In this document: positions 1 through 64,000 of the stretch, piece after piece | How the letters are laid out: the number at the start of each line of letters is the position of its first letter | Numbering within the stretch: the stretch's first letter is position 1 | IMG/VR virus record: IMGVR_UViG_3300035701_006463 | Origin: an uncultured virus (IMG/VR IMGVR_UViG_3300035701_006463) | Taxonomy: Duplodnaviria; Heunggongvirae; Uroviricota; Caudoviricetes | DNA length: 64,000 bases | Reading direction: 5' to 3' (one strand) | The notes under the pieces: model-generated | Database searches by the model: none | Told to the model about the DNA's origin: nothing | The model's input: the letters and a program-made list of their open reading frames with translations, nothing else | Made by a program: the position numbers and the translations under genes

Positions 1-252
1 ACGGAAACCTCTACGAGTGTGTCCACCAGTTGTTTGACAGCTTATCAAACTTCAACATCAACAACAGCTGTTGATACCCATACACTTAACGCGACGTCCA
101 CATACACGGACTTCACCACTTGTTCCACTATGTACACATCAACATCTGTGACAGGTGTGGTGGGTGGTGGGTATCCGTGGTGGTTAATTGTCATCCCAGC
201 AGCGATGTTCGTATTGGTTATAATTCTTGTACGGAGGAGAAGGTATGGTTAG
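1..252 (+). CDS. C-terminal part of a Thr/Ser-rich membrane-anchored surface protein (5' end outside window)
   Basis: Frame is open from base 1; Thr/Ser-rich linker, then TM helix YPWWLIVIPAAMFVLVIILV and basic tail RRRR. Confidence 0.8.
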   Translation, partial: TETSTSVSTSCLTAYQTSTSTTAVDTHTLNATSTYTDFTTCSTMYTSTSVTGVVGGGYPWWLIVIPAAMFVLVIILVRRRRYG

Positions 253-652
253 GTACAGACGTAAGCTCGGGCTAGGTAATCTTCGTGGTGTTCAGACCCC
301 GGCTATACTAATAGCTGTGTTGCTTGTAATTCTGATGTTTTTGATGTATGCGGGTCCTAGGTTCGGTTTCACGGCAGCTATGACGGATACTCTCTTCATG
401 CTCATCCCGTCCATGTTCGGGCTAATTGTATGTGCTTGGGTGGCACGTGAGGCTACGAATCCTGCCTTCGTTGGTGGGGCTGTTATGGGGATAGGGATAA
501 CTGTGTGCTACACTTTATATGCATTGTATGGTGTTGGTGTGTTCACTGATGCTACTTTCCTGCCTGGTACACTACAGGGTACAATGATCTTTTGTATGGT
601 TATATTTTGTTTTTTGGGGGCTGTGGCGGGTGCATTGATGAGACGGAGATGA
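245..652 (+). CDS. Multi-pass membrane protein with possible class III (prepilin-like) leader
   Basis: Basic N-terminus ending NLRG/VQTPAILIAVLL, about 4 hydrophobic helices; ATG at 245. Confidence 0.6.
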   Translation: MVRYRRKLGLGNLRGVQTPAILIAVLLVILMFLMYAGPRFGFTAAMTDTLFMLIPSMFGLIVCAWVAREATNPAFVGGAVMGIGITVCYTLYALYGVGVFTDATFLPGTLQGTMIFCMVIFCFLGAVAGALMRRR

Positions 653-682
653 ATTGTACTGATGTATATGAGGGGATGTAAA

Positions 683-752
683 GAGGAAAGACGATGGAGG
701 AGACTGTAATACGAATTAAAACTATCACCTCTTTTTCTCCTCCCCGTCCCTC
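683..752 (+). ncRNA. BHB-bounded dual-9-nt-spacer hairpin, copy 1
   Basis: GAGG-AAA-GACGATG-GAGGAGA-[CTG TAATACGAA TTAAAA CTA TCACCTCTT TT]-TCTCCTC-C-CCGTC-CCTC, then AAT bulge and 6-bp outer helix (677-682/756-761). Confidence 0.85.
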
Positions 753-806
753 AATTTTATACTCCCTCTCTATAGTAGGTGGAGTGGCAATGGTATTGTT
801 GTTTAG

Positions 807-1202
807 GTGTTGAATTTGGGAAAAAGAAGAGGTTTGACGGCGTCTCAGTATGCGGAGGTGAGAAACAACAAACACGAGCATACAGCGCAAGTATACTTGG
901 ATCCAAAGGTGATAGATGAGGAATATTTGAATCGGTTTTTAGGTAAGGTTTTCTTTTGGTCATTCGGGTTCAATAAAACTGGACCATACACACATTCAAC
1001 AAAATTCAGGGTGTGTACCCACAGGTTCATTCCACAACATAAGTTATCTTCATTAGTTGAAGGAGCATTCCAAAATGGATGTGAGGTCAAGCCTGTGCAG
1101 GGATATAGCTTTCGTCATACATTTGATGTTAAAACAACAACTCCTCTCAGGTGGGATGAGTTTGTATGGAGAATTGTTAAGGCACTAGAAGGGGTGTTGT
1201 AG
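807..1202 (+). CDS. Hypothetical protein
   Basis: 131-aa ORF in operon direction. Confidence 0.6.
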   Translation: MLNLGKRRGLTASQYAEVRNNKHEHTAQVYLDPKVIDEEYLNRFLGKVFFWSFGFNKTGPYTHSTKFRVCTHRFIPQHKLSSLVEGAFQNGCEVKPVQGYSFRHTFDVKTTTPLRWDEFVWRIVKALEGVL

Positions 1203-1336
1203 AATGGGGGGGTTGTTGGATTGGGACACACTGAGGGGAATACTGGTGATGGTTGTGATACTCCTCATATTCTCTGGGCGCGGGTTTCAGATCGTTTCGG
1301 GGTTGTTGAAGAAGGCAGTCAAACGCTATGGAGGAT

Positions 1337-1350
1337 AAAAGTTTATATAT
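1337..1350 (+). promoter_or_regulatory. Archaeal BRE-TATA promoter
   Basis: AAAAGTTTATATAT about 30 nt upstream of ATG 1382. Confidence 0.55.
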
Positions 1351-1381
1351 CCCAAATAATCATAATTATAATGAGAAGTTT

Positions 1382-1474
1382 ATGGATACAATTGAAATTG
1401 TCCTACTTGTCCTCATTGTTATATGTGGTATAGCTTTTGTGACATTGATGAGGTCAAGGAAGAAGGCAAGGTAG
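1382..1474 (+). CDS. Small single-TM protein (30 aa)
   Basis: Translated by hand: MDTIEIVLLVLIVICGIAFVTLMRSRKKAR. Confidence 0.5.
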   Translation: MDTIEIVLLVLIVICGIAFVTLMRSRKKAR

Positions 1475-1612
1475 ATGCCCACCGTATACGTTCCCGACGA
1501 GTTGGTATTCGAGATCGTCAAACTGGGCAAGAATCATAAACAATACATCAAAGAGGCTATCAGGGAAAAACTAGAGCGGGAAGGTGTACTACTAAAACGG
1601 GAGAGCAGGTGA
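1475..1612 (+). CDS. Ribbon-helix-helix DNA-binding protein (45 aa)
   Basis: Translated by hand: MPTVYVPDELVFEIVKLGKNHKQYIKEAIREKLERE, RHH pattern; stop overlaps next start. Confidence 0.7.
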   Translation: MPTVYVPDELVFEIVKLGKNHKQYIKEAIREKLEREGVLLKRESR

Positions 1613-2136
1613 AGATGACAAAAGAAGAGACCGAGCTAGAACAGTCGCGTGCGGAAGTGAACAAACTCAGGTGGGAGCGTAAGGAGTGGGACGAAGAGCG
1701 TGTGGAGCTTCAAGCAGCTATAAGTGATGCAGAGCAACTACTAATAAAGAAAAGTAAAGAGTGGGAAGACGAAAAGAAAGAACTCCAGAAGACTATAAAA
1801 AACAATGTACGTCCTGAGGTGGTTGTGAATGCTGAGTACACGAAAGAGTATTTTCCTAAGGCGTTCTTGTTTCTGTTATCGCTTGTAGACAAGAAGGGTA
1901 GGTTCACCACGCTATATACCAAATGGATGTCGCTGTTCAACTATATGTTTGTGTGTGGGGTCGGTGTCTTTATCAACATGTACGTGCTGCTATCGTTCTC
2001 AAATTTCATGACACTGTGGTTGGCTAACATTGTTGCTATATTCACTGCGTTCCTCTTTAACTGGACGTTTTCTGTTGGACCACTTGGATATCTATTCGGA
2101 CTGTCCCCGAAAATTAAGGTGGAAAAACGAACATGA
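1609..2136 (+). CDS. Coiled-coil plus GtrA-like membrane domain protein
   Basis: C-terminal FNYMFVCGVGVFINMYVL...LANIVAIFTAFLFNW resembles GtrA flippase helices. Confidence 0.65.
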   Translation: MKMTKEETELEQSRAEVNKLRWERKEWDEERVELQAAISDAEQLLIKKSKEWEDEKKELQKTIKNNVRPEVVVNAEYTKEYFPKAFLFLLSLVDKKGRFTTLYTKWMSLFNYMFVCGVGVFINMYVLLSFSNFMTLWLANIVAIFTAFLFNWTFSVGPLGYLFGLSPKIKVEKRT

Positions 2137-2354
2137 GTGAAGAAAATCCTTTCACCGACTTCCCCAAATTCAACGATTGGTTCCTCAGCGAGAAAGCGTT
2201 AAGATGGCGTAGTAAACATGAAGCCGAGATCGTGAACAGTTTGAAACTACTATCGCTGTGGCAATCCGAGTTCCCGGACAAACAACCCTCCGAGGTCAAA
2301 CAGGAGATCGTTGGGCTTAAAGCTAGGATTGAGATTTTGGAGGAAAGAAAATGA
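2133..2354 (+). CDS. Hypothetical protein
   Basis: ATGA-coupled 73-aa ORF. Confidence 0.6.
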   Translation: MSEENPFTDFPKFNDWFLSEKALRWRSKHEAEIVNSLKLLSLWQSEFPDKQPSEVKQEIVGLKARIEILEERK

Positions 2355-2530
2355 GGCTTTATCTTAATGGAAAATGTACTCGAGTTAGGAAAGTGGTTGG
2401 TGAGAGGGATAAGTTTGAGATTATCATAGAGAGCGGGAGCGATGAGCGCACCCTTATTGGACTTGGTGGTGTGGGACTGGAGAAACTTTTTGCACAAATC
2501 GATTATGTGTTGAAGGAGGCGAAAACATGA
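2351..2530 (+). CDS. Hypothetical protein (59 aa)
   Basis: Hand-translated MRLYLNGKCTRVRKVVGERDKFEII..., ATGA overlaps at both ends. Confidence 0.6.
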   Translation: MRLYLNGKCTRVRKVVGERDKFEIIIESGSDERTLIGLGGVGLEKLFAQIDYVLKEAKT

Positions 2531-2910
2531 TCCCAAGACCCAGTGAGGGGGTATTTCAGAGGCTAGTTGAGTATAAGGTGGTCACAGTGAGAAGTAATAA
2601 GTATGTATACTCCCCTGAATTTGAGTCGTCTGTGAGTTATCTCCGGGAACATCCTCCCGGGAAACTCGAGCAAACGCGTATGGGGAGCAAGGTTCGTTCT
2701 GGTGTTATTCCCGCTCTGGTGAAATACGTGGCTCACATTAACAAGAAAAAAGAATATGTAGAGAACGTGATAGTTGCATATGTCTGCTTGGATGCCCACT
2801 TCAAGAGGCTTGGTATGAGCTTTCCAAGTGATCAGTTAGCTGATATTGTTTACGGGACGTTTTATCTCAACGACAATGAGCCGGAGGTAGAGCCCGTGGT
2901 AGGTGAGTAA
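2527..2910 (+). CDS. Hypothetical protein
   Basis: 127-aa coupled ORF. Confidence 0.6.
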   Translation: MIPRPSEGVFQRLVEYKVVTVRSNKYVYSPEFESSVSYLREHPPGKLEQTRMGSKVRSGVIPALVKYVAHINKKKEYVENVIVAYVCLDAHFKRLGMSFPSDQLADIVYGTFYLNDNEPEVEPVVGE

Positions 2911-3574
2911 AATGGATACTGAAGAAGTTTTGGGAGTGGTGTTACATTACTTCTGTTTAATAGCGCCCATGGTGGGTATGGTCTACTCACTGTGTCATGT
3001 GGCTGTGAACGGTATATATGGTTACATCTACTTGCCCGGAATTAGTGCAGCTATCATTCATTCGTGGTCCCTGTTTTGTATACTTGGATTCTTCGGGGTT
3101 ACATATTACATGTTGAGCTACTTAATGCCATTACTGAGGATGATTGTAGCTTTATCCCTTACTATTTTTTCTATTCAAGTATACGACTTCTTGTGGTCGG
3201 CATTCAGCCAAGCCGTCCGAGGTGTTGGATTCTCGTGGGGGGCGTTGGTAGCTAGTTTTATGTTACTGGTCTTATTAGAGCGTATGGACAACAAGCACAA
3301 TTTTATCAGTGTACCTAGACTTTTTACCACAAAACATCTATTCTCGTTGATAGGGATAGCTATCCTGCTTTTATCATTCAAGGGACTGGTGGACACGGGC
3401 TTCTTCCAGGCCATGACCTTGTACGAGCAGGGATTGGGACCAGATCCAAACATAGGTAGCTTCCTATGGGTAGCTAGGAGGCCGGCAGTGTTCTGTGCCC
3501 TCATTCCGTGGTTGAAAATTAAGAAGGGGTTTGTAGCACCGTTACGATTGGATCCGAGGGTGTTGGTTTGGTGA
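2903..3574 (+). CDS. Polytopic membrane protein, paralog family A
   Basis: Motif DTGFFQAMTLYEQGLGPDP shared with 5836..6483. Confidence 0.7.
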   Translation: MSKMDTEEVLGVVLHYFCLIAPMVGMVYSLCHVAVNGIYGYIYLPGISAAIIHSWSLFCILGFFGVTYYMLSYLMPLLRMIVALSLTIFSIQVYDFLWSAFSQAVRGVGFSWGALVASFMLLVLLERMDNKHNFISVPRLFTTKHLFSLIGIAILLLSFKGLVDTGFFQAMTLYEQGLGPDPNIGSFLWVARRPAVFCALIPWLKIKKGFVAPLRLDPRVLVW

Positions 3575-4011
3575 AATTGGTTGTGATTAATCTTGTTGTC
3601 GCTGTTATTTTATTGTTTTCAACAGTTTCGGGTATTAGTGGTACTTTGAATAATATTAGTAAGTACGGGTGGTCTCGTGAGGAAACAGAAATGGTGAACG
3701 GGAAGATTGTTTCAGTTAGTACGGTGTCGTCAGTTACGGAGCTGGTTAGTTGCTGTGTGGTTGGGATGTTTGGATTTGTATTATTAGCAAACATAGGTGC
3801 TTTGTGGCAACAACGGCCCAAGATCGAGTTCGCTGATACAGAGGGTCTCGATGTTGAGTTCCCGAAGGGTAAGCCGAAAGTGTGGGATGTTTGGTATGAT
3901 CCTGTGTTAAAGATAGTGGGGGTCACTGTGAACGAATTTGTGGTGATGTTTCCACTGGGTATGGTATTGAAGTGGGATCAGGGCTGTGTTAGAGGGGAAG
4001 AGGTTGGTTGA
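3568..4011 (+). CDS. Membrane protein, hypothetical
   Basis: Two hydrophobic segments, 147 aa. Confidence 0.55.
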   Translation: MVKLVVINLVVAVILLFSTVSGISGTLNNISKYGWSREETEMVNGKIVSVSTVSSVTELVSCCVVGMFGFVLLANIGALWQQRPKIEFADTEGLDVEFPKGKPKVWDVWYDPVLKIVGVTVNEFVVMFPLGMVLKWDQGCVRGEEVG

Positions 4012-4357
4012 GTCTAGTCTCGTTGAATGTAAGAGCTGTGGTGTTCTGATCCTTAAGGTTAACGCCGAGACACAGGATGGAATGTGTAAGGTATGTTGTA
4101 TCAAGGCTCTCCGTGGTCATATCACAGAACTTGAGGCTAAGCAGTCAGAGTCTTTGGAACAATACATGAAAGAAAAGGAGAGATATTTGGCCCTTGTTGA
4201 GAGTATGACTAAAAGGGCGGATTTTACAGAGGAGAGAATACAAAAGATAGCTAAAATCATTGATAATCTGCCTATGAGGAGTTTGACAGAGAAGATACAG
4301 AAAATTAGAGGTCTTTTGATCGAGGAAGGTGTAGGTAGGTCTGATGGGAATGTTTGA
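3986..4357 (+). CDS. Zn-finger plus coiled-coil protein
   Basis: CKSC...CKVC followed by heptad-like region. Confidence 0.6.
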   Translation: MLEGKRLVESSLVECKSCGVLILKVNAETQDGMCKVCCIKALRGHITELEAKQSESLEQYMKEKERYLALVESMTKRADFTEERIQKIAKIIDNLPMRSLTEKIQKIRGLLIEEGVGRSDGNV

Positions 4358-5108
4358 CTTAACTGGTAGGGCCGATGCAGAGACAATTAAAAAGAGGTAC
4401 CAACGTGAGGTTGATAATGCATACGAAAACGTTACGAACAAGGTCCGTTGGCTCTACGGTATGAATCATAAGTTAAAAAGTGCTATGTCTGATATTGAGC
4501 GGTTAGAAAGGGACATTAAAGCGGGGCAGGACGAAAGAAAAGAACTCTATGAGTCACTTCAAACTTTACTTATGAAAGAAACTAATTTTGAGAAAGAAAT
4601 GTGGAGCACAACCCAACGGGGTAGTAGAGTTACTACCATTAATGTTAAACAAAGATTCACTGATAGTGATGTGGATGAAATCCGATATGATTCAATGCTG
4701 AATTATCTACAAAGATACCCAGAGTATGCATCTAAGTCAAGTTTTAGTAAGATACTGGATAAAATAGTTTCAATAGAGGCAGGTATTAAAAACACAAAAC
4801 AGAATTTTCATGGTGCCATTGCTAGGGCAAAAACGGAAATTTCTTATTTCCCAAGGAATATAATGGAGGCAAAAAATACAATCAAAACTTACAACAGGAT
4901 TTTAAAAGAAGGTGTGGAAAAATTAGAAAGTATGCGTTATAAAAGGAGCATTTTCTTCAGGCTGTCCAGTGAGTCGAATAAATTGAAAGTTATGCTTGAT
5001 GTACTTCCACACAAGGTTAATGAAAATGAGGATACAATTAATAGAATAGAAGAGGAAGTAAAACTTGCTGAGAGTAGGTTTAGTTATAATGAAGGGTCTA
5101 AAATATGA
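4344..5108 (+). CDS. LemA-like coiled-coil protein
   Basis: RYPEYASKSSFSKILDKIVSIEAGIKNTKQNF...ISYFPRNI resembles the LemA C-terminal motif. Confidence 0.6.
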   Translation: MGMFDLTGRADAETIKKRYQREVDNAYENVTNKVRWLYGMNHKLKSAMSDIERLERDIKAGQDERKELYESLQTLLMKETNFEKEMWSTTQRGSRVTTINVKQRFTDSDVDEIRYDSMLNYLQRYPEYASKSSFSKILDKIVSIEAGIKNTKQNFHGAIARAKTEISYFPRNIMEAKNTIKTYNRILKEGVEKLESMRYKRSIFFRLSSESNKLKVMLDVLPHKVNENEDTINRIEEEVKLAESRFSYNEGSKI

Positions 5109-5335
5109 GCATGAACGGGGATGTACAGAAAATGCCTATTGAGATGGCACAGATACAAAAAAGGCTTGAAGAATTACAGGAAATGCAAAGAAATGAATTA
5201 GCAAAAAGAAATAAAGTATGTCCTCAATGTGGTGGAACGGGAACAATGGTTATTGTGACACGTTCGATCCTGTTTCCTACAAAGATTAAGATTGTGATTT
5301 GTGATAGGTGCAAGGGATGGCGAATGATCGAGTGA
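5105..5335 (+). CDS. DnaJ-type Zn-finger protein
   Basis: CPQCGGTG...CDRCKG. Confidence 0.65.
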   Translation: MSMNGDVQKMPIEMAQIQKRLEELQEMQRNELAKRNKVCPQCGGTGTMVIVTRSILFPTKIKIVICDRCKGWRMIE

Positions 5336-5366
5336 ATGCCAGCATGTGGATGTGAAGGAATAAGTA

Positions 5367-5801
5367 ATGCTGGTACTTGAAACAGTCAGGGAGTGGAAGG
5401 GGGTCAAGGTCACCCTATATCCCGTGTCGTGGATACATGATTCAGCTATCATCGGTGAGGAAACAAAAACCGGGGCGTTTGTCGACATCAGTGAGAACGT
5501 GGTGATAGGCAAGGGGAACAACATACAAAGCCATATCACCATCCCGAGTGGCAGCAAAATTGGTGATGGTAACTTTTTTGGACCAGCGTGTCATCTACTA
5601 AACGACAAGTTTATTAACAGCGTTCTACAAGCTCCTGTGGTGGGCAACCACAATAGGATTGGTGGGTCTGTTTTAGTTCTGCCGGGTGTTAAAATTGGGG
5701 ATAATTGCTTTATCGGAGCTGGGGCAATGATAACACGAGACGTTCCTAGTGGTACAGAGATCCTTCCGGGAAAGGGAAAGAAGGAGCGTATTGTATGGTG
5801 A
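5367..5801 (+). CDS. Hexapeptide-repeat sugar N-acetyltransferase (WbpD-like)
   Basis: Left-handed beta-helix repeats, VLPGVKIGDNCFIGAGAMITRDVP. Confidence 0.85.
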   Translation: MLVLETVREWKGVKVTLYPVSWIHDSAIIGEETKTGAFVDISENVVIGKGNNIQSHITIPSGSKIGDGNFFGPACHLLNDKFINSVLQAPVVGNHNRIGGSVLVLPGVKIGDNCFIGAGAMITRDVPSGTEILPGKGKKERIVW

Positions 5802-5807
5802 GAAATC

Positions 5808-5845
5808 TTGGAAAGGTGGTCGAGGAGGCTAACATTTGCATAAAG
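5808..5845 (+). ncRNA. Truncated 5' half of the dual-spacer hairpin
   Basis: TTGG-AAA-GGTGG-TC-GAGGAGG-CTA-ACATTTGCA-TAAAG; 3' arm absent. Confidence 0.7.
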
Positions 5846-6483
5846 AGCGTTTGATTGGGTATATTGGAGATATATACATAAGTGCCGTGTTAGCCCTACT
5901 GGCCATTAGTGTAGTATCGTTTGTGCTTTTTCCATTCGGTGATTTGATTTTCAATGTGGGTGGAATTTGGTTGAGTAGTGTGACAGTTATAACATTTACA
6001 TTATCTATTGCTGTGTTGTACTACATTTATAAGGAAATGGATGTATTTCCTAGGATAATGTGTTCCTTGGTACTACCTATATTCGGTATATCATTTCACG
6101 AGGCGTGGTGGCACGTCGGAAGTTGGTATACTTGGGGTATGGGTTTTCCTATATTCTGGATCTCGTATTCGGTGGCACTTTTTTTGGTAGCAATTATACT
6201 TCACATGAGATGTGGCTCTCTAAAATTCACCATGCCTAGGTTGGTATTCATATTGGTTTGTTTGTTGGGGTACAGGGTGGGATGGCAGTATCTTATGGAC
6301 ACGGGCATGTTCCCGGCACTATTATTGTACGAGCAGGGACGAGGGCCGAACCCACAAGGACTTGTCCTCTATCTGAATGCTAGCTTAGGTAGAATGGTGT
6401 GGTTGCTACTGGCTAACTGCCAGAAAGGAGAGTGGTCAATCTTCAAAATGTTAGGTATTCTGAAGGGGGTGGTGGTGAAATGA
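5836..6483 (+). CDS. Polytopic membrane protein, paralog family A
   Basis: DTGMFPALLLYEQGRGPNP motif; start codon uncertain. Confidence 0.7.
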   Translation: MHKERLIGYIGDIYISAVLALLAISVVSFVLFPFGDLIFNVGGIWLSSVTVITFTLSIAVLYYIYKEMDVFPRIMCSLVLPIFGISFHEAWWHVGSWYTWGMGFPIFWISYSVALFLVAIILHMRCGSLKFTMPRLVFILVCLLGYRVGWQYLMDTGMFPALLLYEQGRGPNPQGLVLYLNASLGRMVWLLLANCQKGEWSIFKMLGILKGVVVK

Positions 6484-7109
6484 GCTTTGTTACAGCTGTT
6501 AAGAAGTTTTACATTGACTCCGATTACTACGATTATGATGATGTTGCTACTCATTTCGTCGGGCCCGAAACGTTTTTCCATAGGAGTAGAAGGAATGCAG
6601 TGTTGAGCGTAATTAAAAAGTTCTCCACTGGGTCACCGTACATGGACGCTGGTTGTGGTACGGGACTGATCCTTCGGTACTTGCCGGCAAATTCAATTGG
6701 CGTGGACATCAGCCCTCTTCATCTCAAACGGACGAGGGAGAAGCTGCCTGAGACTATGTTGATAATGGCTGATATTGAGAACCTGCCAATTAGGAAGGGA
6801 TCGTGTTCCACGGTAGTTTGTACTGAAACGTTGGAGCACCTGCCGTCGCCTAGAAGGGCAGTGGAGCAGATTAGATATGTGTTACGAAAAGCTGGCGTTT
6901 TCATAGGGTCTATTCCACATCGGTTCTTTCTCTGGTATTTCAAGTTTCTTAGTTTTACATGCGATCATACTGTGCCGTTTCATAGGGAGTATAGTGTTAG
7001 AGAGGTTAGAAATTTGTTGAGAGAGTTTGACATCATGATGATTAAGCCATGTGCGCTAATGTTAACTGTGGTATTCGCCGCACGGTTTAATGGAGGTAGA
7101 GTATGTTAA
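6480..7109 (+). CDS. Class I SAM-dependent methyltransferase
   Basis: MDAGCGTG, VCTETLEHLP; ATGA-coupled start. Confidence 0.9.
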   Translation: MSFVTAVKKFYIDSDYYDYDDVATHFVGPETFFHRSRRNAVLSVIKKFSTGSPYMDAGCGTGLILRYLPANSIGVDISPLHLKRTREKLPETMLIMADIENLPIRKGSCSTVVCTETLEHLPSPRRAVEQIRYVLRKAGVFIGSIPHRFFLWYFKFLSFTCDHTVPFHREYSVREVRNLLREFDIMMIKPCALMLTVVFAARFNGGRVC

Positions 7110-7121
7110 GAGACAGTTGCA

Positions 7122-7191
7122 CTGGAAAGGTGTTTGATGGGACTAAAGTCCACGTTAAAACTAGAAATCCATTTTCCTTTCAGCACCCCAG
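7122..7191 (+). ncRNA. BHB/BHL-bounded dual-9-nt-spacer hairpin, copy 2
   Basis: CTGG-AAA-GGTGT-T-TGATGGGA-[CTA AAGTCCACG TTAAAA CTA GAAATCCAT TT]-TCCTTTCA-GCACC-CCAG, then AAA. Confidence 0.85.
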
Positions 7192-7209
7192 AAAGCAGGA
7201 TGTGAAAGA

Positions 7210-8313
7210 ATGAGGATAGGTATAGCAGCCCCGAATTTGGGTGAAAAAGAGCTGGAATATGTAACTGATGCTGTAAAATCCACCTGGATTTCGTCCAAGG
7301 GGAAATATGTGAAAGGCTTCGAGGACAAATTTGCTGAATACATAGGTACAAAATACGCCTACACGGTCTGTAATGGTACGGCTGCCCTCCACTTGGCTAT
7401 GCTAGCTTGTGGTGTTGGTCCGGGTGATGAGGTTATCATGCCGGCAACAACCATGATAGCCTGTGCAAATGTTGTAAAGTACTGTGGTGGAAAGCCAGTC
7501 TTCGTAGACATCGAGGAGGACACGTGGTGTATAGACCCAGCCGATATTGTTAATAAGATAACCAAGAACACTGTGGCTATAATGCCTGTACACCTTTATG
7601 GGCACCCGGCCGATATGAGCCCTATACTGGGGATAGCCGAAGAGTATAGACTCCATGTGATCGAAGATGCCGCTGAAGCTCATGGTGCAGAGTATCGGGG
7701 TAAGAAAGTGGGTGGGATTGGTGATGTAGGATGTTTCAGCTTCTATGGAAATAAAATTCTCGCAACGGGCGAGGGAGGAATGGTCACCACTGACGACGAT
7801 GATCTAGCCAAGAAACTTGATAGTCTGAGAAACCAAGCCTACGACCCTGATAAAAGAGACAAACTCATACACAGTGGCATAGGATACAACTATCGTCTCA
7901 CGAATGTACAATGTGCCCTCGGATTGGCACAGTTGGAGAGGATCGATGAGTTCATAAAAATACACCGGGACAACGCTGACAGATACAACAGGGGCTTGGG
8001 AAAGGGATTGATTCTTCCACCAGAAAAGAGTTGGGCTAAGAACGTTTATTGGATGTACACTACTGTGCTGGATGTTGAATCGCCTGTTGTGAGAGATATG
8101 TTAATGGAGAAGCTCAAATCTGTTGGTGTGGAGACCAGAGCTGTGTTTCCTGCTATTTATCATCAACCACCATACAAGGACTCCTCTTCATGGTGTACAG
8201 TGGCTGATTGGTTCGGAGACAGGGGGCTGAATCTTCCGTCTGGTAACAGTACTACATTTGAAGAGGTGGACTATGTGATTGAGAAGATTAAAGAGTTCCT
8301 TGAGGTGGAGTGA
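7210..8313 (+). CDS. DegT/DnrJ/EryC1/StrS sugar aminotransferase
   Basis: NGTAALHLA, IEDAAEAHGA, FSFYGNKILATGEGGM, GYNYRL. Confidence 0.95.
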   Translation: MRIGIAAPNLGEKELEYVTDAVKSTWISSKGKYVKGFEDKFAEYIGTKYAYTVCNGTAALHLAMLACGVGPGDEVIMPATTMIACANVVKYCGGKPVFVDIEEDTWCIDPADIVNKITKNTVAIMPVHLYGHPADMSPILGIAEEYRLHVIEDAAEAHGAEYRGKKVGGIGDVGCFSFYGNKILATGEGGMVTTDDDDLAKKLDSLRNQAYDPDKRDKLIHSGIGYNYRLTNVQCALGLAQLERIDEFIKIHRDNADRYNRGLGKGLILPPEKSWAKNVYWMYTTVLDVESPVVRDMLMEKLKSVGVETRAVFPAIYHQPPYKDSSSWCTVADWFGDRGLNLPSGNSTTFEEVDYVIEKIKEFLEVE

Positions 8314-8314
8314 C

Positions 8315-9310
8315 ATGCTGAATTTTAGCGTTGTGGGATGTGGTAGGATGGGTAGACGTCGAGCCACGGCTATAACCGAAAACCCGAATGCCCGTCTGGT
8401 TTGTGTTTCCGATTCTGATGAAGTTTTAGGTAAGAAATTAGCCGCGGATCTTCATACAGAGTTCTATCTTGAGAATGAGTTAGCCCTAACGAGACCGGAT
8501 GTTGATGTTGTTGTGATTTCTACACCAAACTCGTACCACTCACCAATGGCTATCGAGGCAATGAAGAGTGGTAAACACGTATTCTGTGAGAAACCTATGG
8601 CAACAACGGCTGATGCTGCTAGGGAAATGGTAAGAGTATCCAAGAAGACTGGTACACTACTAAAGGTGAGTTCAAACATACGTTACTTCGGCAATGTTAA
8701 GAAAGCGAGGGAGTTAGTTCTTTCGGAGCTCATAGGAGATGTATTATTTATGCGTTCCTGGATCGGTCACGAGGGGTGGAATCTCAAGCCGGGTACATGG
8801 TTTGTCGATCCTAACACCATAGGTGGAGGGACTCTAATAGATAACGGATGTCATTTAATTGACATCGTGCGGTGGTACTTCGGGGATGTAGATGAGGTTT
8901 TTGGTTACACGAGCAATTTGTATCGTAAGCTTCCGGGGTTGGAGGATAACGCTGTGGCTGTGTTGGTTACCCGTGGAGGTAAGCCCGCCGTTATTCAATC
9001 ATCATGGACTGAGTGGAATGGATACTTGTATATAGAAATTTACGGTGCAAAGGGTTCGGTGACCATTGATAGTCGTGGTGACGCCGCAAAGACTATTGTT
9101 AGGATGACAGGACATGACGAGGTCTACGACTATGCACGGGAACCACGAGATTCGTTTAAGCGTGAGATTGATGATTTCATAACATGTGTAGGTCGTGGCG
9201 AGAACCTGCCTCCAACGGGGTACGACGGTATGAGAGTGGCAGAAATTATCGACGGTATATACAGGTCGGCGAAAGAGGGTAAGAGAGTATCTGTTGTATC
9301 GGAAGTGTAA
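8315..9310 (+). CDS. Gfo/Idh/MocA oxidoreductase (WbpB-like)
   Basis: VVGCGRMG, GKHVFCEKP, GGTLIDNGCHLID. Confidence 0.92.
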   Translation: MLNFSVVGCGRMGRRRATAITENPNARLVCVSDSDEVLGKKLAADLHTEFYLENELALTRPDVDVVVISTPNSYHSPMAIEAMKSGKHVFCEKPMATTADAAREMVRVSKKTGTLLKVSSNIRYFGNVKKARELVLSELIGDVLFMRSWIGHEGWNLKPGTWFVDPNTIGGGTLIDNGCHLIDIVRWYFGDVDEVFGYTSNLYRKLPGLEDNAVAVLVTRGGKPAVIQSSWTEWNGYLYIEIYGAKGSVTIDSRGDAAKTIVRMTGHDEVYDYAREPRDSFKREIDDFITCVGRGENLPPTGYDGMRVAEIIDGIYRSAKEGKRVSVVSEV

Positions 9311-9312
9311 GA

Positions 9313-9924
9313 TTGGTAGATGTGTTCGGTAGTGTCTGGGTATTACACCACGAGATACATCTACTCTCCTTGCTGTTTTCTATCATAGTTTTTGCCTACT
9401 TTTTTGTTACCACGAAGGAGTCCCTTATTATTCGAGTCTTATCAGCCGCTTTATTTATGTTTGCGGGTAACTTGTTATGCGAAGTGCCATGGATACTTGG
9501 TTACTACCTCCATGTGGGTGGGCTCGTTTTAGCCCTCGATGTGATTGAGTTCATGCTCGGCGAAATTTTCATACTTTATATTTTTGATAACTTGAGGAGG
9601 AAGGGGTTAAAACTTCCTCGGGTAGATATGAAGAAATGGTTGGTCGTTTTCACGATTGCTTGGGTATCCGTGGCTCTATTGGATAGGCACGGTTTTTACC
9701 CACTTTGGATCGGTTATCTGAATGGGACAGTGTTGGTTGACCCTCACACCGTGTATCCGTTTAATTTGGACTGGTCCATTGGTAAAGCTATCGGCATGTT
9801 GGGTTGGGTATGGATTGCTAGAAGTGAGAAGACTGGAAAGACGGCCGAGGAGGCTGATGTTGGGGTGAAACCTACAAAGCCAATCCCTCCTCCCCGTCCC
9901 AGAATTCAAGGTGAAGAGCTATGA
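9313..9924 (+). CDS. Polytopic membrane protein, distant family A; 3' end contains hairpin copy 3
   Basis: DRHGFYPLWIGYLNG...DPH aligns loosely with the family A motif. Confidence 0.65.
   Translation: MVDVFGSVWVLHHEIHLLSLLFSIIVFAYFFVTTKESLIIRVLSAALFMFAGNLLCEVPWILGYYLHVGGLVLALDVIEFMLGEIFILYIFDNLRRKGLKLPRVDMKKWLVVFTIAWVSVALLDRHGFYPLWIGYLNGTVLVDPHTVYPFNLDWSIGKAIGMLGWVWIARSEKTGKTAEEADVGVKPTKPIPPPRPRIQGEEL
9833..9902 (+). ncRNA. BHB-bounded dual-9-nt-spacer hairpin, copy 3
   Basis: CTGG-AAA-GACGG-CC-GAGGAGG-[CTG ATGTTGGGG TGAAAC CTA CAAAGCCAA TC]-CCTCCTC-C-CCGTC-CCAG, then AAT bulge. Confidence 0.88.
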
Positions 9925-10682
9925 GCGAACAGTTCGGTAGGGTCTATGCAAAGTGTTACGATGTATTGTACGGTGACAAAAACTACAATGACGAGTGTGA
10001 TTTAATCGAAAAGATACTTTCCCAGTATGGTCGGGGTACGGACACCACCATACTGGACATTGGATGTGGTACGGGTGGTCACATGATTCCTCTACTCAAG
10101 GCAGGGTACGATGTGGTTGGTGTTGATCCATCACGCTATATGATAGACGAGGCGGTTAAAAAGGATGCTAGCCTTGTTTCCAGAATTAATGTGGGGAGAC
10201 TTCAAGACTTCAAGTTACGTGGTAGGTTCGAGGCAATAATATGCATGTTCTCTGTGATAAACTACGTGACCGAAACAGATGAGCTAATAAAATCACTCAT
10301 GAACGTTAGGCATCATTTAGCGCGCGGTGGATTGTTCATATTCGATTTCTGGTACGGTCCGGCTGTGATGACCATAAAGCCGGACGCTAGGATTAAAAGT
10401 GTTGAGCACAACGGACTTGTTATTGAGAGGATTGTAGTCCCGGAGTGGGACATCTTTAGCCACATTATTCGGTCTCACTATTATTTACGTGTGATTAAGG
10501 GAGACCATATTGAGGAGGAGGTCAGTGAAACACACACTCTCCGTTACTTTTTCCCACAAGAAGTAATTTGGTGTTTGGGGCAAACTGGGTTCGAGTTAGT
10601 AAAATTCTCGTCCTTCACGGACTTAGATCACCCACCATCCGTTAACGAGTGGGACGCATTGGTGGTAGCGAGGGCGGTTTAA
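9921..10682 (+). CDS. Class I SAM-dependent methyltransferase (sugar MTase-like)
   Basis: YDVLYGDKNY, ILDIGCGTGGH, GGLFIFDFWYG. Confidence 0.9.
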   Translation: MSEQFGRVYAKCYDVLYGDKNYNDECDLIEKILSQYGRGTDTTILDIGCGTGGHMIPLLKAGYDVVGVDPSRYMIDEAVKKDASLVSRINVGRLQDFKLRGRFEAIICMFSVINYVTETDELIKSLMNVRHHLARGGLFIFDFWYGPAVMTIKPDARIKSVEHNGLVIERIVVPEWDIFSHIIRSHYYLRVIKGDHIEEEVSETHTLRYFFPQEVIWCLGQTGFELVKFSSFTDLDHPPSVNEWDALVVARAV

Positions 10683-10683
10683 A

Positions 10684-11340
10684 GTGCTGGCCGTGGTTGT
10701 TCCAGTCCGTGACGAGCCCAAGCTAGGCGAATTTCTCCTCCGGTTACATGAGATACTTGAGACCATTCCCGATCAATACATGGTTTTTGTTGTTGAGGGG
10801 GACAGGGAGAAGTTGTATCCTGATATTCCGGGACTCCCACATCAAAGGGTAGTAAAAACTCACGGGGATAGTTTGGAGAGGAGTATCCTCACTGGATTTA
10901 CCTGCTCAAAATGTGTGGGAGTTGAGAACATAGTGGTCTGCGATGCTGATGAAACCCATCCGACGGAGATTATCCCACGTATGGTCAAGTTGTTGAGTGA
11001 GTACGAGATGGTGGTGGCGTCCCGGTACATTCCTGGAGGAAAATCTGATCTCGGTCCATTCCGTAACTTCGTTTCGTGGTGTTTTGTTAACTGGGCGCGG
11101 TTATTCGGATCAAATTTGACAGATCCTATGGCTGGATTCTTTGCTGTTAGATCGAGCATTGTGGAGAAAGTAAAATTCAAGCCCTTTACTTGGAAAACAT
11201 GCCTTGAAATAGAATTGAAGGCTAGGCCCAGCATCACGGAGATTCCAATCGTGGCAAAAAAGAGGGAAAAGGGCTTATCCAAAGCTAAAGCTATGACGGG
11301 GTTGAGGATACTGTGGGATATATTATCGCACATTTGGTAG
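10684..11340 (+). CDS. GT2 glycosyltransferase, Dol-P-Man synthase-like
   Basis: VVCDADETHP, VVASRYIPGG, TDPMAGFFA. Confidence 0.85.
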   Translation: MLAVVVPVRDEPKLGEFLLRLHEILETIPDQYMVFVVEGDREKLYPDIPGLPHQRVVKTHGDSLERSILTGFTCSKCVGVENIVVCDADETHPTEIIPRMVKLLSEYEMVVASRYIPGGKSDLGPFRNFVSWCFVNWARLFGSNLTDPMAGFFAVRSSIVEKVKFKPFTWKTCLEIELKARPSITEIPIVAKKREKGLSKAKAMTGLRILWDILSHIW

Positions 11341-11364
11341 TGGCTCACATGGAGGCGAAGAGAA

Positions 11365-11613
11365 ATGAGTGACAAAACATCCACCCTTGACAAGATCATC
11401 GCCCTCCTCAACCGCCCGATCAATAAAAACGAACTCAAAACCCTCAAAGACATGGTCCTACTGGCAACGGAGTGTGATGAAGTCCGCAGATACCACCTCA
11501 GACTCAACTTCTTTGTCCAAGTTATCACCACCATCCTGAGCTTCACAGTGATATACCTACTGGGCAAGCTACTAATAGAGTACATCTATGGAGGTAGGCT
11601 CCCATATGTTTAG
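11365..11613 (+). CDS. Small membrane protein
   Basis: 82 aa, C-terminal TM. Confidence 0.55.
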   Translation: MSDKTSTLDKIIALLNRPINKNELKTLKDMVLLATECDEVRRYHLRLNFFVQVITTILSFTVIYLLGKLLIEYIYGGRLPYV

Positions 11614-12388
11614 AGAGGCGCTCTCCGGAATCCTGACTGCACTTACCACAGAGACTAACCTACAATATCACATCGTGATTGCCTTCTCCGTCCTCCTCAC
11701 AGCCCGTCAACTCAATGTCACCTTCACTGAACTGATAATCCTTGTCTTGGTCATCTCCATGGTCATTAGTGCAGAGCTATTCAACACCTCCCTAGAACGC
11801 CTCTGTGACAAGGTCCAGCCCCAACAGGACACCCTCATCCGTGACATAAAGGACATCTCTGCTGGAGCTGTACTAATCATCGTGATAATGTCCATAGTTG
11901 TTGGAACAGTAGTATTCTACCCACATATTTCAAATACAGCAAAAACGAGTGACGAATTACAAATAATCGACAGCGTAGCCTACAAGATAACTATAAATGG
12001 CATTCCAATAAAACAACTAGTATGGAAATCCGTAGAATTTGTTGGTGGTGCAAGTCCCTATCCTTGGGACCTGTGGAGGTCAAAAGGAATCATCAGGTAC
12101 TACTTTATTGAGGACTTGTCCAGTGATAGGGCGGACAACTACAGAGATACTATAATTGGAATTAGCCTGTTGTACCCAACTAATAGTGAGGGTAATAGAG
12201 ACTACCTAACCGGAAAAATCATAGGACAACCTTATGTACTCAACGCCTGCATTTATGTTACTGTGGAGGGTTCATCACCTAAAGTTGTAAGGTACGAAAA
12301 TAAAACAATTGTTGATTATGATTACATTCGTGATTTTGGTGGTGTTGGTTTGGGTTATGCTTATGGGTTACTGTATGTGGAGGTATGA
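11606..12388 (+). CDS. DgkA-family (undecaprenol/diacylglycerol) kinase fused to an unknown C-terminal domain
   Basis: ETNLQYH, SAELFNTSLERLCD, IKDISAGAVL. Confidence 0.85.
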   Translation: MFREALSGILTALTTETNLQYHIVIAFSVLLTARQLNVTFTELIILVLVISMVISAELFNTSLERLCDKVQPQQDTLIRDIKDISAGAVLIIVIMSIVVGTVVFYPHISNTAKTSDELQIIDSVAYKITINGIPIKQLVWKSVEFVGGASPYPWDLWRSKGIIRYYFIEDLSSDRADNYRDTIIGISLLYPTNSEGNRDYLTGKIIGQPYVLNACIYVTVEGSSPKVVRYENKTIVDYDYIRDFGGVGLGYAYGLLYVEV

Positions 12389-12477
12389 GTATTTTAACGG
12401 ATTTTATTAAATCACAGGGAAATGAGGATGATATAATGTTGGTGAGGGCTGGTACAAATTGGTAGGAGAGTGTTAAA

Positions 12478-12639
12478 ATGAAAGGACAACGTTCATGTGC
12501 AGCCTGTGGTGAAGCTGTCCACAGAGGTGAGGGCATCTACTTCGCCGGCTGGCTCATCCACAAGACGTGTAAGGGTAGGGCGATCCTCATGCACCAAACC
12601 GGAGAACGTCCAACATGGGGCGGTAAGCACAAATGGTGA
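12478..12639 (+). CDS. Small Zn-finger protein (53 aa)
   Basis: Hand-translated CAACGEAV...IHKTC. Confidence 0.6.
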   Translation: MKGQRSCAACGEAVHRGEGIYFAGWLIHKTCKGRAILMHQTGERPTWGGKHKW

Positions 12640-13493
12640 CATACGCAGTCCTCATCCCAACACACAACGAGTATAACTATATCTCCTCCTGTCTACAACA
12701 CGTCTTACAACTCCAACCACCTCCCTCCCTCATCCTAGTAGTTGATGATAACTCAACCGATAATACAGTAGGCATAGTCCGTTCTCATCCTTCTGTACGA
12801 CTCCTCTCCCTCCATTACCCCCGTCACCCCACGCGCGGCATCAACCTCTGCTGGGTTATGAACGCCGCGCTTATCAAGATACATCGTCTCCTTCCGTCCT
12901 TCCAGTACCTACTCAAGGTAGACGCAGATTCTCTCACCCCTCCGGACTACTTCTCCAAGCTCAAACAACTACTCGATGCCAACCCACAACTAGGTATTGT
13001 TTCCGGCGTCCCCTCATCTCAACACGTCTCACCACGTCAGGCATCTGACGGAGCAAAACTCTACCGGCGAGCGTGTCTTGATTCCATTACACCTTTCACA
13101 CCTATGCATGGCTTCGACTCGTTTGCTATCCAACAGGCACATTATCAAGGGTGGGAGGTAGATTCCTACCAGTCCGTACAATACCAACAACTCCGTCCGT
13201 TCGGACCTAGAGACTTAATGGGGTGGTTCCTCATGGGGCAAAATCATTTCCTCACAGGATACACCCTCCCGTATATGTTCGCCCTTGTACCTATCCTCTT
13301 CCTAGACCACCCCTACGTACTAGGCAGTCTCGTCATGTTGCTATCCTACTTGGTACTTGAGCTTACCAAGACGAGATTATCAGGCATGGACAATTACTAT
13401 AGGTTTATGTGTCATTACAGTGGTGCGGTTATAACAGAATTTGTGAGTAATAGAATTGGAAGAGGTTCTCCTAAGGAGGCGTGGTTGGGTTGA
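12633..13493 (+). CDS. GT2 glycosyltransferase
   Basis: LIPTHNE, VVDDNSTDNT, KVDAD. Confidence 0.9.
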   Translation: MVTYAVLIPTHNEYNYISSCLQHVLQLQPPPSLILVVDDNSTDNTVGIVRSHPSVRLLSLHYPRHPTRGINLCWVMNAALIKIHRLLPSFQYLLKVDADSLTPPDYFSKLKQLLDANPQLGIVSGVPSSQHVSPRQASDGAKLYRRACLDSITPFTPMHGFDSFAIQQAHYQGWEVDSYQSVQYQQLRPFGPRDLMGWFLMGQNHFLTGYTLPYMFALVPILFLDHPYVLGSLVMLLSYLVLELTKTRLSGMDNYYRFMCHYSGAVITEFVSNRIGRGSPKEAWLG

Positions 13494-13918
13494 ATAGGTT
13501 ACATGGTTTTGTTATTTTTAGCATCCTTATCGGTGCTATAGGTGTCACTCTAATTGCTGAGTACAGGCTGTCTGGTACCGGACGTGTAGCTGCTGTGGGT
13601 CTTCAGGTTTACTCTGGCGTGGATTGTAGTAACCTAATAACGTCTGTAGACTGGGGAATCATCTACCCTGGTGGCAGTATCAATCGTGTAGTTTATGTGA
13701 AAAATACGGGCAATGTTGCTGTTGTTCTTTCTCTGGTCGTACAGAGTTGGGTCCCCATCACAGCACCACAGTACATATCCGTGACGTGGGATGCTGAAGG
13801 TAAAGTGTTGGATGCTGGGAAGACGATGGCTGTTAGTTTAATATGCTCCATATCTACAGAGATCACAGGAATAAATTCTTTCAGTAATGTTATTGTAATG
13901 AAGGGGGTCAGTAAGTGA
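13481..13918 (+). CDS. Secreted Ig/pilin-like protein of a type common in Bathyarchaeia
   Basis: N-terminal TM, then VDWGIIYPG...VKNTGNV...YISVTWD...ITGINSFS; recalled family resemblance. Confidence 0.6.
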   Translation: MVGLNRLHGFVIFSILIGAIGVTLIAEYRLSGTGRVAAVGLQVYSGVDCSNLITSVDWGIIYPGGSINRVVYVKNTGNVAVVLSLVVQSWVPITAPQYISVTWDAEGKVLDAGKTMAVSLICSISTEITGINSFSNVIVMKGVSK

Positions 13919-13942
13919 TGAGAAAAACAGGCGGTTTTTGGT

Positions 13943-13970
13943 CCATAAGTTTATCAATAATAAAATATTA
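13943..13970 (+). promoter_or_regulatory. Class 1 promoter variant
   Basis: CCATAAGTTTATCAATAATAAAA. Confidence 0.6.
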
Positions 13971-13999
13971 TATATTATCGGGAGGGACGGGTAGGTAGG

Positions 14000-14290
14000 A
14001 TGGACAACACAGCACTGGGTGGGGTCATAGTTATAGCCTTAATCTTCATCGTGTATTACATCACGTACATGATCGAGGCAAAAGGCAAGGAAAAGCTCGT
14101 CGATCAGGATGTGCGTAAAAACATGATCGACATGGAGCTGGAGAAGGTCCGTATACAACGCGAAGAGCTAGAGCTCAAGAAGGGTATACTCGCGTACGAG
14201 ACCAAGAAACTGGGTCACAACACCATACGGGCAGAGCATGTCGAGTACAAAGTCCTAGAAGACAAGAAGGACAGAGAGAGGAAAAAGTAA
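14000..14290 (+). CDS. Single-TM coiled-coil protein
   Basis: 96 aa, N-terminal TM. Confidence 0.6.
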   Translation: MDNTALGGVIVIALIFIVYYITYMIEAKGKEKLVDQDVRKNMIDMELEKVRIQREELELKKGILAYETKKLGHNTIRAEHVEYKVLEDKKDRERKK

Positions 14291-14314
14291 CCAATAAATT
14301 TATAAATAATAAAA
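14288..14314 (+). promoter_or_regulatory. Class 1 promoter, identical 27-bp repeat copy 1
   Basis: TAACCAATAAATTTATAAATAATAAAA, identical at 33086 and 36230. Confidence 0.85.
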
Positions 14315-14330
14315 TCTATTATACCATTGA

Positions 14331-14717
14331 GTGGTAATCGAGATGTCGGTTATAGAGCCCAAGGTGGTCTACAAACTCAAGTTCTACGAGAAGGAGAGAG
14401 AACTATTCCCGACGGAATTCAACTTGAAGATCAGCCAGCACGACGTTATCAAGATTGGCAGGAAACTCTCCCGGCATTTTAAGTTCACAGAGCCCGATTT
14501 TTACTTTAGGGGTAGTGTTGACTCTGGCACAGCTATGCTCAGTAGCACCCCGCGGCTGATTAGGCTAGGTATGGACCCATCGTGGGGCATGTTTCTCCAC
14601 GAGTTGAGTCACGTTTACAACAAAGAAAAGTACAACAATTCCCACCACAACAAGCGGCTCATGAAGACTCTAAAACGGTTTATTTTGTATTGTCAAAAGA
14701 AGGATTTTTGGGGTTGA
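14331..14717 (+). CDS. HExxH zinc metallopeptidase-like protein
   Basis: FLHELSHV...HH motif. Confidence 0.7.
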   Translation: MVIEMSVIEPKVVYKLKFYEKERELFPTEFNLKISQHDVIKIGRKLSRHFKFTEPDFYFRGSVDSGTAMLSSTPRLIRLGMDPSWGMFLHELSHVYNKEKYNNSHHNKRLMKTLKRFILYCQKKDFWG

Positions 14718-14721
14718 TTGA

Positions 14722-14892
14722 ATGAAAGCCCAAATATTCTGTTCTTATTGTGGTGTTCTATGTACTTCAGAAGAAAAGGAAGTAACGAGAAATCTCTTCG
14801 ATAAAAATAGGTATCACATAAATATGACTTGTTGGTCTTGTAAGAAGATATTACCAGAAATAACAATTGATCTAGAGGAAGCTGAGGGTTAA
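14722..14892 (+). CDS. Small Zn-finger protein (56 aa)
   Basis: Hand-translated CSYC...CWSC; stop overlaps next ATG. Confidence 0.6.
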   Translation: MKAQIFCSYCGVLCTSEEKEVTRNLFDKNRYHINMTCWSCKKILPEITIDLEEAEG

Positions 14893-15407
14893 TGGATATA
14901 AATGATACTCTCGTGGGGTTGGTTATATTCGGGCTTATAGGTGGGTTGGTGGTAACGGGGGTTAGTTACTACAGATTTACTAACGATACTATCACGGTCA
15001 AGGAGAAATACAATTACGTCGAGGTGCATTCCAGCGGTGATAGTAGTTACTCTAATTTAGAGTTTGTGTTGGTTGATATTCAGGGGAGGACTTTCGCTGT
15101 TGGTTATCCATTCTGGATGATATTCACCAGTAATAAAGCTCTGTACGGTCAGGTAACCGTCGGGGTTACTTACAAGGTGACGTACTTCGGTTGGCGTATT
15201 GAGTGGTTGGGTTTATTCCCCAGTATTGGTTGGTTAGAGCCTGTGGTTAGCAAAACTATTACAGAAGTTGAACCAACAACGTCGTATATATATGTCACAG
15301 CTACTAATAGGACAGTAGTGGGTTTTGGTTACAAGCCATTTTATACGTGGTTAGGTGAGTACTATATTCATCCGGGTGAGAACGGAACAATATGGATTAG
15401 TAGGTGA
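14892..15407 (+). CDS. Secreted or membrane-anchored beta-rich protein
   Basis: N-terminal TM; YKVTYFGWRIEWLGLFPSI. Confidence 0.6.
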   Translation: MDINDTLVGLVIFGLIGGLVVTGVSYYRFTNDTITVKEKYNYVEVHSSGDSSYSNLEFVLVDIQGRTFAVGYPFWMIFTSNKALYGQVTVGVTYKVTYFGWRIEWLGLFPSIGWLEPVVSKTITEVEPTTSYIYVTATNRTVVGFGYKPFYTWLGEYYIHPGENGTIWISR

Positions 15408-15468
15408 GATAAGTGGGTGTTATAATAATCTTGTTGGGGTGGTTAGAGCCTGAGGGAGGTACGTAGGG

Positions 15469-15924
15469 GTGAGTATTAAAAAAGTTTTATTCTACACGGT
15501 TTCCGGAGTTGCATTTTGTTATGTCATGGTGTCATCATTTTCTTGGGCTCAACTTTTAGGAATGTTTATATTTGTTGTGTCACATGAACTAGGACACGCA
15601 GCTGTTGCAGCACATTACGGAGCTTTCAAGGGGTTCGGGTTTCATGGAACAATCGGAACGATTGTGGATTCTTCAAAGGTACCTCCGAAATCGTTGAGGA
15701 CGTTGTACTGTTCTGGGATGTTGGCAAATATAGTTTTTGCACCTGTGATTATACCATTATTATCAATTAAGGGCAGTTTTCTCGTGCAAAACATTCGGTA
15801 CGAGCAGTTCCAAGTATTAGAGTATGTAGCTCTTGTTGTAGTGATGGGTATTTTTGATATTATTAGTATTATTACGGGCAAGGCAATAACGGTAAAAAGT
15901 GAGGTGAAGAGTGAGAATGGGTGA
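15469..15924 (+). CDS. M50-like intramembrane metallopeptidase, paralog 1
   Basis: SHELGHAAVAAHYGAFKGFGF; conserved C-terminal D. Confidence 0.7.
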   Translation: MSIKKVLFYTVSGVAFCYVMVSSFSWAQLLGMFIFVVSHELGHAAVAAHYGAFKGFGFHGTIGTIVDSSKVPPKSLRTLYCSGMLANIVFAPVIIPLLSIKGSFLVQNIRYEQFQVLEYVALVVVMGIFDIISIITGKAITVKSEVKSENG

Positions 15925-16240
15925 AGAGGCTTATAAACCTTTGAAGGGTGAAGGAGAACAGAAAATGATGATCAAGACGAGACGGACCTGTGATATTTGT
16001 GGTAGACCTGCTGATTATTGCCAATCGTTTGTCTTGAATAACGCCAGAAGAAACCCAGCCTCGAAGGGATTCGGTAAAGATGATCTGTCTTGGTGTTCCG
16101 ATGCAGAGGCTTTTTTCTGTGAGGAGCATAAGGATAGGGGGTGGCAACGTAACTACATGGAGGGTTACGAGTCGTGTTCAAAGTTCCCTTTGGATAAGTT
16201 CCCTCACATGGGTCTATACTGGAAGGAGGTAAAGGCGTGA
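15911..16240 (+). CDS. Zn-finger protein
   Basis: CDICG...FCEEH. Confidence 0.6.
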   Translation: MRMGEEAYKPLKGEGEQKMMIKTRRTCDICGRPADYCQSFVLNNARRNPASKGFGKDDLSWCSDAEAFFCEEHKDRGWQRNYMEGYESCSKFPLDKFPHMGLYWKEVKA

Positions 16241-16635
16241 AAATACGTACTCTCCTATCGTCGGCCCTACATTCACCATACGTGGTTCTAGGGGTAGGTT
16301 TTTCTGCTCTGTATTACGCTGGTGGGCTGCCGCCGGTAGTGGCTACGTTGGGGATAATTACTTTCCATGAGTTGGGGCATGCTCTTGCGGCACTTTACTT
16401 TGGGGTGTTTAAAGGATTTGGGTTTAGGGGGGTGAATCCATGTGTGACGTGGGGTGGGTCACTCGGGGCTTATCAATATAGGTTTTTACTACTTAGTGGG
16501 CTTTTATTGAGTTTGGTTGTTTGTCCCTTTCTCACGGGGTTGATACCTGATGGTTGGATACTATATTTAGGTGCTGTTGGGGCATCCACTGTTGATATAG
16601 GAAAGTTTTTACATACGTGGAGGGAAGACGAGTGA
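16237..16635 (+). CDS. M50-like intramembrane metallopeptidase, paralog 2
   Basis: FHELGHALAALYFGVFKGFGF. Confidence 0.7.
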   Translation: MKIRTLLSSALHSPYVVLGVGFSALYYAGGLPPVVATLGIITFHELGHALAALYFGVFKGFGFRGVNPCVTWGGSLGAYQYRFLLLSGLLLSLVVCPFLTGLIPDGWILYLGAVGASTVDIGKFLHTWREDE

Positions 16636-17117
16636 CAAGTGAAAGTGAGGAATACCAAGTACTAAAAGGTAAGCGTGAAAAGGTGAAAGGGCATTACAGG
16701 TACGTAGAGAGGGACTCTTCTGGTAAAATAGTCTCAGCCAAGAAGTGGACACCAAAGAAGAATAAACAACCGAGATACTGGCTACAGTTGAAGTGCCACG
16801 ACTGTGATGCTAGTGTTGGTCAACTGCACGCCCTAGGCTGTGATATGGAAGAGTGCCCGGTTTGTGGTGGACAGTTAATTAGCTGTAATGAAAAACACTA
16901 CAAATTGGTAGAGGCGGGTAAGTTCCCACGTATTCCCTACATACAACCGCTCGTTCAATGTGCTGCGTGCAATTTACTTTTCCCAGACATGTTTCAAGTT
17001 CCCGATGAGGAATGGGACAAGTACGTAATACCACCGTTACAGCACGAGTTCTTATGCCGGGACTGCTACGATGCCATGAAGGAGTTGTTTCCGAATGGGT
17101 GGAGGAACAAGATGTGA
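16632..17117 (+). CDS. Cys-rich multi-Zn-finger protein
   Basis: CHDC...H..GCDMEECPVCGGQLISC, CAAC, CRDC. Confidence 0.7.
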   Translation: MTSESEEYQVLKGKREKVKGHYRYVERDSSGKIVSAKKWTPKKNKQPRYWLQLKCHDCDASVGQLHALGCDMEECPVCGGQLISCNEKHYKLVEAGKFPRIPYIQPLVQCAACNLLFPDMFQVPDEEWDKYVIPPLQHEFLCRDCYDAMKELFPNGWRNKM

Positions 17118-17287
17118 GTGACAGTTTGACTTTGGTGTTGTTTTGTGTTATTGTTGGTATTGTGGTTATTTTTGAGTACTTGCGTAGAGAGTACTGGTCA
17201 CCCCGGAAAGGTAGTGAGGAGGCTGTGCAACCATTGAAAGCTGATGGACTCTTTCCTCCTTACTATCCCGGAAGGGAGGCTTGGTAA
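17114..17287 (+). CDS. Short TM ORF containing hairpin copy 4; possible exon 1 of the next gene
   Basis: GTG at 17114 overlaps upstream stop; MSDSLTLVLFCVIVGIVVIFEY. Confidence 0.55.
   Translation: MSDSLTLVLFCVIVGIVVIFEYLRREYWSPRKGSEEAVQPLKADGLFPPYYPGREAW
17203..17271 (+). ncRNA. BHB-bounded dual-9-nt-spacer hairpin, copy 4
   Basis: CCGG-AAA-GGTAGT-GAGGAGG-[CTG TGCAACCAT TGAAAG CTG ATGGACTCT TT]-CCTCCTT-ACTATC-CCGG, then AAG bulge and CC/GG outer pairs. Confidence 0.88.
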
Positions 17288-18195
17288 TGAATGGACAGTT
17301 GGTGGCACTTTATATTGGGCTTTTTGGTGGCATTGTTAATTTACTCATTGATATACCCGCTGCTTGGAACTACGACTGGTCTACTGGTCCTCCAAGTTAC
17401 CAAGACCTTATTAACACTCGACACCGACATCTCCACACTCCAAGTTTTTGTATCCTCATTACTCTCCCTCTATGGCTCGGCTTTGTCACACTTACCAATG
17501 GACTGGGCGTGGGACAAATACTTCCCGAAACCGACCCAACAATAATAACTATCCTCAACATACTCTACTACATGTTCCCCTACGTTGTTATGATTCTTTA
17601 CGACCTCACCCCGAAAACACCCGAACGAGTTAAAAACATTCTAACGAAAATAGGGTCACTGTCTCTCTTGGCTAGTATCTTTATCTCCTGCTTTTTACTT
17701 GTCCTTTTTGGTTACTACAAGGACGGGCAGTTTGTTGCTATATTTGGGTTCTTACCACCGTATCTAGCTGTTTATTACAGTATTGGGATGTTTGTATGTG
17801 CTTGGGTACTTTTCACTAAAGGCTATTCGTGGTACCACTCCCTGTTACTGGGGTCCGTGGTGGCGTACGTTTCATCATTTTATTGGGAGATACCCGAGAA
17901 TGTCTATTGGTTGTTGATGAGAGGATTCAGCCCAATTGTATTTTTTATCCTCCTTGGAGCTTTCCCATACATCTGGCTTGATAAGAAGCTTGGTTGGGAG
18001 AAGAGTAGAAATAATATCCTTTTTGTTCTGCTAGGTTGGGCAGTTACTACGTATGGCGTCTTAACCATAGAGAGTAATATCTATACCACTCCACTCGGTG
18101 GTCTCTGCTTCCTGTTTTGTCGGGTGGTTTGTTTGGTAGTTTTGATTAGGGTGTTTATCCTAGATAAGGAGAGGATGAGTGATTCTGGTGCTTAA
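17281..18195 (+). CDS. Polytopic membrane protein, paralog family B
   Basis: SFYWEIPENVYW, LLGAFPYIWLDKKLGW shared with 20693..21397. Confidence 0.75.
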   Translation: MVMNGQLVALYIGLFGGIVNLLIDIPAAWNYDWSTGPPSYQDLINTRHRHLHTPSFCILITLPLWLGFVTLTNGLGVGQILPETDPTIITILNILYYMFPYVVMILYDLTPKTPERVKNILTKIGSLSLLASIFISCFLLVLFGYYKDGQFVAIFGFLPPYLAVYYSIGMFVCAWVLFTKGYSWYHSLLLGSVVAYVSSFYWEIPENVYWLLMRGFSPIVFFILLGAFPYIWLDKKLGWEKSRNNILFVLLGWAVTTYGVLTIESNIYTTPLGGLCFLFCRVVCLVVLIRVFILDKERMSDSGA

Positions 18196-18520
18196 GTTCA
18201 CTAATAACGAAATTATCAAGGTTGTGGTTAGTATTCTGAAAAACCAGGTTACTCCCATACCTGTTAGGTGGATACGAGATGAGGTTTTCAAGGAAACTGG
18301 ATTCTTGTTTAGTTCTATTAAAATTGCCAGTATAATCAGTTGTGATGGGAGGGACTATAAAATCGTGCGACGTCCAGCCACAATGAGAGAAGCTATAGCG
18401 ATGTTTGGAGGCACAACGAAGATCTGGGCACGTGGCACTCACGTTTACTGGGTAGATGGGTATGGTGGAGGAGACGTGTGCTCGGATCCAAGGTGTGAGG
18501 ACGTTGAGGTGAAGTTATAA
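18179..18520 (+). CDS. Hypothetical protein, possibly winged helix
   Basis: 113-aa ORF. Confidence 0.5.
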   Translation: MILVLKFTNNEIIKVVVSILKNQVTPIPVRWIRDEVFKETGFLFSSIKIASIISCDGRDYKIVRRPATMREAIAMFGGTTKIWARGTHVYWVDGYGGGDVCSDPRCEDVEVKL

Positions 18521-18550
18521 AAAATCTTAAATATGATAAATCAATATAAT
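18520..18550 (+). promoter_or_regulatory. Class 2 promoter
   Basis: AAAAATCTTAAATATGATAAATCAAT, near-identical to 33393. Confidence 0.7.
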
Positions 18551-18566
18551 AAATTGAGGGTGGTGG

Positions 18567-20630
18567 ATGGGAAAGAAGAAAGGGATGCGGGTTATGAAAG
18601 ACAAGGTAAGGGTTATTGATGGGGTCAAGTTCACATGGGACGGAACTAGACATGGTGATAAAGAAGCTATTGAGGAAAGAAAAAGGTTACTTAAGAAGCA
18701 CGGTTTCTTAGTTAGGGTATTCAAGAGAAAATCCGGGAATAAGTATGTATATATGATATACTCGCACTTAGGAGGATGAGTAAGCAGTGCCGAAGTGGTT
18801 GGTTGGGGTAGAGAAGGAACCCAGAGTGGGTATGATGAGACGGTCCAGGATTCCTGATAGTACCTTAAAAAATAAACATATAATAGAGGCTGGTTGGGCG
18901 TCCGAAGCAAGACAAATATACGCAAGGAGATACAACAAAGGTTCTAGTGTTTCTGTTGTAGTTCACGTTGTGAAGGTAAAGAAGTAATGGGTAAAAAATT
19001 TAAGGACGGTATGCGTTATTTGTACTGGGGTTCTCTCCCACCCATTGGTCTCGAAAAGCGTAAGGCAATTATAGCAAAACTAATATCTGAGGGGTGGGTA
19101 GTGCGTATTACTAAGGGTCGGTACGGTATAGGTAAGGACGTTTATAAACGTCGTCCAAAGAAGGGTGAGGAACCACGGCAAATAGGTATTTTCTAGATGT
19201 TGGTGGGAGGTAAATGAGAAAGGAAGAACTAGAACGATTAAAAAAGAAATACAAAGTTAAGAGGACAAAGACCACAAAACCATGTGTGGTTCCCTCGAAG
19301 ACATGTAGTCCGGTGAAGTATTTACTTAAGGGTGTAGATTTTCCCATTTGTGAAAAACACTTACCTGATATTTTGGGTCGTCTCAATAGAACGGATTGGA
19401 TATCAAAGGTTAGTGTAAGGAAGTAATGCCCGCAAACGAGTACCCAACCAGAATTATAGACGACAATCAACCATTCAAACTTGATAACTACTATCACGAA
19501 AAATCTCGCGCTAAGGCACGATTCAGGATGTGGCACTCCAGAGGGTACAGAGTGCGTACTTTCCGCAGAGGAGATTGGTTTGTTGTGTACATATCCGTCA
19601 AGCCCACGAAGGGCTAGGGAGGTAAAAAGGAATGAGTTTGACATACAGGACTGAAAGTGGAAATATAGCTAAATGTAAGAGATGTGGCACAGTTATTGTG
19701 TATCACCCGCGAAAGAGACGAGACTGGTCAGGAAAAGTGAAGCATAGACCATCTCCTTTTTGTCCCAAGTGCAAGAAGTTTATGATTTGGAAGACTATGA
19801 AGTACGTCCGGGAGGTTTGAGGCGAGTGCCCGCTACCAGTAAGACTGTTCAAGATCTTTTCAGGAGAGCTAGGAAACGGGCAAAATTATGTCCCGATAAT
19901 GAACATGATTGGAGGCCGTGGGGTGAGTGGAATCGTCGTTGGTATAGGGGTGGAAGAGTTTTATGGTTTAGGATTAGGACATGTAAGAGGTGTGGGAAGA
20001 GGGCTAGAGAAGATAGTTCTGTTCCAAAGTGGTGAGATGAAAGAAGGGGTTGAGGCATGACTATAAAACTTGGGTTTAAAGTCAAATGTCCACGTTGTGA
20101 TCACAAGGACGCAATGAAGCTCGTGAGAGCCGAAGGAATGGGTACGTATCGTTTAGAATGTAAATACTGTGGGCAGATGATTCATGGAAACACGAGACAT
20201 ATTGTGGATTTCAGGAGCCAAATAAAGAATAGGTTTCCAAGGTTAGTGGAGGGTTGATATGTGAGCCATGGGAGAGTTAGGGTTGATTATCCGGTATGTG
20301 GTTGTCCCATATCTTGGTGGCATTTTTACAGTTGTTGTAGACGCCGGGGAGTGTTATACTACCGAAGACTTGTTCGGGCTGGAGTCAAGGAGTTGTTAGA
20401 GAATGGTGAAGTCACAAAGTCAACTACATAGGCAAAAAACCCGTGCCAAGGGTAGGTATTCGAGGTATCCTAGGTGCGAGTTTTGTGGCAAAGTAATTCT
20501 CGGTGAATATTATAGTGACCCGAGGTGCAATAAGACAGGTGTAGGTGTAGTTCTTCACAAGAGCTGTGTTAAGAAGGTCCGAGGTTTAAGTGATAAGGAA
20601 TATGTTTTGAGACTCACAGGAAGGAAGTGA
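18567..20630 (+). CDS. Operon of about 10 small Lys/Arg-rich and Zn-ribbon proteins (18567..18779, 18787..18987, 18987..19196, 19214..19426, 19426..19617, 19632..19820, ~19820..20035, 20057..20257, 20403..20630)
   Basis: Tightly coupled 60-90 aa ORFs with GGAGG/GGTGA RBS, very basic, several CxxC pairs. Confidence 0.7.
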
Positions 20631-20692
20631 AGATGGATGTTTCCAATAAGGTACGTGCTGGGCAGGATAATTAAGGAGAGGAGTGTTAGGTA

Positions 20693-21397
20693 GTGATAGT
20701 ATTTTTTTGCAACCTGCTCTTCTATCTAAGTCCGTACGTGGCAATGATACTGTGCGACCTCTCCTCGAGGATACCCGGGAAAATTAAGACAGTCCTCTCC
20801 AAGGTCTTTGGCATAGTTTTGGGATTGGCATTCCTGTTCTCAGCGATTGAATTCCTCATACTCGGGTATGTTAATGGAAACGGGTTTATCGCCCTATTCG
20901 ACTCTTTTATCCCAACATACCTAGCTCTTTTCTACACCGTCAGCACTATATTTTGTGTGGTTATTTTGTACTTAGAGGGACACTCTATCTACCACTCTTT
21001 TCTCTTTGGGTTCCTCATATCCTATGTTAATTCATTCTACTGGGAAGTGCCAGAAAACATCTACTGGCAACTCGTACGTGGGTACCACCCAGCCATAATC
21101 TTCGTCCTTCTCGGGGCATTCCCATACATATGGCTGGATAAGAAACTCGGCTGGAAGAAAAATAGATGTAATGTTCTCCTTGTCCTACTCGGGTGGGCTA
21201 CGACAACCTTGGGAGTCCTCACACTGAAGAGTAATATCTATACTAGCCCTACTGAGGCGTTATACTTCCTCTTTTGTCGAGGGGTTTGTCTCCTGGTTTT
21301 AATAAAGATATTTTTATCTGGGCAAGAGTTGGGGGGATTAAAACAGGTGTTTGGGTTGCAGAGAAGAAGAGGAGGAAAAGTAGGTGATCAAGATTAA
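20693..21397 (+). CDS. Polytopic membrane protein, paralog family B
   Basis: SFYWEVPENIYW, LLGAFPYIWLDKKLGW, SNIYT. Confidence 0.75.
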   Translation: MIVFFCNLLFYLSPYVAMILCDLSSRIPGKIKTVLSKVFGIVLGLAFLFSAIEFLILGYVNGNGFIALFDSFIPTYLALFYTVSTIFCVVILYLEGHSIYHSFLFGFLISYVNSFYWEVPENIYWQLVRGYHPAIIFVLLGAFPYIWLDKKLGWKKNRCNVLLVLLGWATTTLGVLTLKSNIYTSPTEALYFLFCRGVCLLVLIKIFLSGQELGGLKQVFGLQRRRGGKVGDQD

Positions 21398-21437
21398 GTT
21401 CTCTCATCCGTCTATTGGAGTACAAGGATGAATTGTT

Positions 21438-22643
21438 ATGAGGATTCTATATTTTTCATATTATTTTCTTCCCCATGTTGGAGCAGCTACTTGGTCAACA
21501 TATTATTTGTCCTCGGGTTTATCACTACGAGGCCACAAAATTAGTCTTATTGTACCTAATGTTCAATATGCATTATCGATTAACGATAGTACGGCCAAGA
21601 TTTTGGAGAAGGAAAACCCCGTAACACTTCATAGAACGCCCATCCTCCGTATGCCTCGGAATCTAGCCCCATTTCTTTCAGCTTTTTTCTTATTTTTTAA
21701 GGGACTGAGGGTTGGAAGAGGAGCAGATGTGATAATTTGCCAGTTTCATCCACATCACTTTGTCTTCGTAACCGGTCTCCTTATTGGAAGAATTTTTAGA
21801 ATTCCAGTTGTTGTGACGGCTTGTGACATATACAGAGAAATGGGGAGGAAGAATCTAGGGTTTATGGATAAGCTAATCAAGGTTGCCAACGTTTTTAATG
21901 AGCATTTTGTAAAGTATGCCAAGGCCTTTTTGGTCGTAAATTCAGAGAACAAGGAAATATTGGAATCCAGATTGGGGAATAAAGCTACAAGTTGTCACAT
22001 AGGTCTGAGTCACAATGGATTTAATTTATCCATGTTTAAGGATGCCCCAAATAAAGAAGAAACAAAAAAATCATTAGGTATTGAACCTGAGAAAAAGGTT
22101 CTTTTATTTGTAGGTCGTTTCTCTGGGGAAGAGTATGGAATTGAAGTTCTACTGAAAGCTATGCCCAATATTCTCACAAAAGTTCCTAATAGTATCCTCA
22201 TGCTCGTTGGTGATAAGATGACCTCTAATCAACAGGAACTTGTGAATTCATTAGGGATAAGTAAAAATATTAGGGTATACGGTCCGATGCCAAATAAAGA
22301 AGTCGTGAAATTCATTGTATCCGCTGATGTATGTGTGGGTCCTTTGATGCCCACATTGGCAACTCCGATGAAGGTATTAGAGTATATGGCCTGTGGAAAG
22401 CCCATGGTGACTGGAATAAAAAGCGTCAGTAAGGATATGAATCCAAATATTAACTTTCTCGTTGTTCCTCCAGAGCCAAAATCTGTTACAGAAGCGATCG
22501 TAAAAGTCCTGCAGGATAAGGAATATGCAAGAAAGCTTGGTTTAAATGGAGAGAGATTTGTAAGTAAATTTAATTGGGATAATATAGCGTACGACCTGGA
22601 ACGAGTACTGGTTCAGGTGTGTACGAGAGGTGAGATAGAATGA
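21438..22643 (+). CDS. GT4 glycosyltransferase
   Basis: LLFVGRF, PMKVLEYMACGKPMV. Confidence 0.92.
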   Translation: MRILYFSYYFLPHVGAATWSTYYLSSGLSLRGHKISLIVPNVQYALSINDSTAKILEKENPVTLHRTPILRMPRNLAPFLSAFFLFFKGLRVGRGADVIICQFHPHHFVFVTGLLIGRIFRIPVVVTACDIYREMGRKNLGFMDKLIKVANVFNEHFVKYAKAFLVVNSENKEILESRLGNKATSCHIGLSHNGFNLSMFKDAPNKEETKKSLGIEPEKKVLLFVGRFSGEEYGIEVLLKAMPNILTKVPNSILMLVGDKMTSNQQELVNSLGISKNIRVYGPMPNKEVVKFIVSADVCVGPLMPTLATPMKVLEYMACGKPMVTGIKSVSKDMNPNINFLVVPPEPKSVTEAIVKVLQDKEYARKLGLNGERFVSKFNWDNIAYDLERVLVQVCTRGEIE

Positions 22644-22722
22644 ACTACATCTTGTTATTCAATCTCATGTTTTGCTTAGTACCTTACATCCCGATGGTGT
22701 TACTCGACCTAACACCTTCTCA
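22640..22722 (+). pseudogene. 5' remnant of a third family B membrane gene
   Basis: MNYILLFNLMFCLVPYIPMVLLDLTP matches ILNILYYMFPYVVMILYDLTP and FFCNLLFYLSPYVAMILCDLS; similarity ends abruptly. Confidence 0.65.
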
Positions 22723-23318
22723 TACGTTGTCGAGAACCACGGGCTCCCTTCTAGTGGCATTGTCCTACCCGCAACTTTTTTCAATCCCATGTTTTCAGCC
22801 AAATTCACGGGGGCACCATGCTTGGTGCAGTACATTAGCCTGTCTTCATCGATCCACATGTTATATTTGTGCAACCCAAGCCAATTGGTGCGCTCACCTT
22901 CGTTCACATTGCCCTGTACCATGATGTACCCACCCACTTTGGTTAAGGAGACCATGTTTCTGAAACATTTCAGTGGGTTATTCGAATGGTCCAGCGAGTT
23001 GCTCGCGTACGACATGTGGAATGTGTTTGGAGGGAATAGTATGTCTACAGTTTCACCGTGACCTTTGACTAGGAATTGCTCGCCGCCGAGGTGCTTCTTG
23101 TACTCGTCGGCAAGTGGGTCCACCGCGACGAGGTCAAAAAGCTCCTTCCTGTAGCCCTCGGTGAGTCTCGATTTGGGACCCGGGCCCAGCTCCAGTACTT
23201 GTATTTTTTCACCAAACCTCTCCTTCAACCTCTCTATCGTAGGTTCAATATCTTCATGCATAGGCTCAATCCAACCCTCTGGGCGTTTATTCTTCAATTC
23301 ATCCTCCCAATACCCCAT
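22665..23318 (-). CDS. Class I SAM-dependent methyltransferase
   Basis: VLELGPGP, AVDPLA, NSLDHS; probable start MGYWEDE. Confidence 0.85.
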   Translation of the reverse strand: MGYWEDELKNKRPEGWIEPMHEDIEPTIERLKERFGEKIQVLELGPGPKSRLTEGYRKELFDLVAVDPLADEYKKHLGGEQFLVKGHGETVDILFPPNTFHMSYASNSLDHSNNPLKCFRNMVSLTKVGGYIMVQGNVNEGERTNWLGLHKYNMWIDEDRLMYCTKHGAPVNLAENMGLKKVAGRTMPLEGSPWFSTTYEKVLGRVTPSGCKVLSKT

Positions 23319-23441
23319 TTCTGTTCCCAGTCTCCAGTTACCTTTTAATGTGTATTTCAATGTCCATTTTACGTACATAAGAGCCTTACCTTCTATTATT
23401 GTGGTTGAGACTTTTTTTATAAGATTTAGTAACATATGCTC

Positions 23442-24566
23442 CTACCTCGTTTGCAGTAATTTTTTATATATATGTACGACTTTCTTTGTTGTATTTTTCC
23501 AACTATGGGTATTCTCAACAAATTTTCTCCCCCTATAACCCATGTTTCTTCTCTCCTTATCGTTGTTTAGTAGGAACAGGATTCTTTCAGCCATTTTTTT
23601 TGTATCTTCTGTTTCGGTGAGAAAGCCTGTTACCCCATCTTCTATTATTTCTGGTATACCGCCGACGTTTGATGCCACTACGGGTACTTGTGATGCCATA
23701 GACTCCAATATCGCTAATGGACAACTTTCGGTGTATGACGGTAAGAACGATACAGAGGACTTGGCAAAAATTCCCGGGACTTGAGAGTTGGGAACGGCAC
23801 CCCAGAAACATACAGGTAGCCCGTTTAATCTTTCTTCTAGATATTGCCTATCGTACCCATCTCCCACAAGCCAGAACTGTACGTCCCTCCGTTCCTTGTG
23901 TACTCGTTTGATTATATCAGGGATCAGGTGACTTCCTTTTAGCCGAACTAGTCTAGCAAGGAAGGTTACTATTGGTGGATTCTCTGGAGCAGAGTAGAAA
24001 TCATCTACAAATATACTGTTGGGTATTTGTATAATGCGTGATGGGTCAGCTCCAAACCTGTTGATGGCGTTATCAGCATCATCCTTACTACTAGCCATTA
24101 TAGCATCGGCTGCCTGAACTGTCCACTTTCCCACAGTGAAGTCGTAGATTTTCTTGACTATCATGGGTGACCTACCATACACTTTTGTTGAGATAGGCGA
24201 TGTCCCTCCATGCAGATGTAGGACGAAAGGGAATTTTCTCTTTTTCCTATACAGGGCGGCTTGATTGCTCATAAAGTATATGTAGGAGTGTACATGTACT
24301 ATATCGGCCCAGTCTACTCCTTCAGATAGTTTCTGGTAGATAAAAGCCAGGGGATTTAGTAGTAGCATGTGTCTGTAGTTTTTAAAATAGTAACAGGGGA
24401 CACCCTCCACTACGTCAAATTTTGTGGAGTTCTTTATACTTGTGAACACTCTAACATTATGTCCATTCTTAATCAGTGACTTGCATAAGTTGAAGCAGAA
24501 TCTCTCACTTCCCCCTTCAATTGGGGGCGCATATGGAGGTATATGAAGGATATTTACGGTGAACAC
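23442..24566 (-). CDS. GT4 glycosyltransferase
   Basis: GGSER, LPSYTESCPLAILESMASQVPVVASNVGGIPE. Confidence 0.93.
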   Translation of the reverse strand: MFTVNILHIPPYAPPIEGGSERFCFNLCKSLIKNGHNVRVFTSIKNSTKFDVVEGVPCYYFKNYRHMLLLNPLAFIYQKLSEGVDWADIVHVHSYIYFMSNQAALYRKKRKFPFVLHLHGGTSPISTKVYGRSPMIVKKIYDFTVGKWTVQAADAIMASSKDDADNAINRFGADPSRIIQIPNSIFVDDFYSAPENPPIVTFLARLVRLKGSHLIPDIIKRVHKERRDVQFWLVGDGYDRQYLEERLNGLPVCFWGAVPNSQVPGIFAKSSVSFLPSYTESCPLAILESMASQVPVVASNVGGIPEIIEDGVTGFLTETEDTKKMAERILFLLNNDKERRNMGYRGRKFVENTHSWKNTTKKVVHIYKKLLQTR

Positions 24567-25162
24567 CCCACAGTTTTTCTGACTATCACTATCATGTCTT
24601 CTCTTAGGTAGTTAGGTAGGACTAGATGAATTGTTTCTCTGAGCCAATAAAAATGAGGTAGTCCATCTTCTTCTCCCGAGGTGTACTTATCGTATGGAAC
24701 GTATTTGGTTTCTTTCACTGAGAATCCTTGTGCGATCAGCTCCTTGAGCAACTCGTCTTCATTCATTATATTTAGGTGCCAGTGGTGATGGTACGATTTT
24801 GTGATTCTGTTCCACCACGAGTCCCTGTTTGGTGTTGTGATTATTAGTGCACCGTTTTTGATTAGGCATAAGAAGCATTCTTTTAGAAACTGTGTTGGGT
24901 CTTTGAAATGTTCAATTATTTCTCCAGCTATAATGATAGCGAATATGTTGGGTTTAAACGGTAATGAATTAGCCGATCCACGTATGAAGAGGGGCTCTTT
25001 CTTCGGGTCTATATCGAGCCCAACTACGTCTCTATGTTTTTGGAGCTCGCTATGTAGAGTGAATTGTGATGATCCAACATCTAGTATTTGTCCTTCTGTT
25101 GGGTTGATATATTTGAGAATGATTGGTAGTCTGTGGAACGGAGGTTGTTTTATTTTCATCAA
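24554..25162 (-). CDS. Class I SAM-dependent methyltransferase
   Basis: ILDVGS, AGEIIEH, IITTPN. Confidence 0.88.
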   Translation of the reverse strand: MMKIKQPPFHRLPIILKYINPTEGQILDVGSSQFTLHSELQKHRDVVGLDIDPKKEPLFIRGSANSLPFKPNIFAIIIAGEIIEHFKDPTQFLKECFLCLIKNGALIITTPNRDSWWNRITKSYHHHWHLNIMNEDELLKELIAQGFSVKETKYVPYDKYTSGEEDGLPHFYWLRETIHLVLPNYLREDMIVIVRKTVGCSP

Positions 25163-25557
25163 TTACCACTCAACATGTAAGCTGCACCTATCATGCTGAG
25201 TAGCGTGCCCAAAGCGACTAACCCAGCTGCCCACCATACTATTTTGTCGGCGAGGAGTTTTTCACTTAACCACAGGACTACTAGCATCGAGACGACGGAT
25301 ATTGGGGCTGATATCAGGGCTGTAAAGGCGTAGGTTTGACTGAGTTTCAGTCTCTCTCGTATGTATGCGTCAAATAACCATGTTAGCTGTGCAACACCCA
25401 TTATTGCTAAAAAGGGGAGTGTGAATCTTAGATCCTTTATGTGCTCCCACGGTGACTCAAACACGGTTTTGTCTTGCATGAGGGTTTGTTTCAGGAAGTT
25501 CACAAACTGCCCGAAGAACCCAGCCCAGATAAAAAAGATAACTTCGAGAATATTCAT
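25159..25557 (-). CDS. 4-TM membrane protein
   Basis: Hydrophobic profile. Confidence 0.6.
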   Translation of the reverse strand: MNILEVIFFIWAGFFGQFVNFLKQTLMQDKTVFESPWEHIKDLRFTLPFLAIMGVAQLTWLFDAYIRERLKLSQTYAFTALISAPISVVSMLVVLWLSEKLLADKIVWWAAGLVALGTLLSMIGAAYMLSGN

Positions 25558-25742
25558 TCTTTCTCCTCCTCTACGGTGGACCAACCTAGTAGCCTACGCA
25601 GGGTGGCCTCGTATGAGATGTCGATCTGTTCCTCTTTGATTCTGTCTATGAAGCCCCTACTGACCCGAAGGGTTGTGTAACTCTCTTTCTCCAATTGTAT
25701 TATGAACCCACATTTTGGACAGGTTATTGATTTGGTCGTCAT
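25554..25742 (-). CDS. Zn-ribbon plus RHH-like DNA-binding protein
   Basis: CPKCG; TTLRVS...SYEATLRRLL resembles 51030..51218. Confidence 0.6.
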   Translation of the reverse strand: MTTKSITCPKCGFIIQLEKESYTTLRVSRGFIDRIKEEQIDISYEATLRRLLGWSTVEEEKE

Positions 25743-26632
25743 ATCAACATCCTCTTTATTCCTTCCTCTAGGCTTATCTTTGGTGTCCAACTTAACTTAT
25801 CCTTCGCGCAGGATATATCGTAACTCATTCGCCATATCTCCCCAATGGGGGCGGGTGCAACGCTGGGCTGAACACTTACCCCCAGAATCCTTTGTACCAT
25901 CGCATAGAGTTTATTGATGCTCGTCTCAATGCCACTGCCCAGTAGAATCGGGCCACCATAATCATCCTCAGTGGCCATTAGAAGAGCATCAACGACATCC
26001 GATACATAAACAAAGTCACGAGTTTGTTCCCCGCTACCCGTGATGTAAGGTTGACCTCCGCTTTTGAGTTGCTTCAGAAAGGTAGCTATCACAGGTCGCC
26101 AATCATCTGAGACTCGTTGCCTTGAACCGTAGACGGTGCTAAATCGGAAGATCGTGTGAGGTACATTGAAGCATTGGATCATGTGCTCTGCTGCGAGTTT
26201 GTCTACGTCGTAGGGTGTTGTCGGCTTCTCGGGGTTGCCCTCCCGTATCGGCTGAACATGACTATCGTAGATTCCACTATTTGAACTAAAAATTATATGG
26301 CTGCCATGCTTCTCCGCATATTCGAGGACATTAACGGTACCCTTCACATTCACCTCAACATCGCGCTGAGGATAGTTGAAGCTCATGCTCCGAGGCCAAC
26401 AGGCGAGGTGAACCACGACATCAGTTTTAAAGGGTACTTTCTCCAGCATCCCGTCCAAACTAATGTCCAGAACCCTGAACTGGATCGCTCCAGATTCGAT
26501 GTAATCAGCGATGTTCTCCCGTCGACCATTACTGAGGTCGTCAACCACATAGACCTCATCACCCCGATTTACTAGGGCATCAACTAGGTGGCTTCCGATG
26601 AAGCCAGCTCCACCAGTGACAAGTACCTTCAT
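25739..26632 (-). CDS. NAD-dependent sugar epimerase/dehydratase
   Basis: VTGGAGFIGSH, YxxxK (YDVDK), QTRDFVYVSDV. Confidence 0.95.
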   Translation of the reverse strand: MKVLVTGGAGFIGSHLVDALVNRGDEVYVVDDLSNGRRENIADYIESGAIQFRVLDISLDGMLEKVPFKTDVVVHLACWPRSMSFNYPQRDVEVNVKGTVNVLEYAEKHGSHIIFSSNSGIYDSHVQPIREGNPEKPTTPYDVDKLAAEHMIQCFNVPHTIFRFSTVYGSRQRVSDDWRPVIATFLKQLKSGGQPYITGSGEQTRDFVYVSDVVDALLMATEDDYGGPILLGSGIETSINKLYAMVQRILGVSVQPSVAPAPIGEIWRMSYDISCAKDKLSWTPKISLEEGIKRMLI

Positions 26633-28182
26633 TTTATTACCTCCTTGTTTCTTAGTCCTCTTTTCTTTAAAATATATCCTACCAAGTGTCCGAATTGGTT
26701 GTGCTCTTGGTCCTGTTCAGCTATTTTTCGGGCTACCTTGTTTATCTCCGCGCTCCACTTTGGCTCCTGCGGTGCGACTAGGAGTGGGTGGACTATGCGG
26801 CTGATCAAGAAGTAGGTGCCCCAATGACACTTCTTTTCTATTTCAAAGTATTGGTATAACTCGACCTCGATCTGTTTCTCCCTGAACTTGAGGCTACTTA
26901 CGTTGTCCTCGCTTCGATCAGGAATAGGTTGGAGACCCACACTGGTTCTGAGTTTATTCATATTTTCTAGCCCGTCTAGGCTTCCTTCTACCATGACGTA
27001 GGTTCCATTGTTTTTGAGGACGCGGTGTATCTCTCTCAATGTTTTTCTTTGTGTATCCCAATCAGGTAAATTTAATAGAAACCGCTCCGTCACCACAACA
27101 TCGAAACTCTGCGGATCGTAGGGGAGATGCTTTCGACAGTCATAAACAAAGAAGTCTATTTTTCCCTTTAACGGCTCAAATCTCTTAGCCAACTTAGCTG
27201 CCCCATTGAGCTGATTTTGGCTGATATCTAACCCGGTAACTTCAGAATCGTATTGCTGTGCTATGCGGATGTCAGTATAACCGTTTCCGCACCCGAGGTC
27301 CAGCACCTTCAAACCTTCTCTCAGATTCTCTAGGATGAACTTAACTTCGAGTTCCCGCATGTTAAAGTCTCGGCTAGTTGCGTAGATCTCACCGGAGTCC
27401 ATTGCATTGTACCGTTTCCTGACTTCCTCAGCCTTATCGTCGGGTGTAAACTGCGAGTACTGGCTATCGCGGGCTTGTCCCTGGATCATTTCGTAGATAT
27501 CGGTGAGATAATAGATTCCTAGTCCGGATTGGTCACGCACGAAGTCGATTATCTCTTCAAGGATTGTTCGGATTCCCTCACCTTGGAACGGGTTAAAAAC
27601 GCTCATTTTCTTAGCTGAATCATAGTATTTCATGTTTGGTGTATTTAGATAGATGTGGATGGGGTGAAAGTTGAATATCTTTAGTCCAGGCGTAGTTAGA
27701 TGTGGTTCTAAATCGTAGAATTTCATTGGTCCATTTTGTAGGAGGTAATCGTCTTCTAGGAATACAGGTAAACATAGGCTCCCGCTTTGGTGTTTCAGTG
27801 GGATGATTCTTTCCTGTAGATGCAGGGCTAGGTTTGAGTTGAACTTGTATCCAGCCTTGAAGAGCATCCTCGAAATGTTGGTGTCCTCGTAGAAGCCGTG
27901 GCATCGATAGAATCTTGAAAGTGGTTGAAGTTTCCGTATGTACTGTATGACTTCTTCTGGGTTGTTACCTTGGGTTGAATCACTTCTGAAGTTTGGATGT
28001 ACCCCCACATAGCGTTTCTTGTCGTTTGGGTAAGTTGTGTTAATTAGGTGGCTTGGATGCGTAACGAAGGGTGTCAGAGGAACCTTATGCTGAACATCGA
28101 AACAGTTCTTAATCATTTCTTCCGTTGCCCACTCTAGGTCGCTCGTGAAGCAATACATGGGTTGCTTTGTGATGTTCATCAA
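26629..28182 (-). CDS. Polysaccharide deacetylase-like (WbmS-like) domain fused to SAM methyltransferase
   Basis: TSDLEWA, GVHPNF, FNFHPIHIYLN; then VLDLGCGNG. Confidence 0.8.
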   Translation of the reverse strand: MMNITKQPMYCFTSDLEWATEEMIKNCFDVQHKVPLTPFVTHPSHLINTTYPNDKKRYVGVHPNFRSDSTQGNNPEEVIQYIRKLQPLSRFYRCHGFYEDTNISRMLFKAGYKFNSNLALHLQERIIPLKHQSGSLCLPVFLEDDYLLQNGPMKFYDLEPHLTTPGLKIFNFHPIHIYLNTPNMKYYDSAKKMSVFNPFQGEGIRTILEEIIDFVRDQSGLGIYYLTDIYEMIQGQARDSQYSQFTPDDKAEEVRKRYNAMDSGEIYATSRDFNMRELEVKFILENLREGLKVLDLGCGNGYTDIRIAQQYDSEVTGLDISQNQLNGAAKLAKRFEPLKGKIDFFVYDCRKHLPYDPQSFDVVVTERFLLNLPDWDTQRKTLREIHRVLKNNGTYVMVEGSLDGLENMNKLRTSVGLQPIPDRSEDNVSSLKFREKQIEVELYQYFEIEKKCHWGTYFLISRIVHPLLVAPQEPKWSAEINKVARKIAEQDQEHNQFGHLVGYILKKRGLRNKEVIK

Positions 28183-29027
28183 TTACTCCACCCCGGGTTC
28201 AATATGATCGTTGGGTCGTTGCACTGTTTTTTCACGACCTCCAAGATGGTCATATTATTATTCTGTGGAAACCTCTTTGTGATGTTAAAACGATCTGTAT
28301 TAATCAGCATAACAGATTTTACGACGATAGTTCCGTTTAACCATTGATATAGTATACACTCGAAATAATTATCGCGTAGCGGAACGAGGTTTGACCACCC
28401 CACCCAACTGGTGATATTATTCCACCCATGCAAGCTAGGTGAGATGGGTATGATTTTTGGTATATCTCCAAAAACCAATTGTAGCACAGTCGCCCTCCTG
28501 TTCGTCTCACAGTCGATATAGTATATGTTAAGATCGGGGTCCTGCACTTCCCAGTTTAATGTTTCTGGATTTAGAACCTCTAGAAATGTATGTCCACGAA
28601 CCTCATCATAGTTATCGGAGTATATATGGATCAACCTACTCTCCACCTTAACGTAATCCAATATACTTTTCATGGCCATTGTACGAGAGCCGCACGCTAG
28701 ATGCGGCGGCGGAGCATTATTTTTGTAGGTATCAATGAGGCGAGATAGGATATAAGGAATATTTTGGTAATATGTGTAAAATTCTTCGTCCACTAAATAT
28801 ATACTATTGTCATACACAAACGATCTAATTCTATCAATCGATTCTGTAGAATTATTATAATCTACCAGATTAATTATTTCGTCTATATATCGGATCTCAT
28901 TAAGCGAGAAATTCTCTTTGTCTTGCTTGTGTTGGACAGGAAATACCAACACTAAAACACTGGTTAGTATAAAAATAGTCAGGATTAGATTTAGCTTTTT
29001 TCTCAAGCCTTCGCTCGTATAAACCAC
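28179..29027 (-). CDS. Secreted transglutaminase-like protein
   Basis: N-terminal TM; ACGSR...GHTFLEV...QDPD Cys-His-Asp pattern. Confidence 0.65.
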   Translation of the reverse strand: MVYTSEGLRKKLNLILTIFILTSVLVLVFPVQHKQDKENFSLNEIRYIDEIINLVDYNNSTESIDRIRSFVYDNSIYLVDEEFYTYYQNIPYILSRLIDTYKNNAPPPHLACGSRTMAMKSILDYVKVESRLIHIYSDNYDEVRGHTFLEVLNPETLNWEVQDPDLNIYYIDCETNRRATVLQLVFGDIPKIIPISPSLHGWNNITSWVGWSNLVPLRDNYFECILYQWLNGTIVVKSVMLINTDRFNITKRFPQNNNMTILEVVKKQCNDPTIILNPGWSN

Positions 29028-29692
29028 CCCTCGGCTGTATAGTTCTCATCAACCCTCTTTTTCTCAGTTACCGTCCAACCAGCTTTAAGGAGTAGACTTA
29101 AGACTTCTTTTAAGGTGAACCGGTACATGTGATACAGATCCGGCAAAGTTTTCTTTCGATAAACAGTTTCCCAGAGGCAGAGTTCATGCACTGTAACAAG
29201 AATCTTCAGAGACTCCAATGGGTTCTCGAAGTGGCCAAGGCTTGTGATTATCGTTGCTTTATCAAATTTGCCTTCTTTAACTATGTTCTCACATTCTTCT
29301 ATTCGTGCTTCTAGGTACTCCGTCACCCAAGGAGGTTGAACTATTATTGGTAGAGGGTCGACTCCTAAAACGAATCCCCCTAGTTTGATAGGGCAATAAC
29401 CAACTTCAGCGTAGGGTTTGCCTCCAATTAGGCCGTTCCCACATCCCACATCTATGAGTCGATTATAGTCACCTACGAACTCAGAGAATTGTTTACCCCG
29501 TTTCACGATAAAATCTAAATATTCTTCGTCCAGCGGCTTCTGTGACCACTCGTCGTAACGAACCTGAGTTCGATCCCATTTAACATGCTTTGGCAGATAG
29601 TACTCAAAAAGTGATCTACTTTTATTCCATAAATACTTGGGGCTATTTTTAATGACCCTTCTTACACGGTCAAACCGTTTTAGCACTTTCAC
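29003..29692 (-). CDS. Class I SAM-dependent methyltransferase
   Basis: IDVGCGNG, GVDPLP. Confidence 0.8.
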   Translation of the reverse strand: MKVLKRFDRVRRVIKNSPKYLWNKSRSLFEYYLPKHVKWDRTQVRYDEWSQKPLDEEYLDFIVKRGKQFSEFVGDYNRLIDVGCGNGLIGGKPYAEVGYCPIKLGGFVLGVDPLPIIVQPPWVTEYLEARIEECENIVKEGKFDKATIITSLGHFENPLESLKILVTVHELCLWETVYRKKTLPDLYHMYRFTLKEVLSLLLKAGWTVTEKKRVDENYTAEGWFIRAKA

Positions 29693-30092
29693 TCCTCCTG
29701 ATTATGGCCTCCATCACATTGGCCTCCTCATTCATCTCCAGCATCCGTGCTTGACGAGCGAACAGTTTGAGTTGGGGGATGGCATTGGGTGTGACCTTCC
29801 AGTTGGCATAAGGATTTGATTCAACATTTATTTCTTGCTCCATTCTGTAAGCGGGGAATTTCTTATAATGAATATATCCGAGAATATGCCCTACTATATA
29901 GACTAAGATGAATAGGATGATAGTGAACTCTAGGAAGCTAGGAAATAATTGTTTTAGAAACGGGATGTGTTCGATGGCTAAGTAATACATGGTTGTGCTG
30001 AACGATAACATGCCTAAAGCAAATCCTAAGTAAAGTCCGTGTCCTGTGCGAAAATAGTAGAGACTCTTAAAAAAATATTCATACCACTTCAA
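29670..30092 (-). CDS. 2-TM membrane protein
   Basis: YYFRTGHGLYL...GYIHYKK. Confidence 0.6.
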   Translation of the reverse strand: MKWYEYFFKSLYYFRTGHGLYLGFALGMLSFSTTMYYLAIEHIPFLKQLFPSFLEFTIILFILVYIVGHILGYIHYKKFPAYRMEQEINVESNPYANWKVTPNAIPQLKLFARQARMLEMNEEANVMEAIIRRSESAKTV

Positions 30093-30291
30093 ACTTCTTC
30101 CCCCTAGAAAGCCAGAAAATGAATTTTATACCTGCTATAATGATTCCCAGGCATAGGAAGCCAAAGTTAACCAACTTCAGCGGAAAATAACTCATAAACC
30201 TAACTAGGTAAATGTAGAACATGGTTTCGTGATAACCACGGGATTCGATTAACTTGTTTACCTTACTAACACGACTAGGTTTGCTGGTCAA
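30079..30291 (-). CDS. Small membrane protein
   Basis: 70 aa, coupled. Confidence 0.5.
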   Translation of the reverse strand: MTSKPSRVSKVNKLIESRGYHETMFYIYLVRFMSYFPLKLVNFGFLCLGIIIAGIKFIFWLSRGKKFEVV

Positions 30292-31391
30292 TTTAATACC
30301 TCCTCATAAACCTTGATCAGCTTCTTAGCTACGGTGCTAGGATTGCAATGGCGGCTAACGTATTCTCGGCCTAATTTACCCATTTTTTGTCTATAGTTTT
30401 TGTCGGTTAATAGAATCATAGCGTCACAAATGTCACTAATTGAACATGCATTGACGACCGGTGGCTCCTCACCGAAAGCATCAGCCGTCCAGTGAGTCAT
30501 GTAGATACACAAGGGAGTACCGCATGACATGGCTTCAAGGCCTCCCGTTCCACTCCCGCCGATCGTGAACTGGTCGAAAACCGCATCAGCCTCAGAGTAG
30601 GCTCGGATGAGACGTGGCTTGCTCATCGGCTTAACCCATTCAACACGGTCAGATATACCGAGTTCGTTGACCAGCTTCTTAGCTGCCTCAACATCCTCAG
30701 CGTACCCCCAGTCAACGCATCGAAGCCGAGCCTCATAGCCGCCCTTCACGAAAGCCGCGAAAGCATAGAGCAGCTTATCGTTTCCCTTCACATCCCAAAC
30801 TTGACGTGCTGGATGAAAGAAGAGGAGGTTATCACTTTTCTCAGTTTTTATGGGCTTGTATTGTTCAGGGTCAATAACGAATGGAATATAATCCATCCTT
30901 TTAGGATTCAGGGATTTGACCATGTCATGTGTATCTGGATTAGTCCAAGTAACTCCTAAAGCCTCTCGGTAGCTACGCCGGCCGAGTTCAACCCCTACGC
31001 TCCGAATATCGTTAACGAGGTTTCTTACCCATCCAGCATCATAAACCATGAAGGGTTGGCCGCTGAATTGTAGGCAAACTGAGCTGGTGACGTGACAGTG
31101 AAGTAAATCGTAGCCTCGGGATACACGAAAGAGATTGCTAATTTTCAGCAACGTAAACTTGTACTTAGCTTCCCAGATCTTTATCCAATCAGGCAGATCG
31201 TAATGTTTTAGCACCTCCTTGAAATTGAACTGGTAGGGGTCCATCTCAATCTCTAAGTCCTCCCACATGGGAAGACCCATACCAAAGTCGTCAGCATCTA
31301 TTATGAGGTCACAATCAAATCCCTCTTTCCTCAGTGCCTTAACGGTTGAGTAACCATCATTAGCCATATTCAGAACATGGGCAACTCTCAT
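30288..31391 (-). CDS. GT4 glycosyltransferase
   Basis: FFHPARQ..KGND, DQFTIG..GLEAMSCGTP. Confidence 0.88.
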   Translation of the reverse strand: MRVAHVLNMANDGYSTVKALRKEGFDCDLIIDADDFGMGLPMWEDLEIEMDPYQFNFKEVLKHYDLPDWIKIWEAKYKFTLLKISNLFRVSRGYDLLHCHVTSSVCLQFSGQPFMVYDAGWVRNLVNDIRSVGVELGRRSYREALGVTWTNPDTHDMVKSLNPKRMDYIPFVIDPEQYKPIKTEKSDNLLFFHPARQVWDVKGNDKLLYAFAAFVKGGYEARLRCVDWGYAEDVEAAKKLVNELGISDRVEWVKPMSKPRLIRAYSEADAVFDQFTIGGSGTGGLEAMSCGTPLCIYMTHWTADAFGEEPPVVNACSISDICDAMILLTDKNYRQKMGKLGREYVSRHCNPSTVAKKLIKVYEEVLN

Positions 31392-32173
31392 TTAGATTCA
31401 CCTAATTTAGCCTTCAACCATTGTTCCGTGATCCAACAATTCACCAACATATTTGCTTCCTGATGCGTTTTAGGGCAAGGCACATTGAGGTAAGGTTGTA
31501 TTTCTCTCTCCCAGATGCTGGGGATCTCCCAGTTGATTCGCCCAGGAGTCTTGGGTTTTTCTAATACGAAGCTAGGGATAATTCCTTTATAGGCTTCCCT
31601 GAGGTTCTGTTTGTCGATGGGCGTATCATGTGGATCAATCCAGTAGGGGAGAGTCTTGTTTATATCCAAACGTAGGAAAGGTGTTTGTAAATTAAGGACA
31701 TAATGTTCAGCCAATATCATGTGAGTTGAAATACTCCACTCGATAGTCCCACCCCAGTATTCTTGATAGGTTCTCCGTGGGCGTTCCCAGTATCCACCGA
31801 AGTGTTCATCGGGCCCCTCACCGACGTAGATGTTCTGTCTTTTATCTTTATTCGCTGCTTTGTAAGCATAGCATGGCCAGAGGTTGAATCTGGGTTTATC
31901 TAAGATTGGCATAAGTTTCCTGAAAGTTTCAAGAATTCTATCGGCACGTATCTCGGTATGCCTTGATTCATAGTGTTTGGCTACTCTCCAAGCGTCCTCA
32001 AATTCGTTCTGTTCTGGGAGACCTACTGTGTAGGTGAATATCTGTTCCTCGGTTTTCTCGGTGAGGTGGTGTAGGAGGATCGTTGAGTCTAAACCGCCAC
32101 TGATGAGGACTGCGGGTTTAGATGTAGGTTGAACAGCATCACGGAGAAGATCGACGAGGTGTTTATTCGTCAT
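31388..32173 (-). CDS. Asparagine synthase-like ATP pyrophosphatase domain (glycan amidation?)
   Basis: ISGGLDST, GEGPDEHFGGY; no glutaminase domain. Confidence 0.8.
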   Translation of the reverse strand: MTNKHLVDLLRDAVQPTSKPAVLISGGLDSTILLHHLTEKTEEQIFTYTVGLPEQNEFEDAWRVAKHYESRHTEIRADRILETFRKLMPILDKPRFNLWPCYAYKAANKDKRQNIYVGEGPDEHFGGYWERPRRTYQEYWGGTIEWSISTHMILAEHYVLNLQTPFLRLDINKTLPYWIDPHDTPIDKQNLREAYKGIIPSFVLEKPKTPGRINWEIPSIWEREIQPYLNVPCPKTHQEANMLVNCWITEQWLKAKLGESK

Positions 32174-32467
32174 TACGGAAGCTCCCCATCTTCCCGTTTT
32201 TCACTCATTATGTCAACCACTCACCACATGGGCATGATGTTGATTCAGACGTCATATTATCTATAATTAAATATAGGTATCATAATATAAATATTATTCT
32301 GGTACAATTCAGCTGAATTTTATTGACCATAAAGTATATATATACAGAGTAGTCTCTAAATTTAATAATCATACAGTTGGCCTGATACCATAATATCACA
32401 ACAACGCTACATCTACGAGCAAACGTGGCATAAAACATTTTGGAACTACCACGAGCCTAAGCTAAAA

Positions 32468-33088
32468 ATGGTTCTGGATATGCTAGAGGACGTGAGCTCC
32501 GACGTGGTACTAGACGTTGGATGCGGGGATGGGGAAATTTCTAGGGCCATACAGGATCACGTGGACGGAGTGGTTGTTGGTGTTGATATTTCGAGAAGTC
32601 TCACTAGGGTGGCATCAAAACGACTGGACAACCTTATCATTGGAGACGTTGAACGTTGGTTACCGTTTAGGTTTCAGGTTTTCGACTTGTGCACTGGGTT
32701 GGATGTCATAGAACATGTTGTCGATACCGATGGTTTTCTCGTGGGGCTATACAATGTTCTTAAGCCCGGTGGGCACCTTATTATCGTGACACCGAACTTA
32801 GCGAGTTTGGTCGAGAGACTGTTGTTATTGTTTGGTTTTCAACCACAGAACGTGGAGGTCTCCAGAGTAGCTAAGTTTGGGTCTTTTAGTAAGACTCCAC
32901 CTGTCGGGCATTTCAGGGGTTTCACTTGGCCGGCTTTGAGGGATATGTTGGAGTATTACAAGTTCAAGGTTGTGGATTTTAGGGTTACGACATATTACAG
33001 TGGGGTGTTGAAAGTGATGGACTCGATGGCCGGTAGGGTGAGAAAGACGTTAGGGTCTCTTTTTGTAGTGTTATGCAGGAAGGTTTAA
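32468..33088 (+). CDS. Class I SAM-dependent methyltransferase
   Basis: VLDVGCGDG, DVIEH, IIVTPNLA; frame open upstream to 32369. Confidence 0.9.
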   Translation: MVLDMLEDVSSDVVLDVGCGDGEISRAIQDHVDGVVVGVDISRSLTRVASKRLDNLIIGDVERWLPFRFQVFDLCTGLDVIEHVVDTDGFLVGLYNVLKPGGHLIIVTPNLASLVERLLLLFGFQPQNVEVSRVAKFGSFSKTPPVGHFRGFTWPALRDMLEYYKFKVVDFRVTTYYSGVLKVMDSMAGRVRKTLGSLFVVLCRKV

Positions 33089-33112
33089 CCAATAAATTTA
33101 TAAATAATAAAA
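33086..33112 (+). promoter_or_regulatory. Class 1 promoter, identical 27-bp repeat copy 2
   Basis: TAACCAATAAATTTATAAATAATAAAA. Confidence 0.85.
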
Positions 33113-33125
33113 GATATTACTATAT

Positions 33126-33385
33126 AGGTGGTTAGGAACCTGAGGAAAGGTGAAAGTAGGGTGGACGGCTCCCGACCTGCGAAGAGCGAAAGCGGATTGA
33201 CCGGTGAGGTAAGTAGCAGGATCCGTCACCTGATCAGTAGCCCCTCACAAGGTTCCGGAGTACGTTAACTACTTGAAGTGGCTACGATGGAATGGTGAAC
33301 TACTCGATGTTCTAGTTACAGGTGCCGATAGTGATCTGTTGATATCGATCCCAACTGTACCTTAGATATCGTCCCAATATTTTTT
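33126..33385 (+). ncRNA. Structured non-coding RNA with canonical BHB motif
   Basis: GGAACCT-GAGG-AAA-GGT ... GCC-CCTC-ACA-AGGTTCC (33135-33256), nested stems, own promoter, T-run at 33380. Confidence 0.75.
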
Positions 33386-33392
33386 CTGAAAC

Positions 33393-33421
33393 AAAAGTCT
33401 TATATATGATAAATCGATAAT
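33393..33421 (+). promoter_or_regulatory. Class 2 promoter
   Basis: AAAAGTCTTATATATGATAAATCGAT. Confidence 0.7.
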
Positions 33422-33444
33422 GATAAATAGGGAAGTTGAGCTGA

Positions 33445-33996
33445 ATGAGTTTATTATCCAGAAAACCTCCGACTCGTCATCAGGTTGATCCATACGTCCG
33501 TGGTAACGGTACGTTTGTCAACGCATACTGGCGTGGGCAGGGCATACCTATGCGTCAGTCGAGCAGGATAGTGAAGTGGGAAAAGCCCGCCATACCTGTT
33601 GACTCGCCTGTCAAGGGTGATGTTATCGACCCGCTGATTCTTAGCTACAACTACGACTACAAAGAGAAAACCGCGCGTCCTGTCTCCTTCCGATTGAGTC
33701 TCATAACTTCTGAAGATGTCCGTGGATACGAGAACGAGGAATGGCTGGAGATGTTCCTCAAGGTGTTCCCAAACATAGACAACTCCATTCGTGAGGGATA
33801 CACAGTGGACGATGTCTCTACGGAGCATAGTCCGTTTGAGTGGGATCGATGGATTATCACCCTCAGCCTAAGACATAATGTACCAGAGGTTGAGACCAAA
33901 GATGTGGAGAAGAAGTATGTGGAGCGTCTGGCTAGGAAAACACTTCCTTCTCCACAAGCGGTCGAGGAAGAGTTTGAGGAGACGGAGGGGGCTTAA
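33445..33996 (+). CDS. Hypothetical protein with N-terminal H-x-V-xx-Y-x-R-x-x-G-T-x-V motif
   Basis: RHQVDPYVRGNGTFVNAYWRGQG. Confidence 0.7.
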   Translation: MSLLSRKPPTRHQVDPYVRGNGTFVNAYWRGQGIPMRQSSRIVKWEKPAIPVDSPVKGDVIDPLILSYNYDYKEKTARPVSFRLSLITSEDVRGYENEEWLEMFLKVFPNIDNSIREGYTVDDVSTEHSPFEWDRWIITLSLRHNVPEVETKDVEKKYVERLARKTLPSPQAVEEEFEETEGA

Positions 33997-34779
33997 ATGG
34001 TGAGAAGGTCTCCTTATGTACATCCCGTCACTGCTTACAGCAGGCATGACGGTACGAGGGTCAAGAATCACATACGGGGAGCGGGAGCAGCTTATGTTCC
34101 CAAGCGTCCTCGGAAGAGGGTCGGTATGTCTGATGAAAATAAAAACATAGGTCCACATGCCTTTACTGTTGACTTTACATACGGTCCAAATGACGGAGAA
34201 GCTGTCATTGTCATAGCGGATACTTTTCCCCGGGCACTAGACGAGGCCTACGAAGAAAGGACCGATCCCCGTAACCCTATCGAGATCGAGATAACCGATC
34301 CCAGTTTGGGAGCTGTTCTCAAGTTCATTGGTGAGGGTGCAAAGGTGGCTGGAAAGTACACCCTAGCGGGCATGAGAAAGGCTGGTGAGCTGGGGGCAAA
34401 ATTCGCTATCCGCGGAGGACATGTGGCTGAACAGGCAGCTATAGCGGCTGCCCCATATGTCAAGCGGGGTGTGGTGGGTGGGGCTAGACTAGCTGGTAAA
34501 GGCATTGGTGTAGGTGTTGTGACTGGAGCTAGAGGTGTAAGGGCGGTTTTAGCTGAATCCTCTCGTATGGCTCTATATGAGATCGATCGTGCTAAGGTCA
34601 GACGGATGATAGCGCAGGCGTATTCCCATAGTCCTGTTGAAGCTAAGGCAGCGCGTGCGGCACTATATATGCACTATCCTGATGTTTATGATCTTTGTCA
34701 TTTTTCGCGGGACGAGCCAATAATTGAGTATGGAAAGCGTTACGTGACTAGGCACGGGAAACATTACGTGGTCGGTTAG
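33997..34779 (+). CDS. Hypothetical protein with the same N-terminal motif and Gly/Ala-rich repeats
   Basis: VHPVTAYSRHDGTRVKNHIRGAG. Confidence 0.7.
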   Translation: MVRRSPYVHPVTAYSRHDGTRVKNHIRGAGAAYVPKRPRKRVGMSDENKNIGPHAFTVDFTYGPNDGEAVIVIADTFPRALDEAYEERTDPRNPIEIEITDPSLGAVLKFIGEGAKVAGKYTLAGMRKAGELGAKFAIRGGHVAEQAAIAAAPYVKRGVVGGARLAGKGIGVGVVTGARGVRAVLAESSRMALYEIDRAKVRRMIAQAYSHSPVEAKAARAALYMHYPDVYDLCHFSRDEPIIEYGKRYVTRHGKHYVVG

Positions 34780-35799
34780 ATGTGCCCCCGGGTAGACATC
34801 ACGAAAAACTACTACCGCTGTAGACAGAGAGACCCCGGTTTATTTTCTCGTCTTTTTACTCCCGCGTGGGCTGCTAGAGTAGCCGGTTCTGAGATCAAGG
34901 GTTCGAAGGTCGTAACAGGCCGGCTGAAAAAGAAGGTCAAGGACAAGTACGTGTGGAGGGTTCAGACCGTCCTCATACCTAAGAAACCCGGCGTGAACCG
35001 TGAGGTGGCTGCGAAGGCTGCGAGACGTATCAGGAGGAAAGTGGAGGGTAGGTGAGAAAAATGGTAAAGAAACGTTTACGTGGTTATAATCCCATAAGGA
35101 CTTTTGGGGGTGAAATTTACGAGTATGCAGGATGCTATGATAAGAAAACTACAGCTCGAACAAAGGCAGAGAACATCAGGGACATCGGCAACTATGCTCG
35201 TGTCATCCGCGGTAGGAAGGGTTATCTGCTGTACGTGAGGCTGGAGTAGGGTGAGTAATAAGTGAGTGAAAAGGAGGCCAAGTCAAAAAAAGAGAGACGT
35301 CTACTTGGGCGAGATGAGCGACCGAAACCCCTTACCAAGAAGGAACGTAAGGAGAGACGGATGAAAAAGAGATTCAAGGAGGAGAAGTAAAAACCGGGCG
35401 GTTTGTGGAAATGGTAAAGAAAGACAAGCGTAAACAGAAAACTAAAGAGAAACTTGCTGTGATGCCCGACTGGAAGAAGAAACAGAGGTCCAATATCAAG
35501 AAATTTGTTAAGTGAGGCTGGGGGTTGACTTCAAAGCACAAGAAGATGTCCCCGAAGGGTGATAAAAAGCGAATGAAGAGGAAGCGAAGGGAGAATTGAA
35601 GATCACAAAAAAGGGTAATACTAGAAAAACCCGTTCTGATAAGGGAGTTCTTAGGAAAGGACTAAAATGTCCTAGTTGTGGTAGGGCAGCACTAGAACAG
35701 CAGGGTTGGTATTGGAGATGTACGAAATGTAAAAAATATTTCCAGAAGGGATTTGACGGTAAATTAAGTGAATTTAACTATAGGAGGATAGGACCTTAA
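34780..35799 (+). CDS. Second cluster of small basic proteins (34780..35055, 35052..35249, 35262..35390, 35411..35515, 35525..35599, 35596..35799)
   Basis: Coupled Lys/Arg-rich ORFs; the last has CPSC...CTKC. Confidence 0.6.
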
Positions 35800-36239
35800 T
35801 GACTCGTAAACTTCCAATTCGTCACCACGTCCGTGGTCACAAGAGACTTGATAAAAACGTGAGCGGGTTTTGGCGTGGAAAAGACTCTCCCCAACTCAGA
35901 CACCATGTTGTAGAACCGGTTGGTGGTTTTAACAAACATCTCCTTGGCGTTATGAATGGTTACAAGGTCTATCTGGTTAACGGTACCTACGTCCGGGACC
36001 ACTACGATATAAACTTCACAATGGGTTCGCACGGGCAAGCGGACAAGTTTGTTCCGAAGGACGAGGTCTGGATAGATGATGAGTTGTCGGAGTTCGAGCG
36101 TGAGTCGTTGATACGTCATGAGTTACACGAGGCGGAGCTGATGAAGGACGGTATGTCCTACGAAAAGGCACATGAGAGTGCATGCAAAGTTGAAGAGGAA
36201 TTCAGGGAAAAGAGTTCGAGTGGTTTATCTAACCAATAA
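35799..36239 (+). CDS. Metallopeptidase-like protein with the shared N-terminal motif
   Basis: RHHVRGHKRLDKNVSGFWRG; RHELHEAELMKDGMSYEKAH. Confidence 0.65.
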   Translation: MTRKLPIRHHVRGHKRLDKNVSGFWRGKDSPQLRHHVVEPVGGFNKHLLGVMNGYKVYLVNGTYVRDHYDINFTMGSHGQADKFVPKDEVWIDDELSEFERESLIRHELHEAELMKDGMSYEKAHESACKVEEEFREKSSSGLSNQ

Positions 36240-36256
36240 ATTTATAAATAATAAAA
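36230..36256 (+). promoter_or_regulatory. Class 1 promoter, identical 27-bp repeat copy 3
   Basis: TAACCAATAAATTTATAAATAATAAAA. Confidence 0.85.
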
Positions 36257-36268
36257 TACCTTTACTAT

Positions 36269-36577
36269 ATGAGTGAGTCCTCGGTGACAAACAAACGTAA
36301 CGATCGTGCAAAGCGTCAGCGAAAAACACTCATAGAACGTTTCGGGGGAAAGTGTCAGAACCCAAATTGTGGGTCAACTTCTGAACTACAGTTTGCCCAC
36401 GTTGAACCCACGAAACTCAGTGCCATCAGTAGGGGTAGAGGCAGAAAGGAGCGTCTGAGTGACGTCTCAAAGCACCCAGAGTGTTACGCCCTCCTATGTG
36501 AGGAGTGTCATAGGGCTTTTGACTCTGGAGCGGTGTTACCCGAGGATATGGGGCTGGCTAGACCAAAAAATTTATAA
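36269..36577 (+). CDS. HNH-like endonuclease
   Basis: GGKCQNPNCG...LQFAHV...LLCEECH. Confidence 0.7.
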   Translation: MSESSVTNKRNDRAKRQRKTLIERFGGKCQNPNCGSTSELQFAHVEPTKLSAISRGRGRKERLSDVSKHPECYALLCEECHRAFDSGAVLPEDMGLARPKNL

Positions 36578-36586
36578 ATGATAAAA
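36561..36586 (+). promoter_or_regulatory. Class 1 promoter variant
   Basis: GACCAAAAAATTTATAAATGATAAAA. Confidence 0.75.
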
Positions 36587-36625
36587 TATATTATAATATA
36601 GAGGGTTATCAAAGGTGAAAAAGGA

Positions 36626-37177
36626 ATGAAGTGTAGTTGTGGAAATGAAGTATTGAAGGACGCAAGATACTGTTCTGAGTGCGGTGTTGTTTTACCATCA
36701 ATGTTGATTGGCAGTGCGGGAACCAAGTTAATTTATCCATATAATAAGACTTTAGATTATGCAGGAATTGTTGGAAAACAACAGAAACTCATAGAGTCAC
36801 TGGGTTTTGTTCACACGCATGAAAACCCAATATGGGTTTATCCTAAATATGTTAATGACACCATAAAAAAAGGAGGGGGTTTTTGGGATTGTGTTAAAGG
36901 AACCCGTGTAGGGATCTCAAGTTGCATCGCCGAAGTTTTCCTTCCTTCTAAGCCTCAACTCATATCGGGTGTAACTGTTGATAGTAAGGAAGAGATTATA
37001 GTGAAGTATAGTATTTATGGAAATTCCTTTGATGCAGCTGAAACAATAGCGAGGGGTCTTCTTCAGCTTGGATTTGATGTTAAATTAGTAGCGGGTACAT
37101 ATCTTGGTAGTGAAGAATGGTATTACGATTTGGGACAACATAGATTTAGGAAGGCTGAATATATATCAATGATTTAA
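36626..37177 (+). CDS. Zn-ribbon protein
   Basis: CSCG...YCSECG. Confidence 0.65.
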   Translation: MKCSCGNEVLKDARYCSECGVVLPSMLIGSAGTKLIYPYNKTLDYAGIVGKQQKLIESLGFVHTHENPIWVYPKYVNDTIKKGGGFWDCVKGTRVGISSCIAEVFLPSKPQLISGVTVDSKEEIIVKYSIYGNSFDAAETIARGLLQLGFDVKLVAGTYLGSEEWYYDLGQHRFRKAEYISMI

Positions 37178-37190
37178 GTGGTGAAGACTG

Positions 37191-37424
37191 ATGGTGGATG
37201 AAAAAGTAGAACTCATGGACGGAGTTGTCTCTGTCCTAGAGGTTGACCCGTTCAGTGACAAGCTGGTCAATCTTTATCTCCAAAAGCGTTTTTGGGAGTA
37301 CTTGGCCCGCCGGTTTGGTGGTAACAAGATAACTGTCACCATACGCGGATCGTTCGAGGTGCCAGCCCACGTTGTTGAGGCCCAGGACGAGGCCGTTATG
37401 AAGGAGTTCTTCAGGGGGGAGTAG
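37191..37424 (+). CDS. Hypothetical protein
   Basis: GGTGA RBS; 77 aa. Confidence 0.6.
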   Translation: MVDEKVELMDGVVSVLEVDPFSDKLVNLYLQKRFWEYLARRFGGNKITVTIRGSFEVPAHVVEAQDEAVMKEFFRGE

Positions 37425-37666
37425 TGCTGGATATAACTGAGCAGCCTAAGGTTGAGGGCAAGTACATGCCCTTTGAGACAGTAAATGAGTCATGGAACGA
37501 GTACGCCCTCTTGGACGGAAATACGCTTCTCGTGAAGCTGGTCTTAACAAAGGTATTGAAGACGGACCGGAAGAAGCCAACTGGTGAGCCGATCTATAAT
37601 ATTGAATTCAATCCTGTGGTAACGGCTTACACCAAAGAGCAGGGATACGTTCAAGCTAAGAGGTGA
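37424..37666 (+). CDS. Conserved-looking beta-rich hypothetical protein
   Basis: ESWNEYALLDG...GEPIY. Confidence 0.6.
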   Translation: MLDITEQPKVEGKYMPFETVNESWNEYALLDGNTLLVKLVLTKVLKTDRKKPTGEPIYNIEFNPVVTAYTKEQGYVQAKR

Positions 37667-37712
37667 TGAGTGGAGTGCTCAACATTGATGCTGAGAGGGT
37701 TCGGAGTAATAA

Positions 37713-37738
37713 AACCAAAAATTTATAAATAATCAATA
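37713..37738 (+). promoter_or_regulatory. Class 1 promoter variant
   Basis: AACCAAAAATTTATAAATAATCAATA. Confidence 0.75.
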
Positions 37739-37760
37739 ATCATATATAAATAGATAAAAG

Positions 37761-38048
37761 ATGGCTAGTATGGTTGAAAAAGTCGAAAAAGTGGACATAG
37801 TCTGGCCCAAACCTGAGACCAAATACTTCGAGATCCTAAAGAGCATAGACACACTATCTAAGAACTCTACTGGAGGCCGGGTACCGCTCGGCGAGATATA
37901 CGTGGTGATAAAGGGCGCAAGGGAGTCTCTGAGGGAAATACTGTGGCTCCTCAAGAACAAGGGGCTCGTGGAGACCCCAATGCGCGGGTTCTATGGTCTG
38001 ACGGATGCTGGTAGAGAAGTCATTGTTAGTCATGCCGAACAGGGTTAA
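37761..38048 (+). CDS. Winged-helix DNA-binding protein
   Basis: LREILWLLKNKGLVE...YGLTDAGRE. Confidence 0.75.
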   Translation: MASMVEKVEKVDIVWPKPETKYFEILKSIDTLSKNSTGGRVPLGEIYVVIKGARESLREILWLLKNKGLVETPMRGFYGLTDAGREVIVSHAEQG

Positions 38049-38051
38049 CAA

Positions 38052-38186
38052 ATGTCACAGCAAACACTGATCAGGTGCCCACGCTGTTTCGGTACCAACG
38101 TGATCGATCACCCGACCAAACACGGATGGCTCCTTTGTCGTGAGTGTCACCACGAGTTCCTTGAAGACGATGTGATGAACCCGTGA
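38052..38186 (+). CDS. Small Zn-ribbon protein (44 aa)
   Basis: Hand-translated CPRCFGTNVID...CRECHHEF. Confidence 0.65.
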   Translation: MSQQTLIRCPRCFGTNVIDHPTKHGWLLCRECHHEFLEDDVMNP

Positions 38187-38198
38187 TAAACCGGTTGT

Positions 38199-38226
38199 CT
38201 GATCACTGATCACTGATCACGATCAC
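38199..38226. repeat. (CTGATCA)x3 plus CGATCAC tandem repeat
   Basis: Read directly from sequence. Confidence 0.9.
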
Positions 38227-38261
38227 ACAAAACAACCACCCCACCAGTCCGGTGATCCACC

Positions 38262-38813
38262 ACGATCAACAACCTTTCGCTCACCTGTTCCCTGTGCCCC
38301 GATCTCTCCGCCCACCGCCACTCCATAGTCCATGGCGTCGGCCCAATCCCCTCACCCCTCCTCCTGATCGGCGAAGCACCCGGCCGCTCCGAGGACGCTC
38401 TCGCCACCCCCTTCGTCGGCCCAGCAGGCCGCATCCTCTCCTCCCTCCTCGCCTCCTCTGGCCTCCCCCGTTCGTCCATCTACATCACAAACCTCGTCAA
38501 GTGCCGCCCCACCACCCCCGCCGGCACCAACCGCACCCCCACCCCAGCCGAAATCTCGTCATGCTCCCCGCGTCTCCTCTCCGAAATCACCATGGTCGCA
38601 CCAAAACTCATCGCCCCACTCGGTGCAACAGCACTCTCCTTCTTCTCACCCCTACCCCTCTCCGCCGTCCACGGCACAATATTAGAATGGAACAGCCACA
38701 TACTCATCCCGCTGTACCACCCAGCCGTCGCCCTCTACGATCCGAGCACGCTCCCCACCCTCACCCGCGACATATCATTCGTCAAACTCACCCTCGACTC
38801 CCTCAACCACTGA
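38262..38813 (+). CDS. udg: Uracil-DNA glycosylase, family 4 (Fe-S), probable ACG start
   Basis: CSLC, IGEAPGRSED...PFVGPAG, ITNLVKCRP, NRTP, YHPA in one frame with no ATG/GTG/TTG before 38592. Confidence 0.88.
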   Translation, partial: TINNLSLTCSLCPDLSAHRHSIVHGVGPIPSPLLLIGEAPGRSEDALATPFVGPAGRILSSLLASSGLPRSSIYITNLVKCRPTTPAGTNRTPTPAEISSCSPRLLSEITMVAPKLIAPLGATALSFFSPLPLSAVHGTILEWNSHILIPLYHPAVALYDPSTLPTLTRDISFVKLTLDSLNH

Positions 38814-38866
38814 ATGAATGAATGAAGAATTCTCCTCTCCCTTCAACCCCCATATAAATTCAGTCT

Positions 38867-40405
38867 CTATGAACCAACCTTCGGCTTCTCAATCTGGCCA
38901 CTGAATCTATCTACACCCACGACCCCTTCCTCATCCACCCTTTCGTACCACACAACATCCCTCCCCATCACCACCTCTGTCACACTCCTCAACTGACCCG
39001 ACACCACCATCGAGTCCAGCACATCCCTCAGGTCGCCCGGCTTCCACCGCGTCCACTTGCACAATCGACTAAACGTCGGCTTCTCCCGCCGTTCATTCAT
39101 CAACTTATCCAATATATACAACAGCTTCTCCTGATCATTCCTATAATCCCTCACCACGCCCTTCCTGACATTCGGCGCCACCTCGTACATCCTCCTATAA
39201 TGCCCCAGATGCCTATTCATCTTCGCAATCGCCCACTTCGCATCCTCCACATTGATCACCACCTTTCCGCCCTCCGGCACGTACCCGGGACCCTCCTCAT
39301 ACGCCTCCAACGCATACCTCCCCACGCAGTGAACCATCGCCAACTTCATCGCATTTTGTGCCAACCGCCCAATCAAATTGGCATCCTTATTGAACAAATC
39401 CTCCTTGATCTTACTTATAGCGCTGTTGTACATCTCCAGCCTGTACCTATCCAACTCGCTGCTACCATAAAAATCCAACGATATCACCATGTCCTCCGGC
39501 AGGTACCGTATCGCCATCAACTTCCCAACCAACTCCGAAAAGACCCTCTTATCCTCCTCCTCCTCCTTCACGCCCCAGAAGAACTCCAATTTCATCATCT
39601 CCTTCTCCACGTCCACCACGTTCCTATTATCCAAATCATCGAATACCCACAGTATCCGTGTCCCAGTCCCCTGTATGAAAAAATCGTCATCCATAAAATT
39701 CAGCAGATAATACGTCGTCGCCGAAACAAAACTCACATACGCATCCTCCGGGTACTCCACGCCACGGCTAGCCGTCACGTACTTATCCGCCTCACAATCA
39801 TACAACCTACTCATATCCTCCATATTGTCCACCAAGAAATCCTTCCTAGCCGCCCCCTTGAACATCTTCGAGTACTCATCCCCTACTATTATACACTGTG
39901 GCTGGTGCATCAGGAACAACCCCAGTCCCTCCGACGTGAACTTCGACGGGCCCTCCAAGTCCACGAATTTAGCCTGTATCCTCTCCAGCTTCTCCCTCAT
40001 ATCCTTCCACGCCTTCGACAACCTGTTCCCCGCACCTTTCGCACTGGTCTTCTCCAAGTCGCTGTCCTTCAACGCTTGTTTGAACTGTTCATACGTCATC
40101 CCACCCTTCAAACACATTTCATTATTCAAGCGCCTCGTGACCTCCCTTATTATCATCCTAACCACCTTATTCGGCACTGTCTTGAACGATACCGCAGAAG
40201 CTCCAATATCTATCACAAAAATATTTGCACAAAGCTCCCCATACAGATTCACCATGTGCCTATCTCTCCCTATCATCGTCGATACCAGCGCGCAAGCCAA
40301 CGACTCTATCCAGTCCGGGTGCGTCTTTATCTTCCCATTCTGCCACAAATACTCCCCCAGCTCCCTCACCAACCCCGACGAGGTCAAGCTACCCAGACCA
40401 GACAT
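38867..40405 (-). CDS. DUF3987-like P-loop ATPase (putative replicative helicase) with C-terminal wHTH
   Basis: GASAVSFKT, IIVGDE, FFIQGTGTR. Confidence 0.65.
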   Translation of the reverse strand: MSGLGSLTSSGLVRELGEYLWQNGKIKTHPDWIESLACALVSTMIGRDRHMVNLYGELCANIFVIDIGASAVSFKTVPNKVVRMIIREVTRRLNNEMCLKGGMTYEQFKQALKDSDLEKTSAKGAGNRLSKAWKDMREKLERIQAKFVDLEGPSKFTSEGLGLFLMHQPQCIIVGDEYSKMFKGAARKDFLVDNMEDMSRLYDCEADKYVTASRGVEYPEDAYVSFVSATTYYLLNFMDDDFFIQGTGTRILWVFDDLDNRNVVDVEKEMMKLEFFWGVKEEEEDKRVFSELVGKLMAIRYLPEDMVISLDFYGSSELDRYRLEMYNSAISKIKEDLFNKDANLIGRLAQNAMKLAMVHCVGRYALEAYEEGPGYVPEGGKVVINVEDAKWAIAKMNRHLGHYRRMYEVAPNVRKGVVRDYRNDQEKLLYILDKLMNERREKPTFSRLCKWTRWKPGDLRDVLDSMVVSGQLRSVTEVVMGRDVVWYERVDEEGVVGVDRFSGQIEKPKVGS

Positions 40406-41343
40406 TACCCCTCTCCTCCTTCCTCTTCCACCTTCTCTTCCGGCTTCTCCTCCACCTTCACATCAACTTTTTCTTCTCCTTCCTTTCTCTTCATCCTATA
40501 AAAGATCGGATACTTTGGATACGTACTCCCCCGGCCCGGACTACACATCCTCAACGCTTCTATGCTGGAGCGACTAGCCACATCCAACAACATATAAAAA
40601 TCAAACAGCTCAATCCCATCCAAATACCTAGGCGCATTATCAAACAACCAAGGAAACATGTTCTCCTTCACGTCCATCACATTCCCCTTCTGGAAGAATT
40701 CCGAAACAATTCCAAACACATTCTTCTCCTCATACCCGCCCCCGCCATACATCGTGGATACCACAGCATTCCTAATATCGCTACCAACATTACTATAATC
40801 AATCTTCTCCGAACCTCCCACGATCTCCCTCTCCGCTATCTTCCTGACCGCCGCCACAACTGTATCCAGCCTCGGGCGCCTCAGACTTATATATATACAC
40901 TTCTCCTTCACATCGGCCGGTATCCGCCACGCCTCGTTCGCTGTCATCACTATCGGATGTTTTGTCGTCTGCAGCATATTCCTCAACGTTGCCCACGCAC
41001 TGAGATAGTCGATCTCATCCAATAGAAAAATATACTTCTCACCAAACGGACTCTCCTGTTGTACCCTCATCGCTATCTCATCCAGCTCACCCTTCCTCCT
41101 CTCATCCGAAGCGTTTGTCTCAATCACGGTATATCCATGTTCTTCAGCCACAGCATACACTGCTGATGTTTTGCCAATTCCGGAGCCAGATGTTAACAAC
41201 ACTGGAGTTCCGTCCCGCACCATTTCCCAGAGCTGGGCGTGTGACTTCGGATTTCCTACTAGGTCACTTAACTTCTTTGGAGCGTACTTTCTTGTCATCA
41301 TTTTTTCACTCACTCCTCTGGCTTCTCCGGTTGTGCGAACCAA
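40405..41343 (-). CDS. rfcL: Replication factor C large subunit-like (true start probably 41313 or 41301)
   Basis: KYAPKKLSDLVG, GSGIGKT, IETNASDER, LLDEID. Confidence 0.85.
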   Translation of the reverse strand: MVRTTGEARGVSEKMMTRKYAPKKLSDLVGNPKSHAQLWEMVRDGTPVLLTSGSGIGKTSAVYAVAEEHGYTVIETNASDERRKGELDEIAMRVQQESPFGEKYIFLLDEIDYLSAWATLRNMLQTTKHPIVMTANEAWRIPADVKEKCIYISLRRPRLDTVVAAVRKIAEREIVGGSEKIDYSNVGSDIRNAVVSTMYGGGGYEEKNVFGIVSEFFQKGNVMDVKENMFPWLFDNAPRYLDGIELFDFYMLLDVASRSSIEALRMCSPGRGSTYPKYPIFYRMKRKEGEEKVDVKVEEKPEEKVEEEGGEG

Positions 41344-41501
41344 TCCGATACATTCATCTGCCTCGACATCTCCTTCTCCAGTGCTCTTCTTCTCGATACC
41401 TTTTCCACCCCAAACAACCTGTTATAACATACCAACCCAAACCTCCTAACTATGCTCTTTGGATTGGTTAGCGTCCTGCCACACCTCTGGCAGCTTGTCA
41501 T
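41310..41501 (-). CDS. DUF6011-like Zn-finger protein with PIP box
   Basis: CQRCGRTLTNPKSIVRRFGLVC; QMNVSDWF. Confidence 0.7.
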   Translation of the reverse strand: MTSCQRCGRTLTNPKSIVRRFGLVCYNRLFGVEKVSRRRALEKEMSRQMNVSDWFAQPEKPEE

Positions 41502-41615
41502 TTTAACTCCTCTCCTGTGGTGACTCTACCTGTGTTTGTGATCATTTTTGATGTTATTAGGATAGATAATATAATTAGATCTCCCTCCAACAAAGCCTTT
41601 TTACCACCCCAACGG

Positions 41616-42731
41616 TCATCTAAACCATTCTCCAACATTCATTTTCGGCTCCTTTATGGCACATACCTTCTTTTTCATATCCACAGCTGTGCTACTACAA
41701 GCATCCAGGAACTCATCCATCCCGCGCTTTAACACATCGAATGAAAAATTCTTTACTATATTCTCCCTTCCATGTGCCGTTATCTCCTTTCTAAGTTCGG
41801 AATTGTTTAACAATGCCTCAGCCTTTTCATAAAAGTTATTCTCGTTAAACTGCACAGCGAATGGAAAGTCACTGACAAAATTCGTCCCCTCCAATATCAT
41901 CACTGGATGAAATAACGCATGCTCTAGTAACCACATTCCAAACGTCTCAACTAACTGTGGTTGTACCCCAACTCTACCCATGGCTAACCACTCATCGTAT
42001 TGAGGATGCTGGATGAAACCTGTGACGTGGTTAACGTTTGTATATGGCTCAAGCACCTCTTTCTCACCACATGTCCTAATTGTCCAAGTGCGTGCTGGCA
42101 CCTTCTTCACTAACTTATTCAACAATGCTGCATTCTCCCACTGGTCGCCCATAACAAGCGACGAGAAATCGTACTCCTCTTTAACCACAATAGGATACTC
42201 AAACGCCGGAATGGGCATGATATGCACCCTCTCCTGTGGGTGTCCGGCAGCTATCAGCTTCCGAGCTGTACTCTGTAACTGTGGAATGAAATGGAAAGCG
42301 CGAAACATCGATACAAGATCATTATCCACATCCATCACTTTATCAACCTTTTGATAGCCCGCGAACAGGTTCGGATCGTGCGTATACAAACCCGTCATGC
42401 CCTGCAACTCCAATGCATAGAGTGGTAAGCCCAACCCATATGTCCCAGCTATTATCCCGTCGTAATTGTTATTCGGCAGTATCTCCAACAAAGCCTTCAT
42501 CAACGGGTGAAAATCAAAGAACGGAAGCTCCGTTCTATGCGTAAACTTCCAGTAATAAGGCATTCCATACTCTTCTGTTTTAACCCGATACGTCGCCGGT
42601 ATATGTGCAGCTTTCGTCCCACCAATTATGAGTGTGTCCACATCAACGACTTGTCTGAGTGCCTTTAAAAACACATTCACCGACATCCCCCTGAAATTTG
42701 TGTCTATGTATAGTATTTTTCTAATGGTCAT
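41616..42731 (-). CDS. GT-B fold glycosyltransferase inside the replication module
   Basis: QPQLVETFGMWLLE...GRENIVKNFS. Confidence 0.7.
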   Translation of the reverse strand: MTIRKILYIDTNFRGMSVNVFLKALRQVVDVDTLIIGGTKAAHIPATYRVKTEEYGMPYYWKFTHRTELPFFDFHPLMKALLEILPNNNYDGIIAGTYGLGLPLYALELQGMTGLYTHDPNLFAGYQKVDKVMDVDNDLVSMFRAFHFIPQLQSTARKLIAAGHPQERVHIMPIPAFEYPIVVKEEYDFSSLVMGDQWENAALLNKLVKKVPARTWTIRTCGEKEVLEPYTNVNHVTGFIQHPQYDEWLAMGRVGVQPQLVETFGMWLLEHALFHPVMILEGTNFVSDFPFAVQFNENNFYEKAEALLNNSELRKEITAHGRENIVKNFSFDVLKRGMDEFLDACSSTAVDMKKKVCAIKEPKMNVGEWFR

Positions 42732-43003
42732 TCTATCTCCCGTCCATATATGTCCACTTTTCGATCCGCCATGTGATGGTGCTTCCAACACATGGTCATC
42801 AAATTCGGCGGGCTGTCTATATCAAAGCCGGCTATATACTTATACCTCCTCGGAACGATATGATGCACCGTCAGCTCCTCTGTTGCACCGCACACGTGAC
42901 ACCTGAACCCGTCCCGCTCCATTATATCGGCGCTAAGGTCCCGCCACTCTTCCGACGCGTAGAACTCCTCGTCCGATGTGTAGTCGTATGTCATATCATT
43001 CAC
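42728..43003 (-). CDS. HNH endonuclease
   Basis: RDGFRCHVCG...VHHIVP...NLMTMCWKHH. Confidence 0.88.
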   Translation of the reverse strand: MNDMTYDYTSDEEFYASEEWRDLSADIMERDGFRCHVCGATEELTVHHIVPRRYKYIAGFDIDSPPNLMTMCWKHHHMADRKVDIYGREIE

Positions 43004-43442
43004 CCGTCTTCGGTCTAAACTCTCTCATATTTAGCAGCTCACGTAGTGCCGATGTCATCTGTTCAGAGTCAATGAACACCTTATGCATCCTGTTATGTTC
43101 TACTCCAAATTTGACCCACTCAGTATAGTTTTCTGGATCTTTCGCTAATTCTAAGTCTCTTTCTTTTTCTATCACACGGTACACTATTATATGTAGGTCC
43201 TCGTGATAAAAACCCCACATCACAACATCCATAAACGGCACATAACACTTCCTCTTTTCATCCCGTATACATATGTCTTCCGGGTTTATATTTTCAGGAA
43301 ATGTGGCACTGAATGGACTCGAAAAATCAAACAGTATCGTCTCACTAGCCGGTACGCAGCCTATTCTACCATCATCCAGTTCAAAGAATTTTTCCGCAAA
43401 TTCCTCATTATCAGAGTCTATGCATACATTCAAACAAACCAC
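42996..43442 (-). CDS. Hypothetical protein
   Basis: 148-aa coupled ORF. Confidence 0.6.
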   Translation of the reverse strand: MVCLNVCIDSDNEEFAEKFFELDDGRIGCVPASETILFDFSSPFSATFPENINPEDICIRDEKRKCYVPFMDVVMWGFYHEDLHIIVYRVIEKERDLELAKDPENYTEWVKFGVEHNRMHKVFIDSEQMTSALRELLNMREFRPKTGE

Positions 43443-44026
43443 ATCCCAACTGAGAATTTACTTTTTACAACCATACACATCTTCTTGACCACATTCAGTG
43501 GATATACTCTTTTTAACACAACACCATGATAGGCACATGTGGTAAATAAATTCACGCCGTTTGCCTCAGGCTTCTCTAGGGTGACTGGATCAAGTGGTTT
43601 TTCGGCTCTAATGAATTCTTCTGCACTCTCCCTCAGCCGTTTATTCAGCGAGGGTTGGTAATAATAAACACAAGCTAATTGTTTATCCGACCAATCTTCA
43701 TGAATCTTTCTTAACTTTTCCATGTGAGAAGTAAGATTAAATTCTTCTATCACCAAGAACATGGTGGGCTCGTGCTCATTGACCAGTTCATAAACAAATG
43801 TATCAGTGAGCATAGGTATGTCCAATTGTCTATACCCGTCTAAGCTTGCAATATCTGGGAAGAATTCCGCCTTCGGTGGGCATTCTTTTCTGGTTCCATA
43901 CATTCTACATCCACTTGGGTTAGTGTATCTCTTCTCACCGGACTTTAATTTGTGCTCTCCATAGGGTAGTTTACACCAGTCCTGAACATGTTTGGCAAAC
44001 ATTATTTTTCTCACAGGTACAATCAT
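43430..44026 (-). CDS. DUF2284-like metal-binding protein
   Basis: GCRMYG...CPP, PEANGVNLFTT. Confidence 0.65.
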   Translation of the reverse strand: MIVPVRKIMFAKHVQDWCKLPYGEHKLKSGEKRYTNPSGCRMYGTRKECPPKAEFFPDIASLDGYRQLDIPMLTDTFVYELVNEHEPTMFLVIEEFNLTSHMEKLRKIHEDWSDKQLACVYYYQPSLNKRLRESAEEFIRAEKPLDPVTLEKPEANGVNLFTTCAYHGVVLKRVYPLNVVKKMCMVVKSKFSVGMWFV

Positions 44027-44559
44027 TGGTAGGCCTTCTCACATGGTGCTCTAACAACCTTTCCGTCCGCCTGTAACAAAATATGACTACATTCTTCACA
44101 GTGGCTTGGATCATAGAAGTTTCTTGATACCTCAACGTCCTGATCCGGTATATTTCTACCACGTCCCTGTGGTATGAATTTCAGTAGATGCACTGTGGAT
44201 GCCTCTTCACGTGTTGGAATGTACGCGTTGAGCCCCGGCACTATATCTACATTTGCCTCCACCTTAACCCCATGTATGACCCTTGAATTGAACATTATAT
44301 GCTTGAGAGCGTTAGTGTAGACCCTCACATCTGCACATATCGAATAGCAGAATTTCAAGATATCGAGGAATTGGGGATGTGCTAGCGGCTCACCACCGGA
44401 TATATTGATTCGGGTTACATCCGTTTGCTTCTCTAGGAAATCTGTGATAACGTCATAGGGAAGATGTTTACCCTCACTGGAGGCATTTGAAGAGCATTCA
44501 GGGCACTCAAACGGGCAATACTGAGTAATTTCAATCGTTATTTCTGTCAAACAAACCAC
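44023..44559 (-). CDS. Small radical SAM protein
   Basis: CPFECPEC, ISGGEPLAHP, YTN. Confidence 0.88.
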   Translation of the reverse strand: MVCLTEITIEITQYCPFECPECSSNASSEGKHLPYDVITDFLEKQTDVTRINISGGEPLAHPQFLDILKFCYSICADVRVYTNALKHIMFNSRVIHGVKVEANVDIVPGLNAYIPTREEASTVHLLKFIPQGRGRNIPDQDVEVSRNFYDPSHCEECSHILLQADGKVVRAPCEKAYQ

Positions 44560-44798
44560 ACCCTACCATCTCCCTCCCTCGCTTGCAGCCTGAGCATGAG
44601 CACTGCCACGACTGCCAGTGGAAAGCTCACAACAAGGACCACCCAGAACACGGGGCTACATTGTACCTCACCGATTGTTCCGTATGGCTCCTGTTGAAAC
44701 AACTCCACTGGTCCGTGTATCGCTACCACTGTCAAACAGAATATAGCCACGATCGTGGATACGCCCGCCACTATGAGTAAGCGGTCGTTTTTTTTCAC
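44547..44798 (-). CDS. 2-TM membrane protein
   Basis: Hydrophobic profile. Confidence 0.55.
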   Translation of the reverse strand: MKKNDRLLIVAGVSTIVAIFCLTVVAIHGPVELFQQEPYGTIGEVQCSPVFWVVLVVSFPLAVVAVLMLRLQAREGDGRVWFV

Positions 44799-45529
44799 AC
44801 AAACAACCTCCCAACATCCACTTCCTTTGTTATGTTTAACAACCGTTTGTTGGCGATTTCAATATAATCTGGGTTGATCTCAAATCCTACATAATTCCTT
44901 CCTGTTAATTTACATGCTATAGCTGTTGTTCCACTCCCCATAAACGGATCCAAAACTGTGTCACCCTCATTCGAGAAAAAGCGGACGAGCCTTATCATTA
45001 GATCGAGTGGTTTTTGTGTTGGGTGCTTAACTCCCTCTTTGTCCTTCGGGGTAATTCTGTTGTGAACAAGAACGTCTGGTAAAAATTCCCACTCACTACT
45101 CCTTGGATTCTTACCCTTTATCCAAAACCAAACTTCAAACCTTCTTCCTAAACCGTTACCGGATGGCCCAGCACCGTTCGGTTTGTACCATATCCCCATG
45201 TATGTGGTATTTAAGCCTGCTAACTCCACAATGTGGAGAAAATCATGTATCCTCTCTATCGAGCCACTCCAAAAAAAGACTATGTCTCTTCTTGACACCC
45301 TGTAACATTCTTTGAGTATGGGGACGAGTTCTTTTTCCAGTTCATTGGTTGTTTTTCTAGCCACACCAACAGAATGATCCGCGAACTCTACATCATAGTT
45401 GATCCCGACACCATAGTCGGGATCTGTGATCACCACATCCACCGAGTTGTCCGGCATTTTTTTCATACCTACTAAGCAGTCCTCAAGGAAGATTTCGTTA
45501 AGTTTTAATGGTTCAGTATGTTCTGTCAC
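44795..45529 (-). CDS. DNA N4/N6 methyltransferase (beta class), catalytic motif variant DPDY
   Basis: ITDPDY, HPTQKP, VLDPFMGSGTT. Confidence 0.9.
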   Translation of the reverse strand: MTEHTEPLKLNEIFLEDCLVGMKKMPDNSVDVVITDPDYGVGINYDVEFADHSVGVARKTTNELEKELVPILKECYRVSRRDIVFFWSGSIERIHDFLHIVELAGLNTTYMGIWYKPNGAGPSGNGLGRRFEVWFWIKGKNPRSSEWEFLPDVLVHNRITPKDKEGVKHPTQKPLDLMIRLVRFFSNEGDTVLDPFMGSGTTAIACKLTGRNYVGFEINPDYIEIANKRLLNITKEVDVGRLFV

Positions 45530-46140
45530 TTAAACAGCCTCCCAACATCGTACCCTACCTTTCCCCACACTATACAATAATTCCCCATCAACATCCACTC
45601 CGTGCCCAACATAGCTGTGCCAGTCGCAGAAAGTTCCCAAATAACCATATCCTTGAGTACTAGGTTCTTGAACTGTTTCATAAACTGTATCACGTCAGAA
45701 TGCAGTGGATACATCACTTTATCCCTCCTAAGATCTCCGGTAACAACAATCAGGTGTCCTCCCGGTTGTAGCACCCTCTCCGCCTCCAGCAACGTTTTTC
45801 CCAACTCCCCCACAAAGGTTTCATATGTTTCGCAATTCGATAGGTCTCTGGGGTCGTCAGAGTACTTTATAGCCGTCCAGTACGGTGGGTGTGACAACAC
45901 CCCATCGAACTCACTGTCTATCCATTCCAGCCGCCTCGCGTCCTGTCCCTTTTCTATGCTGACTGTCTCCCACCGCAGCCCAAGTTGTGTGGCTACTTTT
46001 TGTGGCGTCTCACCCCCGTGGAACTGTTCTAGCCACTTCTGGTTTGGTACACTGTATTTTGACAGTAAGTAGTATACCAATCCGGAGTCTAGTCCTCCGC
46101 GGTGGTCATGTCGCTCGTATGGACTTCTGAAGATACTCAA
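45526..46140 (-). CDS. DNA/RNA amino-methyltransferase
   Basis: EQFHGG, SHPPYW, RVLQPGG. Confidence 0.78.
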   Translation of the reverse strand: MSIFRSPYERHDHRGGLDSGLVYYLLSKYSVPNQKWLEQFHGGETPQKVATQLGLRWETVSIEKGQDARRLEWIDSEFDGVLSHPPYWTAIKYSDDPRDLSNCETYETFVGELGKTLLEAERVLQPGGHLIVVTGDLRRDKVMYPLHSDVIQFMKQFKNLVLKDMVIWELSATGTAMLGTEWMLMGNYCIVWGKVGYDVGRLFK

Positions 46141-46153
46141 GTATACCCACCAA

Positions 46154-47593
46154 CTACTTAGATAAAGTCACATTTTTATATGGTAGTATTGGATTTTTAC
46201 CTTTAAACAATTCTTCTAATGTAATTATTTGGAGTCGTGGTATTGGTTGCCCAGCTCCAAAGAAATAAGTTACATCTTTTGGCTCTTCTGCAAAGCCTAA
46301 TGTTGATGCCTCAGTCCGCATCCCTATTGTTGGTTCTTCGAGAGTAATGAATATTCCAGCATATGCATTTTCTCTTTCTATAGTGCCACGAAAATCTCTT
46401 ATTGCACCAAGACTTATAGCTCCACCCTTGATTTGGACAACAACAGTTTGAGTTTGTTTACCATGCTCACCATAAAGGTATATTACACCGTCTACACCTT
46501 TGTCCGGGCTTCTTGGTCTAGCGCCAACCAGACTCAATGCCCAGTATTCGAATTGTTTTTTATTTTGGCTTGCTAGAAATTTAGCACTTTCTAGATCTTT
46601 AGGAACACCTTTTATTTCGATATTTAAATTTGGGAAATTTTGTTTAAGTCTACTTGTGATTAAGTTTATTGCTAAGTATGTTATGTCTATTCCAATCCAT
46701 TTTCTATTAAGTTTTTGTGCAGCTGCAACAGTTGTTCCACAACCACAGAAGGGATCAAGAACAACATCGCCTTCATTCGTGGACGTTTTGATTATTCGTT
46801 CTAATAGTGCCAAAGGTTTTTGTGTAGGATAACCTAGCCTTTCTTTTAACTCTCCTATATGCCAAGTTGGTCTTATATCGTCCCACCAATCACTTATCCT
46901 CTTCCCTTTTGTTTCGTCTAAATATTGCTTGTAACTACCTTTTCCTTTGGACTGAAGTTGATACAAACGCCCATCCTCATCCTTGTTCTTAAAGAAGGTG
47001 GAAACATAACTTGGGTTATACTCTCTAAATAAAATATTAAATTTGAATTTTTCACTTTTGGTATAAAATAATATAGTTTCATGTTTTCCCGGGAATACTC
47101 TAATTTTTGGATGTTCACGCCCACTATAACACCATATTATTTCATTTTTAAAATTTTTGGCCCCAAATATGGAATCCATCACAATTTTTAAATAATGACT
47201 GGCGGTTGGGTCGCAATGAAGATAAATTGAACCTGTATTTTTTAAAACTTTATGCATTTCCAATAATCTAACTGTCATCATAACCAAATATGCACTCATA
47301 TCATTTGTGCCCAAGAAATCGTGTAATGATTTTACTAATTGGCTCACTTTTTGTGGGACGTTTGAGTTCTCTATTAAGTAACGGTAGTTTATTTCCGTAT
47401 CCGTATCCCAGTGCCATGTATCTGTAAAGGCTTCTATTTGAGCTTGTGATTTCTCTCCCGAAGGCTCTTTATATAATATATTGTAGTTGGCATTCGAATT
47501 GAAAGGTGGGTCTAGATATATTAAATCAATGGATTCGTTTTCTATATATTTTTTTAATATTCCTAGGTTATCTCCATACCAAAGTGTATTCAT
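46154..47593 (-). CDS. DNA adenine methyltransferase fused to Mrr-like endonuclease domain
   Basis: YLDPPFNS, YPTQKP, LDPFCGCGTT; C-terminal DKGVDG...VQIKG. Confidence 0.88.
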   Translation of the reverse strand: MNTLWYGDNLGILKKYIENESIDLIYLDPPFNSNANYNILYKEPSGEKSQAQIEAFTDTWHWDTDTEINYRYLIENSNVPQKVSQLVKSLHDFLGTNDMSAYLVMMTVRLLEMHKVLKNTGSIYLHCDPTASHYLKIVMDSIFGAKNFKNEIIWCYSGREHPKIRVFPGKHETILFYTKSEKFKFNILFREYNPSYVSTFFKNKDEDGRLYQLQSKGKGSYKQYLDETKGKRISDWWDDIRPTWHIGELKERLGYPTQKPLALLERIIKTSTNEGDVVLDPFCGCGTTVAAAQKLNRKWIGIDITYLAINLITSRLKQNFPNLNIEIKGVPKDLESAKFLASQNKKQFEYWALSLVGARPRSPDKGVDGVIYLYGEHGKQTQTVVVQIKGGAISLGAIRDFRGTIERENAYAGIFITLEEPTIGMRTEASTLGFAEEPKDVTYFFGAGQPIPRLQIITLEELFKGKNPILPYKNVTLSK

Positions 47594-47628
47594 ATGTTAT
47601 ACACCACCGAATATTTTTTTACCCATAC

Positions 47629-47742
47629 TCAGCACCTCTCATCTATATTGATTTTATCATTTATAAATTTTATGATAGTAGGTAGTATGTTTAGCTCACC
47701 ACGGTGGTCGTGCCACTCGTATGGGCTCCTAAAAATTGACAT
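47629..47742 (-). pseudogene. Orphaned 5' end of the 45526..46140 methyltransferase
   Basis: MSIFRSPYEWHDHRGELN vs MSIFRSPYERHDHRGGLD. Confidence 0.8.
47652..47676 (-). promoter_or_regulatory. Class 1 promoter variant
   Basis: Minus strand ATCATAAAATTTATAAATGATAAAA. Confidence 0.75.
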
Positions 47743-47839
47743 TTTGCTCAAGCCACTCCTTAACCTTTTTGATAATTTGAACTCCTTTCTCATGTGGAGA
47801 TTGATCAAACAGCTGGAGGGTGAGGGGATTGGGCATTAT

Positions 47840-48733
47840 CTATTCCTTTGCTTTTATCTCATCATCAGTTTTTTCTGGTGCAGGAAGTTCGGGTATTGAC
47901 GGGGCTTCTGGTAAGGCTGCAATTCGTTTTGTCATTTCTATTAACTCAGCATTTTTGGCTATTATTGCCTTCTTTATGTCACCTTTAATTTCTACTTGTG
48001 TATCCAGCAATCTCCTACCTGTGGTAACGGTCCTCTTCAAATCTGCTAGATGCCATTTGCCTGAAAGTTCTGTATATAGTTGATAGTCTGCCGGAGCCCA
48101 TGTAGGATCGAAACCTACCTTTAATGGGTATATTACAGGTAGTTTGTTTTCTTCCATTATCATAACTACCCACTGAAAGATTAGGTATTTGTGTGAGAAG
48201 TGTGGGTCTTTTAGTATCTCTACCCACCTCCTAATTTCTTTTATACTTTTTTCTGCCCCAGCGATCTCTGCAATACTAACTAATGTTTCTTGTGATTCTT
48301 TAATCTCTGATACTTTCCAAGAATCTAACAGCTTAATGTATTCTGGTAGTTTATCCACCATTTCCCATAGTGATCGGTACGCCTCTATGTCTTTTAATAT
48401 CGTCTTCCATATAGAACGGAGTCTTTTCCTGTTCTTTTTAATAATACAGTCCACTAAGTCCTTTTTCTGTTTCGCATAGCCCTCAGCCGAGGTGATAAAG
48501 TCCTTGTCATAACCATAAACTTTATTCATAAGGTTCTCTAAACAATTTGGGATTGTAATTATTTCGGACTGAGTTGACTCATCATAATCCACCTTTGAAA
48601 TTTCTTGTATTGCTTTGGAAACCTTTTCTTGTTCTGGTTTTTCTTTTACAGTCACTCTATCTTCACTTTCTGGATTCGTTAGTAAGTCTCGAATCCAGTT
48701 TGAGAGGTCTTCAAGCCCCACAAATTTCACCAT
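47840..48733 (-). CDS. Hypothetical helical protein coupled to the ParB gene
   Basis: 297 aa. Confidence 0.65.
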   Translation of the reverse strand: MVKFVGLEDLSNWIRDLLTNPESEDRVTVKEKPEQEKVSKAIQEISKVDYDESTQSEIITIPNCLENLMNKVYGYDKDFITSAEGYAKQKKDLVDCIIKKNRKRLRSIWKTILKDIEAYRSLWEMVDKLPEYIKLLDSWKVSEIKESQETLVSIAEIAGAEKSIKEIRRWVEILKDPHFSHKYLIFQWVVMIMEENKLPVIYPLKVGFDPTWAPADYQLYTELSGKWHLADLKRTVTTGRRLLDTQVEIKGDIKKAIIAKNAELIEMTKRIAALPEAPSIPELPAPEKTDDEIKAKE

Positions 48734-51033
48734 TACTTGATCACCTCATATTCTGCTTCTACTAGCTTAGCCTTCTCCATATCTAATTTGATATCTGGTA
48801 GAGCTGGTACACTCGGTTGTTTCTCATCTGGAATGTTCGGATTCAATTGCTCTAAGTAGGTACAGATTATTCGTATGCCTCGTATGTATCCCAGATAATC
48901 ATTCCACCTCTCTTTACCTAGGACGCGCATTGTTTCTATTCCCCACTTTAGTACATTATAGAATGTCCTTTCAATGTTATTAGCGTAAACCTCATCCAGT
49001 CCGAGCGGTTCCTCCCTTCCCGTTGGAGTTCGTGGTCCAACCTCTTCACCGTTTAGTACTCTCTGTATCACTTTTTCTGCTCGTTGTCCATCCACTGTAT
49101 AATCTCTAAGATATTCTAATATTTCGAGTTGCTTTTCTATACCGCTGACCTTAGCTAGCCGTATAATTGTTTTATATCCTATTTCGTAATTTTCATCCAA
49201 GATTGTATTTCTCACAATGCTATCCATCCTTGACAATACAAGAACTAGTGATTTAACCGATTTTGGTGACCAGTGCTGCTGTTGAGCCTTACCCTTTAGC
49301 AGTAGGCGCTCGTTTTCTACTAGTCCCTCTGTAGCATTGTGGAGTAGGATTGCTTCTGTTTCTTCTGGATTGTTTATTGCATTCTCTCCACCCGCGACTC
49401 TACCCTCGTCAAAAGTAGCCTTTAAAACATCTTCCCCAGCCCGTTTTAGGGCGATTTCTCTTTGTATTTCATCAGTAAATTCCTTTAAGACTTCTGGCCT
49501 TCCTATATCTTTAGTCTTGGTCAGTTGTTCTAGTTTACTTCTAAATTCTTTAAGTTTGACTCCGTCTATACTTTCTTTCTCAGCTTTAATAATCTCCTTC
49601 TCAGCTTCCAATGTATTTTTAGGTGCAACGATAGCAGCTTCTATGTCCGCGAGAAATTGTTTCACATTTTCTTTTATTGTTTTATTTTCTATCAACTCAA
49701 CGAGTCGTTGTCTATAGTCTGATGTATCTAACCCGAGATCTGATGCCTCTCGAATCTTCTTTTCAATGTTTTCCTTAGCTGTTTTGTTACCTCTAATCTT
49801 GTTGATGGTGTCTATGTATTTTTTACATTCACTAATTACCTGTTTAGGGTCTTCAAATAAAAGTGGTTTGAGTCTTTCCACAGCTAACTCCCATTCACGT
49901 ATGAGATTATCACCTATTTTATCCTCTTTAGCTAGGCGAATTTTACCTTCTAAACTATTTCCCTTACCGAACGCATCGAGAAGTGCTTTTTCTGTTTCTG
50001 TTGGTTGTTTTGCCTTTCCCTCTGCTCCTTTATCTGTTTCTCTTTTATCTATGTCCGGTTTGCTTCGTTTTTCCTTCCTATCCTCTATTTCTTTTCTTTC
50101 TTCTTCTGCCTTGGCTGCTCTCTCTTCTTCTCTTTGACGAGCCTTTTTTAGTTCTTCCGCTCTTATTTCATCTGCTTTCTTTATCTCTTCGTCTTCTATT
50201 GTCTTTTGGTATTCTTGAACTCTGTCTCTAAACTTCCCAACAGAATCGAGTCCTTTCTCTGGATCAGATATCTCATCAATGAGATTCTTCATTGTTTCGG
50301 GATGTTGGTATAATCTGGCTGCATATAGTCCATATGAAACTTCTAATCCCCTACGGTCTTTGGGTTCAACAAAATTCAATGTGTCTATAGCATACAACCT
50401 TATTTTTTGTAATAAATCCTCGGGCAGGAATATCATCCTACAATGTTCCCTTACATTTGTGTGACTATGGGGCCTACCCGTTCTCTCACTGAGCTGTCTA
50501 GCTAGTTTGGAGTAGCCGGATGGAGTTGTCCCTCCCACACCACCTGTAGGAGCATCTAAAAGATCTTTTAGATGGTCATACTCCCCGTCCCGTATCTCTT
50601 TGAGTTGTGTGGGGATATATGATTTCTTTTCTTTTCCAGTGACTTCCAAATTTATATCAATTACTCGCCTAGCCCAGTTATACGCCCTATCCACATAGTT
50701 ATGCTCTCGTTTTTGCCCTTCCAAGACATCACGAAGCTCGTCACGCTGATCAAGAGTTTCAATATCTAGGTGATGTCTAATATCAAGTGGATAGCCTATT
50801 TCTTGGATAGCTAACCAACGTCTTTCACCATCCACTATGATGTAGTTAGCGTCAACATGTATAGGCTCTTGTTGCCCAACCTCTTTTATATTTCGAGCTA
50901 GCTCGTTTATATCATCTTTGTTTATCCTCGGTTGACGAGGATCAGGTATGATTCGTAAATGTACATCTTCAGCTCGGACTGTTTCGGATATTATCCTCAT
51001 TCTTTCCTCCTTCCTACTATTCACATCACTCAT
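48733..51033 (-). CDS. ParB/Srx N-terminal domain protein with long coiled coil
   Basis: PRQPR, ELARNIKEVGQQEPI, IVDGERRWLA. Confidence 0.85.
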   Translation of the reverse strand: MSDVNSRKEERMRIISETVRAEDVHLRIIPDPRQPRINKDDINELARNIKEVGQQEPIHVDANYIIVDGERRWLAIQEIGYPLDIRHHLDIETLDQRDELRDVLEGQKREHNYVDRAYNWARRVIDINLEVTGKEKKSYIPTQLKEIRDGEYDHLKDLLDAPTGGVGGTTPSGYSKLARQLSERTGRPHSHTNVREHCRMIFLPEDLLQKIRLYAIDTLNFVEPKDRRGLEVSYGLYAARLYQHPETMKNLIDEISDPEKGLDSVGKFRDRVQEYQKTIEDEEIKKADEIRAEELKKARQREEERAAKAEEERKEIEDRKEKRSKPDIDKRETDKGAEGKAKQPTETEKALLDAFGKGNSLEGKIRLAKEDKIGDNLIREWELAVERLKPLLFEDPKQVISECKKYIDTINKIRGNKTAKENIEKKIREASDLGLDTSDYRQRLVELIENKTIKENVKQFLADIEAAIVAPKNTLEAEKEIIKAEKESIDGVKLKEFRSKLEQLTKTKDIGRPEVLKEFTDEIQREIALKRAGEDVLKATFDEGRVAGGENAINNPEETEAILLHNATEGLVENERLLLKGKAQQQHWSPKSVKSLVLVLSRMDSIVRNTILDENYEIGYKTIIRLAKVSGIEKQLEILEYLRDYTVDGQRAEKVIQRVLNGEEVGPRTPTGREEPLGLDEVYANNIERTFYNVLKWGIETMRVLGKERWNDYLGYIRGIRIICTYLEQLNPNIPDEKQPSVPALPDIKLDMEKAKLVEAEYEVIK

Positions 51034-51218
51034 TTTTCTTTCACCTTTTCACCACTTGTAACCTTATCTTCTGGGGTGAGTTCAGAAGATTCAATTGGTT
51101 GTCTCTTCAATAAGCGACTAATAACATCTTCCATAGATTCACCCAGACGTCGTCTCATATTTAGTTCCCTCCACGTCGATTCATGGATGACTATGGTCGT
51201 AGTTTTTTCTTCACTCAT
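51030..51218 (-). CDS. RHH/antitoxin-like DNA-binding protein
   Basis: TTIVIHESTWRELN...GESMEDVISRLL. Confidence 0.7.
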   Translation of the reverse strand: MSEEKTTTIVIHESTWRELNMRRRLGESMEDVISRLLKRQPIESSELTPEDKVTSGEKVKEK

Positions 51219-51284
51219 AACTTATCAATCCTATATAGATATATGTCAATATATAAATATTTGGAACAGATTGTTTGAAGGCAC

Positions 51285-52428
51285 TCATTTTTCCACCAGC
51301 GGTTTAAATTTATTAAAATCAACACAATCACATAGACCATCACATATCTTTTTTATATATTCGTCCGCAAATCGTGCTCTTTGAACATTCTTTGTCTTCA
51401 TAAACGTTTCTTTAGCTATTTCCTCCAATGAATGGTACCATATATCTTTTTTATCTCCAACATATGAGGGTAAGAAACTTGTGTATCCTCTCGTTAATGC
51501 AAAAAGATTTCGACACGGAAAAACGTACCTGAGGGCTGGATCCAAGTCTAACAAGAACTGCATACTGGGCTCCAGTTTTCCTGACATCGCTTTTTCAAAC
51601 ATTTCTCTTCCCATATATTTTTTCATATTTTCCTCCATTACTTTACCTCTGTTCTTGGTGTCACAATAAAGTAATAATCTCCATTTAGTCCACTCCGTTA
51701 TGTACAACAAATCAATGTCTCGCCCATCGGACAATACAAGACTTCCATCTTTTCTCCTTTCAACACAAAGAATTGGTTGCTCCAGTTATACTCCCTCCTT
51801 ACTATCACCACTGCCCGCAGTTAACAATGATGGATTGAATAATTTTCCGCAGAGTGAACACATCACATCACTATCTATCCGAATTTTTTCTGCAAGTTGT
51901 TTACAGAATGGGCACTCCATGTAGAGCTCGTTGACTTGTTCAGGTGTCAATACACTATCCTCTTCCTCGTTTGGTAGAAACGCACTAGCTACAGCAATCA
52001 TATACTCTGTCTCCTCCAGCCACGTCGGTATTCTCACTTCTTTTCTAGTGGGCATAAGGACCATACATCCCCGACGTTTCATTTATTGTGGTCACTCTCA
52101 ACCACTTCCAAAACAATAACCAGTCACCTGTGCACGTAATTAACTCATACAGCTTCGACTTAACAAAAGTGTTACACTCTTCCTGTGTGTTACATTCTCT
52201 CTTACCGTACTGGTACATTATCCAAGCCGTGAATCTGTTGTACCTATGTAGTGCCTCTAAGGCATTAAGTCCGACATTACCCGTACCGACAATTTCTCTG
52301 GCTCTTTCAAAAAGAGAGCAGTACTGAGCTGCTAGCTCTTTGTTATTCTCACCCACGACCTTGTCGGCTAGGAATCCCTCACCTAATGGATTATCCCTAA
52401 TTTTTATTTCTTCTATTATTTGTGTCAT
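51285..52428 (-). CDS. Three hypothetical proteins (51285..51734, 51786..~52055 Zn-ribbon, 52045..52428)
   Basis: Co-oriented ORFs; CPFC...CSLC in the middle one. Confidence 0.55.
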
Positions 52429-54606
52429 TTAAATACCCATCCTGTATCTGTCCAACAATTCTTGCCTCTTCCCCTCATTCCAGCTACTCACATCGGTGTA
52501 GTAGCCCGTTATTCTACTCCAGTTTTGGACATCTTTGCTCCCGCACGTTGGACAATTATCTAACAACCCACCCGTCGTTGATTGACAATCTCTACACACT
52601 GTCAGGTCCTTCGTGTACGTGAAATACCCTATCTGACTGCCCTGCGCTATCCTCTTCGTCAACTTGTACATCCCCTCCGGGTCCGGATGAGCCTCTCCCA
52701 GCCACGCGTGGAATATATTCCCACCACTCAGTATTGGAAAGAACTTTTGTTCTATGTCCATCTTCGATCCGAACGGAATCTTCGCACCTACATACGTGTG
52801 TGTCCCGTTTGAGTAGTACACAGGTAGGTCTCTCTCACCATCTAGGTCCTTGAGCTTTGTTAAGTCTCCTTTTATAACTTTTTCGGCTTTATCCCTATAC
52901 TCTGGTGACACAAGGTCCTGTATGGCAAACGTCTGAGCCGTGCTCTCCGCTGGCGTCCTAGCTAACGACAACCTCATCCCATTCTGCATCTGCAACCCTT
53001 TCCTGAACTTTTCCATATCCAGCAATAACGTCAACGCTAACCTAACCGAATCTGGGTCTTCATGTAGTTGCTTCCCGGTTACGTGCTGAACCATTTCGTT
53101 TATACCCACAACTCCTATCACATTCACCAACTCACTGAAATCAACGGCTGGAGGTGCTCTCTCCCCCGTCTCCGGATCTCTCGGTTGTTGTGAGGCGAAC
53201 GGTAACAGGTTATTGTTTATTGCAGAATTCATCCACCTACGTTTTATCTTGAACACCTCCACGGCTGTTCTCATATTCTCCTTAGCGAGCTGTAACAACA
53301 TATCATAATCCCCATTGGACCTATACGCCAGTCTCGGCATGTTTATACTCACCACCTGCCAACCGCCCATGCTGAAGTGTTGCCCATCCACAAAGTACAG
53401 TTTTTCCTCAAAATTCGGGTCCGTCTCCGGATTGTTGGTGAACTGATACGCACAGCACTGGTAGCAGCTAATCCCCTTCCCATAGCCCCTATACCCCGGC
53501 AACATATTATCAAAGTACGGTGATCCAAACTTCGCTACTGCTTCGTGGACTAACAACCACAGGTCGTCATACTCCGATTTGAAGAACTCCGGACTCACGT
53601 AGTTCTCCTGTTTCGGGAAATTGAATGGCTTTCCCCACCCGTCGCCCTCCAGTGAGACCTCACAAATAGCGCGGAAGAACTGCTGAACCTCATCTTCATA
53701 ACTTCCGTACGTATCCGGCCCAGTCTTACCATGCATAACTATCGGCACGTTCTTCCATATGTCCGGAACGCCCATCGGTATCTGTAAGTTACTGAATGTT
53801 GGTTGTCCTCCCCTAGCGACGTATGTTTGTGTCAACTCGTAGAACATCATCTGTGCTATTTGTTTTATCTCCTCGTATTTCATCCCCCTTAGGTATGGAG
53901 CCATGAAGACAGTGTAGTTCATATACCCTTGTCCCCCTGCGAAATTCAGCTGAGCAGCGGCTAGTGCTTTTACACTATGTAGTAGAGCCACAGTAGCATG
54001 TTTTGCTGGTTTGGCAACACTACTATGGAACCCAACCCCATCCGCGACAAACCCATACTTGAAGAAGTACCTCAGGTCCCAGTCCTGACAAAACGGTCTG
54101 GTCCCAAAGTACTCTAGCGTATGTATATGTATGTCTCCCTTATGGTGTGCCTCTGCAATTCCTGGAGGCATTAACAGCAGGTACTCTTCCTTGCTCAACT
54201 GGTCGGCCTTCTTCTTATGTGATGTCTCTGGATTGTGTTGTAAATTGGCGTTCTCTTTCGCTTCAAACCCCTTTCCTGTGTCTATCTGGTAAGCGTCATA
54301 AACTGGGGCACCCACTCGAGTTAGGACGTTCCTGTAGATGGCGTATTCCGGTCTCTCGACGGACAACTCCAGTAGGGTGTTGTTGACCATTTCTCTTATC
54401 ATTGGACCACTAACGAATTGTGGGTTAATTTTCCCCAACTGGTTTTCGACCATTGTTGCTATCCTAGCGGCCTGTCTTTTACCTATCGGAGGGATACCAA
54501 ACATTTCTTCTGCTAACTGGGTTTCTTTAGTGAGTTGGTTTACAATTTTATTTTTGTCCCATGGGATAAGGTATCCGTTCGATGACCTAACTCTCGGTAA
54601 ACTCAT
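52429..54606 (-). CDS. nrdD: Anaerobic (class III) ribonucleoside-triphosphate reductase with ATP cone
   Basis: GDIHIH, YQCCAY, TPAEST, CPTCGS, SRITGYY glycyl-radical motif. Confidence 0.96.
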   Translation of the reverse strand: MSLPRVRSSNGYLIPWDKNKIVNQLTKETQLAEEMFGIPPIGKRQAARIATMVENQLGKINPQFVSGPMIREMVNNTLLELSVERPEYAIYRNVLTRVGAPVYDAYQIDTGKGFEAKENANLQHNPETSHKKKADQLSKEEYLLLMPPGIAEAHHKGDIHIHTLEYFGTRPFCQDWDLRYFFKYGFVADGVGFHSSVAKPAKHATVALLHSVKALAAAQLNFAGGQGYMNYTVFMAPYLRGMKYEEIKQIAQMMFYELTQTYVARGGQPTFSNLQIPMGVPDIWKNVPIVMHGKTGPDTYGSYEDEVQQFFRAICEVSLEGDGWGKPFNFPKQENYVSPEFFKSEYDDLWLLVHEAVAKFGSPYFDNMLPGYRGYGKGISCYQCCAYQFTNNPETDPNFEEKLYFVDGQHFSMGGWQVVSINMPRLAYRSNGDYDMLLQLAKENMRTAVEVFKIKRRWMNSAINNNLLPFASQQPRDPETGERAPPAVDFSELVNVIGVVGINEMVQHVTGKQLHEDPDSVRLALTLLLDMEKFRKGLQMQNGMRLSLARTPAESTAQTFAIQDLVSPEYRDKAEKVIKGDLTKLKDLDGERDLPVYYSNGTHTYVGAKIPFGSKMDIEQKFFPILSGGNIFHAWLGEAHPDPEGMYKLTKRIAQGSQIGYFTYTKDLTVCRDCQSTTGGLLDNCPTCGSKDVQNWSRITGYYTDVSSWNEGKRQELLDRYRMGI

Positions 54607-54875
54607 GCTTTCACCTCCTGTTGGCCGTTGTGTAGGAACATCGAGACTTTGCTCTCCGACAACACGTCCTTATCGAACATTCTGTCCGGAGTTAGTGTTT
54701 TCCCGTTCGCCTCCAATATGGGAGGGTCACTGAAAATGTTCATCATTATTAGCTCAACCTGTGTTTCTATATCAATTTTCTTCTCTTCATAAATTATGTT
54801 ACTTTTTTCCAAGTAGTCCTTCAGTTTGTGACAGTTTTTGCATCCTGCCATTGTATATAATATTACTCTACTCAT
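54603..54875 (-). CDS. Glutaredoxin/NrdH-like protein
   Basis: LYTMAGCKNC, PPIL. Confidence 0.85.
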   Translation of the reverse strand: MSRVILYTMAGCKNCHKLKDYLEKSNIIYEEKKIDIETQVELIMMNIFSDPPILEANGKTLTPDRMFDKDVLSESKVSMFLHNGQQEVKA

Positions 54876-54895
54876 TTTTTCAAGCTCCTAGGACT

Positions 54896-54965
54896 CTGGG
54901 GCGGAGAGGAGGAACCAGTTTATCAGTTTTTAGACCTTTTACAGCCTCCTCGGCCGCCTTTCCAG
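54896..54965 (-). ncRNA. BHB/BHL-bounded dual-9-nt-spacer hairpin, copy 5
   Basis: Minus strand CTGG-AAA-GGCGG-CC-GAGGAGG-[CTG TAAAAGGTC TAAAAA CTG ATAAACTGG TT]-CCTCCTC-T-CCGCC-CCAG. Confidence 0.88.
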
Positions 54966-54974
54966 ACCACGATT

Positions 54975-55739
54975 TCACGTCCATAAATGCCAACCCCTGT
55001 CCTGCAATTGACATCGTAACGAGTGTGCACAATAACGGCACGCATCGCCCCTGTGTTTCGGAAATTTATTTGTTCTCTCATATTGTATTAGCGTCTCGAT
55101 TCTGTCCTCCACATATTTATCGTCCAACATCGGCAACCGTAACTCAAGTCCCGTCAACAGAGCAACAAAAATATACTCGTTCACGCGTCTCCCATTACTG
55201 CGTAGCACCATTCTCTCGATATGTCCTTGCACGAACTCTTTTTCTGTGAGGTAGCTTATCCCACCGGTCTTCCAGTTCACTACTGTGCTGTCTGTCTCCC
55301 AGTAGGCGTCAGGTATGGTCACATAGTTGATTCCATGTATTCTGGCACGTATCATCTCTTCGACAACGGTGGGCTTGTATTGTCGCCACGTATTCAACCG
55401 CTTCTTCTCGAATTTTATGAAATTCTCTTCACATTTCTCACGCCTAGATTTCAGCTTGACCATTTTTTCCAGACTAGCGGCTTTCCAGTATCTATCGAGT
55501 ATGCTACTAAACGTACCCTCGATCACCCCACCGTGGGGTGACGGCGAAATCATGCTGTAGTACTCGGCTATCGCTTCGTGGACAGCTGTTCCTGCGTCCG
55601 CATACATCGTATCCATTTCTAACCCCCTCAACCCAGATCTGGTGCACCACCAGCTGTACGGACATGATAGGCCGTGGTTGATCTGAGACGGAGAGTAGTG
55701 GGATGGCAATGAAAACGTCTGGCTCACTATATAAACCAC
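54975..55739 (-). CDS. Cas4/AddB-like PD-(D/E)xK nuclease
   Basis: SPSQI..CPYSW, GTAVHEAI, IPD..VVNWKTG, CRYCAHSLRC. Confidence 0.8.
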   Translation of the reverse strand: MVYIVSQTFSLPSHYSPSQINHGLSCPYSWWCTRSGLRGLEMDTMYADAGTAVHEAIAEYYSMISPSPHGGVIEGTFSSILDRYWKAASLEKMVKLKSRREKCEENFIKFEKKRLNTWRQYKPTVVEEMIRARIHGINYVTIPDAYWETDSTVVNWKTGGISYLTEKEFVQGHIERMVLRSNGRRVNEYIFVALLTGLELRLPMLDDKYVEDRIETLIQYERTNKFPKHRGDACRYCAHSLRCQLQDRGWHLWT

Positions 55740-56266
55740 CCCGCTATCTTGTTTTGTGATTTACCGACCACACATGAAGAGTCCAGACTGAATCCTAACA
55801 TTATATACTGATAAGGTCCCCTACTTGGAACATGTTCACGTTTGCACTCTTGTAAGTCAATATTCAGGTCATGCTCAAATTCCGATGAAAATCGCTCCAT
55901 TAGCACATCCATGACAGTCGGTGGAATTTTGGGCACTATATAGTTGTACATTTTGTTTTTTGTGTCTAACTCAAACATTGGATTGTAGAATTGTAACAAT
56001 AACACGTCTTCAACCATAGATACCACGATGGGTATCTCCCTCTCTTGGTCTCTGTGTTTGTCATGATTCTTTGCTAATTTTTTAAAACCAATATCGCGCA
56101 ACAGTATTTCATAGTTTCTAGACAGACTGAGGAATGCGTTTCGCTTCTTTTCGCCCATTTTTGGTGGGTGTATGCGTAGCATGTTGTCCTTTTGTGGATT
56201 CTTTTCAAAACTCTCTATAACCCTACCATTGATTTCTGTTTGTTTGGTCTTGCGAGTTGTACTCAT
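55727..56266 (-). CDS. Hypothetical protein with C-terminal PIP-like motif
   Basis: Ends QNKIAGWFI. Confidence 0.6.
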   Translation of the reverse strand: MSTTRKTKQTEINGRVIESFEKNPQKDNMLRIHPPKMGEKKRNAFLSLSRNYEILLRDIGFKKLAKNHDKHRDQEREIPIVVSMVEDVLLLQFYNPMFELDTKNKMYNYIVPKIPPTVMDVLMERFSSEFEHDLNIDLQECKREHVPSRGPYQYIMLGFSLDSSCVVGKSQNKIAGWFI

Positions 56267-56267
56267 A

Positions 56268-57251
56268 TTAACTACTACTTCCTAAACCTTTACTCAAAAT
56301 TGGACAAGGAGAAAGGTAGGGTACCAACCAGACAAATGCCAAAAAGGAGATTACCTGAACGATTGGATTCGAGCCCCTATTTGAATTCCCTTCAGCCTCA
56401 CCAAGTTTCTCGAACAGCCTTATCTTTACATCCTTCGATGCCGTCAACGATGGTATAGCTTCATATAACTCCTTGAACGCCACCCTAGAATCATAGTTCC
56501 CCTCCACATACGCCTTTTCAATTGTCGTCTTTGCGTCCTCGAATTTACCAGCTAACGCTTGATTCATTGCTAAAACATACATCCCAACTGATGACTGTAT
56601 GATTGCTATCGACTCCGGTGTGATCGTCTTATTCTCGCCGATCACCTTCTCCAAATCGTTTATAGCAGTCCTCAGGTCGCCGTTGGCCTTCTTTACCAAC
56701 AACTTGATACTATCAATGACCAGCTTCTTTTCCTCTTCCGAATTCGCATGTACTTGAACGCCTTCTGCCCGTATGATCTCGACTATCCTCTTCTCTATCA
56801 CGTCGTCGGGTATGCGTCGGAACCTGAATATTGCACAACGACTCTTTATGGCGTCTAGGAATCGCCACTCATCGTTGCCAGAAAGAATAAAGATCGAGTC
56901 AGTTGTCTCCATTATTCTGCGGAGTGCATGTTGGGCTGGATCTGTCATCATATCTGCTTCGTCTAAAAACAGTATCTGCTTCATTTTGTACTGTGCCTGT
57001 TTCTTGATCTCGTACCTGACATCGTCTATTCCTCTGGCGTCGCTAGCATTGTACTCTAAAATGGGTATGCCAGTGACACTGGAGATGACCAACGCTGCTG
57101 ACGTTTTCCCAACTCCAGCGGGTCCTGAGAATAACATGTGCGGAAGTGTCCACCCACGTTCAATCACCTTTTTTATAGTTTGTATGACCTTTTCTTGCCC
57201 GACAATATCTGCCCAAACTTTTGGGCGGTATTTTTCTACTAGTCTTGTCAA
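56268..57251 (-). CDS. rfcS: Replication factor C small subunit
   Basis: VEKYRP, GPAGVGKT, NASDARG, LDEAD, AQHALRR, SRC, GDLR. Confidence 0.95.
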   Translation of the reverse strand: MTRLVEKYRPKVWADIVGQEKVIQTIKKVIERGWTLPHMLFSGPAGVGKTSAALVISSVTGIPILEYNASDARGIDDVRYEIKKQAQYKMKQILFLDEADMMTDPAQHALRRIMETTDSIFILSGNDEWRFLDAIKSRCAIFRFRRIPDDVIEKRIVEIIRAEGVQVHANSEEEKKLVIDSIKLLVKKANGDLRTAINDLEKVIGENKTITPESIAIIQSSVGMYVLAMNQALAGKFEDAKTTIEKAYVEGNYDSRVAFKELYEAIPSLTASKDVKIRLFEKLGEAEGNSNRGSNPIVQVISFLAFVWLVPYLSPCPILSKGLGSSS

Positions 57252-57673
57252 GGTCTCAACCTCAGAAGTTCTTGCAATGTTAGAATTAGTAGGTCCTTCT
57301 CCATATTGACCAAGAAGACCTTATTTGAAAACTTAACAATCCATGGGTGGTTGATGAGAGTGGCAGGTGTGAAGGATACTATAGGTATTTTTTCCAGTAG
57401 ATGTGCGATTGTCATTTCACATGGTATACCCACAGTTAGGGCTGGGTATGGGAATAAACAAACCATAGCATCGCTTTGATGTATGTTACATATATCCATA
57501 TTGACTACATCAGAATCGGTTGTCCCAGGCGTGGTGTCTTTTATATGTATGCCAACTTTTTCGGCTTCATTGAATGGGTTAATTACTTTATACCCGGCAT
57601 CTTCAAGTAATTGTTGTACGAATTTGCCTCGACTCTTTTCACTGGGAGAGTGAGCGAGATAAATAGTTTTCAT
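57248..57673 (-). CDS. Nucleoside 2-deoxyribosyltransferase-like N-glycosidase
   Basis: IYLAH, VINPF, DICNIHQSD, GIPCE. Confidence 0.7.
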   Translation of the reverse strand: MKTIYLAHSPSEKSRGKFVQQLLEDAGYKVINPFNEAEKVGIHIKDTTPGTTDSDVVNMDICNIHQSDAMVCLFPYPALTVGIPCEMTIAHLLEKIPIVSFTPATLINHPWIVKFSNKVFLVNMEKDLLILTLQELLRLRP

Positions 57674-57683
57674 GTCGATCCTC

Positions 57684-58166
57684 CTATGGATTCTGTTTCA
57701 CACTAATAGAACGCTCGGAGTCCCAATCAAACTTCTCGATCTGATAGAACTTGACGCCTGGTACTTTCTTTCGTATGTCGTTTATAGCGTTTTCACTATC
57801 CTCCCATGCTTTGTACACTTCAATGAACGCGTAACGAAGCGTTTTTGTGCTCTTCGTTGGTGCCACAATTATCTCGGCGTAACTGGTCACGTACACCTCG
57901 TACTGGCTGGGCGTCACGTGGTCTTTAATCCACGTCAAGAAACCGTCCTTATCGGTGAAAGTTATTCTCGGCATTCATATCACCTCCGTGTGGTTGTCTT
58001 TTTCTCTTTGATATTGTGTCAGTTTCTCCAGCAACTCGTCAAAAAGTTCGTTGGGGAGGCACAGTGACACAAAATTGATGTTGAGGTAAGTGAACTCCTC
58101 ATCGGACCACGCACTCACATAGATTCCGTCTGATAACTCGAAATTAAAAAGATCTTTGAACGTCAT
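57684..58166 (-). CDS. Two small hypothetical proteins (57684..57974, 57975..58166)
   Basis: Coupled ORFs with GGAGGTGA RBS. Confidence 0.55.
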
Positions 58167-58168
58167 GT

Positions 58169-58540
58169 TTACACGTCCTCGTTTATGATCATCTGTGCTG
58201 TGTTAATGTCACCTTCTTGTAGACATATTCTAGCCAGTAATAACTGTAGATTCTGTTTCACGTTACTAACACGGTTTGGATTGTAGAGTAGGACTAGGTC
58301 GGGAGCCACTGAAAAGTGTATTTCCTTGTCTTCAATTTGTAGATTCTGTATAATTACATCAGGTATATGTGAGGAGTTTGTTCGAGGAGAGAGGTATAAC
58401 GTGTACGGTTTTCTATCCCTTCTGTTTAAAGCATGTAATTCGGCGTGATGTTTTCGACATAGAATCTGTTTGATTTCTGGATCGTAAGATATGTGATGTT
58501 CGAGTAGGTTCATGGTAGATCCACAAACTTCACAACTCAT
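58169..58540 (-). CDS. HNH-like Zn domain fused to AbrB-like domain
   Basis: CEVCG..LEHHISY...LCRKHH; SSHIP...LLYNP. Confidence 0.6.
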   Translation of the reverse strand: MSCEVCGSTMNLLEHHISYDPEIKQILCRKHHAELHALNRRDRKPYTLYLSPRTNSSHIPDVIIQNLQIEDKEIHFSVAPDLVLLYNPNRVSNVKQNLQLLLARICLQEGDINTAQMIINEDV

Positions 58541-58965
58541 TTTCTTTCCCTCCGTTCGTTTGATAACTGATCTAGGAGTTCTTTTGCTTTGTCTACTCTT
58601 CCGGAGTCTAAAAATACTCTTAATTGTCGAATAAGAGCCACTATTTCATCTTCACTTTTTCCTGTGAATCTAGCCATCGCCTCGGCTTTCAATATCTCAA
58701 GTCCAGCAATGAACTTGTCTAGTGAGATGTTTGGATTGTATAGGACAGCAATATTAGCATTAGGTATCCATGGTATTTCTTGATCCCTGTCAGTTTCTAG
58801 TTCGCGCATTAATTCACGGGGGATATGTGCTGATCCTGTTTTTGAGACTTTGATTGTGCCTTTTGGTTCAATGTCAGGGGTTATTTTTGATGGCGTGGTT
58901 TTTCTTCCAGCCTTGCTTTCTATTCTTTCTTCTGCTATATTTTCTTCGGTCAAGTTATAGATCAA
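58537..58965 (-). CDS. AbrB/SpoVT-like transcription regulator
   Basis: IKVSKTGSAHIPRELMREL...VLYNP. Confidence 0.65.
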   Translation of the reverse strand: MIYNLTEENIAEERIESKAGRKTTPSKITPDIEPKGTIKVSKTGSAHIPRELMRELETDRDQEIPWIPNANIAVLYNPNISLDKFIAGLEILKAEAMARFTGKSEDEIVALIRQLRVFLDSGRVDKAKELLDQLSNERRERK

Positions 58966-58989
58966 CCCAATTCATGATATTATTATCAT

Positions 58990-59009
58990 AAATCTTATAT
59001 ATAAGATTT
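58990..59009. promoter_or_regulatory. Perfect 20-bp palindrome, bidirectional TATA between divergent operons
   Basis: AAATCTTATATATAAGATTT. Confidence 0.8.
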
Positions 59010-59015
59010 TAGGAT

Positions 59016-59966
59016 ATGATATTTGACTATATCATGTCATTAGAACAATACCCAGATTTCGTTCGTCAACCAATCGCACAGCTCACCCAACGTATGGGCA
59101 TATCAACCACCGAGGTCCTCACCATGTTCGAACGCGAACTGGAAAAAGCCAAAATAATGTCGTTGGAAAACTTTCCCAACGCCACCCCCCAGGAGCAGCT
59201 CGACATCCGTATGCGCTTCGCCATAGGTGTCGTTTGGCGCGACAACATCAACCTTCCGCCCCTCATATCGGCACAGCTCATTTTCGTCGGCCACGACGGC
59301 TTACAATCATCTGGCGCCGGTAAACCATACAGTAACATGTACTTCATCACCAATGAGCCGGGCACTGGCACCAAACTCATCCGCATGAGTGCAAAGGGCG
59401 GCTACGCAGAAGCCTACCGCTCGCTAGGGCTCTTTACCCGTTACGATGCACAGGTCGGCCGTTACAATACGGGCGACACACTACTCTTCGACTCGCGCGC
59501 TAGACTCTCCAACCCGACCCCTGTACCACTCTCTATTCGTCGTATGAACGAGTTATTGAGTATCCCCACGATCACGGTCGAACAGGCCAAAGACACCCCC
59601 TCCAGAACCCAATCCAGCGGCTTCATGATCGATACAGACTGGCGCTGCATATTCGGTTACTTCTCTGGTGAGCCGCGTGTCTTCGCCACCAAGAAAAACA
59701 AGGACATCCGTCGTGCCGTCTTCAACATCACGGATACATCAGTGAAGGAGAGTCCACACGTCGATGCACAGGGAAACATCGTGACGCCTGGCTTGACCGC
59801 TTGGGCTGCTCCAGAACATCTCGTGTACGATGAGCGCAGCTATTGTGCCTTTTATGGACCCATCCGTGTGATCAGGGACGTGGAAAAAGATATCGTTTCC
59901 GCTTCAATGAACACATTCCTCGTGCGTCCGATACTCACAACAGACAAAGGCGTGACTGAAGTATGA
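59016..59966 (+). CDS. Putative OB-fold ssDNA-binding protein
   Basis: Helical N-terminus and two beta-rich domains; inferred mainly from context. Confidence 0.45.
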   Translation: MIFDYIMSLEQYPDFVRQPIAQLTQRMGISTTEVLTMFERELEKAKIMSLENFPNATPQEQLDIRMRFAIGVVWRDNINLPPLISAQLIFVGHDGLQSSGAGKPYSNMYFITNEPGTGTKLIRMSAKGGYAEAYRSLGLFTRYDAQVGRYNTGDTLLFDSRARLSNPTPVPLSIRRMNELLSIPTITVEQAKDTPSRTQSSGFMIDTDWRCIFGYFSGEPRVFATKKNKDIRRAVFNITDTSVKESPHVDAQGNIVTPGLTAWAAPEHLVYDERSYCAFYGPIRVIRDVEKDIVSASMNTFLVRPILTTDKGVTEV

Positions 59967-61297
59967 GCATAGAAGACCTATTTGGTCCCACCCCCAAAAA
60001 GGAGCAGCCTCAACAGGTCACGCCCCCACAGGAAACACTTCCTTCACCAGTAGAAGAAATAGTAAAGAAAATCCTCGGCGCCCGGCCAAACCTGACCCGT
60101 GAGGCTGTTTTAAAGCTCATCGAGGAGGAGGTGGCGAAAGCAGCTGGCCTCCTCACCGTGGAAGGTGCTGCCCATCTTGTCCTAGCAAATCTTGATATTC
60201 AGGCTGAGGAGCAGCCACCAGTGCCTATACCCGAAACAAAGCCCCCTCTAATATCCACTCCGGTCACATCAACAGAGGACCTATTTTCTCATCCAGCTCC
60301 GCCGGCTGCGGTTGCTTCAGTGAGTGTAGGGGAACCACTATCTGAGCCGGAGGGAGAGCCCGTAGGAGATCAGGAAGCGCAGGAACCAGAGGCGGCAGTT
60401 GAAGCCGAGTTATTCACCGGCGTCTCTCCGGGGGAGGTTCGCCCAGTTAAACCACAGGTCGAGGCGACTCCACAGGCAACAGATGCGATCTTTGAATCGT
60501 CCAAAACGCGAACAGAACTTCCTAGGGCACCACTCCCAAGAATGCCCGATAAATTCGATACATCACCCGAAAAGACAGCGGAGAGTCGCACATTCCTATT
60601 TTACGGTGAAAAAGGAGACTCAAAGACCTTTTCTGCCCTATCATTCCCGGGAAGGCAGGACATCCTATCGTTCGACCACAAGACGGTCGCTGTTTGGGAG
60701 GAGTCCTTTAAACGGGATCCTAGGATAACTATCTACGATGCTATTCGTTACATGGACTACTCCTCTCCCGACGCTTGGTTAATGTCATCGGAGATCACGC
60801 TACAATACATCAATATTCTGCTAGACGAGATAAGAATCCGTAGTGACAAACCCGACTGGATAATCGTGGACGGCTTAGAAGAGTTCACAAAGATAGCCGA
60901 AATGGTCATGCGCTATCGTAACGGTATCCGCATGACGCAAGGTGTCGAATGGAGTTTCTGGAAAGAGCGTCGCTTATACTTGAAACAAATACACCTCAAA
61001 GCAATGGGCATAGCGAAACGTGGTCTAATCTACACAACATATCCAGGGAAGCTAGAGAAGGTCGTGGACGGTAAGATAGTCGAGTCCACAAAGGTGCCGC
61101 GTTGGGTTGATGTCGTAAAGGAGCAGACGGATGTTGTAATATTGGTTGAAAGTAAACAGACAAACGAAGGTAGAAGGTTCTATGCGACGATCGAATCGTC
61201 AAAATATGGACCGTTCCGTACTGGGCGTCGCGTGGACATAACTGTACCACCCGGACAAACGCCCAATGTTTATGATCTAATAGTGAAAGGAGGTTGA
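59963..61297 (+). CDS. AAA_24/Sak4-like ATPase with RPA-type N-terminal helical domain and acidic Pro-rich linker
   Basis: LTREAVLKLIEE...GLLTVEGAAHLV; YGEKGDSKT; IIVDG. Confidence 0.7.
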   Translation: MSIEDLFGPTPKKEQPQQVTPPQETLPSPVEEIVKKILGARPNLTREAVLKLIEEEVAKAAGLLTVEGAAHLVLANLDIQAEEQPPVPIPETKPPLISTPVTSTEDLFSHPAPPAAVASVSVGEPLSEPEGEPVGDQEAQEPEAAVEAELFTGVSPGEVRPVKPQVEATPQATDAIFESSKTRTELPRAPLPRMPDKFDTSPEKTAESRTFLFYGEKGDSKTFSALSFPGRQDILSFDHKTVAVWEESFKRDPRITIYDAIRYMDYSSPDAWLMSSEITLQYINILLDEIRIRSDKPDWIIVDGLEEFTKIAEMVMRYRNGIRMTQGVEWSFWKERRLYLKQIHLKAMGIAKRGLIYTTYPGKLEKVVDGKIVESTKVPRWVDVVKEQTDVVILVESKQTNEGRRFYATIESSKYGPFRTGRRVDITVPPGQTPNVYDLIVKGG

Positions 61298-61303
61298 TGA
61301 AAG

Positions 61304-62050
61304 ATGCTAAAATTTTCGACTGAGCCAAAACGCTTGATGGACATGATCCAGAAGTCGTTGATGAACAATGCACTGGTGGGCGCTACAGCTACGTTCACAC
61401 CAACAGGTGTCGTCGTTAGCGACTCCTCTAAGGGCACACTCGGAGCACACTGCACGTTTTCCCCACGCTACTTCAAGTCCTATGCTGTGGACCAAGATCA
61501 CGAGATACTACTAAACAAGGCTTTCTACGATGGACTCTCGGACCTGAGATTCAGTGGTGAAGATGAAGTCACCGTAGAGGTTGACTTCGCTGCAGAATGT
61601 TTCAAGGTGACATCCACCAAAGGACTCGATTGGAAACCAAAACTTTCAAAGGAAAGTGGAAAGAAGATTCCATTCCAGCTAAGGGAGACGCCCGGTGTGG
61701 GCATACTGCCGTTGGACCCTAGATCAGAACGTCAGATCCACAACCAGTTTGCCACGCTGGTCGATAACCTCAGTGTTCCAAAGGTCGAGAAGGTGTCCCT
61801 GCACGTCTCAGGGGGCAAACTAACACTCGAGCTGGACTACGATGGTCCGTTCGTGAAACCCATACCACTCGAATCGCCCAAAGTCAGGAAGATGGATACA
61901 GATGACATATCCACGATCTTTGTCGAACAGCTCAACAACATACTAGCCAACTTCAAGGGAGATGTCTTTATCACGACCTACGATAAAGTCGTCTTCTTCA
62001 CCCAGATAACGCCAGACTTCTCGATGATGTATTACGCGGCTACAACTTAG
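61304..62050 (+). CDS. Divergent PCNA-like sliding clamp
   Basis: 248 aa; ATFTPTGVVVSDS...FSPRYFKSY, C-terminal MYYAA; RFC genes nearby. Confidence 0.7.
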   Translation: MLKFSTEPKRLMDMIQKSLMNNALVGATATFTPTGVVVSDSSKGTLGAHCTFSPRYFKSYAVDQDHEILLNKAFYDGLSDLRFSGEDEVTVEVDFAAECFKVTSTKGLDWKPKLSKESGKKIPFQLRETPGVGILPLDPRSERQIHNQFATLVDNLSVPKVEKVSLHVSGGKLTLELDYDGPFVKPIPLESPKVRKMDTDDISTIFVEQLNNILANFKGDVFITTYDKVVFFTQITPDFSMMYYAATT

Positions 62051-62080
62051 GGGTTGATGAAACGATGTCACAGTTTGTCG

Positions 62081-62147
62081 CTCTTTTGTTTCCGGAGAAC
62101 CGGACTGATGAGGCAGCCACCAATGGTTGGCTGTCAGAAACAAAGAG
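62081..62147 (+). ncRNA. Type III hammerhead-like ribozyme (variant)
   Basis: CTCTTTTG-TT-TCCGG(AGAA)CCGGA-CTGATGA-GGCAGCCA..TGGCTGTC-A-GAAA-CAAAGAG. Confidence 0.72.
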
Positions 62148-62156
62148 GTTAAGAAT

Positions 62157-62540
62157 ATGTACAGGCTAAGGGTTCAGACCGATTTGGAAGCGGCTCACTT
62201 TCTGGAGGGCTACAAGGGGAGGTGTGCTAATCTACATGGCCACTCATGGGTGGTTGAGGTATTCGTGGTGGGTTCTGACTTAGACAAAGTTGGAATGTTA
62301 GTTGACTTCGGCAATATAAAGGGTGAACTGACAAAGGTAGTTGATAGGCTGGATCATACGCTTCTCAACGATATAAAGGAGATAGGCAATCCAACATCTG
62401 AGAATTTGGCTAAGTACATCTATGACTTCATGGGCTTCATGGTACCGGCACTACCTTCTGGGGTTGAGTTGGAGAAGGTGAGAATTTGGGAGACACCAAG
62501 AGCATGGTGTGAGTATTGTGGGGAGATGAGGAAGGTTTAG
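62157..62540 (+). CDS. queD: 6-carboxytetrahydropterin synthase
   Basis: AAHFL...CANLHGHSW, DFG, LDH, NPTSENLA, ETP. Confidence 0.93.
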   Translation: MYRLRVQTDLEAAHFLEGYKGRCANLHGHSWVVEVFVVGSDLDKVGMLVDFGNIKGELTKVVDRLDHTLLNDIKEIGNPTSENLAKYIYDFMGFMVPALPSGVELEKVRIWETPRAWCEYCGEMRKV

Positions 62541-62923
62541 TCAAGAAGGTGAGGAACATGTCTACACTTGAGGAGTTAATGAATAACTGCCCAAAAGGAC
62601 ATACTGCTATTTTTGTGCCTGAGGCACATATTATTTTCTATTATGATAGAGAAGGACATACTCAGAGGATCTTCGGTAGGGTTGATGGGGTTTATCAGGA
62701 AATTGACATGGATTTCAGAAGTATGTCTAAGAAGATAGCAGAGGGTATTAAGACTGAGGAGCTTGTTGAAGATGTTCTACGCACAATGCCTGTTCAAAGT
62801 CTCATAAAGGCAAAGGTGATACTCGCAGACGAGAAGACGAAAATTAGGGGTAAGCCCGGATGTTATGGTATTGTTCTTAGTGGAGCTAAGCAGCAGTTGA
62901 CGATAGACTTTAGGGGTGGGTAG
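62516..62923 (+). CDS. Hypothetical protein
   Basis: 135-aa ORF, start uncertain. Confidence 0.55.
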   Translation: MWGDEEGLVKKVRNMSTLEELMNNCPKGHTAIFVPEAHIIFYYDREGHTQRIFGRVDGVYQEIDMDFRSMSKKIAEGIKTEELVEDVLRTMPVQSLIKAKVILADEKTKIRGKPGCYGIVLSGAKQQLTIDFRGG

Positions 62924-63380
62924 CATGTTCACATGTTTGGATTGTGGTAGTGAGGATTTGTCACTGCTATGGCTTGGGCATGATGATGCCAAAGTTAAAT
63001 GCAAGTGTGGTTCTGAGTTTTATATTATGAGGTCAAAATCCTCAGTTAGAAAAGACATTTCGGCACATTGGGAATACTTCCCATCCTTTTTCAAATTGAT
63101 GATGGACGAAATGGACAGACACCAATCTGAGAGTGGTGATAGCTGGCTCACTGAGGATACTGTTGTGGTGAAGTCTCCAGCAGCAGCTCTTCGCCATATA
63201 CCCATGTCCAACCATCTTGTTAATTTACTAGACAAAGCATTCCATTCGTACATGGACCATGGCGGACCCGAGAAGTTGGAGGACATAGCTAATCTATGCG
63301 CCATGATTAGGCTTCGTGGTCTACTTAAGAGGGGAAGGTTGGGAGTGAGGTCCGAGGTTCAGAAGGAGTTGAAAGAATGA
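62916..63380 (+). CDS. Zn-ribbon plus MazG-like helical NTP pyrophosphatase-like domain
   Basis: CLDC..CKC; GDSW...EDIANLCAMI. Confidence 0.5.
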   Translation: MGSMFTCLDCGSEDLSLLWLGHDDAKVKCKCGSEFYIMRSKSSVRKDISAHWEYFPSFFKLMMDEMDRHQSESGDSWLTEDTVVVKSPAAALRHIPMSNHLVNLLDKAFHSYMDHGGPEKLEDIANLCAMIRLRGLLKRGRLGVRSEVQKELKE

Positions 63381-63697
63381 AGCCAATAAGTGAAGCTGTG
63401 AAGAGAGTCTACAGATGGCGAATAGGCGTAGAGTTCGCCGGAACTGAAGCAGAGTTGTGGGACTGGTTCAATAACTGGTCTGGGCGTAATGCAGACGGCT
63501 CTCTCACTTACAAAACTATGCTCTACGAGAAACTGGAAGAAGTAGCCAATGAACTTAAGCACAGTCTCGCTGAAGCTGAGAAGTTGCCTGAGAAGTGGCG
63601 TAAAGATCATGAATTTGCTGAACAAATTTCATATTACGATGTTTGTGCCGACGAACTTGAGTCTGCTCTTCGTGGGGAGGTGGAAGAGTATGAGTAA
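63377..63697 (+). CDS. Hypothetical protein
   Basis: Ends CADELESAL. Confidence 0.55.
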   Translation: MKPISEAVKRVYRWRIGVEFAGTEAELWDWFNNWSGRNADGSLTYKTMLYEKLEEVANELKHSLAEAEKLPEKWRKDHEFAEQISYYDVCADELESALRGEVEEYE

Positions 63698-64000
63698 TAG
63701 GTCTTACGCAGGACTAGAAGAATTAGCTGATTTTGTATTCAAATACTTAATTGAGTACATGAGGGTGTTATTCGGTACTGAGCTTGCCTTGGCTATAATG
63801 TTAGTTGTTTGCAGAGACTATACTTTGGCTCCCGGGTTCATTGGAGAAATGTCGTTCGGGATTTTTCTCGCCAAGATGTTAGTTGTGGAGATAGTCATCG
63901 TGATGGGTACGATACTTGTGGACGTGATAATTAACATGGGTAAGATACGTGAGTTTATAAAGCATATAAGGGGCAAGGTGAATGGGGTGGAGGCAAAGTA
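63690..64000 (+). CDS. Membrane protein, runs to window edge
   Basis: Open frame MSNRSYAGLEELADFVFKY... Confidence 0.55.
   Translation, partial: MSNRSYAGLEELADFVFKYLIEYMRVLFGTELALAIMLVVCRDYTLAPGFIGEMSFGIFLAKMLVVEIVIVMGTILVDVIINMGKIREFIKHIRGKVNGVEAK

Follow-up and report, generated by a model that had tools for sequence, protein, structure and literature searches.

A stretch of 64,000 nucleotides, the whole of which is called the window here, carries five full copies, four on the plus strand and one on the minus strand, of an element of about 84 nt, and comparison of these copies with relatives in sediment DNA gives good support to the conclusion that they represent a new structured RNA family. 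The elements would serve as structured leaders, each placed after the stop codon of a gene and ahead of the ribosome-binding site of the gene that follows, and the reading favoured here, at a probability of about 0.4, is that EndA of the archaeal host recognises and cuts a bulge-helix-bulge (BHB)-like site at their base. The cleavage, ligation and circularisation, and any role of the released RNA, we infer from structure, geometry and genomic setting. The principal rivals are a leader that works without EndA, a DNA-level repeat and a guide RNA, each of which is weighed below against the evidence that bears on it.

The replicon and its host

The window appears to come from a virus, plasmid or other mobile replicon of a Bathyarchaeia-like archaeon, a host assignment that rests on the similarity of one gene, NrdD, whose product is 70-74% identical to those of Bathyarchaeia metagenome-assembled genomes. 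Scanning of 86 window ORFs (29 + 57) against Pfam identified homologues of the small (56268-57251, 214 bits) and large (40405-41343, 103 bits) RFC subunits, divergent and both below the curated cut-offs; together with NrdD they agree with the archaeal setting assumed in the preliminary description of this DNA. Other genes encode a DUF3987 protein, a ParB-like protein of 766 aa, PD-(D/E)XK nucleases, QueC-like, QueD and radical-SAM proteins, and three DNA methylase ORFs are present, as are two long blocks of genes for glycosyl-, methyl- and aminotransferases; nothing in the window was recognised as a capsid protein or a terminase. EndA (PF01974) scored above the cut-off in all three Bathyarchaeia genomes searched, two of which encode two paralogues, and the enzyme of the host lineage is probably of the two-subunit, broad-specificity type. 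According to the available text of PMC7714728, the broad-specificity (alpha-beta)2 EndA of the TACK group accepts relaxed sites.

Copies of the element in the window

A covariance model was built from four of the window copies and scored against the whole window, in which the five copies reached 71.8-90.2 bits and the next-best match 10.9 bits; the fifth copy was recovered at 71.8 bits by the model from the other four. The copies and one remnant are listed below, with P1 denoting the basal helix, AAA the bulge on its 5' strand and 3' the three bases that follow it.

Copy 1 (c1): 678-761, or 670..768 with outer pairs, plus strand, 90.2 bits; strict BHB shape; P1 683-686/749-752; AAA 687-689; inner hairpin 690-748; 3' AAT 753-755; outer helix of 6 bp at 677-682/756-761, to which the minimum-free-energy fold adds pairs at about 670-676/763-768
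Copy 2 (c2): 7117-7200, plus strand, 87.9 bits; P1 7122-7125/7188-7191; AAA 7126-7128; 3' AAA 7192-7194
Copy 3 (c3): 9828-9911, plus strand, 88.6 bits; P1 9833-9836/9899-9902; AAA 9837-9839; 3' AAT 9903-9905
Copy 4 (c4): 17198-17280, plus strand, 78.1 bits; P1 17203-17206/17268-17271; AAA 17207-17209; 3' AAG 17272-17274
Copy 5 (c5): 54887-54970, minus strand, 71.8 bits; P1 54962-54965/54896-54899; AAA 54959-54961; 3' AGT 54893-54895
5' remnant: 5808-5832, plus strand; TTGG, AAA and the 5' stem strand through GAGGAGGCT; 3' half absent

Copy 2 lies 12 nt past the stop codon at 7109 and 19 nt ahead of the ATG at 7210, which opens a gene for a DegT-type aminotransferase, while copy 3 lies within the 3' end of ORF 9313-9924, with the ATG of a methyltransferase gene (9921) 19 nt downstream. 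Copy 4 is placed upstream of ORF 17281/17291-18195, and copy 5 follows the stop of a PD-(D/E)XK nuclease gene (54975-55739) at a distance of 9 nt and precedes a glutaredoxin-NrdD pair (54603-54875 and 52429-54606) by about 20 nt. In the remnant, GAGGAGG (5822-5828) stands 7 nt ahead of the TTG start at 5836 and is probably the ribosome-binding site of ORF 5836-6483. As a side observation, ORFs 807-1202, 2903-3574 and 5836-6483 share the direct repeats D1 and D14, which suggests that they are paralogues, and a copy or the remnant precedes two of them, namely 807-1202 and 5836-6483.

A structured RNA family with relatives in sediment

Rfam 15 gave no match at gathering scores anywhere in the window, and a search of positions 600-18000 at E-values up to 5 returned two chance-level matches only, both away from the element. 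Relatives were sought in metagenomes by one exact-pattern scan of public contigs, a scan that misses diverged copies and that yielded 99 stretches. Among these, 4 of the 80 loci scored with model R1 (L122-L201) contained five further copies at 46.7-70.7 bits, and the other 19 loci (L202-L220, model R2) reached 16.4 bits at best. The further copies lie on short sediment contigs: L131 has two (L131a and L131b), and L128, L139 and L188 have one each. L131 is syntenic with positions 227-1300 of the window and L131a is the orthologue of copy 1; L128 is the orthologue of copy 5, and L188 that of the remnant locus.

In the alignment of all ten copies, 94.7% of cells are paired and compensatory changes, with both sides altered, occur in 12 of the 17 pairs. 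The observed covariation was matched by none of 500 shuffles, and pairing fell to 53-65% when the partners were slid by 1-3 columns. Compensation on this scale is unexpected for transposase-bound terminal repeats, and so weighs against the reading of the element as a DNA-level repeat lacking an RNA function, either a spreading or recombining palindrome (MITE-, REP- or attC-like) or simply a site of module shuffling. That all ten copies are co-oriented with the flanking ORFs speaks against it as well. Wobble pairs do not decide the strand, G-U cells (5) barely exceeding A-C and C-A cells (3), which leaves some room for a DNA-level palindrome.

Searches of other collections returned little. A loose pattern in IMG/VR gave 120 stretches, and the model, applied to 80 of the loci, found no true match among them (best 19.7 bits); a stricter pattern gave a single locus, at 26.4 bits, whose basal helix is broken. 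Protein queries of IMG/VR with the PD-(D/E)XK nuclease and the RFC small subunit found no relatives, and INPHARED phages contained no match to the DUF3987 protein or to copy 3. On the chromosomal side, the element was found in none of 47 Bathyarchaeia nrdD loci, a model search of five Bathyarchaeia genomes gave no match, and a sequence-pattern scan of 401 genomes matched six, all of them chance-like. Among 151 Bathyarchaeia genomes, one held a weak look-alike at 27.8 bits (L301), which could be a distant chromosomal relative or a product of chance. In this look-alike, which is intergenic at 1501-1597 on the minus strand of its contig, the helix is CUGG/CCAG and both the bulge and the 3' triplet read AAA, the stem measures 8 bp and the loop is longer.

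Gain, loss and divergence of copies

Copies differ in presence between related contigs, and this polymorphism is one ground for a DNA-level repeat. The L131b copy is absent from the window through an indel of 113 nt; on L188, a full copy at 280-363 stands directly upstream of the remnant, where the window lacks those 79 nt; and the region of copy 4 is replaced by 82 letters in one sediment run. The 5' edges of copies coincide with several of the joints in related contigs. Neither the 113-nt nor the 79-nt indel is a clean insertion of element size, both including extra sequence, no target duplication was seen, and no integrase or transposase family was matched among the scanned window ORFs, all of which tells against a spreading element. 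AttC-type R'' and R' boxes appear to be absent from the element, and its stems covary where conserved terminal repeats would be expected of such DNA. A DNA-level repeat would thus cover the indels and leave the covariation and the orientation uncovered, and this reading is considered quite unlikely.

Sequence change at the element is also uneven. The window and L131 have almost the same sequence in the genes on either side of copy 1, and are about 60-70% identical in the element and its immediate flanks (430-600); a divergence so much greater than that of the neighbouring genes, which is again compatible with a DNA-level repeat, suggests rapid change or replacement by another copy.

Two further rearrangements were noted alongside. 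At L131 960-1100, compared with window positions ~1195-1205, the extra 113 nt comprise L131b and a second, diverged 3' end of the upstream 131-aa gene, so that in L131 the gene ends …NALKDCL* before L131b and …QALGKVL* after it, and in the window only …KALEGVL* is found. Separately, window positions 5110-5345 (236 nt, with ORF 5105-5335 for a CXXC zinc-finger-like protein of 76 aa) are replaced in three sediment runs by 17 letters that include GGAAAGG, the 5' motif of the element.

Conserved anatomy

The basal helix P1, of 4 bp, is present in all ten copies with every cell paired, and three of its four pairs show double changes, the variants being CUGG/CCAG, GAGG/CCUC, CCGG/CCGG, UUGG/CCAA and CCAG/CUGG. 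On its 5' strand it is followed by a bulge that reads AAA in 10/10 copies, and the G-C pairs adjoining the bulge are likewise invariant. The inner stem consists of 13 pairs (93% of cells paired), of which the lower part covaries and the upper part is nearly always GAGGAGG/CCUCCUC. It is capped by a loop of 32-33 nt that is hypervariable except for the motif CUR...AAANCUR...UUU. On the 3' side of P1, the first base is A and the second A or G in every copy, and the base 5' of P1 varies (A, A, A, C, U, A, U, U, C, U). Taken as a whole, the conservation is two-fold symmetric, as would be expected for a dimeric enzyme.

The predicted cuts would release 66 nt in eight of the ten copies and 65 and 67 nt in the others. 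For window copies 1-5 the predicted lengths are 66, 66, 66, 65 and 66 nt, in agreement with the spacing of 65-66 nt given in the preliminary description. Despite this near-constant length, orthologous loops are identical at only 15/33 and 20/33 positions.

Position and linkage to downstream genes

Nine of the ten copies fall in the gap between a stop codon and the start that follows, copy 3 being the only one that is read through. In most copies the stop precedes the basal helix by 4-30 nt. The start follows after 17-27 nt, with an SD in the interval, in c2, c3, c4, c5, L128 and L139, and at a greater distance in c1, L131a, L131b and L188. So fixed a spacing is one of the grounds for the closest rival of EndA cleavage, namely a structured intercistronic leader independent of this enzyme, either read by a viral or host RNA-binding protein (possibly dimeric) or by another nuclease, or acting itself on mRNA stability or translation. 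The SD-like GAGGAGG strand and the anti-SD-like CCUCCUC strand could be part of such a function, and the GAGGAGG of the remnant, at its distance of 7 nt from TTG, can serve as a ribosome-binding site. Two other candidates were rejected on inspection by eye: a promoter in or beside the element, a TATA-like run being present only in c1, and a small ORF in the loop, starts after GAGGAGG being present only in some copies and at varying distances.

ORF 9313-9924 is a conserved membrane-protein gene without a stop of its own, which runs through copy 3 to a TGA that overlaps the next ATG, so that roughly its last 29 residues are encoded by the element; its homologues P0002-P0004 end at the start of the element and are about 30 residues shorter. 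Excision of 66 nt would keep the frame but leave the tail still 7 residues longer than in the homologues, so that the normal end would not be restored.

In related contigs of sediment DNA, ORF 9313-9924 is absent and copy 3 follows directly on the preceding gene (joint 9318->9832), and in another related contig the remnant, at 5809, is linked directly to 9291. Homology therefore picks up again at the element's 5' edge, meaning that the element travels with the downstream gene, and both rearrangements (joints 9318->9832 and 9291->5809) count in favour of a leader. The preliminary description had proposed that splicing explains why the elements are tolerated inside operons. This explanation is unnecessary: nine of ten copies are intergenic, excision would not give copy 3 a normal end, and leaders tied to the downstream gene need no splicing in order to be tolerated.

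Is the base a bulge-helix-bulge?

The part of the motif called HBh', that is, a 4-bp helix, a 3-nt 5' bulge and an inner helix, is present in all ten copies, and the strand order of h, H (4 bp), 3-nt bulge and h' on both strands corresponds to the correct orientation of a BHB. The orientation was checked against two tRNA introns of the host lineage and against the available text of PMC4090602, in which the central helix is formed by pairing of the first anticodon bases with the intron. Both tRNA introns were read by hand, as two of five intron-containing tRNAs for which ARAGORN reported no introns. One (L335) has a helix CUUC/GGAG with bulges GGA and AAA, the other (L330) a helix CUUU/GGAG with bulges UAA and ACA, and both appear to be canonical BHBs with A-rich bulges.

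The outer helix is the weak point of the motif. In the strict register, with no base skipped on the 5' side and three on the 3' side, outer pairing across the ten copies amounts to 6, 2, 0, 2, 0, 2, 0, 1, 3 and 3 bp. It thus reaches at least 2 bp in six of ten copies, as against 13% of mismatched flank pairs (binomial ~1e-3), in a sample of ten copies from about eight independent loci, a set too small to establish covariation of this helix firmly. Enrichment in the registers (0,2) and (1,3) is about equal to that in the strict one, and in nine of ten copies the helix measures only 0-3 bp. A strong, strict hBHBh' shape is confined to copy 1, and even here the orthologue L131a replaces the 6+6-bp outer helix by 2 bp in the strict register, its minimum-free-energy fold giving a 2x2 loop plus 4 bp instead. 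A U before P1, present in four of ten copies, can pair with the invariant A after P1, and RNAfold accordingly draws c5, L128, L139 and L131b with a 5-bp helix and no 3-nt bulge. A bulge at the three bases 3' of P1 therefore presupposes an outer helix, and this helix is weak in 9/10 copies. The second (3') splice site would be properly flanked in only some of the copies, and the motif is best read as a strict BHB once and as a relaxed BHB otherwise.

The features described beforehand for the five window copies are borne out. The 4-bp helix, the 5' AAA bulge and the 3' triplets AAT, AAA, AAT, AAG and AGT are all in the sequence, and so is the outer helix of copy 1; copies 3 and 4 have the short strict outer helices reported for them (2 bp each), and copies 2 and 5 the relaxed 1x3 loops. 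In copy 2 the loop leads, with one unpaired 5' base, to an outer helix of 4 bp, and in copy 5, where pairing is possible as a 1x3 loop only, to one of 2 bp. The broader claim that every hairpin is closed by a BHB stands in part: the HBh' half, the geometry and the orientation agree with it, and the outer helix, weak in general and lost in the orthologue of copy 1, makes the hBH half less secure.

Proposed processing by host EndA and the competing leader

In the mechanism favoured here, the base of each element would present a 4-bp helix followed on each strand by unpaired A-rich bases (AAA on one, A-R-N on the other), closed on the inner side by the long stem and on the outer side by a weak and variable helix. 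Host EndA would recognise this BHB-like site within the polycistronic transcript and cut after the second base of each bulge, at the predicted junctions 688/755, 7127/7194, 9838/9905, 17208/17274 and 54960/54893. A 66-nt hairpin RNA would be released, which RtcB could circularise, and the downstream cistron, its leader now shortened, would be either religated or left as a separate fragment with a 5'-OH. In role, the sites would correspond in archaea to those that RNase III cuts between the genes of phage T7. Contigs of four sediment DNA runs showed no precise loss of 65-66 nt at the predicted sites, as expected for DNA. EndA is favoured on account of the symmetric geometry of 4 bp and unpaired A-A, the constant predicted length of the excised RNA, the presence of the enzyme in the host lineage, and the precedent of a leader in Haloferax.

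The intergenic position of the elements argues against EndA, as nothing there would require their removal. Moreover, we know of no need on the part of EndA for specific bulge bases. The invariant AAA, the adjoining G-C pairs, the near-invariant GAGGAGG/CCUCCUC above a covarying stem and the loop motifs exceed what EndA would need and point to another or an additional reader, which is again in keeping with a leader independent of the enzyme. Several observations count against such a leader: no candidate RNA-binding protein was recognised by Pfam among the 86 window ORFs, no K-turn is present and the pairs after the bulge are Watson-Crick, the loops have no alternative pairing to their own flanks, and the exact combination of 4 bp and 3 nt with a symmetric 3' A-A would be left unexplained. 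Compared with EndA cleavage, the leader without EndA is thus better on sequence conservation and worse on geometry, and it is regarded as a serious contender, if short of an even chance.

A more elaborate form of the EndA reading would make the elements a mobile family of sequence-related BHB mini-introns in leaders, from which host EndA and RtcB would generate abundant 66-nt circles together with trimmed leaders, in an operon processing akin to that by RNase III in phage T7, the circles having a function of their own tied to the SD/anti-SD-like stem. If so, the elements would be the first intron family of BHB type on an archaeal mobile element. On the present evidence this fuller scheme appears unlikely.

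Do the hairpins act as guides?

The preliminary description had labelled the excised hairpins as guides. Such guides could be C/D-, H/ACA-, crRNA- or omega-RNA-like RNAs whose variable loops would pair with targets. The loops are hypervariable yet constant in length (32-33 nt), as such a role would have it, and the loop motif (A/U)UGAAA(G/C) of some copies presumably resembles the 3' end of many CRISPR repeats. C/D and H/ACA guides are marked by a C box (RUGAUGA) and a D box (CUGA) with a K-turn containing tandem G.A pairs, or by an ACA box 3' of the lower stem. In the element, C and D boxes do not occur at conserved positions, the 3' triplets (AAU, AAA, AAG, AGU) include no ACA box, and sheared G.A pairs are not present beside the bulge, which adjoins G-C and A-U or G-C pairs; Rfam, as noted above, returned no match for the element. 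The longest complement of a loop within the 64-kb window is 10-12 nt, which is the chance level, so that no complement of at least 13 nt exists there, and the duplex energies of loops with their own flanks equal those with the flanks of other copies. No protein that uses guides was recognised in the window. The label is therefore dropped, and a guide function is regarded as highly improbable.

Significance

The available text of PMC7714728 documents only two archaeal EndA substrates outside tRNA and rRNA, namely cbf5 and the HVO_1309 leader. If the EndA reading is true, viruses or plasmids would recruit the tRNA-splicing machinery of the host to process messages or to make small circular RNAs. 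The elements would also supply a compact natural set of substrates for the broad-specificity, TACK-related EndA, with one strict copy and several relaxed ones. Even without EndA, they constitute a new, well-supported family of structured RNAs from a host lineage that has hardly been studied, one that is tied to the shuffling of gene modules in related genomes.

Comparison with known systems

In phage T7, related hairpins with an internal loop lie between the cistrons of polycistronic mRNAs and are cut by RNase III, the rRNA-processing nuclease of the host. The likeness to the present elements is an analogy of role only, the domain of life, the enzyme and the structure all being different. An intron in the cbf5 pre-mRNA of Crenarchaeota was reportedly described by Watanabe in 2002.

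This cbf5 intron is of the EndA type (Yokobori, 2009, PMC2738675; cited in PMC7714728) and, in the available text, offers a precedent for such an intron in the transcript of a protein gene in a TACK archaeon. It interrupts a coding frame and has to be removed, whereas the present elements are intergenic, save for copy 3, which overlaps the tail of an ORF. Closer in geometry are the relaxed tRNA introns of Crenarchaeota and the TACK group, in which hBH and HBh' are independent forms of the splice site (Marck and Grosjean, 2003, via PMC4090602). As in those introns, one bulge of the present elements is properly flanked and the other looser, and the two-subunit EndA is described as accepting such sites. 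Those relaxed sites belong to tRNA precursors, and the ones proposed here to mRNA leaders between genes; the present elements also have an invariant bulge sequence, which tRNA introns are not known to require.

The closest parallel is the BHB intron in the 5' UTR of HVO_1309 of Haloferax volcanii, which EndA cuts in vitro and which is found as a circle (Schwarz et al., 2020, PMC7714728). Both are short BHB-closed elements in an mRNA leader, of 46 nt in Haloferax and 66 nt here, and the available text proposes that excision of the former alters expression of the downstream gene. The HVO_1309 intron, as presented there, is a single chromosomal locus of a euryarchaeon established by circRNA-seq and in vitro cleavage, whereas the present elements are known from sequence alone. 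Unlike that intron as so presented, they form a related family, with five copies in 64 kb of a mobile replicon, a Bathyarchaeia-like host and a relaxed second site.

What the first reader, a model, noticed from the sequence alone, without database searches (positions are those of the whole stretch)
683..54965. Dispersed family of TIGR-like dual-9-nt-spacer guide hairpins
Seen: five 69-70 nt elements (683+, 7122+, 9833+, 17203+, 54896-) plus a half copy (5808+). All five full copies have an exactly 32-nt loop CTR-N9-TNAAAN-CTR-N9-TY, and all ten 9-mers differ: TAATACGAA/TCACCTCTT, AAGTCCACG/GAAATCCAT, ATGTTGGGG/CAAAGCCAA, TGCAACCAT/ATGGACTCT, TAAAAGGTC/ATAAACTGG. The closing stems covary: CTGG:CCAG, GAGG:CCTC, CCGG:CCGG; GACGG:CCGTC, GGCGG:CCGCC, GGTGT:GCACC; GAGGAGG:CCTCCTC, GAGGAGA:TCTCCTC. 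Known: TIGR-Tas guides have two ~9-nt spacers at 18-nt periodicity between short box-like motifs and are bound by Nop-domain proteins, but are described as tandem arrays. Inference: a programmable RNA-guided system whose guides are scattered singly through operons instead of arrayed.
Basis: partly seen in the sequence, partly recalled or inferred. Interest (0 to 1): 0.97.

Follow-up and report, generated by a model that had tools for sequence, protein, structure and literature searches.

The report
Scattered dual-guide hairpins in archaeal virus
A large archaeal-type virus carries single 70-base RNA hairpins between its genes, each holding two unique 9-base stretches laid out as in the guide RNAs of TIGR-Tas systems, but no partner protein was found.

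Summary
The window holds five full 69-70 nt elements and one half copy. I found four more in relatives: three full copies and one 3' arm cut by a contig end. All share a 16-bp bulged stem and a loop that reads CTR-N9-TN-AAAN-CTR-N9-TY. On nine copies, 97.9% of stem cells pair and 11 of 16 pairs show changes on both sides (0 of 500 shuffles). At two orthologous loci in a relative that is 86-88% identical, the 9-mers match at only 11 of 36 positions. The rest of the element matches at 87 of 104 (p = 9e-9). Copies are also gained and lost between relatives. The loop geometry (3+9+2, gap 4, 3+9+2) equals that of published tigRNAs, and stem-loop tigRNAs are already known. Three points count against membership. 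The copies are scattered singly over at least 54 kb, not arrayed. Pfam, NCBIfam, PHROGs and Tas-family profiles found no Nop/Tas protein in the 64 kb, which is about half of a 125-kb contig. No target and no RNA data were found. Best reading: tigRNA-like guides cut from operon transcripts (0.45). Rivals: a cis-acting hairpin, or a mobile palindrome.

The parts
683..752 (+). Full element e683. Helix 1 is GAGG:CCTC. Box CTG 704-706, 9-mer A 707-715 (TAATACGAA), linker 716-724, 9-mer B 725-733 (TCACCTCTT). It lies between ORF 227-652 and ORF 807-1202.
   Evidence: (81.9 bits)
5808..5845 (+). Half copy: 5' arm, box CTA and one 9-mer (ACATTTGCA, 5832-5840). Homology ends in the linker, and membrane-protein ORF 5836-6483 starts inside it.
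7122..7191 (+). Full element e7122. 9-mer A 7146-7154 (AAGTCCACG), 9-mer B 7164-7172 (GAAATCCAT). It starts 12 nt after the stop of methyltransferase ORF 6432-7109 and ends 18 nt before the ATG of aminotransferase ORF 7210-8313.
   Evidence: 76.2 bits
9833..9902 (+). Full element e9833. 9-mer A 9857-9865 (ATGTTGGGG), 9-mer B 9875-9883 (CAAAGCCAA). It lies inside the 3' end of membrane-protein ORF 9313-9924 and ends 18 nt before the ATG of methyltransferase ORF 9921-10682.
   Evidence: (82.8 bits)
17203..17271 (+). Full element e17203, 69 nt. Helix 1 is CCGG:CCGG. 9-mer A 17226-17234 (TGCAACCAT), 9-mer B 17244-17252 (ATGGACTCT). It ends 9-15 nt before the start of membrane-protein ORF 17281-18195.
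   Evidence: 70.4 bits; z -4.08
54896..54965 (-). Full element e54896 on the minus strand. 9-mer A 54933-54941 (TAAAAGGTC), 9-mer B 54915-54923 (ATAAACTGG). It lies between the PD-(D/E)XK nuclease ORF 54975-55739(-) and the glutaredoxin-like ORF 54603-54875(-), which is followed by nrdD.
   Evidence: (86.3 bits)
47840..51033 (-). Unresolved lead, not shown to belong. A ParB-like 766-aa ORF (48733-51033) is followed directly by a 297-aa all-helical ORFan (47840-48733). tasParB-tasA operons are reported in the literature.

Best explanation
The elements are genes for small guide-type RNAs built like stem-loop tigRNAs. Each is transcribed as part of the operon it sits in. It folds into a 16-bp stem made of a 4-bp helix, an AAA bulge, a 5-bp helix, a small internal loop and a 7-bp purine:pyrimidine helix. 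The stem presents a 32-nt loop with two equivalent halves. Each half is a CUR box, a 9-nt variable stretch and a U-initiated box, and a 4-nt A-rich connector joins the halves. I infer that a two-fold symmetric (dimeric) RNA-binding protein of the Nop/Tas kind grips the two box pairs, and that the two 9-mers then read a target, as in TIGR-Tas, where each spacer pairs with one DNA strand. That protein would be encoded in the unseen half of the ~125-kb contig or by the host. Shown here: the family, its structure, the fixed geometry, the turnover of the 9-mers and the gain and loss of copies. Inferred: transcription, excision from the mRNA, the protein partner, the target and the outcome (repression or cleavage).
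For: 1. Structure is under selection: 97.9% of cells paired and 11 of 16 pairs changed on both sides across 9 copies, with 0 of 500 shuffles as high; slid controls give 55-68% paired.
2. Lengths are fixed while sequence is free. The 9-mers are 30% identical on average over the 28 pairs, against 75% for the rest of the element. The loop is exactly 32 nt in 8 of 9 copies; L022b has 33.
3. The 9-mers turn over at orthologous loci. In contigs 86-88% identical to the window, they match at 5 of 18 and 6 of 18 positions. Other element positions match at 40 of 52 and 47 of 52. Pooled: 11/36 against 87/104, Fisher p = 8.8e-9.
4. The geometry equals published tigRNA geometry: box C 3 nt + spacer 9 nt + box D 2 nt, with a 4-nt gap. 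CTA is in TIGRFinder's stem-loop box C list. PateTasR uses CUU/UG boxes. The inter-spacer loop is mostly 9 nt, and it is A-rich in TasR (passages seen). PlTasA forms 9-bp heteroduplexes.
5. The same box letters stand at both halves (C and T in 9 of 9; U after each 9-mer in 9 of 9). This fits a symmetric dimer.
6. All 9 full copies lie in the sense of their flanking genes. The 5 G:U cells would be A:C on the other strand. The model scores 70-86 bits on the sense strand against 8-15 bits on the antisense.
7. The setting fits. The window looks like an archaeal tailed virus, and TIGR systems are reported mostly from phages and archaeal viruses.
8. Xu 2026 leaves open where compact viral Tas proteins without arrays get their guides.
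Against: No Tas/Nop/IS110-type protein was found in the 64 kb.
- Pfam on 104 ORFs of 50 aa or more gave no PF01798 or PF02371 hit. As a control, PF02371 does hit the TasH of Salicola phage CGphi29.
- NCBIfam and PHROGs on 54 ORFs without an informative Pfam assignment gave nothing.
- HMMs built from 40 TasH relatives, from 69 remote Tas-family representatives and from all listed representatives of 200 aa or more, run on six-frame pieces, gave best E-values of 0.065, 0.59 and 0.88.
- hhalign gave at most 3% probability over 134 pieces.

Other points against:
- The copies are single and 1.3-37 kb apart, not arrayed, and no tas gene is seen nearby.
- The guanine of box D, which pairs with the box C cytosine in solved complexes, is not conserved: G in 4 of 8 linkers and 0 of 8 at the stem side (columns 40 and 58).
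- No bipartite target with 2 or fewer mismatches lies in the window or in the three related contigs outside the elements. Near-paired 9-mer hits number 1 against 2.68 expected.
- There is no expression evidence.
- Antisense strands fold about as well.
- The turnover at orthologous loci could also come from exchange between copies within a genome. I cannot exclude this because only part of each genome is seen.
Confidence: 0.45

Rival explanations
1. A cis-acting intercistronic RNA hairpin. It would mark a processing site, stabilise the flanking mRNA halves or tune translation of the next gene. Its 3' arm CCUCCUC is an anti-Shine-Dalgarno look-alike held by GAGGAGG. The loop would be only a platform for a regulatory protein, and the 9-mers would be spacers of fixed length without meaning.
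For: All 9 copies lie in gene sense inside operons. In 4 of the 5 window copies the next start codon follows within 9-20 nt, just after a Shine-Dalgarno-like run. Helix 3 keeps purines on the 5' arm and pyrimidines on the 3' arm in all copies, changing only G:C to A:U. That points to a reading of sequence, not only of shape. No effector and no target were found.
Against: Unconstrained spacers should drift at the neutral rate. Yet the 9-mers are randomised (11 of 36 identical) at loci whose other element positions keep 87 of 104 and whose flanks keep 86-88%. The two-fold repeated box layout and the exact 9/4/9 lengths are not needed for a stabiliser hairpin. Orthologous genes do without the element in close relatives, at three polymorphic sites.
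Confidence: 0.25
2. A mobile or recombinogenic palindromic DNA element, like REP/BIME repeats, MITEs or integron attC sites. It would act as a single-stranded DNA hairpin for a transposase or recombinase encoded elsewhere.
For: Presence/absence differs between close relatives at three sites, and one half copy exists. Contigs of relatives in 4 sediment runs end or join at the 5' arm: 9318>9832, 9291>5809, 342>5815. The extra copy in L022 is followed by a second ~28-nt copy of the upstream gene's end. The two 5' arms from one metagenome (L021, L022a) are identical to each other and differ from their window orthologs, which suggests copy-to-copy exchange. Antisense strands fold as well.
Against: Copies of a mobile repeat share their interior. 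Here the interiors are unique (30% identity) while the arms are kept at 75%. No short target duplication or terminal-repeat signature is visible at the ends. Pfam found no tyrosine recombinase, Y1/RAYT transposase or IS110 enzyme among 104 ORFs. The strict gene-sense orientation of 9 of 9 copies and the G:U pairs fit RNA better.
Confidence: 0.17
3. A divergent box C/D-type small RNA that borrows the host's Nop5-fibrillarin complex, or one of the virus's many methyltransferases, to direct 2'-O-methylation of RNA through the two 9-mers.
For: The host is probably an archaeon. The layout of two guides in one hairpin, and genes scattered at the ends of ORFs, resembles archaeal C/D sRNA genes; that resemblance is recalled, not tested here. 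At least 9 SAM-methyltransferase ORFs lie in the window, two of them next to elements.
Against: The canonical C/C' and D/D' boxes and the sheared G:A pairs of a kink-turn are absent (by eye). Rfam gives no C/D family at gathering score over the whole window. Permissive scans of two elements give only sR52 at 9.1 bits against a cut-off of 50. The AAA bulge is followed by Watson-Crick G:C pairs. The methyltransferases sit in a glycan-synthesis cluster.
Confidence: 0.08

Closest known systems
Stem-loop TIGR arrays and their tigRNAs (PlTasA, PateTasR, CsTasR, BlTasA; Faure et al. 2025, PMC12045711; Xu et al. 2026 preprint 10.64898/2026.09.09.750476; Guan et al. 2026 preprint 10.64898/2026.08.11.744272)
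   Same: A hairpin whose loop carries two variable 9-nt stretches. Each stretch lies between a 3-nt box and a U-initiated box, and the same boxes stand at both halves. The inter-spacer linker is 9 nt and A-rich. The stem is variable but covaries. The carriers are viral. Units can lie inside coding sequence, as e9833 does.
   Different: The units are single and scattered over at least 54 kb of operons instead of clustered around a tas gene. No Tas protein was detected in the 64 kb. The box D guanine is not conserved. The stem is long (16 bp) with an invariant G-AAA-G bulge. The CUU motif at the stem base is seen in only 2 of 10 copies; 5 others have CUG.
Dual-repeat TIGR arrays (TaTasR, SpTasH; 36-nt tigRNA)
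   Same: The core geometry: box C 3 + spacer 9 + box D 2, with a 4-nt gap between the two intervals.
   Different: There are no edge repeats and no tandem repetition. A long stem replaces the two-base-pair edge.
Archaeal box C/D sRNAs
   Same: About 60-70 nt, two guides per molecule, two-fold pseudo-symmetry. Genes are dispersed, often at ORF ends and co-transcribed (recalled, not tested here).
   Different: There are no C/D box motifs and no kink-turn or K-loop. The guides are 9 nt rather than about 10-12. No Rfam C/D family matches (over the whole window; on two elements).
IS110 bridge RNA
   Same: A structured RNA with bipartite guide loops read by a Nop-like (PF02371) domain.
   Different: A bridge RNA is about 150-200 nt with two internal loops, and it sits next to its recombinase inside the element. 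No IS110 enzyme is present here.
REP/BIME palindromes and integron attC sites
   Same: Short imperfect palindromes between co-oriented genes, conserved in structure more than in sequence, with gain and loss between strains.
   Different: Here the loop has a fixed length and an internal two-fold motif. The interiors are unique to each copy. No RAYT transposase or integrase was found.

Membership tests
TIGR-Tas, stem-loop class | Two variable spacers of about 9 nt per unit | tested here: met
   Two 9-nt columns blocks with 30% mean pairwise identity, against 75% elsewhere in the element; 18 different 9-mers in 9 copies.
TIGR-Tas, stem-loop class | Each spacer preceded by a 3-nt box C and followed by a box D, with the same motifs at both halves | tested here: met
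   C-T-R before both 9-mers and T after both in 9 of 9 copies. CTA is one of TIGRFinder's four stem-loop box C motifs.
TIGR-Tas, stem-loop class | Box D ends in G, which pairs with the box C cytosine (TG/CG in TIGRFinder; seen in the TaTasR and PateTasR structures) | tested here: not met
   The second box D letter is G in 4 of 8 linkers and 0 of 8 at the stem side (columns 40 and 58).
TIGR-Tas, stem-loop class | Inter-spacer linker mostly 9 nt (2 + 4 + 3) | tested here: met
   TN-AAAN-CTR is 9 nt in 8 of 9 copies; L022b has 10. The published figures were seen.
TIGR-Tas, stem-loop class | Palindromic flanks forming a stem of 5 bp or more | tested here: met
   16 pairs, 97.9% of cells paired, 11 pairs with compensatory change.
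TIGR-Tas, stem-loop class | Units clustered in arrays beside or inside a tas gene | tested here: not met
   The window starts are 683, 5808 (half copy), 7122, 9833, 17203 and 54896. The model finds no further copy and no tandem array.
TIGR-Tas, stem-loop class | A Nop-domain Tas protein encoded with the guides | tested here: inconclusive
   None was found in the 64 kb by Pfam, NCBIfam, PHROGs, three Tas-family HMMs or hhalign. The window is only about half of a 125,132-bp contig. Stem-loop Tas clades may lie beyond these profiles. One helical ORFan next to a ParB-like gene could not be modelled (pLDDT 42).
TIGR-Tas, stem-loop class | Processed small RNA bound by Tas that guides it to DNA | not testable with these tools
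   No RNA run is listed as holding the sequence. The host is unknown.
Archaeal box C/D sRNA | C/C' and D/D' boxes forming a kink-turn and a K-loop | tested here: not met
   No such boxes by eye. Rfam gathering search of the window gave 0 hits. Permissive scans of two elements gave sR52 at 9.1 bits against a cut-off of 50.
IS110 bridge RNA | Adjacent DEDD/PF02371 recombinase and a two-loop RNA of about 150-200 nt | tested here: not met
   No PF02371 or PF01548 hit in 104 ORFs. The element is 70 nt with one loop.
REP/MITE/attC-type mobile palindrome | Copies share their interior sequence, and a cognate transposase or integrase is present | tested here: not met
   Interiors are unique. No such enzyme is in the window. 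The rest of the genome is unseen.

The most novel reading that the evidence does not exclude
This would be an arrayless TIGR-like system. An archaeal virus keeps its dual-spacer guides as single hairpins spread through its operons and cuts them out of its own mRNAs. It loads them on a Nop-fold effector encoded far away or by the host. That organisation links the dispersed C/D sRNA genes of archaea to TIGR arrays. It would also answer where compact viral Tas proteins without arrays get their guides. The complete replacement of both 9-mers at orthologous loci would then be the first natural view of spacer turnover in this kind of system.
Probability: 0.35. Interest if true: 0.85.

Novelty: new variant of a known kind. 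Interest (0 to 1): 0.7.

Why it matters
TIGR-Tas systems are found by looking for a tas gene and then for arrays beside it, so guides scattered across a genome would be invisible to that approach. If these hairpins are guides, three things follow. TIGR-like RNAs can live as single genes inside operons. Published Tas proteins with no detectable array may have guides elsewhere. And the family gives a natural case in which both spacers of a unit are replaced while the frame is kept, which bears on the open question of how such spacers are acquired. Even if they are not guides, this is a well-supported new structured RNA/DNA family of an uncultured archaeal virus, with an unusual pattern of variation.

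Tried and rejected
- Rfam: 0 families at gathering score over the window. Permissive scans of two elements gave only noise.
- Own genome: none is held.
- Earlier findings of this scan: nothing by place, sequence or words.
- IMG/VR: the strict pattern gave 0 hits. A relaxed pattern gave 16 hits, all matching only the typed core at 13-22 bits, so they are chance. Relatives of two window proteins were not found. The 20 loci found with the aminotransferase are distant, and none carries an element.
- Genome contigs: 3 pattern hits, none with a stem.
- Metagenome contigs: 8 of 11 pattern hits are chance.
- Targets: 9+9 sites in four arrangements with gaps of 0-3 gave nothing with 2 or fewer mismatches outside the elements. 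Pairs of near-matches within 40 nt: 1 against 2.68 expected. Complementarity to 600 nt of flanking mRNA: one perfect 9-mer (e54896 B, in nrdD), with about 0.07 expected over 32 tests. L022a has two 8-of-9 sites 32 nt apart. I do not count either.
- Public-collection scans for 18-mers were not run, because several chance hits per pattern are expected.
- Effector: PDB sequence search of 6 ORFs without an assigned function gave nothing of the Tas kind. As a control, the TasH query finds TasH entries and 9mty.
- ESM Atlas: the 297-aa ORFan gave no usable hit. The 766-aa protein looks ParB-like throughout.
- The AlphaFold2 model of the ORFan has pLDDT 42, and Foldseek gave nothing at E <= 0.001, so there is no verdict on it.
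- The second structure job and the complex job were not used.
- Bulge-helix-bulge idea: the 4-bp helix 1 plus the AAA bulge is half of such a motif. The outer helix it needs appears in the predicted folds of e683 and partly e7122, but it is not conserved. I keep it only as a thought about processing.
- No RNA holder is listed among the sequencing runs.
- Bacterial promoter and terminator scans were at chance level.
- No tRNA.

Full report
WHAT IS THERE. Reading the six places confirms five full elements at 683-752(+), 7122-7191(+), 9833-9902(+), 17203-17271(+) and 54896-54965(-), and a half copy from 5808(+). Each full copy has the same parts in the same order:
- a 4-bp helix, usually CTGG:CCAG
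- an invariant AAA bulge between two G's
- a 5-bp helix
- a small internal loop
- a 7-bp helix, usually GAGGAGG:CCTCCTC
- a 32-nt loop reading CTR-N9-TN-AAAN-CTR-N9-TY

All ten 9-mers differ. This is far from chance. The pattern with GGAAAG matches 5 times against 0.00 expected. The loop pattern alone matches 5 times against 0.16. A covariance model built from eight copies and run with filters off finds the five at 70-86 bits. The next best match scores 12.9 bits, and the reverse strands score 7.7-11.6 bits. Rfam has no family for them.

RELATIVES. One exact-pattern scan of JGI metagenome contigs gave 11 loci. Three are true elements with full stems (L021, L022, L023) and eight are chance matches inside other sequence. 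The three hits in genome contigs are chance, and IMG/VR has none. The model then found two more in these loci. One is a ninth, more divergent copy at L022:988-1068 (53.7 bits), with helices CCAG:CTGG, GACAT:ATGTC and AAAGAGG:CCTCTTT and a linker one base longer. The other is a 3' arm cut by the end of contig L021. On nine copies, 97.9% of stem cells pair and 11 of 16 pairs have changes on both sides. No shuffle out of 500 reaches this, and slid controls pair at only 55-68% (eight copies).

THE KEY RESULT: THE 9-MERS TURN OVER. L021 is the ortholog of window 54757-55726 at 88% nucleotide identity. L022 is the ortholog of window 223-1342 at 86-91%. At these two orthologous elements the 9-mers match at 6 of 18 and 5 of 18 positions, which is no better than unrelated copies (mean 30% over all 28 pairs). 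The other element positions match at 47 of 52 and 40 of 52. Pooled, this is 11/36 against 87/104, Fisher p = 8.8e-9. The stems changed by compensated steps, for example GGCGG:CCGCC to GGTGG:CCACC.

Copies also come and go between relatives:
- L022 has an element in a 111-nt insertion at window position ~1183.
- L021 has one upstream of the nuclease gene, where the window has overlapping genes.
- L023, a distant ortholog (48% protein identity) of window 2725-3574, has one where the window's genes 2527-2910 and 2903-3574 overlap.

Contigs of relatives in four sediment runs end or join at the conserved 5' arm, and they replace the intergenic stretches that hold e7122 and e17203. One caveat applies. 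Only parts of the genomes are seen, so exchange of whole loops between copies, rather than new 9-mers, cannot be excluded.

SETTING. The window looks like part of a large archaeal tailed virus or similar element.
- It encodes replication factor C large and small subunits, an anaerobic ribonucleotide reductase, a DUF3987 primase-helicase and DNA methylases.
- It also carries a long glycan-synthesis cluster with many methyltransferases and glycosyltransferases.
- The closest cultured matches are haloarchaeal tailed viruses for RFC and a Methanobacterium virus for NrdD, both at 33% identity.
- One of its ORFans is on record on a contig of 125,132 bp, so the window is about half of its contig.

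All nine full copies lie in the sense of their flanking genes. They sit in short intercistronic gaps. In four of the five window copies, the next start codon follows 9-20 nt behind the element. e9833 lies inside the 3' end of ORF 9313-9924. No archaeal or bacterial promoter or terminator signal stands out (by eye), so co-transcription with the operon is the simplest assumption.

COMPARISON WITH WHAT IS KNOWN. I read passages and named sections of three papers. I did not see figures or the supplementary PDF.
- Faure et al. 2025 (PMC12045711) describe, besides dual-repeat arrays, stem-loop arrays. [quoted passage not shown]
- Xu et al. 2026 (preprint) state that the inter-spacer loop is mostly 9 nt. 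Their finder uses 14-nt intervals (3+9+2), with a 4-bp gap in dual-repeat arrays, and a stem-loop box C set of CCA/CGA/CTA/CAA with box D TG/CG. PateTasR uses CUU/UG. Units can lie upstream of, downstream of or inside tas. One branch of compact viral TasR has no detectable array.
- Guan et al. 2026 (preprint) show 9-bp heteroduplexes for a stem-loop tigRNA.

The loop here is CTR+9+TN, then 4 nt, then CTR+9+TY, so it has the same numbers, with the same letters at both halves. It differs in three ways. The box D guanine is not conserved (4 of 8 and 0 of 8). The stem is long and carries an invariant bulge. The units are single and scattered. Neither Faure 2025 nor Xu 2026 contains the words orphan, dispersed, scattered or standalone in this sense. 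In the held library no paper pairs tigRNA with 'dispersed', and the single paper that pairs it with 'orphan', a genome-engineering review, was seen only as a search listing.

THE MISSING PARTNER. No Nop, IS110-type or Tas protein is detectable in the window.
- Pfam on 104 ORFs of 50 aa or more gave no hit to the relevant families.
- NCBIfam and PHROGs on 54 ORFs without an informative Pfam assignment gave none.
- As a positive control I fetched Salicola phage CGphi29 (accession recalled). Its TasH (L035:14395-15324) hits Pfam PF02371 and finds TasH entries and 9mty in the PDB.
- Profiles built from 40 of its 120 listed relatives, from 69 remote members and from all members of 200 aa or more among 150 representatives find nothing in six-frame pieces of 40 aa or more. 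The best E-values are 0.065, 0.59 and 0.88.
- hhalign gives at most 3% probability over 134 pieces.

One lead remains. Faure 2025 reports tasParB-tasA operons. In the window, a ParB-like 766-aa gene is followed directly by a 297-aa all-helical ORFan. That ORFan has no relative among 5.8 billion proteins. Its model is too poor to compare (pLDDT 42; Atlas model 0.38).

TARGETS. No 9+9 site in any of four arrangements with gaps of 0-3 and 2 or fewer mismatches lies in the window or the three related contigs outside the elements. Pairs of near-matches are not enriched (1 against 2.68). Complementarity to neighbouring mRNA is at chance level, apart from one perfect 9-mer in nrdD, with about 0.07 expected over the tests made. 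The host is unknown.

HOW IT MOST LIKELY WORKS. Shown: a structured, strand-biased family under selection for shape and lengths, with two freely replaceable 9-mers in a two-fold symmetric frame, gained and lost between close relatives. Inferred: the hairpins are cut out of operon transcripts and bound across the two box pairs by a dimeric Nop-type protein encoded elsewhere in the virus or by the host. The 9-mers then act as a split guide, as in TIGR-Tas. I put this at 0.45. The rivals are:
- a cis-acting intercistronic hairpin (0.25), which does not explain the randomised 9-mers
- a mobile palindromic DNA element (0.17), which explains the gain and loss but not the unique interiors
- a C/D-like methylation guide using host proteins (0.08)

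The 4-bp helix plus AAA bulge resembles half of an archaeal bulge-helix-bulge cleavage site. The outer helix it needs is not conserved, so this stays a thought about processing, not a claim.

VERDICT. The TIGR-like reading is the best available, but it fails or leaves open the array and effector criteria. I file it as a new variant of a known kind, with interest 0.7.

Noticed in passing
window 47840-51033 (-): A ParB-like 766-aa ORF is followed directly by a 297-aa all-helical ORFan with a disordered-looking N-terminus. The ORFan has no relative in 5.8 billion proteins. tasParB-tasA operons are described in Faure 2025, but the ORFan could not be modelled (pLDDT 42).
   Followed up: partly
window 38199-38870: A stretch of 54% GC (the window is mostly 40-46%) that is strongly G-rich on the minus strand. 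The only long frame is an implausible Pro/Arg/His-rich one on the plus strand. CTGATCA is repeated four times at 38199-38226. It could be non-coding, an origin of replication or foreign DNA.
   Followed up: no
window 2903-3574, 5836-6483, 9313-9924, 17281-18195, 20693-21397: Membrane-protein genes lie next to elements, and some are paralogs. 2903-3574 and 5836-6483 are 30% identical (E 3e-12). 17281-18195 and 20693-21397 are 51% identical. No significant similarity was found between 9313-9924 and 5836-6483 (E 0.16). Elements or their remnants sit just upstream of, or at the end of, several of these genes.
   Followed up: partly
L022 970-1110 against window 1150-1220: The extra element in L022 is followed by a second ~28-nt copy of the 3' end of the upstream gene. 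That copy is closer to the window's version than L022's own gene end is. It looks like a recombination scar of how the element arrived or left.
   Followed up: partly
window 54298-54306: This is the only perfect complement of any 9-mer in neighbouring mRNA: e54896 9-mer B pairs with the nrdD message about 590 nt downstream. About 0.07 such matches are expected over the 32 tests made. 9-mer A has no adjacent match.
   Followed up: yes
window 5110-5345: Relatives in three sediment runs lack the 76-aa zinc-finger ORF 5105-5335 and have 17 other letters in its place.
   Followed up: no
window 33445-36239: Three neighbouring ORFs (33445-33996, 33997-34779, 35799-36239) begin with a similar basic N-terminal motif. 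This was seen by eye in the translations. Their function is unknown.
   Followed up: no
whole window: GC skew follows the coding strand strongly, +0.2 to +0.3 where genes are on the plus strand and -0.2 to -0.47 where they are on the minus strand. In other words, the coding strands are purine-loaded.
   Followed up: no

Follow-up and report, generated by a model that had tools for sequence, protein, structure and literature searches.

A candidate non-coding RNA unit with a BHB-closed hairpin in a probable virus or extrachromosomal element of sediment archaea

The locus and its genetic element

Positions 33126–33385 of the DNA analysed here, a stretch of 64 kb termed the window, plausibly constitute a stand-alone non-coding unit of ∼260 nt that extends from a promoter to a T-run. 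The features of the unit are listed in Table 1. On its 3′ side the unit is followed by a second AT-rich, promoter-like block (33393–33419) and then by the open reading frame 33445–33996. The block recurs at 18520–18546.

Table 1. Coordinates of the sequence and predicted structural features of the unit
Feature	Position	Strand	Remarks
Promoter copy	33085–33121	+	AT-rich BRE/TATA-like core AAATTTATAAATAATAAAA; archaeal type, strong; perfect copy of the repeated promoter
GTG open reading frame, 46 codons	33128–33268	+	In-frame GTG at 33161 after AGGTGA; judged not to be a gene
BHB outer helix	GGAACCT 33135–33141 / AGGTTCC 33250–33256	+	7 Watson-Crick pairs
BHB central 4-bp helix	GAGG 33142–33145 / CCTC 33243–33246	+	All Watson-Crick; pair probability 0.91
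5′ bulge AAA	33146–33148	+	Predicted cut between 33147 and 33148
BHB inner helix	GGT 33149–33151 / GCC 33240–33242	+	Pair probability 0.88–0.91
Predicted excised piece	33148–33248	+	101 nt; from BHB geometry
Internal loop	GAAAGTA 33152–33158 facing GATCAGTA 33232–33239	+	AGTA/GAA, loop-E-like by eye only
Helix	GGGTG(G)ACGG 33159–33168 / CCGTCACCT 33223–33231	+	In MFE and centroid structures
Apical region	33169–33222	+	Fold ill-defined; candidate helix CCTGC 33176–33180 / GCAGG 33216–33220
BHB 3′ half	33243–33256	+	CCTC, ACA bulge, AGGTTCC
3′ bulge ACA	33247–33249	+	Predicted cut between 33248 and 33249
3′ part of unit	33257–33379	+	Present in all strain variants; direct repeats, two predicted hairpins
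Direct repeats	GTTAACTACTTGAAGT 33264–33279, GTGAACTACTCGATGT 33295–33310	+	31 bp apart; within the part kept by all strains
T6 run	33380–33385	+	Direct reading; likely archaeal terminator of the unit

The window probably derives from a virus, or from an extrachromosomal element of another kind, that is associated with Bathyarchaeia-like sediment archaea, and its DNA is present in sediment metagenomes. Its genes include a sugar-modification cluster, many open reading frames that belong to no family, and genes for an HNH endonuclease, a DUF3987 primase-like protein, two RFC-like clamp loaders, a PD-(D/E)XK nuclease, several DNA methyltransferases, a ParB-like nuclease, NrdD together with a small radical-SAM protein, and QueD. 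Genes for a capsid or a terminase are not seen in the window, and ARAGORN reports no tRNA genes in it. The absence of tRNA genes and of Rfam matches, together with this gene content, suggests a mobile element. The NrdD protein is 70–75% identical to that of many Bathyarchaeia MAGs, and distant relatives of the primase-like protein, at 23–33% identity, are found in three of 401 Bathyarchaeia genomes. A 444-aa protein of the window resembles AAA_24 clusters that are 86–100% viral, and is taken as a lead only.

Several other gene groups in the window deserve description. The RFC-like clamp-loader ATPases are encoded at 40405–41343 and 56268–57251 (both on the − strand), the DUF3987 primase-like protein at 38867–40405 and the AAA_24-like protein at 59963–61297; judging by these similarities, the four are a self-contained replication module. 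The reading frame 62127–62540 encodes a QueD/PTPS protein (E 1e-36), and 44023–44559 (− strand) a small protein of the radical-SAM type, for which weak QueE-like and NrdG-like matches are found. These two may be 7-deazaguanine DNA-modification genes such as are present in some viruses; alternatively, the radical-SAM protein could serve as activase of NrdD. The adjacent and overlapping reading frames 44795–45529 and 45526–46140 (both − strand) each correspond to a different portion of the same phage DNA-methyltransferase families (phrog_67 and phrog_498), and evidently are a split or two-part methylase. The region 18560–20640 contains about ten very short open reading frames, many with CxxC pairs (zinc-ribbon-like), each with an AGGTGA-type ribosome-binding site.

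Promoter, extent and terminator of the unit

The promoter upstream of the unit is one of six copies in the window (at 13938, 14287, 33085, 36229, 36559 and 37710), which are 37–47 nt in length and 73–100% identical. Five of the six are found directly upstream of small protein open reading frames, and the copy at 33085 is the sole one that is not. The uniformity of the six copies suggests a single temporal gene class on a virus or plasmid. Based on promoter spacing, we infer a transcription start at about 33126–33128. The ∼260 nt downstream of the 33085–33121 promoter have no credible open reading frame and lead to a run of six T residues; oligo-T runs are terminators of archaeal transcription. 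An initial annotation of this DNA described a stand-alone unit with a promoter upstream and a T-run downstream, and this description is borne out. The window has no further copies of any part of the unit.

The two direct repeats in the 3′ part of the unit, GTTAACTACTTGAAGT and GTGAACTACTCGATGT, are possible protein-binding sites. The two hairpins that had been placed here, at 33258–33305 and 33306–33370, do appear in the minimum free energy structure, but the energy of this part is no better than that of shuffled sequence (z +0.51; 133 of 200 shuffles as good).

The BHB hairpin

In the 5′ part of the unit, 122 nt (33135–33256) form a GC-rich hairpin, which is closed at its base by a geometrically canonical bulge-helix-bulge (BHB) motif. 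Both strands, read 5′ to 3′, present a helix, a 4-nt central helix, a 3-nt bulge and a further helix, and this is the orientation of the BHB in archaeal pre-tRNAs. The motif has the strict hBHBh′ form: a 4-bp central helix, opposite 3-nt bulges located 3′ of the central-helix strands, and flanking helices. The reverse strand carries the mirror image of the motif and gives no strict BHB matches. Direct reading of the sequence reproduces the outer helix at the positions that the initial annotation had assigned to it, and also the central and inner helices and the AAA and ACA bulges which that annotation described. The canonical BHB cut is after the second bulge nucleotide, and cuts of this kind would indeed give the 101-nt piece that had been proposed.

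The outer helix has six pairs with probabilities of 0.96–0.98 and a last pair with 0.52. The helix GGGTG(G)ACGG/CCGTCACCT, also described previously, is seen both by reading and by its pair probability of 0.83–0.98, with one end pair at 0.55. When the whole 261-nt transcript is folded, the pair probability is ∼0.9 at 37°C and 0.7–0.8 at 15°C, both for the BHB helices and for GGGTG/CACCT. The apical pairings of the initial annotation are poorly supported: the CCTGC/GCAGG helix has a pair probability of 0.25–0.40, the ACC/GGT pairing of ∼0.15 and the GC-GAAA-GC tetraloop hairpin of 0.03. The two loop-E-like motifs of that annotation are a reading by eye.

Chance expectation and folding energy

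A strict scan for BHB motifs (an outer helix of at least seven Watson-Crick pairs, a central helix of four Watson-Crick pairs, an inner helix of at least three, and a span of up to 300 nt) gives a single match in the window, and this is the motif at 33135–33256. A permissive scan gives 379 matches on the + strand alone. Markov shuffles of the 64-kb window have a mean of 0.5 strict BHBs, and 79 of 200 such shuffles have at least one. Since about 0.5 such BHBs are expected per random 64-kb window, the BHB alone is not significant as a window-wide discovery; the initial annotation had surveyed the window in its entirety. At the level of the unit, dinucleotide shuffles of 33126–33386 produce the strict BHB in 0 of 2000 cases and a relaxed BHB in 415 of 2000. 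The placement of the BHB on the strand of the promoter, and within the sole promoter-driven unit that has no gene, is unlikely by chance (about 1 in 1000).

Folding energies do not stand out. The 152-nt hairpin has a z-score of −1.37 (20 of 200 shuffles as good) and the whole unit +0.93, and the reverse strand, at −1.49, is as good as the hairpin. In base composition, the module of 122 nt is a GC island: its GC content is 57.4% compared with a window mean of 44.2%, which places it in the top 2.1% of 122-nt segments, and its flanks have 16% and 41.5%.

Strain variants in sediment metagenomes

The sole comparative data come from DNA contigs of four sediment metagenome runs (X2–X5), aligned on 32900–33600. 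Run X2 has an almost identical copy. Run X4 has a contig that spans 33091–33210 and represents a variant that is ∼87% identical; it differs at 15 positions and has one insertion. The positions of the differences are given except for the ∼30 letters at contig ends, and are complete for 33120–33180. Eight substitutions are found within 33120–33180, at 33120, 33123, 33133, 33162, 33163, 33171, 33176 and 33177. Thus the 28 nt of 33134–33161, which encompass the GAAAGTA strand of the internal loop as well as the 5′ half of the BHB, are unchanged, and the next 16 nt have five substitutions. The changes at 33162 and 33163 are in the helix that begins at 33159, and their pairing partners, 33227 and 33228, as well as the BHB 3′ half lie beyond the contig. 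The divergence of the X4 variant (∼12%) is not lower than that of the coding flank (∼10%).

In the candidate apical helix CCTGC/GCAGG, X4 displays C33177A together with an apparent G33219T, a change from a C-G to an A-T pair; G33219T is taken from ten loose letters where the contig ends, and this is the only compensatory pair seen. Covariation, which the initial annotation had proposed as a check, is represented by this one pair, and there are no homologues for a wider analysis.

Runs X3 and X5 match the window at 32900–33112 and 33255–33596 and do not have 33113–33254. The left contig continues for at least 1276 nt in other sequence, which begins with AGGTGA, 7 nt and ATG, as a gene start does. 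The 30 letters that precede 33255 in these strains resemble a diverged BHB 3′ half in which ACA and GGTT are retained. A further breakpoint, at 33385, is found in X4 contigs. No contig that joins the flanks without the module is found in X2–X5, which is no evidence either way as contigs drop rare forms. The segment 33113–33254 is a strain-variable slot directly behind a promoter and has the look of an accessory-gene hotspot.

The flanks of X3 and X5 are 93–97% identical to the window and those of X4 ∼88–90%. The module is thus present in the more distant X4 lineage and absent from the closer X3 and X5 lineages, which indicates that it predates the strain split and has since been swapped or lost. 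The existence of X3 and X5 strains without 33113–33254 also indicates that the module is dispensable.

The 46-codon reading frame and the ribosome-binding sequence

The GTG open reading frame that had been noted as overlapping the structure, 33128–33268 with 46 codons, is present. No protein homologues of it are found among candidates of 25–81 aa in a set of 5.8 billion proteins, and there is no match in PHROG. Its codon score of −0.041 is below that of all 3000 of 3000 real 45-codon gene segments (5th percentile 0.069), and it is within the top 2.7% of off-frame segments. In the X4 variant the frame has one synonymous change, the replacements V to D, S to Y and P to Y, and a 1-nt insertion that is an apparent frameshift. 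The V to D replacement changes GTG 33161 to GAT and destroys the candidate internal start. The initial annotation had named conservation of the peptide with loss of the pairing as an outcome that would speak against an RNA; the X4 variant shows that the peptide is not conserved.

The sequence AAAGGTGAAAG, at 33146–33156, is the ribosome-binding (Shine-Dalgarno) consensus of this genome, and it overlaps part of the BHB. Matches to AAAGGTGAAAG/A with up to one mismatch number six, compared with 1.8 expected, and include 33146–33156, 36611–36621 and 51038–51048 (− strand). The AAAGGTGAAAG context is located 7 nt before the starts 51033 and 36626, and GTG 33161 has an equal spacing. Accordingly, the module could derive from a gene start. 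A 'GG-AAA-G processing signature' had been described as common to this unit and to guides elsewhere. This signature coincides with the AAAGGTGAAAG ribosome-binding site and the guides were not found; given that AAAGGTGAAAG is a ribosome-binding site elsewhere in the window, GG-AAA-G is no evidence of a common processing signal.

Searches for homologues and RNA families

Beyond near-identical metagenome copies no homologues of the unit were found, and covariation analysis was thus left with no homologue set. Among the metagenome contigs searched there is one near-identical copy of the locus, with one difference. Neither blastn against phage records nor exact or gapped patterns in viral contigs gave a useful homologue; a lone 18-mer match in an unrelated contig consists of a ribosome-binding site and the start of a repressor-like gene. 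With blastn against five and then 401 Bathyarchaeia genomes, only chance-level matches of 16–28 nt were obtained (five of the 401 genomes at E ≤ 0.01 per genome), and one short match is in coding-looking sequence. The surrounding 12 kb of context matched none of the 401 genomes. A covariance model of the unit recognizes itself alone in the window, has a match in one of 151 genomes at E 0.58, and has none in the loci near the distant primase relatives. A search with the neighbouring proteins in viral contigs yielded no relatives.

The initial annotation assigned the RNA to no recognized family and proposed an Rfam search, and that search agrees with it. None of the 4227 Rfam 15 covariance models matches the 64-kb window at the gathering score. 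At E ≤ 10 there are four weak matches, none of which is credible or relevant.

Specific RNA classes were also considered. A tRNA with an intron, or a permuted tRNA, was rejected: at its default threshold ARAGORN reports no tRNA genes in the window, and none either when the 101-nt ring is given as a circular molecule or when the spliced product is searched. The sole match, a poor 'tRNA-Thr' at 33271–33368, appears at an 80% score threshold and disappears at 90%. The loop motifs bear some likeness to the S domain of SRP RNA. There is, however, no match to RF01857 (Archaea_SRP) at the gathering score or at E ≤ 10, and two canonical Bathyarchaeia SRP RNAs compared by reading have no resemblance to the present sequence; for these reasons SRP RNA, including its permuted circular form, was dropped. 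The same model, which is the ordinary non-permuted one, has matches in all five Bathyarchaeia genomes searched, four of them above the family cut-off. Some box C/D sRNAs are circular in archaea. A box C/D sRNA (C box RUGAUGA with D box CUGA) was rejected, as none of the 29 RTGATGA matches of the window falls in 33120–33390. An H/ACA RNA or K-turn was considered by eye: an ACA is found within the 3′ bulge, but tandem G.A pairs could not be placed in register.

Possible origin and function of the unit

The reading that we tentatively prefer, and which we hold to be a real possibility that falls short of probable, is that of a stand-alone non-coding unit whose BHB serves the host splicing endonuclease as a substrate, the products being a ring of 101 nt and a linear, spliced RNA. 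In its favour are the absence of the strict BHB from 2000 shuffles of the unit, pairing at ∼0.9, the GC island, the promoter copy that has no gene, and the pattern of changes in X4. Counting against it are the chance expectation of ∼0.5 per window, the weak z-scores, the single compensatory pair, the dispensability of the module and the presence of AAAGGTGAAAG.

The sequence shows the BHB with its orientation and predicted stability, the promoter and terminator that frame it, and the lack of a credible gene; from these we infer transcription, cleavage, ligation and any function of such a unit, and the steps proposed are as follows. The element's own consensus promoter would drive a unit of ∼260 nt that starts near 33126 and ends in the T6 run (33380–33385). 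The host tRNA-splicing endonuclease (EndA) would cut in both bulges, at 33147/33148 and 33248/33249. A host RtcB-type ligase would then circularize the excised 101 nt, which as a ring would resist nucleases, and would join the flanks into a linear RNA of ∼160 nt with a 7-bp stem and a 7-nt loop. Of the two products, the ring would be the relevant one: a small, stable RNA with early expression from a strong promoter, which would act in trans by binding protein or as a decoy. A function as a stable trans-acting decoy or regulator is our guess.

The main rival reading of the locus, which we consider somewhat unlikely, is that of a transcribed, functionless remnant, in which the 140-nt module represents the start and the end of a gene after the loss or swap of a cassette at a strain-variable hotspot behind a strong promoter. 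The BHB would then be fortuitous, and perhaps cut with no consequence. The locus does behave as a site of cassette swapping, given the at least 1276 nt of other DNA, opening with a gene start, that X3 and X5 have between 33112 and 33255, and the module itself has the ribosome-binding consensus followed after 7 nt by a GTG in a frame that is open throughout. The expectation of ∼0.5 BHBs per window, the weak energy z-scores (−1.37 for the hairpin and +0.93 for the unit) and a divergence of X4 that is not below that of the coding flank are also what such a remnant would have. It accords poorly, however, with the 0 of 2000 local shuffles that have a strict BHB and with a GC content in the top 2% of segments. 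Nor does it readily account for the 28-nt segment of the BHB 5′ half that is unchanged next to 16 nt with five changes, for the one compensatory pair, or for the survival of the module in a lineage that is more distant (∼88–90% in the flank) than the one that does not have it (93–97%).

The preferred reading of a ring-forming unit can be extended to the biology of the element. A Bathyarchaeia-like virus or plasmid might carry a small-RNA gene under its own strongest promoter and hijack the endonuclease and ligase of the host, such that a 101-nt ring would serve as decoy or regulator during infection, and the gene would be located in an accessory slot, like cassettes for anti-defence or host takeover. 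We regard this wider scenario as unlikely in its entirety.

The 101 nt could instead be a BHB intron, selfish or regulatory, within a non-coding RNA whose spliced linear form (the 5′ hairpin and 33257–33379) would be the product of importance. This is improbable. The 3′ part is retained in all strain variants and the module is not, and a BHB intron in an mRNA 5′ UTR is already known (PMC7714728). Yet no X2–X5 contig joins the flanks without the module, and the 3′ part folds no better than shuffles and matches no family. Excision also restores no frame, and the spliced frame from GTG 33128 stops after ∼15 codons.

It is very improbable that the locus functions as a DNA-level element, that is, as a regulatory or recombination site such as operator repeats for the promoter of the open reading frame 33445–33996. 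The direct repeats GTTAACTACTTGAAGT and GTGAACTACTCGATGT at a distance of 31 bp, the second promoter-like block (33393–33419, repeated at 18520–18546) and the strain breakpoints at 33112, 33255 and 33385 fit such an element, but the repeats are in the 3′ part, outside the BHB module, and a full consensus promoter is directed into a unit that has a T-run at its end.

A small-protein gene, either the leaderless 46-codon frame 33128–33268 or a 35-codon form from GTG 33161, has an open frame and an AGGTGA 7 nt before that GTG, spaced as at the real starts 51033 and 36626, but it is scarcely credible given that there is no homologue among the 25–81 aa candidates of the 5.8-billion-protein set and no PHROG match, that none of the 3000 real segments scores as low in codon usage (−0.041), and that X4 has GAT in place of GTG 33161, S to Y, P to Y and a 1-nt insertion.

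Comparison with known systems

In archaeal pre-tRNAs, the first two anticodon bases are in the 4-bp helix of the BHB and the splice sites are in the bulges (PMC4090602). The cut-site geometry of archaeal tRNA introns of the hBHBh′ type is identical to that described here: a 4-bp helix, two 3-nt bulges and flanking helices. The tRNA introns are reported to be 11–129 nt in length, and the 101-nt piece is within this range. The unit differs from tRNA introns in that there is no tRNA around the 33148–33248 piece (ARAGORN, default threshold).

The splicing endonuclease of Haloferax volcanii has non-tRNA substrates, for example a BHB in the 5′ UTR of HVO_1309 (Schwarz et al. 2020, PMC7714728). The HVO_1309 element resembles the present unit in being a BHB outside of tRNA and rRNA in an ordinary transcript, and its excised piece, once cut out by the tRNA-splicing endonuclease, has been recovered as a circular RNA (same source). 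The two differ in that the HVO_1309 element is located in the leader of a cellular mRNA and was demonstrated by experiment, whereas the present unit is a predicted, stand-alone non-coding one in a probable viral or extrachromosomal element. In Thermoproteus tenax the SRP RNA is permuted and circular (Plagens et al. 2015, PMC4731332). Unlike that RNA, the present unit is not an SRP RNA, there being no RF01857 match.

EndA substrates outside of tRNA and rRNA, and functional circles made from them, are known in cells (PMC7714728, PMC4731332). Circular RNAs made by tRNA-splicing enzymes in archaeal cells comprise tRNA and rRNA introns, one mRNA leader and the permuted SRP RNA. In the literature searched, there is no report of a stand-alone RNA gene that is carried by a virus or a plasmid and designed for BHB processing, and the main text of a paper on Bathyarchaeia viruses (PMC10541130) does not mention non-coding RNA, introns or promoters.

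The unit is 260 nt in length and has a defined promoter, with cut sites and junction predicted to the nucleotide. Without a ring, the locus is simply an ordinary spacer that varies between strains. A ring, if present, would provide a first and tractable example of a mobile element that produces a stable small RNA by way of the RNA splicing of its host.

Follow-up and report, generated by a model that had tools for sequence, protein, structure and literature searches.

A hammerhead-like RNA motif with an extra core nucleotide in a strain-variable gap between a PCNA-like clamp gene and queD of an uncultured tailed virus

We analyzed a stretch of 64,000 nucleotides from an uncultured virus (hereafter the window), with a focus on a short gap between a sliding clamp gene and queD near its end. 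The genes from position 59016 onward are co-directional, and they either overlap or lie 6-17 nt apart. This co-directional block starts after an AT-rich palindrome that separates divergent gene blocks. The only sizeable gap in the tightly packed operon is the 106-nt segment 62051-62156, in which no promoter-like or terminator-like site was found. The main features of the locus are the following:

61304..62050, + strand: PCNA-like sliding clamp gene, 248 aa, directly upstream of the motif segment (open reading frame and Atlas structure)
62051..62156, + strand: strain-variable segment of 106 nt from the clamp stop codon to the queD ATG, holding the whole motif (contigs X2 and X5 versus X4 and X6)
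62052-62062, + strand: 11-mer GGTTGATGAAA, an exact copy of 61292-61302, before the clamp ATG
62065..62169, + strand: possible 34-codon open reading frame P0084, ATG 62065 to TAA, overlapping the queD start by 13 nt
62144-62149, + strand: Shine-Dalgarno-like AGAGGU of queD, 7 nt before the ATG, with 4 bases inside stem III of the motif
62157..62540, + strand: queD, 6-carboxytetrahydropterin synthase family, 127 aa (PF01242, E 9.1e-37; phrog_2389, QueD-like)

The two flanking genes had been named PCNA-like and queD in a first-pass annotation of the sequence, and both names stand, the former by structure alignment and the latter by the PF01242 match. The 248-aa clamp protein has no match in sequence searches of Pfam and the PDB, and an AF2 model of it made here is poor (pLDDT 34). 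The ESM Atlas model of an identical protein aligns to archaeal PCNA clusters with a TM score of 0.83-0.84 over approximately 234 residues, and it is on this alignment that the name rests. Relatives of the QueD protein align from residue 1 and share the same MYRL start; therefore, the queD start was placed at 62157. Motifs resembling GAGGT or GGAGG are also found upstream of other genes in the window and upstream of QueD relatives.

Among the other proteins encoded in the window are NrdD, an RFC-type clamp loader, methyltransferases and many glycosyltransferases. Among isolates, the RFC-like clamp loader matches haloarchaeal tailed viruses best (33% identity, E 1e-37), as compared with E-values of 1e-14 to 1e-20 for bacterial phages. 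Based on this affinity, the source is likely an uncultured tailed virus of archaea. The DNA was found in six sequencing runs, all of which are sediment DNA metagenomes.

The first-pass annotation had read the gap as a type III hammerhead ribozyme. Every element of that layout lies on the + strand within 62081-62147 where it had been placed, in the order stem III strand, GUU, stem I hairpin, CUGAUGA, stem II, extra A, GAAA and stem III strand. The parts are as follows:

62081-62088, + strand: 5' strand of stem III, CTCTTTTG (RNA CUCUUUUG), followed by UU
62081-62089, + strand: 5' strand of stem III including U16.1, CUCUUUUGU, pairing with 62140-62147
62088-62090, + strand: cleavage triplet GTT (GUU)
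62090, + strand: position 17 (U), with the predicted cut 3' of this U
62091-62095 and 62100-62104, + strand: stem I hairpin of 5 bp, TCCGG and CCGGA, with the 4-nt loop AGAA
62105-62111, + strand: core strand CUGAUGA (C3 to A9), directly after CCGGA
62112-62119, + strand: 5' strand of stem II, GGCAGCCA
between the strands of stem II, + strand: stem II loop, CCAAUGGU
62128-62135, + strand: 3' strand of stem II, TGGCTGTC (RNA UGGCUGUC)
62136, + strand: extra A between C11.1 and G12, present in other assemblies too
62137-62140, + strand: GAAA (G12, A13, A14 and A15.1)
62141-62147, + strand: 3' strand of stem III, CAAAGAG, followed by GGUUAAGAAU and the queD ATG at 62157

All 11 conserved core bases are present, as is the G10.1-C11.1 pair. 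The A15.1-U16.1 pair is formed by A62140 and U62089, and position 17 is a base other than G (U62090). Stem II has 8 bp including one G-U pair (62112-62135) and can be extended to about 10 bp, and stem III has 6 pairs without interruption, which become 8 to 9 if one U is bulged. Stems I and II are thus closed by loops and stem III is open (5, 8 and 6 uninterrupted pairs, respectively). The GUU triplet and the cut predicted 3' of 62090 were correctly positioned in the earlier reading, and the overlap of stem III with the queD ribosome-binding site that it described is likewise present, since CAAAGAG (62141-62147) shares bases with GAGGT (62145-62149). The departure from the consensus that it reported was confirmed as well: in a type III core the G12-A13-A14 bases directly follow C11.1, and here A62136 intervenes between C62135 and G62137. 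By inspection, this extra A cannot be removed by re-registering stem II. It is not an assembly error, because the contigs of two other samples span A62136 with no indel reported and because proteins that start at TTG 62127 in further assemblies stay in frame through it.

A type III descriptor applied to both strands of the window recovered this single site, and did so only if a base inserted ahead of GAAA was permitted; no canonical type III site is present in the window on either strand. The word CTGATGA occurs 11 times on the two strands of the window, and one of these words, at 62105, lies in a hammerhead context. No further copy of the motif was found elsewhere in the 64 kb.

The Rfam hammerhead models had been pointed to as a check on the ribozyme reading, and the whole window has no match at the gathering score. 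At E<=1 the window has two Rfam matches, neither of which is a hammerhead. When the 72 bases 62079-62150 were scanned alone, Hammerhead_3 was the best Rfam family and aligned end to end, although its 19.8 bits fall short of the gathering score (48.5). The alignment passes over stem II as a local insert; thus, what contributes to the score is limited to the two core strands plus stems I and III. The E-value of this match is 0.02 for 72 bases and 4227 families, which becomes approximately 0.004 when rescaled to one family over the window. In the longer region 61950-62300 the sole member of the clan shown was Hammerhead_II (15.3 bits, gathering score 37). This type II reading was rejected, as stem II would consist of a G-U followed by a G-A and stem III would be poor. 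A C/D-box sRNA reading (sR38, 11.2-11.6 bits) was also rejected, since it lacks box D and its spacing is wrong. Riboswitches for preQ1 are often located upstream of que genes. None of classes I-III was detected at E<=10 in 61950-62300, nor at the gathering score in the window.

The minimum-energy fold of the region has -27.7 kcal/mol (z -2.87), and 2 of 200 shuffled sequences are as stable. It is a compact three-way junction in which stems I and III are kept and stem II is re-registered into a 13-bp imperfect hairpin (62105-62137). In the competing helix, CUGAU 62105-62109 pairs with GUCAG 62133-62137, and the extra A62136 pairs with U62106. Constraining the core to be unpaired yields the hammerhead fold with its three stems intact at -25.8 kcal/mol, i.e., 1.9 kcal/mol above the minimum and 2.5% of the secondary-structure ensemble. 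Removal of the extra A in silico raises the share of the hammerhead fold to 9% of the ensemble. Taken together, the constrained fold and the A removal suggest that the hammerhead fold is accessible yet not favored, and that the extra A makes the competitor. The opposite strand folds comparably (z -2.83), as expected from inverted repeats of any sort.

To estimate how often such a motif arises by chance, we simulated 62 Mb of first-order Markov sequence and searched both strands with a descriptor that tolerates a single inserted base at any core position. The numbers of matches were 628 for minimum stems I/II/III of >=3/3/3 bp, 34 for >=4/4/4, one for >=5/5/5 and none for >=5/8/6. The chance rate per 64-kb window is approximately 1e-5 to 4e-5, whether extrapolated by pairing probabilities or calculated analytically from the individual parts. 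For one window a chance origin is improbable; a scan of about 250,000 windows should contain a handful of equally good motifs by chance. The chance figure for the sense strand of the 106-nt stretch itself is far lower than the per-window value.

For comparison, we sampled hammerheads in viral contigs using a canonical pattern (CTGATGAG, a gap and CGAAAC; at least 130 matches) and an extra-A pattern (CTGATGAG, a gap and CAGAAAC; at least 124 matches). Three stems of at least 3 bp in type I/III topology were found in 47 of the 130 canonical-pattern matches listed, and three such stems in 5 of the 124 extra-A matches listed. Two of these five candidates (L008 and L104) are canonical hammerheads that carry a second AGAAAC after the real GAAAC, and the other three have minimal stems and very large loops and are chance-like. 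Therefore, none of the 124 extra-A matches listed is a convincing extra-A hammerhead. Stem II lengths peak at 4-5 bp with a maximum of 7 bp among the canonical matches listed (n=130), whereas the window motif has 8-10 bp; among the extra-A matches listed they show the geometric fall-off expected by chance. The cleavage triplets of the 45 well-stemmed canonical cases among the matches listed are GUC (39), GUA (5) and GUU (1).

Type III geometry among the matches listed is mostly a 7-bp stem I with a 4-nt loop and a 4-bp stem II with a 4-nt loop. The window motif is the reverse, its stem I (5 bp) being shorter than its stem II (8-10 bp). A contact between the loops of stems I and II is needed for hammerhead activity at physiological Mg2+. 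Given the 5-bp stem I and the 8-10 bp stem II, the usual loop-loop contact is unlikely to form in the window motif. Scaling by random-match rates suggests that the extra-A sample corresponds to the sequence of about 270 canonical hammerheads, which would place the extra-A variant below approximately 1% of viral hammerheads. The canonical matches listed further point to about one hammerhead with a closed stem II per 8 Mb of viral contig.

The closest known family is the type III hammerhead (RF00008, clan CL00010), with which the motif shares the order of parts, G10.1-C11.1, A15.1-U16.1 and a base other than G at position 17. It differs by the extra A between C11.1 and G12, U17, a stem II of 8-10 bp, a stem I of 5 bp and a score of 19.8 versus 48.5 bits. 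The CChMVd (+) hammerhead has an unpaired base where stem II meets the core, on the 5' strand and between A9 and G10.1. That hammerhead is active with its unpaired base (PMC2632901), and Penelope-like-element hammerheads are active with a base between positions 9 and 10.1 (PMC4209133). These systems resemble the window motif in having a single unpaired nucleotide between stem II and the core. The base is on the 5' strand (A9/G10.1) in the Penelope-like elements, whereas in the window motif it is on the 3' strand, just before the general base G12.

Other natural core insertions are described by Perreault et al. 2011 (PMC3088659), namely A6a, U13a and 2a/2b; activity is often low and some variants are inactive. 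The same study describes HHphage of haloviruses HF1 and HF2, a core-insertion hammerhead located 13 nt upstream of a start codon, for which the mapped 5' end of the transcript is no more than 3 nt away from the cleavage site (PMC3088659). The two cases are alike in their source, an archaeal tailed virus (inferred for the window), a core insertion and a polycistronic transcript (an early one in HF1/HF2), and they also sit at similar places, 13 nt (HHphage) and 9 nt (window motif) upstream of the start codon. The HF1/HF2 insertion comprises two bases (2a and 2b) next to C3 and stem I, whereas the window has one A next to G12; the haloviruses are from hypersaline habitats, and the window is from sediment.

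Clustered hammerheads of phages and prophages flank single genes and often lie beside small non-conserved ORFs (PMC3088659; PMC6155905). The window motif is similar to these in being intergenic and located on the sense strand of a long phage transcript. However, the clusters described there usually comprise several copies that fit the family model, unlike the one sub-threshold copy in the 64-kb window. The de la Pena 2017 review (PMC6155905) states that searches with a relaxed core mostly yielded false positives. Among the papers found on hammerhead C11.1 insertions, none describes a base between C11.1 and G12, and among those listed on hammerheads, archaeal viruses and queuosine no link between a hammerhead and a que gene was found.

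Strain variation was assessed over 61000-63000 using contigs of four other sediment samples (X2, X4, X5 and X6). The X4 contig carries the segment of the window with no differences over 62021-62248, and the X6 contig carries it with four differences over 61982-62312; no indel was reported in either. In the X2 and X5 contigs, 62050 is joined to 62157 by 194 other letters, so that the 106-nt segment is replaced. The contigs that encode P0001 and P0090, including a JGI contig of 39,872 bp, have this other allele too. The flanking genes of X2 and X5 differ from those of the window by approximately 4% (30 letters in 731), i.e., these are strains of about 96% identity. Members of the QueD protein cluster likewise show two spacer ends and are mosaics. 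P0089 and P0091 read from TTG 62127 through the window-type spacer end, and P0090 and P0092 have the other spacer end, with MEMKD or MKD before MYRL. P0091 is of the window type up to QueD codon 43 and of the variant type beyond it. As a recombinant with the window-type haplotype, it gives no independent evidence of conservation, and it was thus ruled out as a sign that the motif is conserved.

In a library of 1.84 billion representatives, 83 relatives of the clamp protein were found at E<=0.001, and a word-indexed search gave two; P0002-P0008 are relatives of 40-48% identity. Scans of viral contigs with the clamp protein, the 444-aa neighbor, P0002 and P0003 found no relative; the scan with QueD found one locus of 40% identity, the upstream region of which is unrelated. 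The motif string is absent from the viral contigs searched. Neither the clamp alignment A1 against metagenome contigs and genome contigs nor the motif pattern against genome contigs gave a match, and there was none in GenBank phages by blastn of the locus or tblastn of the clamp protein. Among 23 metagenome loci with QueD relatives (34-57% identity), none has the segment or any of six neighboring proteins, and Rfam found no match on the 20 of these loci that were scanned. In the five closest loci, queD lies approximately 11 to 30 nt behind another gene. The absence of the element from the loci of QueD relatives indicates that there is no general link between queD and hammerheads.

The gap may also be coding. 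The start of P0084 lies 14 nt past the clamp stop codon and is preceded by AGGGGUUGAUGAAACG, with AGGGGU 10 nt upstream, which is a gene-like start context. The codon log-odds of P0084 is 0.108, against 0.233 (sd 0.143) for chunks of real genes and -0.094 (sd 0.156) for open off-frames; it is below 18% of the real-gene chunks and above 91% of the open off-frames. No homologue was found: the exact sequence is absent from a collection of 15 billion proteins, and the search returned neither a word-sharing candidate of 22-72 aa nor a usable Atlas match. P0084 is thus a possible but unsupported gene. If it is real, the motif lies within coding sequence and its 'intergenic' position loses evidential force. 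Gene calls in the protein collection often extend QueD to TTG 62127, which uses the same DNA as P0084.

The ribozyme reading of the first-pass annotation thus holds in its anatomy, in the sense-strand position in the gap and in the overlap with the ribosome-binding site. Its functional part, self-cleavage, is not supported by any computation here, and the Rfam result, the atypical features, the strains and the QueD relatives all speak against it. The processing of the polycistron and the control of QueD translation proposed there would both require such cleavage. The several departures from the family and the absence from close strains make a weak, dead or coincidental look-alike more likely than a working ribozyme. 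On balance, we lean slightly towards an inactive look-alike or a hammerhead relic, located in variable filler that supplies the translation signals of queD. The data show the anatomy, the poor fit to the family model, the atypical features and the presence or absence of the segment among strains; the inactivity of the motif and any translation of the small ORF are inferred.

According to this preferred reading, the clamp gene and queD would be separated by either of two exchangeable filler sequences in a population that recombines, and the 106 nt would be one of them. The filler would carry the ribosome-binding site and start context of queD, and it may also code for a peptide of 34 residues whose frame extends 13 nt into queD. 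Its RNA is predicted to fold into two hairpins, 62091-62104 and 62105-62137, closed by the helix 62081-62089/62140-62147. It can be speculated that, in the polycistronic message, this fold makes the ribosome-binding site of queD slightly less accessible, with no scission of the strand. Within the same reading, the element may alternatively be a former hammerhead that now has disabling features.

Several observations weigh against inactivity. Chance is very unlikely to produce a three-stem layout of 5, 8 and 6-8 bp, the full core is present, the hammerhead-competent fold is only 1.9 kcal/mol above the minimum, and the region is more structured than shuffled sequences. The position is typical of phage hammerheads, on the sense strand of a polycistronic operon and 9 nt before a start codon. 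Activity is known for natural hammerheads that carry core insertions or an unpaired base next to stem II (PMC3088659, PMC2632901, PMC4209133). The small ORF that the preferred reading invokes has no homologue, and its codon statistics are intermediate.

These observations would be accommodated by a working variant of the type III hammerhead, probably slow or conformationally gated, which we regard as a tentative and rather doubtful alternative. The polycistron would cut itself after U62090; the 5' strand of stem III would stay on the clamp message, and the message of queD would begin at 62091 with a 5'-OH, its ribosome-binding site (4 bases in stem III) being freed. A62136 would be bulged at the foot of stem II, and the CUGAU/GUCAG helix would keep a fraction of the molecules inactive. 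Such a variant has in its favor the consensus core with three good stems, a chance expectation of about 1e-5 per window, the top, if sub-threshold, rank of Hammerhead_3 among Rfam families on the stretch, and a competent fold within 1.9 kcal/mol of the minimum. It is also in line with the polycistronic context of a gap that has no promoter-like or terminator-like site and with the fixation of the extra A in several assemblies. Among isolates, the clamp loader is closest to those of haloarchaeal tailed viruses, the group for which hammerheads with a core insertion shortly ahead of a start codon are described (PMC3088659), and natural hammerheads tolerate a single unpaired base where stem II meets the core, on the 5' strand of that stem (PMC2632901, PMC4209133).

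Against the working hammerhead stand the score of 19.8 bits versus the gathering score of 48.5, the segment's absence from sister strains and the ORF with a gene-like start context that covers the motif. In addition, no precedent for the base between C11.1 and G12 was found in the literature searched or among the 124 viral-contig matches listed, U17 is rare (1 of 45 among the matches listed), and the length of stem II and the geometry of stems I and II are atypical. The prior is very low both for a chance origin and for a true hammerhead that combines three independent rarities. Combining hammerhead density, the three rarities, the chance rate, the sense-strand position in the gap and the ORF, we obtained odds of an active ribozyme between a few percent and about one half, and the width of this range mainly depends on whether the three rarities are independent.

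A bolder version of the same idea, in which an archaeal-virus hammerhead with an undescribed C11.1/G12 nucleotide would toggle between locked and cutting forms, free the queD ribosome-binding site and travel on a strain-variable cassette, appears unlikely. The weakest explanation is some other structured RNA, i.e., a protein-binding or endonuclease-processing site or an operator masking the queD ribosome-binding site in which the hammerhead-like words are incidental; its fold beats shuffles (z -2.87, 2 of 200 as good), with a compact three-way junction, the 13-bp imperfect hairpin 62105-62137 and a closing helix that overlaps the ribosome-binding site, but it is quite improbable, as no Rfam family fits (preQ1 included), the window has no second copy, it is missing from sister strains and QueD relatives, and the opposite strand is equally foldable (z -2.83).

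If the motif did cut, the hammerhead core would gain a new tolerated insertion site, adjoining the general base G12. The motif would then be a second archaeal-virus hammerhead variant just upstream of a start codon, after that of HF1/HF2, and would tie a ribozyme to a DNA-modification gene (7-deazaguanine pathway). If it does not cut, which we think likelier, it offers a caution that a three-stem motif complete on paper can depart from the natural family in several independent respects, and that single-copy sub-threshold hammerhead calls need comparative or bench support.

A minor feature of the gap is the 11-mer GGTTGATGAAA, which has exactly two exact copies in the window, before the clamp ATG and before that of P0084. 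With at most one mismatch allowed, it has 7 matches against 1.93 expected, a number reached in 0 of 100 shuffles.

The gap between the stop codon of the PCNA-like gene and the start codon of queD (62051-62156) occurs as two alleles in the population, and contigs of other samples show that it is swapped in its entirety. In contigs of two other samples, the stop codon and the start codon are the same, with 194 different nucleotides in between. Among members of the QueD cluster, the queD body and the end of the spacer are combined as mosaics. Judged from these sequences, the two alleles and the mosaic cluster members together identify the gap as a recombination hot spot. Two smaller features involve the same region:

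61292-61302 and 62052-62062, exact copies of the 11-mer GGTTGATGAAA
62065-62169 (+), possible ORF P0084 of 34 codons, overlapping the queD start by 13 nt

The 11-mer has only these two exact copies within the 64 kb window. They flank the PCNA-like gene, each stands shortly ahead of an ATG, and the pair may be the trace of a gene-cassette insertion that left the translation-initiation region duplicated. For P0084, the start context is gene-like, the codon statistics are intermediate, and no homologue was found.

Two further observations concern parts of the hammerhead layout, one elsewhere in the window and one in an IMG/VR viral contig (L062). The former is a hairpin:

32088-32125 (+), hairpin with arms of 10 to 11 nt, TCTAAACCGC / GCGGGTTTAGA

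Its loop contains the core word CTGATGA, and the remaining hammerhead parts are absent there. The minus strand of L062 carries a hammerhead-like arrangement of type I, in which stem II is GGGG/CCCC and an A separates stem II from GAAA, as in the motif upstream of queD. Because U16.1 and the cleavage position H17 are missing between stem III and stem I, the L062 arrangement is probably degenerate or coincidental.

The remaining features concern the virus type and its gene content:

56268-57251 (-), RFC-type clamp loader gene
7210-31391, large sugar-modification block inside the virus-like window
46154-47593 (-), N6/N4 DNA methyltransferase fused with an Mrr-type restriction endonuclease-like domain
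58977-59022, AT-rich palindrome with 23-nt arms between divergent gene blocks

The top isolate matches of the clamp loader are the haloarchaeal tailed viruses HVTV-1, HCTV-5 and HCTV-1 (33% identity, E 1e-37), with bacterial phages far behind. Taken together with the PCNA-like clamp, these similarities point to an archaeal tailed virus living in sediment. The products of the sugar-modification block include a DegT-type aminotransferase, a GFO/IDH/MocA oxidoreductase, an NAD epimerase/dehydratase, at least five glycosyltransferases and a methyltransferase fused with a WbmS-like deacetylase. The methyltransferase-Mrr fusion combines PF01555 with PF04471/PF22722. Finally, the palindrome is likely a divergent promoter or an origin-like region.
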